Source of the DNA: Selaginella moellendorffii
Lineage: Eukaryota; Plantae; Lycopodiophyta
Direction of reading: 5' to 3'
DNA: 64,000 nucleotides
NCBI RefSeq assembly: GCF_000143415.4
Contig: NW_003314289.1
Coordinates: 1,048,787 to 1,112,786 of the forward strand
This document shows, piece after piece, positions 1-64,000 of this stretch. The notes beneath the pieces were generated by a model. It saw only the letters and a program-made list of their open reading frames with translations, was not told the origin of the DNA and did not search any database. The position numbers were made by a program, and so were the translations under genes. The stretch's first letter is position 1; each line of letters begins with the position of its first letter.

Positions 1-25408: not shown

Positions 25409-27405
25409 CACCAAGCCTGAATGCTAGCGTGATTATATAGTAGAGTGTGATCACTAGGAGAATAAGGATTATGTGACTCTCCATGCCTTAAACGTCTTTT
25501 AATGAGCCATCCTGAGGCTGAGGATCTTCTTCCCAGCGAAAGAAGAAGACGTGAGGCTGAGCGTCCACTAGATCTCTTATGAGGACCACAACGGAGGGCC
25601 ATCCCAGCGAAGTGGTGGCAACGAGCAAAGTCTAGGAATCCACATCATTGTATGGGGTGGAGTGCAGGCGCGCTGTGTCGCTTGTGTTGGTCTCTCCGCC
25701 TGGGCAGAGCGATGCCACACCCTGCGCTCGTGCTGGCACCTCCAATCCATCCGTGGACACCAAAGCTCTTGGTTAATAATCATTAAATTAAATTTGTTTA
25801 TGATAAGCTTTAAGAATCGGGATTTGGCTGGAATAAAGATTGGCTTCCTTGCCATACCATACATTTGAGAACATAACCTTGGTTCATTATAGTCGATGTT
25901 CTAACTTGTCTGAATGATATATGTACTTCAGGCATCTACAGCAATTCAAATGTTCAAGGACAAAGGGGCCACATTGCAATCTCAGTCCTTGATTTTTAGC
26001 AACAAGGCATGGAGAGGCTCAAGACTCTCTAATGTACAGCCCATGCATAGCAAAACGAATACAAACCTTTTGCTCTTGTACCACAATTTCTCGCATGCAC
26101 ACCATAGCCCTCACCTTGGCTCACCTCAAACCCATATTTTAATTACCACTACTGGCTCGTTATTTTTGGTTTGCTTAGATATATTTAGAATATGCTTAGA
26201 TATTCTAAGATATTCTACCATTTAACAGTTGTTATTCATTTAAATAATCTTGTATTTATAATTTATAAACATTTTAAAACCCTTTCTAGTATATTCTTTT
26301 TTATTCTATCATCTAATGGTTTTGTGTTCATAAATTACAAACATGCTTATAATTATAAACTTTATTTTGGATTAATAAGTAATAATAAAACTACTATTAA
26401 GTAAACCAAGCATTGCTACTCTCAGTTCAATGAGACAAAGTTTAAGAAATGTCATTTCTAATCAGTGTTTAATGTTAATTTTTTTATTAAAAAAGTAACC
26501 ATTTTGTTGAGGTACCCCTCTTTCTCATTGTTGCCATCTTCTGGATTTTCATAAAACCACTACAAGGAGTTAGGGTTTGGCGTTCTGTCTTTTAGGTTTT
26601 GTAACAAATTAAGAAAAAGTTAATAGTGTATTTTCCATTTGACAGAATATTCGGTCAACAGTCGTTGCTATATGTGCGGGCCCCATGAATTGCAACTCAC
26701 ACTTTTTACATACAAAATTCATATTAACCTTTAAGTTAAAAGGATCCACATTGACAAATTTGTAACAACCTCAATGGAGGAGAACTCTCAGAAGGGAGAC
26801 ACCATTCCCATCATTTCTCCTAATACACAATGATTAGCATTTTAACATTAATGTCTAATAGTATGCAAATGTCTCAATCTAGACAAGTCATTAGGTGCTA
26901 CCTTACATAAGTATATTAGAATATAAACCACTGTGATATATCAGAAACTAAATTGCATAAAAAATAATAAAATGAAAGCAAACCACGTTCACAACAAATT
27001 ATTAATACTAATGCCTCTTTTTTTAATTAAATTATTTGATTTTTAAATTGTGCTAGAGTTTATGGTTCATGCACCTAAGAAAAATGTTACTTTCTACATG
27101 AAGATGTCTACATATTTATCTATGAAGAATGAGATTAGAAATAGATAGAAATGTTTCCTTATGAGATTATAGGGTATTATTTGAATGCTTACAAATAAAA
27201 TATAAGCTTGATTCTGTTAATAAGTTTTTAAGAAAACCTTTTCTGATTTCAAAGGGTTTTTTTTAATTGTATTTTATTTGTGTCTTTTTTATTGTAAGGC
27301 TCTACTTTAAACTTCATATTCTTATTATCTTAATACAGTAGAGCTTTGCAAAATATCAACGGTATATAGTAAGAGATCTTTGTCTCCTAGCATAAAGGAT
27401 CTTAG

Positions 27406-28055
27406 TCAAACTTCACTTTCCAGGAAGGACTCGGGATTTGCCTGCTTCGCTTCCTTGTTATAGAAGAAAAAGGCCTCGGGATTAGCCTGCTTTACTTCCT
27501 TGTTATAGAAGACGAAGGACTCAGGATTTGCTTGCTTTTCTTCCCTATTTGCTTGCTTCGCTTCCTTGTTATAGAAGACGAAGGACTCTGGATTTGCCTG
27601 CTTTACTTCCTTGTTATAGAAGACGAAGGACTCGGAATTTGCCTGCTTCACTTCCTTGTTATAGAAGACGAAGGCCTCGGGATTAGCCTGCTTCACTTCC
27701 TTGTTATAGAAGACGAAGGACTCAGGATTTGCTTGCTTTTCTTCCTTATTTGCTTGCTTCGCTTCCTTGTTATAGAAGACGAAGGACTCGGGATTTGCCT
27801 GCTTCGCTTCCTTGTTATACAAGAGGATGGACTCGGGATTTGCCCGCTTCGTTTCCTTGTTATACAAGAGGATGGACTCGGGATTTGCCTGCTTTGCTTC
27901 ATTGGTGTACATTACCTCTCCAGGCACTTGCTTTTCATTGTCCTTGAGTGTACGTAGTGCTGCAGCTGCCTGAAGTACATATATCATTCAGAAAACTTAG
28001 AAGCAGAGATTGATCTCACCGTGAAACACAAGAGGACTGTAATGAGCCACGCCAT
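27406..28055 (-). CDS. Burpitide-type precursor peptide 1 (199 aa; exons 28055-28020 and 27969-27406); cores ILLY x2, FVFY x6, FFFY x1
   Basis: A 50-nt GT-AG intron joins signal peptide MAWLITVLLCFT to AAAALRTLKD. 45-bp in-frame repeats end in Tyr tetrapeptides. Divergent from the BURP gene. Confidence 0.88.
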
Positions 28056-28334
28056 GGTTTCTATGAAAATGTGGTGTTCTTGGATGTCCTTTTATAGTAA
28101 GGCTCTACTTTAAACTTCGTATTCTTATTATCTTAATACATTAGAGCTATCAAAATATCAACGCTGTATAGTAAAAGATCAGGATCTTCTTGGTCAGACG
28201 TCACTTTCCAGCAAGTTTTCAATGAAAATTTAAGTTCGTCCTTATCTCTTATACATAGAAAAATACTGAACAAGTGAAACATCACACCAACACAAGTTCA
28301 TATTATAATTATAGACTTTGCAATTCCAGAACTC

Positions 28335-29340
28335 ATGGCGGACACTTTGTTGGTTCTCATGTTCCTGGCATTATGTGTGGTAAGCTTCACGAATTTCATA
28401 ACTCTTCGAATCAAATCCAACTGATTGTGCTCTCCGCCAGGGATACTTGGAGGGATTCCAACTTCCACGCTCCATTCGTGAGAGGCTATCGCCCCTTGAC
28501 GACGCTTCAGCGCTGCACATCAAGCAGGAACTCCAAGCTTCCAGCAGGATATCACACGAGTCGTGCAAAGCCGCTGGTCTCTTGTGCGGTGATGAACATC
28601 ACTCCCTTCGTCAGCTTTTTCACCACCACCATGACCATCACGACAGGAGCGCCATGGAATCCTCCACTCGAGATCTCGCCCAGAGGACCTTCTTTCAGCT
28701 CAAGACGCTTGTTGGTGCCAAGAACATACAGTTGCCACCGCCACTGCGCTGGGACAACTCCATCCCTGTGAGTAAATTCCTTCATCCGCTACTAGAGCCT
28801 GTGCTTGCGTCCATGAATCTGTCCCAGCTCCTGTCCACCATGCACTTCTCGAGCCAGTCTCCATTCGCAGCGACGAGCAAGGATAGCCTGGAAATGTGCT
28901 CCTCCCACGGGGGGATCAAGCACGAGATCAAGGGTTGTCACGTCTCGGCAAAGTCCATCCTGGATCAGGCCTCTTCGACCCTCCACAAGCTCGAGTTGAA
29001 GTATGTGGCCAACACTCTGGAGTTTGATCCGAACGAACCATTCCAGGTGGTAGAGACGAGGGTGGTGGCTGCAGATGGATCTCTGGCCTGTCACCCCATG
29101 ACTTTCCCATTCGCCATCTTCATGTGCCACACAATACCGAACAGTCTCGTGTTGGAGGTGGATCTACTGAGAAGTTCTTCCAAGAACACGAAGCCTGCCA
29201 TGGTGAAAGTTCCTGCGGTTTGCCATATGGATACCTCTGATTTCGCGCCTTCTCATATCTCTTTTAAGATTCTTAACACCAGGCCCGGCGAGGGAGAGGT
29301 TTGTCACTGGCTTCCTACTTCTCATCTCGTGTGGTATTAA
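28335..29340 (+). CDS. Stand-alone BURP-domain protein 1 (314 aa; exons 28335-28379 and 28441-29340), candidate Cu-dependent peptide cyclase
   Basis: Signal peptide MADTLLVLMFLALCVG, FF start motif (RTFFQ), two Cys, CH-X10-CH-X30-CH-X25-CH-W and terminal HLVWY. No internal core repeats. Confidence 0.93.
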
Positions 29341-29849
29341 GCTCCAAGCCTGAATGCTAGAGTGAATATATAGTAAAGTTTGATCACAAGGAGAATAAGA
29401 ATTATGTGGCACTCCATGCCTCAACCGTCTTTTAATGAGCCAGCTTGAGACTGAGGATCTTCTTCGCAGCGAAAGAAGAAGACGTGATCGACTCCAAGCT
29501 GAGCGTCCACTAGATCTCTCATGAGGACCACAAAGGAGGGAGGGCCACAGTAATCCACATCTTTGTATGGGGCCGAGCTTGGGCCTGGTTAATAGCATTA
29601 TATTATGATTCTTCCCAGGTTTTACCAGAAGAAAGAATTGGGATTTGGCTGCTTGGATCCTTCCATACCAGAACAAAGCTTCAGGATTTGGCTTCCTTGC
29701 CATGCCAGAAGAACGACTCAGGTTTTGGGAACATAACATTTTGATAAAAAAAACCATGGCTTGGTTCATTACAGTGCAATCTCAGTCCTTGATTTCTAGC
29801 AACAACTTCAATGTACACCAAGAGAGCCTTAATATATTATACACTTTTC

Positions 29850-29985
29850 TCAACTTTGCAGATCTCAACTTTGCAGAATATCAACTTTTTAAAATCTCAA
29901 CAGATCTCAACTTTGCAGATCTCAACTTCGCAGAATATCAAGTTTTAAAATCTCAACAGATCTCATCAGAAATCAACTTTGCAGA
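29850..29985. repeat. 15-bp minisatellite (gatctcaactttgca), also at ~39265-39560, 49170-49305 and 58175-58395
   Basis: Direct tandem repeats whose copy number differs between units. Confidence 0.85.
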
Positions 29986-30164
29986 CAACGCTGTAAATTA
30001 AGAGATCCTTGTCTTCTAGCATAAATCGCAACTGGTGTCATTCAATCATCCACGTGAAACATCACTCTCCAGCAAGTTTTCAATAACACTTTTGCAGACA
30101 AAGTTTAACAATGACGTCGTACTTGTTTTGGTATATTTCTACTTTAACTATAGACTTGGACTAA

Positions 30165-30915
30165 CGCCGGACACTTGTTTGGTTCTCGTATTATGTGTAT
30201 TAAGATTGACAACTCTTACAATCAAATCAAAACGATTGTTTACGAGATTCCATCTTCCACTATGACGCTTCAGCTCTGGCTATCAAGCAAGAAATCGAAG
30301 CTTCCGGCAGGATGTGACGTGAGTCAGTCTATTGTGCAGTGATGAACATCACTCCCTTTGTCAGAAAGTGAATCATTTTCTGTACATTGGACCCAAACAT
30401 TTTTCCACTTTGCACAACTCTGTGGGGATAATAGGTTTTTGCATATTTGAAGGTAAGAGAGAGTGATTCTAAAATTTGGACATTCTTCAAACCCCGAGTG
30501 CAACCATTTCTGAAAAATCCTAAAGAATATTGAACCAAATGATGACGTCATTATTTCGCATTTTTGATTCCGGACGAACGTTTGGTGCAAGGATAACCTG
30601 GCGATGTCCCAAGTCGCCGGGATCAAGCACCAGATCAAGTCTTATCACGTCTCCACAAAGTCCACTTCGACCCTCCCAAGCTCGAGTTGGACACTCCAAA
30701 CGAATTATTCTAGGTGGTGGTGGCTGCATCGCCTGTCACCCCATACTTTCCCATTCACCATCTTCATGTGGCACACGATACGGGAGAAGTTCTTCCAAGA
30801 AGACGAAGCCTGCCACGGTGAAAGCTCCAGTGGTTTGTCTTATGATTTCGAACCTTCTCACATCTCTTTTAAGATTCTGGCCCGGCGAGGTACTTCTCAT
30901 CTCGTGTGGTATTAA
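30165..30915 (+). pseudogene. Second, degenerate BURP copy in unit 1
   Basis: GIKHQIKSYHVS, FPFTIFMWHT, PSHISFKIL and TSHLVWY; CH motifs mutated, frameshifted. Confidence 0.85.
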
Positions 30916-31233
30916 GCTCCAAGCCTGCCAGGAAATGGAATGCATGATCGAAGCAACTACATAAAATTACCTTGAGCGGTAATCCCTTGTGCGTGTGAGA
31001 TCGATCACAAGGAAAATAAAGACGTCGTTGTTCGTTTATCTCTTTGGATAGTTCCAACGCTAATCGAAAATAGATTGTGGAATAGAGTTCTCTTAGAGAG
31101 CGGCTACAAGGCAAACAAGGATAAATTTCTTCCAAGAGGTATAAATGCTTGCGCGAACCAGTCGACACCCCGTAACAGAATTAGATACGTTGTTTCTGTC
31201 AAAGTTTCATTTCACTTATTTTAGATACTTGTT

Positions 31234-32570
31234 ACTACGTGTTTGATTTCTTCACCTGTGGAAAGAAAAAAAAGATCAAACAAAGAGAAAGAAGCGAACA
31301 TTCAGTACCTTCTTCAGGTATAACTTATGGAACTTGAGCGCTTTTTGGCACGCTCGGTATGCGTCTATCTTGCCGCTCATATTGTTCAGAGCCTGCGACG
31401 CATATTGTTACCAGGGAAAATGAGGAAAAAAGGAAAAGCATTAAACTGTTCCTCACCCTCACGACTTCGTCCAGGCCTTGAATTCTCTTTATAAACTTGG
31501 ATCGTAGCACCAAGATCCCGGCTACAAAGAAAACTGCCAGGGACGGATGCTCGTTGAGGGCTCTTGGCGATCCATACTTAATGTTCCGCTTTGCAAATCT
31601 ACCTCCAGCTCTATAGTCCGGCTGTACGTTGTCAATGTGACCATCTGGGGACACCATGTAGAGAATTTGAACTCGAAAGCCCACATCATCTACAAAGAAA
31701 GAAAAGCTCGCGTGGGCGAAAGAACATAAACATTTCACAACGGTTGGACTTACCTTCCAGAGGCTGAGCGTATCAACGAACGAAAACTCCCGGCGAAAGT
31801 TAACCATGAGCATTCGAAACGCAGAAACATAGTTGCTCCCTCCAAGTGCCTCTACAAAAAAAGGTCGGCAAAGACCTTCATCTTCGAAATCCTCACCTAT
31901 AGTTCTATGAAGCTTTGGATCGACTACTCGCATGGCAGCTGCGAGGAAGGAGAGCTCCTTCTGAACCCCCATCATCTTATTCGTGCACCTGAAATTTTCC
32001 CGCTTGCCAACATCAAACGTGATAAACTTGGTACTAAGCGATATAAAATCTTGAGAAGCGCTTTGCAGAAAACGTACCACTCGACGCATCAGGCACTTGA
32101 AGCACCAAAAGGCGTCAGCCTCGTCCGGGAAAAGGAGCACCATCGGCGAGCAAAGATCGCTCATACCTTGACAGTAGCCAACCTCCTCGTCGATCCAAGC
32201 GTACACGGCCAGGATGTCCCAGAGCTTTCCCAAGTTCTTGGGATCCTCGTAAAACTCTAAAACTCTATCCGTGCGAACTACATCCAGTCCTGCAAAGCGA
32301 AAGTTATGAAAAATAATCATACCAATCTGGTGGAGGAGGACTTTCCACTGGACAATCTTTGCGCTCGGCGATGGATCCAGCACTCCATTTATTGTCTGCT
32401 CTTCAATGGATTCTGCTAATACTTGGACAGAAAGTGAAAAGCCCGAAGCAAACAAAGAAGTAACCACCTGGATTATTCTCCTCCATGGAAACTCCGTCGG
32501 CATTCATTCGCGGCGATATCACAACTTCACCACTTCCAACGGCCGCATCCATTCGTTTACACACTCTACA
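31234..32570 (-). pseudogene. TBC/Rab-GAP gene, 5'-deleted copy
   Basis: LDVVRTDR, YCQGMSDLCSP, EADAFWCF and AFRMLMVNFRREFSF; the first exons seen in units 2 and 4 are missing. Confidence 0.82.
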
Positions 32571-32669
32571 CGCTCTAAACTCTCGTTAAGTAATCGTACG
32601 AATATGCTCCATTCTTTGCTCCGGTTCGAATCGCGTAGCTAACGTTTAATTTTTTGTAACTATGTTGCC

Positions 32670-34270
32670 ATGGACAAAGCCCGATCGTGCAAAAGCCTCC
32701 CAATGGCCCAGGAGATCCACAAACGCATCCAGGCGAATCCACCACTCCACGAGAGCCTCTTTGTCTACTGTTTAACCAGTTTGGCAGTCTCGTAAATGCC
32801 CGAAGCGTGTTTGATCGCATCGAGAACAAGGATGTTTTGTCGCTGGTTCTTATGATCTGCGGCTACTCTCGCAGCGGGCAAGTTTCCAATGCAAAAGCCA
32901 TCTTTGATTCCATGCCCGAAAAGAATCTTACAAGCTGGAACGCTATGATGGCAGCATATGCCAAGAATGGGTATATGGACGAGGCAGAACTACTGTTTCA
33001 AGAGATGCCGTTTCACGATGCCGTGTCATGCAACACGCTCATAGCTGCACACTCGCAAAGAGGGAATTTGGATACTGCGAAGGAGATCTTTGATGACATG
33101 CTTTTTAAAACTCTACCATGCTGGAATGCCATGCTATCTGCATATGCCACAGGCTGGCATCTTGTACAAGCAAGACAGACATTTCACTCGATGCCTGCTC
33201 GAAATCTGATCTCTTGGACATTATTCTTAAACGCACTAATCATGGAGGATGATCTTCAAATGACTAGAAGTGTTTTAGCGAAATGCCCTGCTGGAATCTG
33301 TTTGCCTGTAACTCAGTACTTTCCGCATATGCCCGAAAGGGGAATCTTCTCGAAGCCATGCTAATCTTTGACACAATGCTCGAGAGGGATATAATCACTT
33401 ACACAAACATGCTGGAAGCTTTCATCTACAACGGTTGCCTCTTTGAAGCCAGCAATTTGTTCTCGCGGATGCCATAGCGGGATCTTGTGGCCTACACCGT
33501 AATGGAATCGGCCTATGCTCAAAAGGGCGAGCTCGAGAGAGCCGAGGCCATCTTCAACTCCATGCCGCAGCGTGATCTCGTCGCTTGGAACGCCATGATC
33601 CGGGGCTTACTCCCAACACGGCTGAGTCGAGCAAGCAAAGTTTCTCTTTGATTCCATGGCCGAGAGAAACTTGGTCTTCTGGACCTCAATGCTCACGGCT
33701 TACACAATAAGTGGCTACTTCTCGCAAGCAGAGCAAAACTCCGTCTCGTGGAATGCCATCCTTTGCATGTATGCTCAGCACGGCCATTTGAGCTCCGCAA
33801 GGAAGATTTTCGATGCCATGCCCGAGCAAGGAGTGGTATCATGGAGCGCCATGCTCGCTGCCCACGTGAGAAACTTGTCCTCTTCCCGTGCTCTCGAGCT
33901 CTTTGACGAGATGAAAGCTTTGCATTGTCCCGACGAAGCTTGCTTCTTCTCGGCTATGGTTTCGTTTGGGCAGCAAGGCTGCATCTCCAGAGCCAAGTCT
34001 TGTTTTGGTTCCATGGTGGCCGACTATGAAGTGGCGCCATCAAAGCAGCACTACTGTTGCATGGTGGATTTGCTCGTTCGATCTGGGAGAAGTTTGGAGG
34101 CCGAGGAACTTGTGTTGGCCATGCCTTTTGAGCCCAGTAACTTGGAATGGTCGTGCTTGCTGCGTGAAAGAAACTCCAGTTCGATGTTAATCACCAGAGG
34201 CAAGCATGCTTTAAGATCAAGTTCCTCGGATGGAGCGGTTTACGTGCTGCTTGCCAATGCATTAACTTGA
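32670..34270 (+). pseudogene. PLS-class PPR pseudogene
   Basis: Same sequence family as 61723-63387 but with frameshifts and a premature TAG at 33475-33477. Confidence 0.88.
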
Positions 34271-36370
34271 AAGCTAATATGAAACCTGCACATTAAAAAG
34301 ATGGGGCTTTATTTCACAATGGCACTTGAGTAAGTTTTGGTTTTGCTATTGTGCCTCTATGTATCCTTCAGTTTGGGTTGCCACACGGAAGAGGGCTGTG
34401 GTCGTTCTATGAGGCTGATGACCCCAATGCTTCTCCGCTTGCTCTTGCTCAATGGAGGTTTTTGTTTAAGATAGACGCATCTATACTAGTAATACTAGCA
34501 CCTTTATACAAAAAGATGCAAAGAAGCTAGTTATTAATATTAGTGCTTGCTTCATTGTTTCAAAAACTTGAGCGTCCACTAGATCTCTACCACAAAGGAT
34601 GGCCATCCCAGCGAAGTGGTGGCAACGAACAAAGTCTAGGAATGCTGGCACCTCCAATCCATCCGTGGACACCAAAGCTCTTGGTTAATAATCATCAAAG
34701 TAAATCCGTTTATACCCTCATTTATGATAAGCTTTTGCTCTTATACCAAAAGAAAAGAATTGGGATTTGGCTGCTCATACCAGAACAAAGCATTGGGATT
34801 GGCTTCCGTGCCAAACCATACATTTGAGAACATAACCTTAGTCGATGTTCTAACTTGTCTGAATGATATATGTACTTCAGGCATCTACAGCACTTCAAAT
34901 GCTCAAGGAGAAAGGGGCCACACTGCAATCTCAGTCCTTGATTTCTAGCAACAAGGTAATGTACGCATAGAAAAACGAATACACACCTTTTGCTCTTGTA
35001 CCACAATGGAGCCTTTCTCGCATGCACACCACAGCCCTCGGCTTCGCTCACCTCAAACCCATATTTCAATTACCACTACCCACCCTGCCCCAGGCGTGAG
35101 ATCGGGGCTGGGTTCTTTATTTTTATTATTATAGATTACTATTTTATTAAATTTTCTTAAATATCAAGAATGAACTAGCAAGAGGGATATACAATGAGAT
35201 GAAGTTTAAGAAATGTCACTCTTAAACTTTGTTTCTAATCAGTGTTTAATGTTAATTTTGGCAACTTTCTTGTTGAGGTACCTGTTGCCATCTTTTTGGA
35301 TTTTCATAAAACCGCAACGAGGAGTTAGGGGCTTGGCATTTAGCAAGCCAAGTCAAAAGGAGCCAAATTTCCTCTGTCTTTTAAGTTTTGTAGCACCCCT
35401 TTTGCATTTGCATTAGTTGTGGCTAAATGCAACACTTTACGGCTAGGCTGAATGCCCTAATGGCGCCGGTGGGCATTTTAGGCCCAGGTGGCGTGCGCTA
35501 GAGCCGTCTATTCCGCTATTTGCGCCACCTCTTGGTCACCAAGCCCTAATAAAAATTTAAAATTTAAGAAAAAGTTCATAGTGTATTTTCCATTTGACAG
35601 AATATTCTGTCAACAGTGTTGACTTGGCTCCCTATACCATGAATTGCAACTCACACTTTTTACATACAAAATTCATATTATCCTTTAAGTTAAAAGGATC
35701 CACATTGACAAATCTGTAACAGCCTCAATGGAGGAGAACTCTCACAAGGGTGACACCATTCCCCATCATTTCTCCTAATACACAATAGTTAGCATTTTAA
35801 CATTAATGTCCAATAGTAAGCAAATGTCTCAATCTAAAAAAGTCATTAAGTGCTACTTTACATATGCTAAATAGTATATTAGAATATATATTTAAAGACA
35901 AACCACTGTGATATATCAGAAACTAAATTGCATAAAAAATAATAAAATGAAAGCAAACCACGTTCACAACAAAATATTAATGCTAATGCCTCTTTTTGTT
36001 AATTAAATTATTTGATTTTAAAATTGTGCTAGAGTTTATGGTTCACTTGCTCCTAAGAAAAATGTTACTTTTTACGTGAAGATGTCTACATATTTATCTA
36101 TGAAGAATGAGATTAGAAATAGATAGAAATGTTTCCTTATGAGATTATAGGGTATTATTTGAATGCTTACAAATAAAATATAAGCTTGATTCTGTTTATA
36201 AGTTTTCAAGAAAACTTTTTCTGATTTCAAAGGGTTTTTTTTAATTGTATTTTATTTGTGTATTTTATTGTAAGGCTCTACTTTAAACTTCATATTTTTA
36301 TTATCTCAATACAGTAGAGCTTTGCAAAGTATCAGCTATATAATAAGAGATCCATAAAGGATTTTCTTAG

Positions 36371-37272
36371 TCAAACTTCACTTTCCAGGACGGACTCGGG
36401 ATTTGCCTGCTTCGCTTCCTTGTTATAGAAGACGAAGGACTCTGGATTTGCCTGCTTCACTTCCTTGTTATAGAAGACAAAGGCCTCGGGATTAGCCTGC
36501 TTTACTTCCTTGTTATAGAAGACGAAGGACTCAGGATTTGCTTGCTTTTCTTCCCTATTTGCTTGCTTCACTTCCTTGTTATAGAAGACGAAGGCCTCGG
36601 GATTTGCCTGCTTCGCTTCCTTGTTATAAAAGACAAAGGACTCAGGATTTGCCTGCTTCACTTCCTTGTTATAGAAGACGAAGGCCTCGGGATTAGCCTG
36701 CTTCACTTCCTTGTTATAGAAGACGAAGGCCTCGGGATTTGCCCGCTTCTGCTTCACTTCCTTGTTATAGAAGACGAAGGACTCAGGATTTGCTTGCTTT
36801 TCTTCCTTATTTGCTTGCTTCGCTTCCTTGTTATAGAAGACGAAGGACTCGGGATTTGCCTGCTTGGCTTCCTTGTTATAGAAGACGAAGGACTCGGGAT
36901 TTGCCTGCTTTACTTCCTTGTTATAGAAGACGAAGGCCTCGGGATTTGCCTGCTTCACTTCCTTGTTATAGAAGACGAAGGCCTCGGGATTTGCCTGCTT
37001 CACTTCCTTGTTATAGAAGACGAAGGACTCAGGATTTGCTTGCTTTTCTTCCTTATTTGCTTGCTTCGTTTCCTTGTTATAGAAGACGAAGGACTCGGGA
37101 TTTGCCTGCTTTGCTTCATTGGTGTACATTACCTCTCCAGGCACTTGCTTTTCATTGTCCTTGAGTGTACGTAGTGCTGCAGCTGCCTGAAGTACATATA
37201 TCATTCAGAAAAGTTAGAAGCAGAGATTGATCTCACCGTGAAAAACAAGAAGACTGTAATGAGCCACGCCAT
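36371..37272 (-). CDS. Burpitide-type precursor peptide 2 (283 aa; exons 37272-37237 and 37186-36371); FVFY x14
   Basis: Signal peptide MAWLITVFLFFTAAAA after splicing a 50-nt intron, upstream TATAAA on -, and 14 in-frame repeats. Confidence 0.9.
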
Positions 37273-37398
37273 GGTTTCTATCAAAATGTGGTGTTCTCGG
37301 AAGAAAAACTTAGCAGCGCGCTCGGGAAGAGGCAACTAAGGCAGCGGCAGTGGTGGAGAAGGAGGAGCTGTTCCTGGAGCCAGACTCGATTCCATGTC

Positions 37399-37408
37399 CT
37401 TTTATAGT
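37399..37408 (-). promoter_or_regulatory. TATA box of the precursor gene (CTATAAAAG on -), conserved in all four units
   Basis: cttttatag on + lies ~130 bp upstream of the precursor ATG in units 2-4 and ~40 bp upstream in unit 1, which has a UTR deletion. Confidence 0.55.
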
Positions 37409-37712
37409 AAAGCTCTTCTTTAAACTTCGTATTCTTATTATCTTAATACATTAGAGCTTTGCAATTAGTAAGAGATGTGTGTAGTAACGCTGTATAGTAA
37501 GAGATCCTTGTCTCCTAGCATAAAGGATCTTGGTCAAACGTCACTTTCCAGCAAAGTTGTTAATGAAAATTTCGTCCTTATCTCTTATACATAGAAAAAT
37601 ACTGAACAAGTGGAAACGTCACACTAGCACAAGTTCATATTATACATAGAAAAATACTGAACAAGTGGCACAAGTTCATATTATAATTATAGACTTTGCA
37701 ATTCCAGAACCT

Positions 37713-38719
37713 ATGGCGGACACTTTGTTGGTTCTCATGTTCCTGGCATTATGTGTGGTAAGCTTCACGAATTTCATGACTCTTTCGAATCAAATCCAAC
37801 TGATTGTGCTCTCCGCCAGGGGTACTTGGAGGGATTCCAACTTCCGCGCTCCATTCGTGAGAGGCTATCGCCCCTTGACGACGCTTCAGCGCTGCACATC
37901 AAGCAGGAACTCCAAGCTTCCAGCAGGATATCACACGAGTCGTGCAAAGCCGCTGGTCTCTTGTGCGGTGATGAACATCACTCCCTTCGTCAGCTCTTTC
38001 ACCACCACCATGACCATCACGACAGGAGCGCCATGGAATCCTCCACTCGAGATCTCGCCGAGAGGACCTTCTTTCAGCTCAAGACGCTTGTTGGTGCCAA
38101 GAACATACAGTTGCCACCGCCACTGCGTTGGGACAACTCCATCCCTGTGAGTAAATTCCTTCATCCGCTGCTAGAGCCTGTGCTTGCGTCCATGAATCTG
38201 TCCCAGCTCCTGTCCACCATGCACTTCTCGGGCCAGTCTCCATTCGCAGCGACGAGCAAGGATAGCCTGGAAATGTGCTCCTCCCACGGGGGGATCAAGC
38301 ACGAGATCAAGGCTTGTCACGTCTCGGCAAAGTCCATCCTGGATCAGGCCTCTTCGACCCTCCACAAGCTCGAGTTGAAGTATGTGGCCAACACTCTGGA
38401 GTTTGATCCGAACGAACCATTCCAGGTGGTAGAGACGAGGGTGGTGGCTGCAGATGGATCTCTGGCCTGTCACCCCATGACTTTCCCATTCGCCATCTTC
38501 ATGTGCCACACAATACCGAACAGTCTCGTGTTGGAGGTCGATCTACTGAGAAGTTCTTCCAAGAACACGAAGCCTGCCATGGTGAAAGTTCCTGCGGTTT
38601 GCCATATGGATACCTCTGATTTCGCGCCTTCTCATATCTCTTTTAAGATTCTTAACACCAGGCCGGGCGAGGGAGAGGTTTGTCACTGGCTTCCTACTTC
38701 TCATCTCGTGTGGTATTAA
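37713..38719 (+). CDS. Stand-alone BURP-domain protein 2 (314 aa; exons 37713-37757 and 37820-38719)
   Basis: Intact signal exon, GT-AG intron, four CH motifs and terminal W; near-identical to copy 1. Confidence 0.93.
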
Positions 38720-39749
38720 GCTCCAAGCCTGAATGCTAGAGTGAATATATAGTAAAGTTTGATCACAAGGAGAATAAGAATTATGTGGCACTCCATGCCT
38801 CAACCGTCTTTTAACGAGCCAGCTTGAGACTGAGGATCTTCTTCGCAGCGAAAGAAGAAGACGTGATCGACTCCAAGCTGAGCGTCCACTAGATCTCTCA
38901 TGAGGACCACAAAGGAGGGAGGGCCACAGTATTCCACATTTTTGTACGGGGCCGAGCTTGTGGGGCATCCGTGGAGACCATAGTTTGGAGCCAGATTGTT
39001 ATCCAAAGCTCCTGGCTAATAGCATTATATTGTGATGCTTCCCAAAGAAAGAATTGGGATTTGGCTGCTTGGCATCCTTCCATACCGGAATAAAGCTTCA
39101 GGATTTGCCTTCCTTGCCATACCAGAAGAAAGACTCAGGTTTTGGGAACATAACATTTTGATAAAAAAAACCATGGCTTGGTTCATTACAGTGCAATCTC
39201 AGTCCTTGATTTCTAGCAACAACTTCAATGTACACCAAGAAAGCCTTAATATATTGTACACGTTTCTCAACTTTGCAGAACATCAACTTTTTAAAAGCTC
39301 AACAGATTTCAACCTTGCAGGTCTCAACTTTGCAGATCTCAACTTTTCTTTGCAGGTCTCAACTTTGCAGGTCTCAACTTTGCAGAATATTAACTTTTTA
39401 AAAGCTCAACAGACGTCAGCCTTGCAGGTCTCAACTTTTCAGATCTCAACTTTGCAGGTCTCAACTTTGCAGAATATTAACTTTTTAAAAGCTCAACAGA
39501 CGTCAGCCTTGCAGGTCTCTACTTTTCAGATCTCAACTTTGCAGGTCTCAACTTTGCAGAATATTAACGCTGTAAATTAAGAGATCCTTGTCTTCTAGCA
39601 TAAGCGCAGCTGGTGTCATTCAATCATCCATGTGAAACATCACTTTCCAGCAAGTTTTCAATGACAATTTTGCAGACAAAGTTTAACAACGACGTCGACT
39701 CGTGCTCTACTTGTTTGGTATATTTCTACTTTAACTATAGACTTGGACT

Positions 39750-40588
39750 CACGGTGTTTGGTTCTCGTATTATGTGTATTTAGATTGACAACTCTTACAA
39801 TCAAATCAAAACGATTGTTCACGAGATTCCAGCTTCCACTCTCAATCCATGAGACCCTTACTACCAGGCAAGAAATCAAAGCTTCCCGCAGGATGTGACG
39901 TGAGTCGTGCAAAGCCGCCGGTCTATTGTGTGGTGATGAACATCACTCCCTTCATCAGCTCTTTCACCAGCCAGATTCAGCGAAAGTGAATCATTTTTTG
40001 TACATTGGACGCAAACATTTTTCCACTTTGCACAACTCTGTGGGGATAATAGGTTTTTGCACATTTGAAGGTAAGAATGCACGCTTGAGAGAGTGATTTT
40101 AAAATTTGGACATTCTTCAAACCCTGAGTGCAACCATTTCTGAAAAATCCTAAAGAATATTCTCCCACTGACTTTCATTTTGCTCAACACAACCAAATGA
40201 TGACGTCATTATTTTGCCTTTTTGATTCCGGACGAACGTGCAAGGATAACCTGGCGATATCCCAAGTCGCCGGGATCAAGCACCAGATCAAGTCTTATCA
40301 CATCTCCACAAAGTCCACTTCGACCCTTCCCAAGCTCGAGTTGGACACTCCAAAGGAACCATTCTAGGTGGTGGAGATGAAGGTGGTGGCTGCATCATGA
40401 CTTTCCCATTCGCCATCTTCATGTGGCACACGATACGGGAGAAGTTCTTCCAAGAAGACGAAGCCTGCCACGGTAAAAGCTCCAGCGGTTTGTCTCATGA
40501 TTTCGAACCTTCTCACATCTCTTTTAAGATTCTCAACAAGGTAGAGGTCTGTCACTGGCTTCCTACTTCTCATCTCGTGTGGTATTAA
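39750..40588 (+). pseudogene. Degenerate second BURP copy, unit 2
   Basis: MTFPFAIFMWHT...VCHWLPTSHLVWY with frameshifts. Confidence 0.85.
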
Positions 40589-40931
40589 GCTTCAAGCCTG
40601 CCAGGAAATGGAATGCATGATCGAAGCAACTACATAAAATTACCTTGAGTGGTAATCCCTTGTGAGTGTGAGATCGATCACAAGGAAAATAAAGACGTCG
40701 CTGTTCGTTTATCTCTTTGGATAGTTCCAACGCTAATCGAAAATAGATTGTGGAATAGAGTTCTCTTAGAGAGCGGCTACAAGGCAAACAAGGATAAATT
40801 TCTTCCGAGGTATAAATGCTTGCGCGAACCAGTCGACATCCCGTAACAGAATTAGATACGAGATTTGTCCCAAAACTCACTGACCTTTGTTTCTGTCAAA
40901 GTTTCATTTCACTTATTTTAGATACTTGTTA

Positions 40932-42773
40932 CTACGTGTTTGATTTCTTCACCTGTGGAAAGAAAAAAAGATCAAACAAAGAGAAAGAAGCGAACATTCA
41001 GTACCTTCTTCAGGTATAACTTATGGAACTTGAGCGCTTTTTGGCACGCTCGGTATGCGTCTATCTTGCCGCTCATATCGTTCAGAGCCTGCGACGTATA
41101 TTGTTACCAGGGAAATTGAGGAAAAAAGCAAAAGGATTAAACTGTTCCTCACCCTCACGACTTCGTCCAGGCCTTGAATTCTCTTTATAAACTTGGATCG
41201 TAGCAGCACCAAGATCCCGGCTACAAAGAAAACTGCCAGGGACGGATGCTCGTTGAGGGCTCTTGGCGATCCATACTTAATGTTCCGCTTTGCAAATCTA
41301 CCTCCAGCTCTATAGTCCGGCTGTACGTTGTCAATGTGACCATCCGGGGCCTCCATGTAGAGAATTTGAAGGTCGGGATGGTACTCGAAAGCCCACATCA
41401 TCTACAAAGAAAGAAAAGCTCACGTGGACGAAAGAACATAAACATTTCACAACGGTTGGACTTACCTCCCAGAGGCTGAGCGTATCAACGAACGAAAACT
41501 CCCGGCGAAAGTTAACCATGAGCATTCGAAACGCAAAAATATAGTTGCTCCCTCCAAGTGCATCTACAAAAAAAGGTCGGCAAACACCTTCATCTTCGAA
41601 ATCCTCACCTAGAGTTCTATGAAGCTTTGGATCGATTACTCGCATGGCAGCTGCGAGGAAGGAGAGCTCCTTCTGAACCCCCATCATCTTATTCGTGCAC
41701 CTGAAATTTTCCCGCTTGCCAACATCAAACGTGATAAACTTCAATGAACGGTACTAAGCGATATAAAATCTTGAGAAGCGCTTTGCAGAAAACGTACCAC
41801 TCGACGCATCAGGCACTTGAAGCACCAAAAGGCGTCAGCCTCGTCCGCGAAAAGGAGCACCATCGGCGAGCAAAGATCGCTCATACCTTGACAGTAGCCA
41901 ACCTCCTCGTCGATCCAAGCGTATACTGCCAGGATGTCCCAGAGCTTTCCCAAGTTCTTGGGATCCTCGTAAAACTCTAAAACTCTATCCGTGCGAACTA
42001 CATCCAGTCCTGCAAAGCGAAAGTGAGCTCTCTCTCTAGCACGCGAAACAGAAAAATAATCATACCAATCTGGTGGAGAAGAGCTTTCCACTGGACAATC
42101 TTTGCCCTCGGCGCTGGATCCAGCACGGCTTTTCAATAAATTCTGCTAATACTTGGACTGAAAGTGAAAAGCCCGAAGCAAACAAAGAAGTAACCACCTG
42201 GATTATTCTCCTCCATGGAAACTCCGTCGGCATTCATTCGCGGCGATATCACAACTTCACCACTTCCAACGGCCGCATCCATTCTTTTACACTCGGCCTT
42301 GAGCTTCAAATATTTGTCACTGTAAAAACCAACGCGGTTTCTCTCGCAGATCAAATCCAATCGATAAAACAGGCCAAAGTATCTACCGTCGCGATTGACG
42401 AAGCTCTTCCCTTTCGGCAGCATTGCTGCTGGGGGAGTAAACACCCAAAAGAAACTCCCAGACGTGAGCGCGAATCTCCGACGCAACGCCCTACAGGAAA
42501 GAAGAAGAGATTTCGCTACTGGAAATGCAGCACAAGATTTACCCCTCTTTCGATGTGCCGAAGAACTCGCTTCACATTGAGCCGCCCTTGCGCGTCAAAC
42601 GCAGCCCGCCATTTCTCCGCCGAGAGCTTCCTCCGCCTCCGCCTCTAAATCGGTCAAACCACAGCTCAGATCGACACAAATCCAGCCGAGAATCCGTCAC
42701 AAACCGGCGCGGAGCTCGTCGCCACATCCTGACACTCGCTCCGGACCCTGTAAATCTCGGAATCATCCTCCAT
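40932..42773 (-). pseudogene. TBC/Rab-GAP gene copy 2 (near full length, indels near 42100-42140; probably disrupted)
   Basis: MEDDSEIYRVRSECQDV start, TBC motifs, multi-exon; indels relative to copy 4. Confidence 0.65.
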
Positions 42774-42978
42774 AGAGAAGCCTTGCCTCTGCTCGCTCGT
42801 GCAGGCCAGCAGCGGCATCATGGATCGCACAGATCAACAGCCCGGCGCCTCCGCATTGTCGGACACTCTCTATAGAACCCTAAACTTAAGTAATCGTACG
42901 AATATGCTCCATTCCTTGCTCCGGTTCGAATCGCGTAGCTAACGTTTAAGTTTTATTCCACATTGTAACTATGTTGCC

Positions 42979-44633
42979 ATGGACAAAGCCCAGTGCGTGG
43001 AGCTCATTCGATCGTGCAAAAGCCTTCCAATGGCCCAGGAGATCCACAAACGCATCCAGGCGAATCCACCACTCTCACCACACGAGAGCCTCTTTGTCTC
43101 CAATAATCTCCTCGCACTGTTTAACCAGTTTGGCAGCCTCGTAAATGCCCGAAGCGTCTTTGATCGCATCGAGAACAAGGATGCTTTCTCGCTGGTTCTT
43201 ATGCTCTGCGGCTACTCTCGCAGCGGGCAAGTCTCCAATGCAAAAGCCATCTTTGATTCCATGCCCGAAAAGAATCTTACAAGCTGGAACGCTATGGTGG
43301 CAGCATATGCCAAGAATGGGTATATGGACGAGGCAGAACTACTGTTTCAAGAGATGCCATTTCATGATGCCGTGTCATGCAATACGCTCGTAGCTGCACA
43401 CTCGCAAAGAGGTCATTTGGATACTGCGAAGGGTATCTTTGATGACATGCTTTTTAAAACTCTACCATGCTGGAATGCCATGCTATCTGCATATGCCACA
43501 GGCTGGCATCTTGTACAAGCAAGACAGACATTTCACTCGATGCCTGCTCGAAATCTGATCTATTGGACATCATTCTTAAACGCACTAATCATGGAGGAAG
43601 ATCTTCAAATGACTAGAAAGTGTTTTAGCGAAATGCCCTGCTGGAATCTGTTTGCCTGTAACTCAGTACTTTCCGCATATGCCCGAAAGGGGAATCTTCT
43701 CGAAGCCATGCTAACCTTTGACACAATGCTCGAGAGGGATATAATCACTTACACAAACATGCTGGAAGCTTTCATCCACAACGGTTGCCTCTTTGAAGCC
43801 AGCAATTTCTTCTCGCGGATGCCACAGCGGGATCTTGTGGCCTACACCGTAATGCAATCGGCCTATGCTTAAAACGGCGAGCTCGAGAGAGCCGAGACCA
43901 TCTTCAACTCCATGCCGCAGCGTGATCTCGTCGCTTGGAACGCCATGATCGGGGCTTACTCCCAACACGGCCGAGTCGAGCAAGCAAAGTTTCTCTTTGA
44001 TTCCATGGCCGAGAGAAACTTGGTCTCCTGGACCTCAATGCTCACGCCTTACACAATAAGTGGCTACTTCTCGCAAGCAAAGCTCGTCTTTCTCGACATG
44101 TCCGAGCAAAACTCCGTCTCGTGGAATGCCATCCTTTGCATGTATGCTCAGCACGGCCATTTGAGCTCTGCAAGGAAGATTTTCGATGCCATGCCCGAGC
44201 AAGGAGTGGTATCATGGAGCGCCATGCTCGCTGCCCACGTAAGAAACTTGTCCTCTTCTCGTGCTCTCGAGCTCTTTGACGAGATGAAAGCTTTGCATTG
44301 TCCCGACGAAGCTAGCTTCTTCTCAGCTATGGTTTCGTTTGGGCAGCAAGGCTGCATCTCCAGAGCCAAGTCTTGCTTTTGTTCCATGGTGGCCGACTAT
44401 GAAGTGGCGCCATCAAAGCAGCACTACTCTTGCATGGTGGATTTGCTCGTTCGATCTGGGAGAAGTTTGGAGGCGTGTTTGCGATGCCTTTTGAGCCCAG
44501 TAACTTGGAATGGTCGTGCTTGCTGCGTGAAAGAAACTCCAGCTCGATGTTAACCACCAGAGGCAAGCATGCTTTAAGATCAAGTTCCTCGGATGGAGCG
44601 GTTTACGTGCTGCTTGCCAATGCATTAACTTGA
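42979..44633 (+). pseudogene. PLS-class PPR pseudogene
   Basis: Premature TAA at 43870-43872 (CAA in copy 4) and a frameshifting deletion near 44475. Confidence 0.85.
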
Positions 44634-46691
44634 AAGCTAATATGAAACCTGTACATTAAAAAGATGGCTCATTTCAAGGGCTTTATTTCACAATGGCACT
44701 TGAGTAAGTTTTGGTTTTGCTGTTGTGCCTCTATGTCTCCTTCAGTTTGGGTTGCCACACGGAAGAGGGCTGTGGTCGTTCTACGAGGCTGATGACCCCA
44801 ATGCTTCTCCGCTTGCTCTTGCTCAATGGAGGTTTTTGTTCAAGATAGACGCATCTATACTAGTAATACTAGCTTTGTACAAAAAGATGCAAAGAAGCTA
44901 GTTATTAATATTAGAGCTTGCTTCATTGTTTCAAAAAGTTGAGCGTCCACTAGATCTCTACCACAAAGGAGGGTCATCCCAGCGAAGTGGTGGCAACGAA
45001 CAAAGTCTAGGAATGCTGGCCCCTCCAATCCATCCGTGGACACCAAAGCTTAAGCTTTTGCTCCTATACCAAAAGAAAGAATCGGGATTTGGCTGCTCAT
45101 ACCAGAACAGAGCATTGGGACTGGCTTCCGTGCCAAACCATACATTTGAGAACATAACCTTGGTTCATTATAGTCGATGTTCTAACTTGTCTGAATGATA
45201 TATGTACTTCAGGCATCTACAGCACTTCAAATGCTCAAGGACAAAGGGGCCATACTGCAATCTCAGTCCTTGATTTCTAGCAACAAGGTAATGTACGCAT
45301 AGAAAAACGAATACACACCTTTTGCTCTTGTACCACAATGGAGCCTTTCTCGCACCACAGCCCTCGCCTTCGCTCACCTTAAACCCATATTTCAATTACC
45401 ACTACCCACCCTGCAGGCTTGAGATCGGGGCTATTATTATAGATTACTATTTTATTAAATTTTCTTAAATATCAAGAATGTATAATAAAAGATCCCTCTT
45501 GCTATATAAAACATCAGTTCAATGAGACAAAGTTTAAGAAATGTCACTCTTAAACTTTGTTTTTAATCAGTGTTTAATGTTAATTTTATTTATTAAAAAG
45601 GCAACCCCTCTCTCCCATTGTTGCCATCTTTTTGGATTTTCATAAAACCACTACGAGGAGTTAGGGGCTTGGCATTTAGCAAGCCAAGTCAAAAGGAGCC
45701 AAATTTCCTCTGTCTTTTAATAGATGCCCCTTTTACACCCCAAGCATTTGTGGCTAAATGCACTTTATGGCTAAGCTGAATGCCATTTAGGGCCTAATGG
45801 CACCGGTGGGCATTTTAGGCCCAGGTGGCGTGCGCTAGAGCCCCGGCTATTTGGCCCCCAACGGCACCCGTCTGTTCCGCTATTGGCCACCAAGCCTAAT
45901 TAAAAATTAAGAAAAAGTTCATAGTGTATTTTCCATTTGACAGAATATTCGGTCAACAGTGTTGACTTGCACTACACTTTTTACATACAAAATCCATATT
46001 ATCCTTTAAGTTAAAAGGCTCCACATTGACAAATCTGTAACAACCTCAATGGAGGAGAACTCTCACAAGGGAGACACCATTCCCCATCATTTCTCCTAAT
46101 ACACAATGGTTAGCATTTTAACATTAATGTCCAATAGTATCTCAATCTAAACAAGTCATTAGGTGCTACTTACATATGCTAAATAGTATATTAGAATATA
46201 TATTTAAAGATAAACCATTATGATATATCAGAAACTAAATTGCATAAAAAATAATAAAATGAAAGCAAACCACGTTCACAACAAAATATTAATACTAATG
46301 CCTCTTTTTGTTATTTTAAAATTGTGCTAGAGTTTATGGTTCACTTGCTCCTAAGAAAAATTTTACTGTCTACATGAAGATGTCTACATATTTATCTATG
46401 AAGAATGAGATTAGAAATAGATAGAAATGTTTCCTTGTGAGATTATAGGGTATTATTTGAATGCTTACAAATGATTCTGTTTATAACTTTTCAAGAAAAC
46501 CAATCAATGACAGGGTAACATGGTTAATTTAAACTGAATTATGTTTAAAGGTTAGAAGGACATTTTTTTCTGATTTGAAAGGGTTTTATTTTTTTTATTG
46601 TATTTTATTATCTTAATACATTACAGCTTTGCAAAATATCAACGCTGTATAGTAAGAGATCTTTGTCTCCTAGCATAAAGGATCTTCTTAG

Positions 46692-47254
46692 TCAAACGTC
46701 ACTTTCGAGGAAGGATTGGGGATTTGCTTGCTTCGCTTCCTTGTTATACAAGAGGATGGACTCGGGATTTGCCTGCTTCACTTCCTCGTTATACAAGAGG
46801 ATGGACTCGGGATTTCCCTGCTTCGCTTCCTCGTTATACAAGAGGATGGACTCGGGATTTGCCTGCTTCGCTTCCTCGTGATACAAGAGGATGGACTCGG
46901 GATTTGCCTGCTTCGCTTCCTTGTGATACAAGAGGATGGACTCGGGATTTGCCGGCTTCGCTTCCTTGTCATACAAGAGGATGGACTCGGGATTTGCCTG
47001 CTTCGCTTCCTTGTCATACAAGAGGATGGACTCGGGATTTGCCTGCTTCGCTTCCTTGTCATACAAGAGGATGGACTCGGGATTTGCCTGCTTTGCTTCA
47101 TTGGTGTACATTACCTCTCCAGGCACTTGCTTTTCATTGTCCTTGAGTGTACGTAGTGCTGCAGCTGCCTGAAGTACATATATCATTCAGAAAACTTAGA
47201 AGCAGAGATTGATCTCACCGTGAAAAACAAGAAGACTGTAATGAGCCACGCCAT
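46692..47254 (-). CDS. Burpitide-type precursor peptide 3 (170 aa; exons 47254-47219 and 47168-46692); ILLY x8
   Basis: Spliced signal peptide and 8 exact 15-aa repeats; the residue after Tyr is D, H or N. Confidence 0.9.
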
Positions 47255-47608
47255 GGTTTCTATCAAAATGTGGTGTTCTCAGAAGAAAAACTTAGCAGCG
47301 CGCTCACGGGAAGAGGCAACTAAGGCGGCGGCAGTGGTGGAGAAGGAGGAGCTGTTCCTGGAGCCAGACTCGATTCCATGTCCTTTTATAGTAAAGCTCT
47401 AATTCTTATTATCTTAATACATTAGAGCTTTGCAAAATATCAACGCTGTATAGAAAGAGATCCTTGTCTTCTAGCATAAAGGATCCAGCAAGTTGTCAAT
47501 GAAAATTTAAATTCGTCCTTATCTTTTATATATAGAAAAATACTGAACAAGTGGAAACATCACACCAGAGTTCATATTATAATTATAAACTTTGCAATTC
47601 CAGAACCC

Positions 47609-48627
47609 ATGGCAGACACTTTGTTGGTTCTCATGTTCCTGGCATTATGTGTGGTAAGCTTCACGAATTTCATGACTCTTTCGAATCAAATCCAACTGAT
47701 TGTGCTCTTCGCCAGGGATACTTGGAGGGATTCCAACTTCCACGCTCCATTCGTGAGAGGCTATCGCCCCTTGACGACGCTTCAGCGCTGCACATCAAGC
47801 AGGAACTCCAAGCTTCCAGCAGGATATCACACGAGTCGTGCAAAGCCGCTGGTCTCTTGTGCGGTGATGAACATCACTCCCTTCGTCAGCTCTTTCACCA
47901 CCACCATGACCATCACGACAGGAGCGCCATGGAATCCTCCACTCGAGATCTCGCCCAGAGGACCTTCTTTCAGCTCAAGACGCTTGTTGGTGCCAAGAAC
48001 ATACAGTTGCCACCGCCACTGCGCTGGGACAACTCCATCCCTGTGAGTAAATTCCTTCATCCGCTGCTAGAGCCTGTGCTTGCGTCCATGAATCTGTCCC
48101 AGCTCCTGTCCACCATGCGCTTCTCGAGCCAGTCTCCATTCGCAGCGACGAGCAAGGATAGCCTGGAAATGTGCTCCTCCCACGGGGGGATCAAGCACGA
48201 GATCAAGGCTTGTCACGTCTCGGCAAAGTCCATCCTGGATCAGGCCTCTTCGACCCTCCACAAGCTCGAGTTGAAGTATGTGGCCAACACTCTGGAGTTT
48301 GATCCGAACGAACCATTCCAGGTGGTAGAGACGAGGGTGGTGGCTGCAGATGGATCTCTGGCCTGTCACCCCATGACTTTCCCATTCGCCATCTTCATGT
48401 GCCACACAATACCGAACAGTCTCGTGTTGGAGGTGGATCTACTGAGAAGTTCTTCCAAGAACACGAAGCCTGCCATGGTGAAAGTTCCTGCGGTTTGCCA
48501 TATGGATACCTCTGATTTCGCGCTTCTCATATCTCTTTTAAGATTCTTAACACCAGGCCGGGCGAGGGAGAGGTTTGTCACTGGCTTCCTACTTCTCATC
48601 TCGTGTGGTATTAAGCTCCAAGCCTGA
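47609..48627 (+). pseudogene. BURP-domain protein 3 with a 1-nt deletion near 48522 that removes the 4th CH motif
   Basis: ttcgcgcttctc here versus ttcgcgccttctc in the other copies; reads DFALLISLL... instead of DFAPSHISF...VCHW. Could be a sequencing error. Confidence 0.8.
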
Positions 48628-49484
48628 ATGCTAGAGTGAATATATAGTAAAGTTTGATCACAAGGAGAATAAGAATTATGTGGCACTCCATGCCTCAACC
48701 GTCTTTTAATGAGCCAGCTTGAGACTGAAGATCTTCTTCGCAGCGAAAGAAGAAGACGTGATCGACTCCAAGCTGAGCGTCCACTAGATCTTTCATGAGG
48801 ACCACAAAGGAGGGAGGGCCACAGTAATCCACATCTTTGTATGGGGCCGAGCTTGGGGGGCATCCGTGGACACCATAGTTTGGAGCCAGATTGTTATCCA
48901 AAGGTCCTGGTTAATAGCATTATATTATGATTCTTCCCAGGTTTTACCAGAAGAAAGAATTGGGATTTGGCTGCTTGGCATCCTTCCATACCAGAACAAA
49001 GCTTCAGGATTTGGCTTCCTTGCCATGCCAGAAGAAAGGCTCAGGTTTTGGGAACATAACATTTTGATAAAAAAAACCATGGCTTGGTTCATTACAGTGC
49101 AATCTCAGTCCTTGATTTCTAGCAACAACTTCAATGTACACCAAGAGAGCCTTAATATATTATACACTTTTCTCAACTTTGCAGATCTCAACTTTGCAGA
49201 ATATCAACTTTTTAAAATCTCAACAGATCTCAACTTTGCAGATCTCAACTTCGCAGAATATCAAGTTTTAAAATCTCAACAGATCTCATCAGAAATCAAC
49301 TTTGCAGACAACGCTGTAAATTAAGAGATCCTTGTCTTCTAGCATAAATCGCAACTGGTGTCATTCCATCATCCACGTGAAACATCACTCTCCAGCAAGT
49401 TTTCAATGACAATTTTGCAGACAAAGTTTAACAATGACGTCGTACTTGTTTTGGTATATTTCTACTTTAACTATAGACTTGGAC

Positions 49485-50294
49485 TCACGCCGGACACTCG
49501 TTTGGTTCTCGTATTATGTGTATTAAGATTGACAACTCTTACAATCAAATCAAAACGATTGTTCACGAGATTCCATCTTCCACTCTCAATCCGTGAGGCC
49601 CTTATGACGCTTCAGCTCTGGCTATCAAGCAAGAAATCGAAGCTTCCGGCAGGATGTGACGTGAGTCGTGCAAAGCTTCCAGTCTATTGTGTGGTGACAT
49701 TAGCTCTTTCACCAGCCAGATTCAGCGAAAGTGAATAATTTTCTGTACATTGGACCCAAACATTTTTCCACTTTGCACAACTCTGTGGGGATAATAGGTT
49801 TTTGCATATTTGAAGGTAAGAGAGAGTGATTTTAAAATTTGGACATTCTTCAAACCCTGAGTGCAACCATTCCTAGAGAATATTCTCCCACTGATTTTTC
49901 TTAACACAACCAAATGACGACGTCATTATTTCGCCTTTTTGATTCCGGACGAACGTTTGGTGCAAGGATAACCTGGCGATGTCCCAAGTCGCCGACCAGA
50001 TCAAGTCTTATCACGTCTCCACAAAGTCCACTTCGACCCTTCCCAAGCTCGAGTTGGTGGAGACGAAGGTGGTGGCTGCATCGCCTGTCACCCCATGACT
50101 TTCCCATTCGCCATCTTCATGTGGCACACGATACGGGAGAAGGTGTTCCAAGAAGACGAAGCCACGGTGAAAGCTCCAGCGGTTTGTCTTATGATTTCGA
50201 ACCTTCTCACATCTCTTTTCAGATTCTCAACACCAGGCCCAGCGTGGTAGAGGTCTGTCACTGGCTTCTTACTTCTCATCTCGTGTGGTATTAA
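49485..50294 (+). pseudogene. Degenerate second BURP copy, unit 3
   Basis: Ends EPSHISFQILNTRPSVVEVCHWLLTSHLVWY; upstream frameshifts. Confidence 0.85.
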
Positions 50295-50615
50295 GCTCCA
50301 AGCCTGCCAGGAAATGGAATGCATGATCGAAGCAACTACATAAAATTACCTTGATTGGTAATCGCTTGTGCGTGTGAGATCGATCACAAGGAAAATAAAG
50401 ACGTCGTTGTTCGTTTATCTCTTTGGATAGTTCCAACGCTAATCGAAAATAGATTGTGGAATAGAGTCGGCTACAAGGCAAACAAGGATAAATTTCTTCC
50501 GAGGTATAAATGCTTGCGCGAACCAGTCGACACCCCGTAACAGAATTAGATACGAGATTTGCCCTGACCTTTGCTTCTGTCAAAGTTTCATTTCACTTAT
50601 TTTAGATACTTGTTA

Positions 50616-52236
50616 CTATGTGTTCGATTTCTTCACCTGTGGAAAGGAAAAAAAGATCAAACAAAGAGAAAGAAGCGAACATTCAGTACCTTCTTCAGGT
50701 ATAACTTATGGAACTTGAGCGCTTTTTGGCACGCTCGGTATGCGTCTATCTTGCCGCTCATATCGTTCAGAGCCTGCGACGTATATTGTTACCAGGGAAA
50801 ATGAGGAAAAAAGGAAAGCATTAAACTGTTCCTCACCCTCACGACTTCGTCCAGGCCTTGAATTCTCTTTATAAACTTGGATCGTAGCAGCACCAAGATC
50901 CGGATGCTCGTTGAGGGCTCTTGCCGATCCATACCTCCAGCTCTATAGTCCGGCTGTACGTTGTCAATGTGACCATCCGGGGACTCCATGTAGAGAATTT
51001 GAAGGTCGGGATGGTACTCGAAAGCCCACATCATCTACAAAGAAAGAAAAGCTCGCGTGAGCGAAAGAACATAAACATTTGACAACGGTTGAACTTACCT
51101 CCCAGAGGCTGAGCGTATCAACAAACGAAAACTCCCGGCGAAAGTTAACCATGAGCATTCGAAACGCAAAAATATAGTTGCTCCCTCCAAGTGCCTCTAC
51201 AGAAAAAGGTCGGCAAACATCTTCATCTTCGAAATCCTCACCTAGAGTTCTATGAAGCTTTGGATCGATTACTCGCATGGCAGCTGCGAGGAAGGAGAGC
51301 TCCTTCTGAACCCCCATCATCTTATTCGTGCACCTGAAATTTTCCCGCTTGCCAACATCAAACGTGATAAAGTTCAATGAACGGTACTAAGTGATAGAAA
51401 ATCTTGAGAAGCGCTTTGCAAAAAACGTACCACTCGACGCATCAGGGACTTGAAGCACCAAAAGGCGTCAGCCTCGTCCGGGAAAAGGAGCACCATCGGC
51501 GAGCAAAGATCGCTCATACCTTGACAGTAGCCAACCTCCTCGTCGATCCAAGCGTACACTCCAGAGCTTTCCCAAGTTCTTGGGATCCTCGTAAAACTCT
51601 AAAACTCTATCCGTGCGAACTACATCCAGTCCTGCAAAGCGAAAGTGAGCTCTCTCTCTAGCACGCGAAACAGAAAAATAATCACACCAATCTGGTGGAG
51701 AAGAGCTTTCCACTGGACAATCTTTGCCCTCGGCGCTGGATCCAGCACAACTTTTCAATGGATTCTGCTAATACTTGGACTGAAAGTGAAAAGCCCGAAG
51801 CAAACAAAGAACTAAGCACCTGGATTATTTTCCTCCATGGGAACTCCGTCGGCATTCATTCGCGGCGATATCACAACTTCGCCACTTCCAACGGCCGCAT
51901 CCATTCGCTTTCACTCGGCCTTGAGCTTCAAATATTTGTCACTGTAAAAACCAACGCGGTTTCTCTCGCAGATAAAATCCAATCGATAAAACAGGCCAAA
52001 GTATCTACCGTCGCGATTGACGAAGCTCTTCCCTTTCGGCAGCATTGCTGCCGGGGGAGTAAACACCCAAAAGAAACTCCCAGACGTGAGCGCGAATCTC
52101 CGACGCAACGCCCTACAGGAAAGAAGAAGAGATTTCGCTACTGGAAATGCAGCACAAGATTTACCCCTCTTTCGATGTGCCGAAGAACTCGCTTCACATT
52201 GAGCCGCCCTTGCGCATCAAACGCAGCCCGCCATTT
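50616..52236 (-). pseudogene. TBC/Rab-GAP pseudogene copy 3
   Basis: TBC motifs present, with internal deletions and loss of the first exon. Confidence 0.82.
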
Positions 52237-52256
52237 CCACATTGAACTATGTTCCC

Positions 52257-53815
52257 ATGGACAAAGCCCGGGAGCTCATTCGATCGTGCAAAAGCCTTCC
52301 AATGGCCCAGGAGATCCACAAACGCATCCAGGCGAATCCACCACTCCCACCACACGAGAGCCTCTTTGTCTCCAACAATCTCCTCGCACTGTTTAACCAG
52401 TTTGGCAGCCTCGCAAATGCCCGAAGCGTCTTTGATCGCATCGAAAACAAGGATGTTTTCTCGCTGGTTCTTATGATCTGCGGCTACTCTCGCAGCGGGC
52501 AAGTTTCCATGGAAAAGCCATCTTTGATTCCGTACCCGAGAAGAATCTTACAAGCTGGAACGCTATGGTGGCAGCATATGCCAAGAATGGGTATCTGGAC
52601 GAGGCAGAACTTTTGTTTCAAGAGATGCCATTTCATGATGCCGTGTCATGCAATACGCTCATAGCTGCACACTCGCAAAGAGGGCATTTGGATACTGCGA
52701 AGGAGATCTTTGATGACATGCTTTTTAAAACTCTACCATGCTGGAATGCCATGCTATCTGCATATGCCACAGCTGGCATCTTGTACGAGCAAGACAGACA
52801 TTTCACTCGATGCCTGCTCGAAATCTGATCTCTTGGACATCATTCTTAAACGCACTAATCATGGAGGAAGATCTTCAAATGACTAGAAAGTGCTGGAAGC
52901 TCTCATCCAAAACGGTTGCCTCTTTGAAGCCAGCAATTTGTTCTCGCGGATGCCACAGCGGGATCTTGTGGCCTACACCGTAATGCAATCGGCCTATGTT
53001 CAAAACGGCGAGCTCGAGAGAGCCGTGGCCATCTTCACCTCCATGCCGCAGCGTGATCTCGTCGCTTGGAACGCCATGATCGGGGTTACTCCCAACACGA
53101 CCTAGTCGAGCAAGCAAAGCTTTTCTTTGATTCCATGGCCGAGAGAACTGGACCTCAATGCTCACGGCTTACACAATATGTGGCTACTTCTCGCAAGCAA
53201 AGCTCGTCTTTCTCGACATGTCCGAGCAAAACTCCGTCTCGTGGAATGCCATCCTTTGCATGTATGCTCAGCACGGCCATTTGAGCTCTGCAAGGAAGAT
53301 TTTCGATGCCATGCCCGAGCAAGGAGTGGTATCATGGAGCGCCATGCTCGCTGCCCAGGTAAGAAACTTGTCCTCTTCCCATGCTCTCGAGCTCTTTGAC
53401 GAGATGAAAGCTTTGCATTGTCCCGACGAAGCTAGCTTCTTCTCAGCTATGGTTTCGTTTGGGCAGCATCTCAAAAAAGCTTAATTAACTTTGCCATTTT
53501 GATGAACAACTTAAATTCACAAAAATGACTTTTTTGGGAAGAAATTCTTCTCCCAAATCGAACGAGCAAATCCACCATGCAAGAGTAGTGCTGCTTTGAT
53601 GGCGCCACTTCATAGTCGGCCACCATGGAACCAAAGCAATGGAGGCCGAGGAACTTGTGTTTGCCATGCCTTTTAAGCCCAGTAACTTGGAATGGTCGTG
53701 CTTGCTGCGTGAAAGAAACTCCAGTTCGACGTTAATCACCAGAGGCAAGCATGCTTTAAGATCAAGTTCCTCGGATGGAGCGGTTTACGTGCTGCTTGCC
53801 AATAGATTAACTTGA
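52257..53815 (+). pseudogene. PLS-class PPR pseudogene with deletions and an internal inversion
   Basis: Multiple frameshifts; ~53550-53640 is the reverse complement of PPR coding sequence. Confidence 0.88.
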
Positions 53816-55959
53816 AAGCTCTGTACATTAAAAAGATGTCTCATTTCAAGGGCTTTATTTCACAATGGCACTTGAGTAAGTTTTGGTTTTGCTATTGTGC
53901 TTCTATGTCTCCTTCAGTTTGGGTTGCCACATGGAAGAGGGCTGTGGTCGTTCTACGAGGCTGATGACCCCAATGCTTCTCCGCTTGCTCTTGCTCATGG
54001 AGGTTTTTGTTCAAGATAGACGCATCTATACTAGCAATACTAGCTTTGTACAAAAAGATCCAAAGAAGCTAGTTATTAATATTAGTGCTTGCTTCATTGT
54101 TTCAAAAAGTTGAGCGTCCACTAGATCTCTACCGCAAAGGAGGGCCATCCCAGCGAAGTGGTGGCAATGAACAAAGTCTAGGAATGCTGGCACCTCCAAT
54201 CCATCCGTGGACACCAAAGCTCTTGGTTAATAATCATCAAAGTAAATCCGTTTATACCCTCATTTATGATAAGCTTTTGCTCCTATACCAAAAGAAAGAA
54301 TCGGGATTTGGCTGCTCATACCAGAACAAAGATTGGCTTCCTTGCCATACCATACATTTGAGAACATAACCTTGGTTCATTATAGTCGATGTTCTAACTT
54401 GTCTGAATGATATATGTACTTCAGGCATCTACAGCACTTCAAATGTTCAAGGACAAAGGGGCCACACTGCAATCTCAGTCCTTGATTTCTAGCAACAAGG
54501 TAATGTATGCATAGAAAAACGAATACACACCTTTTGGTCTTGTACCACAATGGAGCCTTTCTCGCATGTACACCACAGCCCTCGGCTTCGCTCACCTCAA
54601 ACCCATATGTCAATTACCACTACCCACCCTGCCCATCGGGGCTGGGCTCTTTATTTTTATTATTATAGATTACTATTTTATTAAATTTTCTTAAATATCA
54701 AGAATGTATAATAAAAGATCCTCTTGCTATATAAAAACATCAGTTCAATGAGACAAAGTTTAAGAAATGTCACTCTTAAACTTTGTTTCTAATCAGTTTT
54801 AACGTTAATTGCATTTATTAAAAAGGCAACCTTCTTGTTGAGGTACCCCTCTCTCCCATTGTTGCCATCTTTTTGGATTTTCATAAAACCGCTATGAGGA
54901 GTTAGGGGCTTGGCGTTTAACAAGCCAAGTCAAAAGGAGCCAAATTTCCTCTGTCTTTTAAGTTTTGTAGCGCCCCTTTTACACCCCAAGCATTTGCATT
55001 GGTTGTGGCTAAATGCAACACTTTACGGCTAGGCTGATTTAGGGCCTAACTGCATTTTAGGCCCAGGTGGCGTGCGCTAGAGCCCCGGCTATTTGGCCCC
55101 CAACAGCGCCCGCCCTAATTATAAATTAAGAAAAAGTTCATAGTGTATTTTCCATTTAACAGAATATTCGGTCAACAGGGCTCGCTACACTTTTTACATA
55201 CAAAATCCATATTATCCTTTAAGTTAAAAGGATCCACATTGACAAATCTGTAACAACCTCAATGGAGGAGGACTCTCACAAGGGAGACACCATTCCCCAT
55301 CATTTCTCCTAATACACAATAGTTAGCATTTTAACATTAATGTCCAGTAGTATGCAAAATGTCTCAATCTAAATAAGTCATTAGGTGCTACTTTACATAT
55401 GCTAAATAGTATATTAGAATATATATTTAAAGACAAACCACTGTGATATATCAGAAACTAAATTGCATAAAAAAATAATAAAATGAAAGCAAACCACGTT
55501 CACAACAAAATATTAATACTAATGCCTTTTTTTTTAATTAAATTATTTTATTTTTAAATTGTGCTAGAGTTTATGGTTCACTTGCTCCTAAGAAAAATTT
55601 TACTTTCTGCATGAAGATGTCCACATATTTGTCTATGAAGAATGAGATTAGAAATAGATAGAAATGTTTCCTTATGAGATTATAGGGTATTATTTCAATG
55701 CTTACAAATAAAATATAAGCTTGATTCTGTTTATAATTTTTCAAGAAAACCAATTAATGACATGGTTAATTTAAACTGAATTATGTTTAAATGTTAAGAG
55801 GATTTAAACACATTTTTCCTGATTTGAAAGTTTCTTTTATTGTATCTTATTTGTGTTTTCCGATTGCAAGGCTCTACTTTAAACTTCATATTCTTATTAT
55901 CTTAATACATTAGAGCTTTGTAAAATATCAACGCTGTATAGCATAAAGGATATTCTTAG

Positions 55960-56252
55960 TCAAACGTCACTTTCCAGGAAGGACTCGGGATTTGCCTGCT
56001 TGGCTTCCTTGTTATAGAAGACGAAGGACTCGGGATTTGCCTGCTTCGCTTCCTTGTTATAGAAGAGGAAGGACTCGGGATTTGCCTGCTTCGCTTCATT
56101 GGTGTACATTACCTCTCCAGGCACTTGCTTTTCATTGTCCTTGAGTGTACGTAGTGCTGCAGCTGCCTGAAGTACATATATCATTCAGAAAGGTTAGAAG
56201 CAGAGATTGATCTCACCGTGAAAAACAAGAAGACTGTAATGAGCCACGCCAT
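55960..56252 (-). CDS. Burpitide-type precursor peptide 4 (80 aa; exons 56252-56217 and 56166-55960); cores FLFY and FVFY
   Basis: Same signal exon and intron as copies 1-3, only two repeats, ends FLESDV. Confidence 0.87.
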
Positions 56253-56622
56253 GGTTTCTATCAAAATGTGGTGTTCTCAGAAGAAAAACTTAGCAGCGCG
56301 CTCACGGGAAGAGGCAACTAAGGCGGCGGCAGTGGTGGAGAAGGAGGAGCTGTTCCTGGAGCCAGACTCGATTCCATGTCCTTTTATAGTAAAGCTCTAC
56401 TTTAAACTTCGTATTCTTATTATCTTAATACATTAGAGCTTTGCAAAATATCAACGCTGTATAGTACGAGATCCTTGTCTCCTAGCATAAAGGATCCAGC
56501 AAGTTGTCAATGAAAATTTAAGTTCGTCCTTATCTTTTATACATAGAAAAATACTGAACAAGTGGAACATCACACTAGCACAAGTTCATATGATAATTAT
56601 AGACTTTGCAATTCCAGAACCC

Positions 56623-57629
56623 ATGGCGGACACTTTGTTGGTTCTCATGTTCCTGGCATTATGTGTGGTAAGCTTCACGAATTTCATGACTCTTTCGAAT
56701 CAAATCCAACTGATTGTGCTCTCTGCCAGGGATACTTGGAGGGATTCCAACTTCCACGCTCCATTCGTGAGAGGCTATCGCCCCTTGACGACGCTTCAGC
56801 GCTGCACATCAAGCAGGAACTCCAAGCTTCCAGCAGGATATCACACGAGTCGTGCAAAGCCGCTGGTCTCTTGTGCGGTGATGAACATCACTCCCTTCGT
56901 CAGCTCTTTCACCACCACCATGACCATCACGACAGGAGCGCCATGGAATCCTCCACTCGAGATCTCGCCCAGAGGACCTTCTTTCAGCTCAAGACGCTTG
57001 TTGGTGCCAAGAACATACAGTTGCCACCGCCACTGCGCTGGGACAACTCCATCCCTGTGAGTAAATTCCTTCATCCGCTGCTAGAGCCTGTGCTTGCGTC
57101 CATGAATCTGTCCCAGCTCCTGTCCACCATGCACTTCTCGAGCCAGTCTCCATTCGCAGCGACGAGCAAGGATAGCCTGGAAATGTGCTCCTCCCACGGG
57201 GGGATCAAGCACGAGATCAAGGCTTGTCACGTCTCGGCAAAGTCCATCCTGGATCAAGCCTCTTCGACCCTCCACAAGCTCGACTTGAAGTATGTGGCCA
57301 ACACTCTGGAGTTTGATCCGAACGAACCATTCCAGGTGGTAGAGACGAGGGTGGTGGCTGCAGATGGATCTCTGGCCTGTCACCCCATGACTTTCCCATT
57401 CGCCATCTTCATGTGCCACACAATACCGAACAGTCTCGTGTTGGAGGTGGATCTACTGAGAAGTTCTTCCAAGAACACGAAGCCTGCCATGGTGAAAGTT
57501 CCTGCGGTTTGCCATATGGATACCTCTGATTTCGCGCCTTCTCATATCTCTTTTAAGATTCTTAACACCAGGCCGGGCGAGGGAGAGGTTTGTCACTGGC
57601 TTCCTACTTCTCATCTCGTGTGGTATTAA
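56623..57629 (+). CDS. Stand-alone BURP-domain protein 4 (314 aa; exons 56623-56667 and 56730-57629)
   Basis: Intact signal exon and all four CH motifs. Confidence 0.93.
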
Positions 57630-58579
57630 GCTCCAAGCCTGAATGCTAGAGTGAATGTATAGTAAAGTTTGATCACAAGGAGAATAACGATTATGTGGCA
57701 TTCCATGCCTCAAACGTCTTTTAATGAGCCAGCTTGAGACTGAGGATCTTCTTCGCAGCGCAAGAAAGAAGACGTGATCGACTCCAAGCTGAGCGTCCAC
57801 TAGATCTCTCATGAGGACCACAAAGGAGGGAGGGCCACAGTAATCCACATTTTTGTACGGGGCCGAGCTTGTGGGGCATCCGTGGACACCATAGTTTGGA
57901 GCCAGATTGTTATCCAAAGCTCCTGGCTAATAGCATTACATTGTGATGCTTCCCAAAGAAAGAATTGGGATTTGGCTGCTTGGCATCCTTCCATATCGGA
58001 ATAAAGCTTCAGGATTTGGCTTCCTTGCCATACCAGAAGAAAGACTCAGGTTTTGGGAACGTAACTTTTTGATAAAAGAACCATGGCTTGGTTCATTATA
58101 GTGCAATCTCATTCCTTGATTTCTAGCAACAACTTCAATGTACACCAAGAAAGCCTTAATATATTGTACACGTTTCTCAACTTTGCAGAACATCACCTTT
58201 TTAAAAGCTCAACAGGTTTCAACCTTGCAGGTCTCACCTTTGGAGAACTCAACTTTTCAGATCTCAACTTTGCAGGTCTCAACTTTGCAGGTCTCAACTT
58301 TTCAGATCTCAACTTTGCAGAATATTAACTTTTTAAAAGCTCAACAGACGTCAACCTTGCAGGTCTCAACTTTTCAGGTCTCAACTTTGCAGAATATTAA
58401 CGCTGTAAATTAAGAGATCCTTGTCTTCTAGCATAAGCGCAACTAGTGTCATTCAATCATCCATGTGAAACACCACTTTCCAGCAAGTTTTCAATGACAA
58501 TTTTGCAGACAAAGTTTAACAACGACGTCGACTCGTGCTCTACTTGTTTGGTATATTTCTACTTTAACTATAGACTTGG

Positions 58580-59325
58580 ACTCACGGTGTTTGGTTCTCG
58601 TATTATGTGTATTAAGATTGACAACTCTTACAATCAAATCAAAACAATTGTTCACGAGATTCCAACTTCCACCCTGAATCCATGGGACCCTTACGACGTT
58701 TCAGCTCTGGCTACCAGGCAAGAAATCAAAGCTTCCGGCAGGATGTGACGTGAGTCGTGCAAAGCTGCCGGTCTATTGTGTGGTGATGAACATCACTCCC
58801 TTCATCAGCTCTTTCACCAGCCAGATTCAGCGAAAGTGAATCATTTTTTGTACATTGGACCCAAACATTTTTCCACTTTGCACAACTCTGTGGGGATAAT
58901 AGGTTTTTGCACATTTGAAGGTAAGAATGCACGCTTGAGAGAGTGATTTTAAAATTTGGACATTCTTCAAACCCTGAGTGCAACCATTTCTGAAAAATCC
59001 TAAAGAATATTCTCCCACTGACTTTCATTTTTCTTAACACAACCAAATGATGACGTCATTATTTCGCCTTTTTGATTCTGGACGAACGTTTGGTGCAAGG
59101 ATAACCTGGCGATGTCCCAAGTCGCCGGGATCAAGCACCAGATCAAGTCTTATCACGTCTCCACAAAGTCCACTTCGACCCTTCCCAAGCTTGAGTTGGT
59201 GGAGACGAAGGTGGTGGCTGCATCGCCTGTCACCCCCTCACATCTCTTTTAAGATTCTAAACACCAGGCCCAGCGTGGTAGAGGTCTGTCACTGGCTTCC
59301 TACTTCTCATCTCGTGTGGTATTAA
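58580..59325 (+). pseudogene. Degenerate second BURP copy, unit 4
   Basis: Ends HISFKILNTRPSVVEVCHWLPTSHLVWY; central CH motifs deleted. Confidence 0.85.
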
Positions 59326-59662
59326 GCTCCAAGCCTGCCAGGAAATGGAATGCATGATCGAAGCAACTACATAAAATTACCTTGAGTGGTAATCCCTTGT
59401 GAGTGTGAGATCGATCACAAGGAAAATAAAGACGTTTATCGTTGTTCGTTTATCTCTTTGGATAGTTCCAACGCTAATCGAAAATAGATTGTGGAATAGA
59501 GTTCTCTTAGAGAGCGGCTACAAGGCAAACAAGGATAAACTTCTTCCGAGGTATAAATGCTTGCGAGAACCAGTCGACACCCCGTAACAGAATTAGATAC
59601 GAGATTTGCCCCGACCTTTGTTTCTGTCAAAGTTTCATTTCACTTATTTTAGATACTTGTTA

Positions 59663-61501
59663 CTATGTGTTCGATTTCTTCACCTGTGGAAAGAAAAAAA
59701 GATCAAACAAAGAGAAAGAAGTGAACATTCAGTACCTTCTTCAGGTATAACTTATGGAACTTGAGCGCTTTTTGGCACGCTCGGTATGCGTCTATCTTGC
59801 CGCTCATATCGTTCAGAGCCTGCGACGTATATTGTTACCAGGGAAAATGAGGAAAAAAGGAAAGCATTAAACTGTTCCTCACCCTCACGACTTCGTCCAG
59901 GCCTTGAATTCTCTTTATAAACTTGGATCGTAGCAGCACCAAGATCCCGGCTACAAAGAAAACTGCCAGGGACGGATGCTCGTTGAGGGCTCTTGGCGAT
60001 CCATACTTAATGTTCCGCTTTGCAAATCTACCTCCAGCTCTATAGTCCGGCTGTACGTTGTCAATGTGACCATCCGGGGACTCCATGTAGAGAATTTGAA
60101 GGTCGGGATGGTACTCGAAAGCCCACATCATCTACAAAGAAAGAAAAGCTCGCGTGAGCGAAAGAACATAAACATTTCACAACGGTTGGACTTACCTCCC
60201 AGAGGCTGAGCGTATCAACGAACGAAAACTCCCGGCGAAAGTTAACCATGAGCATTCGAAACGCAAAAATATAGTTGCTCCCTCCAAGTGCCTCTACAGA
60301 AAAAGGTCGGCAAAGACCTTCATCTTCGAAATCCTCACCTAGAGTTCTATGAAGCTTTGGATCGATTACTCGCATGGCAGCTGCGAGGAAGGAGAGCTCC
60401 TTCTGAACCCCCATCATCTTATTCGTGCACCTGAAATTTTCCCGCTTGCCAACATCAAACGTGATAAACTTCAATGAACGGTACTAAGCGATATAAAATC
60501 TTGAGAAGCGCTTTGCAGAAAACGTACCACTCGACGCATCAGGCACTTGAAGCACCAAAAGGCGTCAGCCTCGTCCGGGAAAAGGAGCACCATCGGCGAG
60601 CAAAGATCGCTCATACCTTGACAGTAGCCAACCTCCTCGTCGATCCAAGCGTATACTGCCAGGATGTCCCAGAGCTTTCCCAAGTTCTTGGGATCCTCGT
60701 AAAACTCTAAAACTCTATCCGTGCGAACTACATCCAGTCCTGCAAAGCGAAAGTGAGCACGCGAAACAGAAAAATAATCATACCAATCTGGTGGAGGAGA
60801 ACTTTCCACTGGACAATCTTTGCGCTCGGCGATGGATCCAGCACTCCATTTATTGTCTGCTCTTCAATGGATTCTGCTAATACTTGGACAGAAAGTGAAA
60901 AGCCCGAAGCAAACAAAGAAGTAACCACCTGGATTATTCTCCTCCATGGAAACTCCGTCGGCATTCATTCGCGGCGATATCACAACTTCGCCACTTCCAA
61001 CGGCCGCATCCATTCTCTTACACTCGGCCTTGAGCTTCAAGTATTTGTCACTGTAAAAACCAACGCGGTTTCTCTCGCAGATCAAATCCAATCGATAAAA
61101 CAAGCCAAAGTATCTACCGTCGCGATTGACGAAGCTCTTCCCTTTCGGCAGCATTGCTGCCGGGGGAGTAAACACCCAAAAGAAACTCCCAGACGTGAGC
61201 GCGAATCTCCGACGCAACGCCCTACAGGAAAGAAGAAGAGATTTCGCTACTGGAAATGCAGCACAAGATTTACCCCTCTTTCGATGTGCCGAAGAACTCG
61301 CTTCACATTGAGCCGCCCTTGCGCGTCAAACGCAGCCCGCCATTTCTCCGCCGAGAGCTTCCTCCGCCTCCGCCTCTAAATCGGTCAAACCACACAGATC
61401 GACACAAATCCAGCCGAGAATCCGTCACAAACCGGCGCGGAGCTCGTCGCCACATCCTGACACTCGCTCCGGACCCTGTAAATCTCGGAATCATCCTCCA
61501 T
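59663..61501 (-). CDS. TBC-domain Rab GTPase-activating protein (Gyp1/TBC1D15-like), most complete copy, multi-exon
   Basis: MEDDSEIYRVRSECQDV, TLSAEKWRAAF, DVVRTDR (R finger), YCQGMSD (Q finger), AFRMLMVNFRREFSF. Full splicing not verified. Confidence 0.72.
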
Positions 61502-61722
61502 AGAGAAGCCTTGCCTCTGCTCGCTCGTGCAGGCCAGCAGCGGCATCCTGCGCCTCACGGATCGCGCAGATCGACAGCCCGGCGCCTCCGCATTGCGTCG
61601 CGGAGCTCTACTAGAACCCTAAACTCTCGTTAAGTAATCGTACGAATATGCTCCATTCCTTGCTCCGGTTCGAATCGCGTAGCTAACGTTTAAGTTTTAT
61701 TCCACATTGTAACTATGTTGCC

Positions 61723-63387
61723 ATGGACAAAGCCCAGTGCGTGGAGCTCATTCGATCGTGCAAAAGCCTTCCAATGGCCCAGGAGATCCACAAACGCATC
61801 CAGGCGAATCCACCACTCTCACCACACGAGAGCCTCTTTGTCTCCAACAATCTCCTCGCACTGTTTAACCAGTTTGGCAGCCTCGCAAATGCCCGAAGCG
61901 TCTTTGATCGCATCGAGAACAAGGATGTTTTCTCGCTGGTTCTTATGATCTGTGGCTACTCTCGCAGCGGGCAAGTTTCCAATGCAAAAGCCATCTTTGA
62001 TTCCATACCCGAGAAGAATCTTACAAGCTGGAACACTATGGTGGCAGCATATGCCAAGAATGGGTATCTGGACGAGGCAGAAGTTTTGTTTCAAGAGATG
62101 CCATTTCATGATGCCGTGTCATGCAACACGCTCATAGCTGCACACTCGCAAAGAGGGCATTTGGATACTGCAAAGGGGATCTTTGATGACATGCTTTTTA
62201 AAACTCTACCATGCTGGAATGCCATGCTGTTTGCATATGCCACAGGTCGGGATCTTGTACAAGCAAGACAGACATTTCACTCAATGCCTGCTCGAAATCT
62301 GATCTCTTGGACATCATTCTTAAACGCACTAATCATGGAGGAAGATCTTCAAATGACTAGAAAGTGTTTTAACGAAATGCCCTGCTGGAATCTGTTTGCC
62401 TGTAACTCAGTACTTTCCGCATATGCCCGAAAGGGAAATCTTCTCGAAGCCACGCTAACCTTTGACACAATGCTCGAGAGGGATATAATCACTTACACAA
62501 ACATGCTGGAAGCTTTCATCCACAACGGTTGCCTCTTTGAAGCCACCAATTTGTTCTCGCGGATGCCACAGCGGGATCTCGTGGCCTACACCGTAATGCA
62601 ATCGGCCTACGCTCAAAACGGCGAGCTCGAGAGAGCCGAGGCCATCTTCAACTCCATGCCGCAGCGTGATCTCGTCTCTTGGAACGCCATGATCGGGGCT
62701 TACTCCCAACACGGCCGAGTCGAGCAAGCAAAGTTTCTCTTTGATTCCATGGCCGAGAGAAACTTGGTCTCCTGGACCTCAATGCTCACGGCTTACACAA
62801 TAAGTGGCTACTTCTCGCAAGCAAAGCTCGTCTTTCTCGACATGTCCGAGCAAAACTCCGTCTCGTGGAATGCAATCCTTTGCATGTATGCTCAGCACGG
62901 CCATTTGAGCTCCGCAAGGAAGATTTTCAATGCCATGCCCGAGCAAGGAGTGGTATCATGGAGCGCCATGCTCGCTGCCCACGTAAGAAACTTGTCCTCT
63001 TCCCGTGCTCTCGAGCTCTTTGACGAGATGAAAGCTTTGCATTGTCCCGATGAAGCTTGCTTCTTCTCGGCTATGGTTTCGTTTGGGCAGCAAGGCTGCA
63101 TCTCCAGAGCCAAGTCTTGCTTTGGTTCCATGGTGGCCGACTATGAAGTGGCGCCATCAAAGCAGCACTACTGTTGCATGGTGGATTTGCTCGTTCGATC
63201 TGGGAGAAGTTTGGAGGCCGAGGAACTTGTGTTGGCCATGCCTTTTGAGCCCAGTAACTTGGAATGGTCGTGCTTGCTGCGTGAAAGAAACTCCAGCTCG
63301 ATGTTAATCACCAGAGGCAAGCATGCTTTAAGATCAAGTTCCTCGGATGGAGCGGTATACGTGCTGCTTGCCAATGCATTAACTTGA
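61723..63387 (+). CDS. PLS-class pentatricopeptide repeat protein with a truncated E-type C-terminus (554 aa)
   Basis: Uninterrupted ORF of 31-aa S-type repeats (MPQRDLVSWNAMIGAYSQHG), HYCCMVDLL, MPFEP, YVLLAN; no DYW domain. Confidence 0.92.
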   Translation: MDKAQCVELIRSCKSLPMAQEIHKRIQANPPLSPHESLFVSNNLLALFNQFGSLANARSVFDRIENKDVFSLVLMICGYSRSGQVSNAKAIFDSIPEKNLTSWNTMVAAYAKNGYLDEAEVLFQEMPFHDAVSCNTLIAAHSQRGHLDTAKGIFDDMLFKTLPCWNAMLFAYATGRDLVQARQTFHSMPARNLISWTSFLNALIMEEDLQMTRKCFNEMPCWNLFACNSVLSAYARKGNLLEATLTFDTMLERDIITYTNMLEAFIHNGCLFEATNLFSRMPQRDLVAYTVMQSAYAQNGELERAEAIFNSMPQRDLVSWNAMIGAYSQHGRVEQAKFLFDSMAERNLVSWTSMLTAYTISGYFSQAKLVFLDMSEQNSVSWNAILCMYAQHGHLSSARKIFNAMPEQGVVSWSAMLAAHVRNLSSSRALELFDEMKALHCPDEACFFSAMVSFGQQGCISRAKSCFGSMVADYEVAPSKQHYCCMVDLLVRSGRSLEAEELVLAMPFEPSNLEWSCLLRERNSSSMLITRGKHALRSSSSDGAVYVLLANALT

Positions 63388-64000
63388 AAGCTAAATATGA
63401 AACCTGTAGATTAAAAAGATGGCTCATTTCAAGGGCTTTATTTCACAATGGCACTTGAGTAAGTTCTGGTTTTGCTGCCTCTATGTCTCCTTCAGTTTGG
63501 GTTGCCACACAGATAGTCGATTGGCTTCCTGGTCAGCCCATGGTCAACCTTAATCAGTATGCTGGAAGAGGGCTGTGGTCTCTTCTACTGGTTCTATGAG
63601 GCCGAATGTTCTCCGCTTGCTCTTGCTCAATGGAGGAAGATAAACACATCTAATAGCACCTTTATACAAAAAGGTGCAACGATAGTTAAAGAAGCTAGTT
63701 ATTAATATTAGTGCTTCCAATAGAGACAACGATTTTTACATGGGAAAGCTATGCAGGTTTCTTTCCTTATGAAGTTGTCAAATTTGGTTGATTATTCATT
63801 CTGTAGGTCTTTATATTCCAACTTTTGGCACTGGAGATTTTGGCTAAAACCAAGCACCTATATCAACCTTAAGGGAATTGCTGTAAGTGCCAAATGATAG
63901 TTATCAACTTCTTTTATAATTGTTTTTGGGCTGTATAGATTGGAAATGTGTGGACTCATTCAACAAATTGATGGTCCTAGCATGTATGAGTTTTAATATA

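Follow-up and report, generated by a model that had tools for sequence, protein, structure and literature searches.

Selaginella moellendorffii probably makes 14-membered cyclopeptide alkaloids by a split burpitide pathway, a candidate route that, judged from its sequence, would have arisen within the Selaginella BURP lineage. The window, by which we mean the whole 64,000-nucleotide stretch of DNA that was analyzed, contains an array of four ∼9.5-kb tandem duplicates on scaffold GL377593.1, each with one precursor/BURP pair (Table 1). In all four units the precursor gene (A) lies on the minus strand, head-to-head with a stand-alone BURP gene (B) on the plus strand, and the ATG-to-ATG spacers of pairs 1 to 4 measure 279, 440, 354, and 370 bp. 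These gene models bear out the four divergent pairs, 279 to 440 bp apart, of a preliminary description of this DNA. We presume that the spacers act as bidirectional promoters. The organism had been called a probable lycophyte, and so it proved: the BURP is 99 to 100% identical to S. moellendorffii XP_024534238, and window positions 18335-39340 are 100% identical to GL377593.1. The arrangement found is that of a split system, with a cyclase free of core repeats and, nearby, a separate signal-peptide precursor with Tyr-ended cores.

Table 1. Coordinates of the precursor/BURP cassettes and their relics (window positions)
Feature	Position	Strand	Description
Fifth, older BURP copy	24508..25598	+	Pseudogene: stops, frameshifts, splice donor lost; ∼82% DNA identity to live copies
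Precursor A1	27406..28055	-	199 aa; exon 2 27406-27969, intron 27970-28019, exon 1 28020-28055; 9 cores: ILLY x2, FVFY x6, FFFY x1
Shared spacer A1/B1	28056..28334	.	279 bp between divergent start codons; putative bidirectional promoter
BURP B1	28335..29340	+	314 aa; four intact CH motifs; exon 1 28335-28379, exon 2 28441-29340
Fossil precursor units	29622..29726	-	Trp-containing cores ARKPNPEA-LFWY, KPES-FFWH; frameshift-broken; 37-bp repeat
Decayed second BURP fragment	30264..30912	+	Within duplication unit 1; equivalents in other units
Precursor A2	36371..37272	-	283 aa; 14 FVFY cores
BURP B2	37713..38719	+	314 aa; intact
Precursor A3	46692..47254	-	170 aa; 8 ILLY cores
BURP B3	47609..48627	+	1-bp deletion at ∼48523 shifts frame; fourth CH motif lost
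Precursor A4	55960..56252	-	80 aa; cores FLFY, FVFY; exon 2 55960-56166, exon 1 56217-56252
Spacer A4/B4	56253..56622	.	370 bp; 56403-56603 without RNA cover
BURP B4	56623..57629	+	314 aa; intact; exon 1 56623-56667, exon 2 56730-57629

The precursor genes have two exons, the first of which (36 nt) encodes MAWLITVFLFFT and is followed by a 50-nt intron. Their leader, AAAALRTLKDNEKQVPGEVMY, is without the Ax6YWx7PMP motif, and the genes (n = 4) are made almost wholly of 15-residue units in which an 11-residue spacer, NKE[A/V]KQANPE[S/A], precedes a 4-residue hydrophobic core, XXXY, ending in Tyr. The signal peptide and the near-total repeat noted earlier were borne out in all four precursors, the former as a hydrophobic, signal-peptide-like first exon. 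Each A protein has 2 to 14 units, and the 33 cores of the four precursors comprise 21 FVFY, 10 ILLY, one FFFY, and one FLFY. When 27 fifteen-residue units were compared, no variation was seen at Tyr(+4), E(-9), K(-7), N(-4), or E(-2); Ser or Ala stands at -1 in 27 of 27, and P(-3) is present in 26 of 27. The sole hydrophobic spacer position is Ala/Val at -8, flanked by Glu(-9) and Lys(-7). Core residues 1 to 3 change together, as blocks, from unit to unit, and position 2 is mostly Val or Phe rather than Leu. In this pattern the repeat units behave like a conserved recognition sequence joined to a variable core with an invariant Tyr.

Public annotation has a 199-aa gene at the A1 position and a 283-aa gene at the A2 position. 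A word-indexed search of 5.8 billion proteins returned no relative of the precursors at E 0.001, annotated S. moellendorffii proteins included; this null is uninformative on novelty because the repeats and composition filters are its likely cause. The PF10950 profile did not match the precursors even at E 10, and by language-model features the top look-alikes were PF10950 clusters with weak scores of 0.77-0.78, under the 0.9 line. Pfam matches to DUF1829 (29 bits), DUF4811, T2SSS_2, and others were rejected as summed chance matches to the repeat. BLASTP of the precursor against the SkrBURP repeat domain gave E 1e-8, a value driven by the repeated cores. The precursors may or may not be homologous to the SkrBURP repeats: leader and spacer without the cores scored no better than shuffles (p 0.23, 0.11, 0.02), and we count this non-significant spacer likeness against the split-pathway reading.

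The BURP genes likewise have two exons, with a 45-nt exon 1 that encodes the signal peptide and an intron of 61 to 62 nt, and the gene model equals the RefSeq protein (P0001) at every residue. All four BURPs match Pfam PF03181 (E 4e-43 to 2e-27). For B1, B2, and B4 the match has E 4e-43 to 7e-43 and spans profile positions 2-215 of 216, whereas that of B3 stops at position 184 of 216. C232H233, C244H245, C276H277, C303H304, and W313 are conserved without exception in an alignment of 42 BURPs, and the CH motifs of the window BURPs align with those of AhyBURP (8SY2/8SY3), where the four Cys-His pairs form the copper site. The intact CH motifs earlier credited to these genes stand for B1, B2, and B4, where all four are complete, but not for B3, in which the 1-bp deletion (CDS position 853) removes the final Trp along with the fourth Cys-His motif. 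This loss makes B3 probably inactive in this haplotype, and one frameshifted gene among four cyclase genes was counted against the split-pathway reading. A search of the window BURPs for internal core repeats found none, as had been claimed. An AlphaFold2 model of the BURP (mean pLDDT 88, pTM 0.84) had 8SY3 and 8SY2 as its sole significant Foldseek matches in the PDB, with probability 1.00, E of about 1e-9 to 3e-10, and TM 0.62-0.65 by target.

In an exhaustive HMMER search of a 1.84-billion-protein representative library, the best non-self match of the window BURP was SkrBURP (QXY82431; E 1.5e-39 vs 3e-29 for the next), and a word-indexed search gave nothing beyond the protein itself. Identity between SkrBURP and the window BURPs is 39% over the BURP domain, a low value that counts against the split-pathway reading. 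A maximum-likelihood tree placed the window BURPs as sister to SkrBURP (support 96/83), followed by a fused precursor of S. uncinata (98/95), and a 100/99 branch separated this Selaginella clade from the eudicot BNM2 clade, which in the tree includes NCBI-named BNM2A/C-like proteins (Malania, Punica, Momordica) and a Cinchona protein. A phylogeny with SkrBURP and ArbB2 had been suggested beforehand; the SkrBURP part is supplied by the sister placement, and ArbB2, like CamB1 and ZjuBURP, lies outside the sequences of the tree. The cores of SkrBURP are ILLY, VLFY, FLLY, and FLFY, plus P(S)Y. The enzyme cyclizes xLxY cores, ILLY and FLFY among them (PMC11253845, PMC10349150), and a monocyclic alkaloid derived from ILLY was reported from S. 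kraussiana (PMC10349150). The two fused relatives would favor fission in S. moellendorffii. An SPLD...C...C segment after the signal peptide is seen in the window, S. uncinata, and Ginkgo BURPs but not in SkrBURP, and the lack in SkrBURP of an N-terminal BURP segment kept by the window BURPs would fit fusion in S. kraussiana.

In each cassette, transcription proceeds outward both ways from the 279-440-bp spacer, and both mRNAs are spliced. RNA contigs from four public runs (four studies) skip the 50-nt precursor intron and the 62-nt BURP intron exactly as modeled, in agreement with the transcription and splicing predicted beforehand. The spliced junctions of A4 (56165/56216) and B4 (56666/56729) were each found in contigs of three of the four runs, and part of the spacer (56403-56603) is uncovered, as is 55800-55933. 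Precursor and BURP transcripts are abundant in the four runs; contigs of runs X5, X7, and X14 carry variants of B1 or its allele, and a contig of run X1 carries B2 private variants. The 5′ UTR of A4 is visible to about 56376. RNA contigs extend 30 nt past this position, with sequence that occurs neither in the window nor in the two retrieved loci.

The cassette was indeed amplified as a unit, as had been proposed, yet inside a larger 9.5-kb duplicated block. Since the four pairs are copies of a single ∼9.5-kb segmental duplication, they amount to one evolutionary association kept four times, not four independent observations, and we count this single origin of the adjacency against the split-pathway reading. 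BURP coding sequences differ between copies at 6-10 of 945 nt, with synonymous to non-synonymous codon differences of 7:3, 4:2, and 5:3. The 800 bp downstream diverge by ∼10%, with indels, for some unit pairs, and the BURP introns by 1-2 of 62 nt. This low intron divergence shows that gene conversion, not selection alone, keeps the cassettes alike, which also weighs against the main reading. The PPR and extra BURP copies within the duplicated units are broken, and further copies of the fossil Trp-core precursor units lie near 39111, 49017, and 58022. On scaffold GL377587.1 of the other haplotype the head-to-head pairs recur, but their cores are mixed differently; there, an intact 314-aa BURP gene adjoins a similar 170-aa ILLY-rich precursor. 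Other genes in the window encode WD40, Gnk2/DUF26, DEAD-box helicase, Fic, LTR retroelement, RabGAP-TBC, and PPR proteins. Methyltransferase, 2OG oxygenase, and protease genes were sought in the window and none was found, which was counted against the split-pathway reading.

The substrate-plus-enzyme relationship put forward in the preliminary description gained support on all of its sequence-testable parts: the CH residues, the AhyBURP fold, the kinship to SkrBURP, the recognition/core pattern, and transcription. We envisage that the A and B proteins, which both start with a hydrophobic signal-peptide-like exon, enter the secretory pathway and that the 11-residue spacer is what the B enzyme recognizes and binds. 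In the presence of Cu and O2, the enzyme would join the phenol oxygen of Tyr4 to the β-carbon of residue 2, with a loss of 2 Da per core; the linked residue would be Leu in ILLY and FLFY, Val in FVFY, and Phe in FFFY. Proteases would cut after Ser/Ala(-1) and after Tyr to give cyclo-ILLY, cyclo-FVFY, cyclo-FLFY, and cyclo-FFFY, and these cyclic tetrapeptides may be N-methylated, like the selanines. Their calculated [M+H]+ values would be 519.3177 for cyclo-ILLY, 573.2708 for cyclo-FVFY, 587.2864 for cyclo-FLFY, and 621.2708 for cyclo-FFFY, with 28.031 added in N,N-dimethyl forms. With frameshifted B3 presumably inactive, A3 (ILLY x8) could be served in trans by B1, B2, or B4. The locus would evolve by unequal crossing-over plus birth and death of copies, and the split architecture would have arisen inside the Selaginella BURP lineage, apart from the eudicot BNM2-type split systems. 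A stronger claim, that this architecture arose a second time in Selaginella, from or alongside a fused SkrBURP-like ancestor, with precursors unrelated to PF10950 and a recognition element no longer than 11 residues, is in our estimate evenly balanced.

The repeat protein and the BURP could instead be unrelated secreted proteins, a hydrophilic repeat or cell-wall protein beside an RD22/BNM2-like stress protein, that share a promoter by the chance of one duplication and take part in no cyclization. Many BURP proteins have, to our knowledge, no known cyclase role, most lack demonstrated cyclase activity, and the four pairs are one duplicated association; among the language-model look-alikes of the precursor, all of which score weakly (0.70-0.78), are also clusters of "vegetative cell wall protein gp1-like" and of nodulin. 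However, the top look-alikes by these features are clusters of PF10950, the family of the angiosperm precursor ArbA2, and the closest relative, SkrBURP, is a proven cyclase on the same ILLY and FLFY cores. An invariant Tyr, a conserved spacer, and block-switching cores make up the pattern of a multi-core RiPP precursor, and both genes are intact while neighboring duplicated genes decay. We consider a chance pairing unlikely. In another reading, the pathway is real in origin but its young duplicates, like other relics of the array, are becoming pseudogenes with little or no product. B3 is frameshifted, and the array contains defunct BURP sequences (the fifth copy and fragments) as well as fossil precursor units, but frames, splice sites, and catalytic residues are intact in every precursor and in all BURPs except B3, the abundant transcripts of both genes are correctly spliced in the four runs, differences between BURP copies are mostly synonymous, and intact pairs are kept on the allelic haplotype too. 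We consider a decaying pathway quite improbable.

It is also conceivable that the BURPs act on the precursors but make another cross-link or ring size, for example to residue 1 or 3 or through a Tyr C-C bond as proposed for hibispeptins. In most cores position 2 is occupied by Val or Phe instead of Leu, identity to SkrBURP is just 39%, and known burpitide cyclases form C-O, C-N, and C-C links (PMC8672867). On the other hand, the sister enzyme SkrBURP makes rings from Tyr-O to the residue-2 Cβ on xLxY cores, ArbB2 likewise forms a Y4-L2 link, in the four-residue core LLLY (PMC12186524), and Val and Phe β-carbons, like that of Leu, are known cyclopeptide-alkaloid ring sites (PMC11253845). We regard a different linkage as very improbable, and favor the split pathway with a Tyr4 to residue 2 bond.

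Burpitide cyclases are under development as biocatalysts for analgesic and anxiolytic cyclopeptide alkaloids. SkrBURP has been used for Leu-linked rings, and split cyclases are reported to be hard to produce (2026 preprint PMC12871766). If the split-pathway reading is true, a split sister of SkrBURP would offer a trans-acting catalyst for xLxY, xVxY, and xFxY cores together with a short recognition tag for substrate design; should the stronger claim hold, an element of 11 residues or fewer would be the smallest natural substrate tag of a copper peptide cyclase. SkrBURP and Smo-A/B would form a natural fused-versus-split pair for testing the gain or loss of leader dependence in RiPPs, and this kinship would make both the evolution and the mechanics of substrate recognition directly testable. 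Split burpitide pathways would extend from eudicots to a lycophyte, and specific new metabolites, cyclo-FVFY and others, would be predicted in a model plant with a sequenced genome.

The literature examined, with the original SkrBURP paper (Nat Chem Biol 2022), the PMC10107690 supplements, and plantiSMASH beyond its scope, documents split pathways from angiosperms alone and, for Selaginella, nothing but the fused SkrBURP; no description of a split pathway in S. moellendorffii was found there, consistent with the earlier suggestion that a split lycophyte system may be undescribed. The S. moellendorffii system shares with SkrBURP, the selanine cyclase, its genus, four CH motifs, a signal peptide, and Tyr-ended hydrophobic tetrapeptide cores, with ILLY and FLFY identical. 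SkrBURP, however, is its own substrate, with eight cores built into its N-terminal domain, whereas in S. moellendorffii the cores are in a separate divergent gene; spacers are 20-23 residues in SkrBURP and 11 here, and FVFY and FFFY, which differ at position 2, are absent from SkrBURP. In SkrBURP a second ring arises from the P(S)Y extension of the cores, and as S. moellendorffii cores are without it, only monocyclic products would be expected. AhyBURP from peanut (8SY2/8SY3), the sole significant fold match, whose four CH motifs align, is a USP-type, autocatalytic enzyme with one core inside the BURP domain and a Trp-N-C link, and is 16-19% identical to the window BURP.

A stand-alone secreted BURP with a separate secreted multi-core precursor is what S. 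moellendorffii has in common with ArbA/ArbB (Coffea arabica), CamA/CamB1 (Ceanothus americanus), and ZjuPrec/ZjuBURP (Ziziphus jujuba). Also common to these eudicot pathways (PMC10107690, PMC12186524, PMC12871766) and S. moellendorffii are the alternation of recognition sequences with Tyr-ended cores, genomic co-localization, and arrays in which several precursors and BURPs stand together with defunct cyclase copies (ArbB1 is truncated). A partial likeness extends to the recognition positions, as Ser(-1) and Pro(-3), both of which were found to be important in ArbA2 (PMC12186524), come before the core. For eudicot clusters, we found no description of a strict head-to-head pair on a 279-440-bp spacer. 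The eudicot split cyclases belong to the BNM2 subfamily, whereas the window BURPs belong to the Selaginella clade. Eudicot precursors are of the PF10950 type, have the motif Ax6YWx7PMP in their leader, and are anchored by Phe(-7), and all three features are missing from the S. moellendorffii precursors. Phe(-7) is the key residue for binding in angiosperm split systems, and its lack was counted against the split-pathway reading. The recognition span is at most 11 residues in S. moellendorffii, compared with about 15 in ArbA2.

The locus holds four cassettes, each pairing a minus-strand precursor gene (A1-A4) head-to-head with a plus-strand BURP gene (B1-B4). Our A gene model comprises a 36-nt exon 1 (MAWLITVFLFFT), a 50-nt GT..AG intron, and an exon 2 holding the repeats. 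The B model, which matches RefSeq protein P0001 residue for residue, comprises a 45-nt exon 1 (MADTLLVLMFLALCV), a 61-62-nt GT..AG intron, and a 900-nt exon 2. ATG-to-ATG spacing was measured as 279, 440, 354, and 370 bp for pairs 1-4, in agreement with the 279-440 bp of the preliminary description. Both the A and B proteins have a strongly hydrophobic stretch at residues 2-16 (mean Kyte-Doolittle 2.1-2.2), after which the sequence turns hydrophilic; judged by hydropathy, these N-termini fit predicted signal peptides. The BURPs had also been credited with intact CH motifs, which holds for three of the four copies. In B3, a 1-bp deletion at CDS position 853 (about 48523), not shared by the other copies, changes the C-terminal 30 residues and thereby removes the fourth Cys-His motif as well as the final Trp, so the claim has to be limited accordingly.

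Features of the window (forward-strand window positions)
Feature	Position	Strand	Details
A1	27406-28055	minus	199 aa; ILLY x2, FVFY x6, FFFY
A2	36371-37272	minus	283 aa; FVFY x14
A3	46692-47254	minus	170 aa; ILLY x8
A4	55960-56252	minus	80 aa; FLFY, FVFY
B1	28335-29340	plus	314 aa; intact
B2	37713-38719	plus	314 aa; intact
B3	47609-48627	plus	318 aa; frameshifted
B4	56623-57629	plus	314 aa; intact
Dead fifth BURP copy	24508-25598		relic of earlier copies
Fossil precursor units, Trp-containing cores	29622-29726 (incl. 29694); copies near 39111, 49017, 58022	minus	
65-nt inverted copy of precursor intron/exon-2 junction	25899-25963, 34848-34912, 45180-45244, 54392-54456	plus	one per unit, 83-86% identity
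PPR gene copies	32687-34270, 42979-44553, 52242-53484, 61619-63510	plus	split into several frames
15-nt-period microsatellite-like arrays (TCTCAACTTTGCAGA and variants)	29848-29965, 39265-39568, 49171-49288, 58219-58393		one per unit, length varies between units
Uninterrupted 368-aa ORF, Fic/DOC domain	11057-12163	plus	Pfam E 1.6e-13; intact HPFLDGNGRIGR motif
LTR-retrotransposon remnants	13850-18800		retroviral aspartyl protease and reverse transcriptase domains

Tandem Repeats Finder detected arrays with a 45-nt period in each of the four repeat genes, the highest score being 809. A1-A4 contain 33 units, 27 of 15 residues, five with a 7-residue spacer duplication (…KQANKEEKQANPES…), and one with a 2-residue insertion. 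With negative positions counted back from the core, all 27 fifteen-residue units share Glu(-9), Lys(-7), Asn(-4), Glu(-2), and Tyr(+4), while 26 have Ala(-5), 26 have Pro(-3), and 25 have Gln(-6). Position -1 is Ser in 20 and Ala in seven, and position -8 is Ala in 14, Val in 12, and Thr in one. Core positions 1-3 switch blockwise between I-L-L and F-V-F. This layout is the pattern of published cyclopeptide-alkaloid precursors (PMC10107690, PMC11250218), in which the spacer is conserved, the hydrophobic core varies, and the C-terminal Tyr is invariant.

RNA contigs of four public runs from four studies were mapped to 55800-57800. Three of the four runs showed a splice junction exactly over the A4 intron at 56166-56215, where CT..AC on the plus strand is GT..AG for a minus-strand gene, and three of four showed one over the B4 intron (56667-56728, GT..AG). 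No contig of the four runs covered 55800-55933 or 56403-56603. Taken together, the two junctions and the uncovered stretches indicate that the precursor and BURP genes are transcribed divergently and spliced as predicted, both introns being skipped as modelled. Variants in the long BURP contigs assign them to copy B2 for run X1 and, for runs X5, X7, and X14, to copy B1 or its allele, hence at least two BURP copies are expressed. Contig depths of A and B covary across the four runs at roughly 2:1, though these are unnormalised assembler values and do not constitute evidence of co-expression. Separately, precursor 5′ UTR contigs from X1, X7, and X14 run past 56376 into AAGACCCCGGAAGAATTGGCGGAGGAGGAG (plus strand), a sequence absent from the window and from both retrieved loci; no AG acceptor is present at the 56376 break, and the extension may derive from a further paralogue, from a contig chimera, or from an exon lying upstream. 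Run X7 bears a different organism label (organism B) and matches the locus as nearly perfectly as the S. moellendorffii runs do; a wrong label, a mixed sample, or a very closely related organism may account for this.

The window BURPs match the Pfam BURP domain with E about 4e-43. Across 42 aligned BURPs, the columns without variation were C232 H233, C244 H245, C276 H277, T280, L293, G298, C303 H304, and W313, and the four CH pairs of the window BURP line up with their counterparts in AhyBURP, the peanut cyclase of solved structure. An AlphaFold2 model of the protein (mean pLDDT 88) matched only 8SY3 and 8SY2 in the PDB. Residues 67-84 (HHSLRQLFHHHHDHHDRS; B1 and its copies) are His-rich and modelled with low confidence. 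They lie between a conserved N-terminal segment and the BURP domain, the site of the cores in fused BURPs, and from their composition could act as a putative metal binder.

HMMER, run exhaustively against 1.84 billion representatives, yielded 703 BURPs. The best non-self match, P0002 (E 1.5e-39, 39% identity; next best 3e-29), is QXY82431, the characterised S. kraussiana cyclase SkrBURP, in which enzyme and cores are fused. Its sequence contains the cores ILLY, VLFY, FLLY, and FLFY; thus, two of the four core sequences of the window recur unchanged as the opening four residues of SkrBURP cores. Detection of a monocyclic ILLY alkaloid is on record for S. kraussiana (PMC10349150). The preliminary description had proposed a BURP phylogeny with SkrBURP, and our maximum-likelihood tree of 48 BURP domains (LG+C20; ArbB2, CamB1, and ZjuBURP not among them) places the window BURPs sister to this enzyme (ultrafast bootstrap 96, SH-aLRT 83). 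The pair in turn groups with the fused "lyciumin precursor" of S. uncinata (98/95), and placed with this Selaginella clade are sequences from Psilotum (a fern ally) and Ginkgo, some that are unlabelled, and a small number of angiosperm proteins, including one named polygalacturonase-1 non-catalytic subunit beta-like. Across a branch supported at 100/99 lies a eudicot clade (100/98) in which the proteins that carry a name are BNM2A/C-like. According to PMC12871766, the split cyclases known so far are members of the BNM2 subfamily.

The window BURP is 99-100% identical to S. moellendorffii proteins labelled "BNM2C-like", and window 18335-39340 corresponds to GL377593.1 of assembly GCA_000143415.2 at 100% identity. 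Public annotation already calls A1 and A2 as genes of 199 and 283 aa, without family assignment. A second scaffold, GL377587.1, is colinear with the locus (97-99%) and most likely represents the other haplotype. Since it carries the same head-to-head pairs, the arrangement is not an assembly artefact. One of these pairs combines a 170-aa precursor (seven ILLY, one FFLY) with an intact 314-aa BURP, and core content thus varies between alleles.

Self-BLAST resolved 27.4-57.6 kb into a ~9.5-kb block repeated four times in tandem, with identity between copies ranging from 85-98% by segment. Within each block, the repeat gene (minus strand) is followed by the BURP gene (plus strand), a second BURP fragment in decay, minus-strand RabGAP-TBC fragments, and plus-strand broken PPR frames, with dead BURP fragments in each duplication unit. 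PPR frame breakage is heaviest in unit 3, and RabGAP-TBC is annotated as fragments (118 aa) in the window haplotype compared with 413 aa in the other. Directly 3′ of each BURP gene lie fossil units (ARKPNPEA-LFWY or LFRY, KPES-FFWH or FFWY) that are scattered across three frames, which marks them as a dead second precursor family. Related Trp-core relics (ANPNA-LFWY, FFWY) occur at 34700-35080. The 65-nt inverted relics look like remains of former precursor genes in opposite orientation. The array has undergone birth-and-death, and the A/B cassette is the part remaining intact. Elsewhere in the window, LTR-retrotransposon remnants lie between housekeeping genes and the BURP array, and a Fic/DOC ORF is present, which is unusual in nuclear genes of land plants.

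The three intact BURP CDSs differ at 6-10 of 945 nt, with synonymous to non-synonymous codon differences of 7:3, 4:2, and 5:3. The 800 bp downstream differ by about 9-11%, with many indels, in four of six unit pairs and by only about 1-4% in pairs 1/3 and 2/4; the promoter spacer between A and B differs by 2-9%, with large indels. Because the BURP intron is conserved as much as the exons, gene conversion contributes to cassette similarity.

The analyses demonstrate divergent spliced transcripts, hydrophobic N-termini, a multi-core architecture, intact copper-site residues, and a BURP fold, and by sequence the window BURP is sister to a proven Tyr-O-Cβ cyclase using the same cores. In the pathway we propose, the A and B proteins would co-localise in the secretory pathway, where the B enzyme would recognise the 11-residue spacer and form a Cu/O2-dependent ether link from Tyr4 to the β-carbon of residue 2. 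Cores would be released by proteolysis, with possible N-methylation. Documented cyclopeptide-alkaloid ring sites include the β-carbons of Leu, Phe, and Val (PMC11253845), which makes FVFY and FFFY chemically plausible cores.

Split burpitide pathways, their genomic clustering, and the fused Selaginella pathway are all already published. In the literature examined, we found no split pathway in non-flowering plants or outside the BNM2/PF10950 families. An automated plantiSMASH 2.0 listing of the locus may exist, since the preprint on that tool states that BURP clusters whose repeats are external are detected in a set of 430 genomes, and it treats S. moellendorffii in connection with a different cluster. 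A survey of 700 Streptophyta transcriptomes sampled no Selaginella and reported zero precursors in its two lycophytes (PMC11250218). Stand-alone precursors are, in the definition of Lima et al. (PMC10107690), mostly PF10950 proteins with an Ax6YWx7PMP leader. In contrast, the window precursors lack this leader motif and gave no match to PF10950 even at E 10; PF10950 clusters were the top look-alikes in a language-model search, but with scores of 0.77-0.78 that by the tool's own rating amount to no more than a lead. In the system of a JACS 2025 study, Phe(-7) flanked by charged residues is essential, Ser(-1) matters, and Pro(-3) helps (PMC12186524). The window precursors keep Ser/Ala(-1) and Pro(-3) and have Ala/Val(-8) flanked by Glu and Lys, whereas position -7 is Lys. 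The system thus appears to work like the angiosperm split pathways, yet departs from them in two family-defining features.

Follow-up and report, generated by a model that had tools for sequence, protein, structure and literature searches.

A tandemly amplified candidate split burpitide cluster with mostly valine-containing cores in the lycophyte Selaginella moellendorffii

What might be produced by a locus in which repeated, tyrosine-ending tetrapeptides are encoded next to genes for BURP-domain proteins? In the lycophyte Selaginella moellendorffii, four precursor/BURP gene pairs adjoin each other in the window, which is the whole 64-kb stretch of DNA that was analysed. The genes of all pairs are already annotated on GL377593.1, without a function, and the GenBank product lengths (199, 283, 170 and 314 aa) agree with our gene models. 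The pairs form four tandemly arranged units of about 9.5-10 kb each. Every unit has a head-to-head arrangement with the precursor on the minus strand, the BURP gene on the plus strand and 279-440 bp between the start codons. The features are as follows.

24450-25600, plus strand: fifth BURP copy, a pseudogene with ~82-84% identity to the other copies and broken by frameshifts (self-BLAST, fragmented ORFs)
27406-28055, minus strand: precursor A1, 199 aa (gene model; GenBank 199-aa product at the same place); exon 1 at 28020-28055 (MAWLITVLLCFT), intron at 27970-28019, exon 2 at 27406-27969; cores 2 ILLY, 6 FVFY and 1 FFFY
28335-29340, plus strand: stand-alone BURP cyclase gene B1, 314 aa, intact; intron 28380-28440; four CH motifs; identical to XP_024536415
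30604-30915, plus strand: degenerate relic of a BURP C-terminus in unit 1 (ORF translation ending ...SHISFKIL...SHLVWY)
36371-37272, minus strand: precursor A2, 283 aa (GenBank 283-aa product); intron 37187-37236; cores 14 FVFY
37713-38719, plus strand: stand-alone BURP cyclase gene B2, 314 aa; intron 37758-37819; Pfam BURP match with E 1e-42; identical to XP_024536417
46692-47254, minus strand: precursor A3, 170 aa (GenBank 170-aa product); intron 47169-47218; cores 8 ILLY, with identical core codons in all eight
47609-48627, plus strand: BURP gene B3; a 1-nt deletion near 48523 causes a frameshift, with loss of the fourth CH motif and the C-terminal W
55960-56252, minus strand: precursor A4, 80 aa; intron 56167-56216; cores 1 FLFY and 1 FVFY
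56253-56622, no strand assigned: divergent promoter and 5'UTR region of A4 and B4, bounded by the start codons; spliced precursor contigs reach at least 56366
28056-28334, 37273-37712 and 47255-47608, no strand assigned: the equivalent intervals of the other three units, bounded by the start codons
56623-57629, plus strand: stand-alone BURP cyclase gene B4, 314 aa; intron 56668-56729; Pfam BURP match with E 4e-43; matches XP_024536414, whose start is an earlier ATG

A relic similar to that of unit 1 is present in unit 3 (49914-50294). Intact reading frames rule out that A1-A4, B1, B2 and B4 are dead relics. This interpretation is accepted for the BURP copy at 24450-25600 and possibly applies to B3, which is probably either inactive or affected by an assembly error at the 1-nt deletion. 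Since the plus strand has CT..AC at the intron ends, the ORFs on it over the arrays (e.g. 36542-37174) are dismissed as antisense artefacts.

A six-frame motif scan combined with the ORF list yielded 33 cores in the window, comprising 21 FVFY, 10 ILLY, one FFFY and one FLFY, exactly as counted in the earlier note on this DNA. All of them occupy minus-strand positions within 27460-56070, with none elsewhere in the window, and they are distributed over four two-exon precursor genes of 199, 283, 170 and 80 aa. The region to which that note had assigned them, 27406-56252, is bounded precisely by the stop codon of A1 and the start codon of A4. The arrays have a period of 45 bp (15 aa) and higher-order periods of 111, 156-162 and 201 bp, and this regularity identifies the cores as tandem repeats rather than chance occurrences. 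The spacers, previously described as nearly invariant, are indeed close to NKE[A/V]KQANPE[S/A]; the exceptions are four 7-aa insertions (NKEEKQA or NREEKQA) and one KR insertion. One FVFY core is preceded by NSES. The precursor plan consists of a signal peptide (MAWLITVFLFFTAAAA, judged by eye), a leader of about 30 aa (AAAALRTLKDNEKQVPGEVMYTNEAKQANPES) and an array in which an 11-aa spacer and a Tyr-terminated core of four residues are repeated 2-14 times. The translations thereby contain the signal peptide, leader and repeated recognition sequence with a Tyr-ending core that are expected for the precursor of a split pathway.

The residues that flank the cores vary, with Ser or Ala at -1 and Asn, Asp or His at +1, while the core residues are constant. 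This pattern favours a true core of four residues, as the earlier note had assumed, over a longer one. It likewise speaks against a reading that we regard as very unlikely, in which the released unit exceeds four residues (for example PE[S/A]FVFY or [S/A]FVFY after cleavage following the Asn at -4), or in which a cross-linked repeat protein is never excised and acts as a modified secreted protein. In favour of this reading, Asn directly precedes the core in Ceanothus americanus and in SkrBURP, the fused cyclase that makes selanines in S. kraussiana, and the conserved Asn is four residues upstream here; Lima et al. also leave open whether small molecules are released from many DUF2775 repeat proteins (PMC10107690). 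However, trimming in the Selaginella products described so far leaves the macrocycle and a single N-terminal residue, as in selanine B and monocyclic ILLY (PMC10349150). The longer cyclic species would be recognizable by computed masses of 660.3028 for cyclo-SFVFY and 644.3079 for cyclo-AFVFY. For the four-residue products, the computed [M+H]+ values are 573.2708 for cyclo-FVFY (601.3021 when N,N-dimethylated), 519.3177 for cyclo-ILLY (with a second expected ILLY value of 547.3490), 587.2864 for cyclo-FLFY or its FFLY counterpart and 621.2708 for cyclo-FFFY. The decarboxylated forms are computed at 555.2966 and, for N,N-dimethyl cyclo-ILLY, at 501.3435.

The genes opposite the precursors match the BURP domain (PF03181) over profile positions 2-215 of 216, with E values of 1e-42 for B2 and 4e-43 for B4. 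B1, B2 and B4 carry the four Cys-His motifs of the copper site in the arrangement CH-X10-CH-X30-CH-X25-CH, and these align with those of the AhyBURP structure 8SY2. An exhaustive search among 1.84 billion representatives identified SkrBURP (QXY82431) as the nearest relative (39% identity, E 8e-40; next match 1e-29). In a quick maximum-likelihood tree, the BURP proteins of the window join first with SkrBURP (SH-aLRT 92) and then with a lyciumin precursor of S. uncinata (91). They group with the fused cyclases of Selaginella and not within the large clade of angiosperm proteins to which, for example, that of Cinchona belongs. Because SkrBURP is a proven cyclase (PMC11253845), we infer that the S. 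moellendorffii proteins have copper- and O2-dependent side-chain cross-linking activity.

Contigs from four public runs of four studies were compared with 1,801 nt of the window, from unit 4 only. The runs were guessed to be RNA, for which the spliced joints are the argument. The A4 intron is skipped exactly in contigs of all four runs and the B4 intron in contigs of three, and both introns have GT..AG ends. Spliced contigs thus represent both genes in three runs and the precursor in all four, although contig depths are unsuited to ranking expression. Because the contigs skip exactly the two predicted introns, this type of gene pair is transcribed and spliced as modelled, as checked on unit 4. 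Each intron-skipping contig covers one gene only, and no contig depth was seen between the two 5' ends. A single fused precursor-cyclase gene is ruled out by the opposite strands and separate transcripts. The locus accordingly has cores encoded apart from the cyclase, co-location of the two genes in all four units, and expression of both as seen in the spliced contigs.

Three of the precursors gave no match to PF10950 (DUF2775, the ST protein family, to which the eudicot precursors belong) at E values up to 10; they are thus not sequence members of this family, although they would work like it. Weak Pfam matches (DUF1829, DUF4811 and others) were discarded as noise because they are below or near the cut-off in repetitive sequence. 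A protein word search, BLASTP and Pfam detected no precursor homologue outside S. moellendorffii. The word-indexed search with exon 2 and the leader region returned nothing; since it also missed the annotated S. moellendorffii products, its blanks say nothing about distribution. BLASTP gave no alignment between a precursor and the N-terminal repeat domain of SkrBURP.

Together, the precursor/BURP pairing, the transcription and the relationship to SkrBURP suggest that the region is probably a tandemly amplified split burpitide cluster, of the cyclopeptide-alkaloid type of RiPP, in a lycophyte. The mechanism that we propose draws on homology to SkrBURP and on the biochemistry of ArbB2 and CamB1. 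In each unit, a bidirectional promoter would drive a secreted precursor on the minus strand and a secreted, stand-alone BURP copper cyclase on the plus strand. The cyclase would bind the spacer in the secretory pathway, and the CH-motif copper site with O2 would abstract the C-beta hydrogen of core residue 2. This carbon would then be joined to the phenol oxygen of Tyr4, forming a 14-membered ring. Release of the cyclic tetrapeptides by proteases would come next, and N-methylation by an enzyme encoded elsewhere might complete the process. The window yielded no gene for a methyltransferase, protease or decarboxylase and no 2OG oxygenase ORF; the oxygenase and methyltransferase genes could lie elsewhere.

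The ether between Tyr4-O and the C-beta of residue 2, also proposed in the earlier note, is predicted from the chemistry of SkrBURP and the eudicot enzyme CamB1 (PMC12871766, PMC12186524). SkrBURP joins Tyr-O to the C-beta of Leu2 in VLFY, ILLY and FLLY cores (PMC11253845, PMC10349150, PMC12871766), and CamB1 closes ILLY and FFFY between Tyr4 and residue 2 (PMC12186524). By analogy, rings of known type, closed at Leu or Phe, would be expected from ILLY, FLFY and FFFY. The expectation of cyclopeptide alkaloids holds for ILLY as regards the skeleton, which is that of frangulanine (side-chain Ile, beta-oxy-Leu and ring Leu; PMC6155665). The assignment of FLFY to the scutianine B skeleton in the earlier note is putative. 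As end products, however, carboxylate selanine-type peptides are more likely than styrylamine alkaloids.

FVFY, the commonest core on the analysed haplotype, would by the same route acquire a tertiary alkyl-aryl ether at the Val C-beta, a rare linkage. Hymenocardine contains beta-oxy-Val. To our knowledge, there is no natural cyclase for an ether at the Val C-beta, nor a precursor or cyclase for the natural Val-linked cyclopeptide alkaloids. These alkaloids have the same linkage as that predicted for cyclo-FVFY, but they come from eudicots and are styrylamine or ketone-type end products. The earlier note was right to call Val at position 2 unusual, and SkrBURP contains no such core. Its proposal of an unusual C-H activation regiochemistry is overstated, since the Val and Ile C-beta are already listed as ether sites of natural cyclopeptide alkaloids (PMC11253845, section 3.6.3.4); the linkage would be rare rather than new. 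Ceanothine D has also been described with a tertiary ether (PMC5909672).

The one enzyme for which a Val core has been reported gives reason for caution. ArbB2 with Val or Ile in place of Leu2 forms less product, in two isobaric peaks of unknown linkage (PMC12186524), so cores with Val could be processed poorly or ambiguously. It is conceivable, though we consider it unlikely, that the cluster works but FVFY closes elsewhere, most likely between Tyr4-O and the benzylic C-beta of Phe1 in a 17-membered i/i-3 ring, or else at Phe3. The two isobaric ArbB2 products would fit this outcome (PMC12186524), as would the fact that SkrBURP naturally forms i-2 rings as well as i-3 rings, the latter closed on the C-beta of an aromatic residue (PMC11253845). 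Hydrogen abstraction at a benzylic C-H should also be easy, with less steric hindrance than at a tertiary centre. Yet Tyr4 is joined to residue 2 in every characterised four-residue core, namely the SkrBURP monocycles, CamB1 with ILLY, FFFY and ILWY, and ArbB2 with LLLY (PMC12186524, PMC10349150), and near-identical cyclases must here handle ILLY as well, whose residue 1 is non-aromatic. A 17-membered i/i-3 ring would resemble arabipeptin A or the second ring of selanine A.

The abundance of FVFY must also be considered with respect to the history of the arrays. All 10 ILLY cores are identical in nucleotide sequence, and 19 of the 21 FVFY cores share one sequence, from which the other two differ by synonymous TTT changes alone. 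FVFY dominates on the analysed haplotype (21 of 33), as first noted, but not on the other, where two genes encode 9 ILLY, 2 FFLY, 5 FVFY and 1 FFFY. It could be argued that FVFY is cyclised poorly or not at all, that the 14-copy array reflects recent, haplotype-specific unequal crossing-over with little output, and that the real products derive from ILLY, FLFY, FFLY and FFFY. Nucleotide identity among the 19 cores, higher-order periods typical of recent amplification, the ILLY-rich second haplotype and the weaker turnover of the Val2 core by ArbB2 (PMC12186524) all agree with this view. We nevertheless doubt it: both haplotypes carry FVFY, natural Val-linked ethers exist (PMC11253845), and the purely synonymous differences in two cores indicate that the peptide has been kept. 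Moreover, the NPEA spacer variant is found next to FVFY or FFFY cores of A1 and A2 and nowhere else, and contigs with this variant are present in all four runs.

Returning to the ether at the Val C-beta, comparison with known systems shows where the predicted pathway departs from precedent. SkrBURP and its products, selanines A and B, come from the same genus and offer the closest BURP domain, cores of the x-[L]-[L/F]-Y type that include ILLY and FLFY, and a 14-membered ring from Tyr4-O to the C-beta of residue 2. However, the SkrBURP cores are fused ahead of the BURP domain in one protein, whereas those of the window are in separate genes on the opposite strand. SkrBURP cores extend to xLxYP(S)Y, which allows a second ring; the four-residue cores here lack a second Tyr, most have Val at position 2, and their spacer looks unrelated to the SkrBURP repeats. 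The eudicot split cassettes ArbA2/ArbB2 (Coffea arabica), CamA/CamB1 (Ceanothus americanus) and ZjuPrec/ZjuBURP (Ziziphus jujuba) resemble the lycophyte locus in their stand-alone, signal-peptide-bearing precursors with a repeated recognition sequence and Tyr-ending core, and in the clustering of precursor and BURP genes in tandem arrays. ILLY and FFFY cores, closed between Tyr4 and residue 2, are shared with C. americanus (PMC10107690, PMC12186524). Unlike the eudicot precursors, those of the window are outside PF10950/DUF2775, and their spacer of only 11 aa lacks the eudicot Phe at -7, the nearest equivalent being Ala or Val at -8 between Glu and Lys. In further contrast to these cassettes, the core has neither an Asn immediately before it nor a His after it.

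We tentatively suggest, as a possibility that falls somewhat short of an even chance, that a stand-alone cyclase, which would be the first known enzyme for this hindered linkage, naturally and efficiently makes the Val C-beta ether, with cyclo-FVFY as a major product, and that the split pathway of this lycophyte, with its precursor unrelated to DUF2775, evolved separately from that of eudicots, through fission of, or fusion with, a SkrBURP-like gene.

The literature on S. moellendorffii with BURP proteins or cyclopeptides yielded no description of the locus, which Chigumba et al. 2022 might mention. plantiSMASH 2.0 may list the locus automatically. Within the same literature, the main predicted product, with Val at the ring-closing position, is new to description. 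Burpitide cyclases are in demand for the biocatalytic synthesis of strained cyclophane peptides, and the residue at cross-link position 2 is their least explored variable; ArbB2 is the sole reported test of Val at this site, with weak and ambiguous products. S. moellendorffii, a model lycophyte, offers a natural, transcribed system in which an almost invariant cyclase lies beside cores whose position 2 is occupied by Leu, by Phe or, in most cases, by Val, so that regiochemistry and turnover could be compared directly with a few short peptides. The locus would also place the split arrangement of precursor and cyclase outside seed plants, with a fused relative in the same genus, and is thus relevant to the interconversion of fused and split RiPP pathways.

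The 33 tetrapeptide cores of the window comprise 21 copies of FVFY, 10 of ILLY and one each of FFFY and FLFY. All are on the minus strand in four arrays, and none was found elsewhere in the 64-kb window when all six frames were scanned for the spacer-core-spacer pattern. The earlier note, which had described an FVFY-dominated library at 27406-56252 with predicted cyclopeptide products, was thus right in its core counts and coordinates according to both the scan and the ORF translations. Each array forms exon 2 of a small two-exon gene (n = 4). A 50-nt GT..AG intron separates exon 1, which encodes MAWLITVFLFFT, from exon 2, which starts with AAAALRTLKDNEKQVPGEVMYTNEAKQANPES and ends in a half repeat lacking Tyr (NPESFLESEV or a variant); the products are 199, 283, 170 and 80 aa long. 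On the opposite strand, a BURP gene starts 279-440 bp away from the start codon of each precursor, with an exon 1 encoding MADTLLVLMFLALCV, a 61-62-nt intron and a 314-aa product. GL377593.1 in the v1.0 assembly of S. moellendorffii is identical in sequence to the window, and GenBank already lists products of exactly these lengths there, the precursors without an assigned function. The genes and neighbouring features are as follows.

6674-7123, plus: DUF26 (Stress-antifung) ORF, upstream of the cluster
8489-9938, minus: DEAD-box helicase with Gly-rich tail, upstream of the cluster
11057-12163, plus: Fic/DOC-domain ORF, upstream of the cluster
15310-15705, plus: reverse-transcriptase fragment, upstream of the cluster
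24450-25600, plus: fifth BURP copy, a frameshifted pseudogene about 83% identical to the others
27406-28055, minus: precursor gene A1
28335-29340, plus: BURP gene B1
36371-37272, minus: precursor gene A2
37713-38719, plus: BURP gene B2
46692-47254, minus: precursor gene A3
47609-48627, plus: BURP gene B3
55960-56252, minus: precursor gene A4
56623-57629, plus: BURP gene B4

Contigs from four public runs (four studies) were placed on 55900-57700, which corresponds to unit 4. The A4 intron is skipped exactly in contigs of all four runs and the B4 intron in those of three, which shows that the contigs derive from spliced mRNA and that both gene models are right for unit 4; units 1-3, beyond this placement, have the same exon and intron sequences. 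Contig depth is no measure of expression level and was not used as such. The NPEA spacer variant appears in contigs of all four runs and adjoins only FVFY or FFFY cores of A1 and A2, and therefore FVFY-bearing messages are made. About 75 nt of the precursor 3′ UTR (55880-55950) are duplicated within the divergent promoter (56400-56494), and contigs of three runs consequently show 'goes back 541' joints.

The arrays have a 45-bp period, with higher-order periods of 111, 156-162 and 201 bp, and an almost constant spacer, NKE[A/V]KQANPE[S/A], interrupted in a few places by insertions of 7 aa. In the eight-core ILLY array every core is identical at the nucleotide level, while the residue after Tyr is N, D or H and spacer residues also vary. 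The residue preceding the core switches between S and A in the FVFY arrays, where two cores depart from the rest by synonymous TTT codons only. Because the cores are constant while their surroundings vary, the sequences favour a constrained unit of four residues and argue against selection acting on SFVFY or FVFYN; this constancy does not show where proteases cut. In SkrBURP, the fused selanine cyclase of S. kraussiana, and in Ceanothus precursors, Asn directly precedes the core, whereas in the window precursors none does and the conserved Asn is at −4.

The BURP ORFs match Pfam BURP (E 1e-42), and their four CH motifs align to those of AhyBURP (8SY2), the sole relative with a solved structure. 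An exhaustive HMMER search against 1.84 billion representatives gave SkrBURP (QXY82431; 39% identity, E 8e-40) as its top match outside the species, the remainder being at E 1e-29 or weaker. A maximum-likelihood tree of 73 BURP domains, from a quick, short search without bootstraps, groups the window proteins first with SkrBURP (SH-aLRT 92) and next with an S. uncinata fused lyciumin precursor (91), separate from a large angiosperm clade. The precursors do not match PF10950/DUF2775, the eudicot split-precursor family, even at E 10, and BLASTP gave no alignment with the SkrBURP repeat domain. Word-indexed protein searches with the precursors were blank and carry no weight, as they also missed the annotated products of S. 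moellendorffii itself.

Self-comparison of the window reveals four tandem units of ~9.5-10 kb, each with one precursor and one BURP gene and, in addition, a BURP relic, RabGAP-TBC pieces and PPR ORFs. B1, B2 and B4 are intact and at least 98% identical to one another. B3 is otherwise near-identical, with a 1-nt deletion near 48523 (GCGCCTTCT to GCGCTTCT) through which the fourth CH motif is lost; a 314-aa product is listed in GenBank despite this deletion. Beside the fifth BURP copy, a decayed plus-strand stretch (25914-26225) is similar to the first part of precursor exon 2 (MIYVLQASTAIQMFKDKG) and points the same way as that copy, not head-to-head with it. RabGAP-TBC pieces (minus) and PLS-type PPR ORFs (plus) lie at 30530-34300, 40190-44560, 50790-53490 and 59300-63500. 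Several are interrupted, and so much of this co-amplified cargo looks to be decaying. Minisatellites of 57, 87 and 107 nt occur 3′ of BURP genes (29848-29965, 39265-39568 and 49171-49288), with copy number varying by unit. None of the four features upstream of the cluster looks like a tailoring gene.

The other haplotype, GL377587.1, has a 99% identical flank and different core sets, from which it follows that the core library changes quickly by unequal exchange. Its two allelic precursors (8993-9499 and 17952-18514) encode ILLY x2, FFLY, FVFY x5 and FFFY in one case and ILLY x7 and FFLY in the other; FFLY is missing from the window. Within the 21 kb examined there are two precursor/BURP units and the same BURP pseudogene, compared with four units in the window, although the array may extend beyond. 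FVFY is common to both haplotypes, and its numerical dominance is due to the 14-core gene A2 of the window haplotype.

Homology predicts 14-membered rings of a known type for ILLY, FLFY and FFFY. SkrBURP joins the Tyr4 oxygen to C-beta of Leu2 in VLFY, ILLY and FLLY cores (PMC11253845, PMC10349150, PMC12871766), and the eudicot split cyclases CamB1 (Ceanothus americanus; ILLY and FFFY) and ArbB2 (Coffea arabica; LLLY) close Tyr4 to residue 2 (PMC12186524). ILLY has the amino-acid set of frangulanine (PMC6155665), and the computed mass agrees; Selaginella products known to date retain the C-terminal carboxylate. The same ring in FVFY would require an ether at the tertiary Val C-beta. Abstraction of a tertiary C-H is no harder than that of the Leu secondary C-H, and the hurdle would be C-O bond formation at a hindered centre. 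Such an ether is rare but has precedent, since known sites in a 2024 review include Val and Ile C-beta (PMC11253845) and a tertiary ether is described for ceanothine D (PMC5909672). In the sole enzymatic test of Val at residue 2, ArbB2 with FVWGY gave less product, in two peaks of undefined linkage (PMC12186524). For FVFY, closure onto the benzylic Phe1 carbon to form a 17-membered ring is a realistic alternative, because SkrBURP also forms an i-3 ring to an aromatic residue.

Eudicots have well-established split burpitide cassettes (PMC10107690). The burpitide pathway already established in Selaginella is fused, whereas the window cluster is split. The literature searched (Chigumba et al. 2022 lay outside that search) contained no account of this locus or of any lycophyte split pathway, and a 700-transcriptome screen reported nothing in two lycopods, Selaginella not being among its samples. 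The cluster may be picked up automatically by plantiSMASH 2.0. The window cluster shares its logic and enzyme family with the eudicot cassettes but differs in precursor family, lineage and Val-rich core set.
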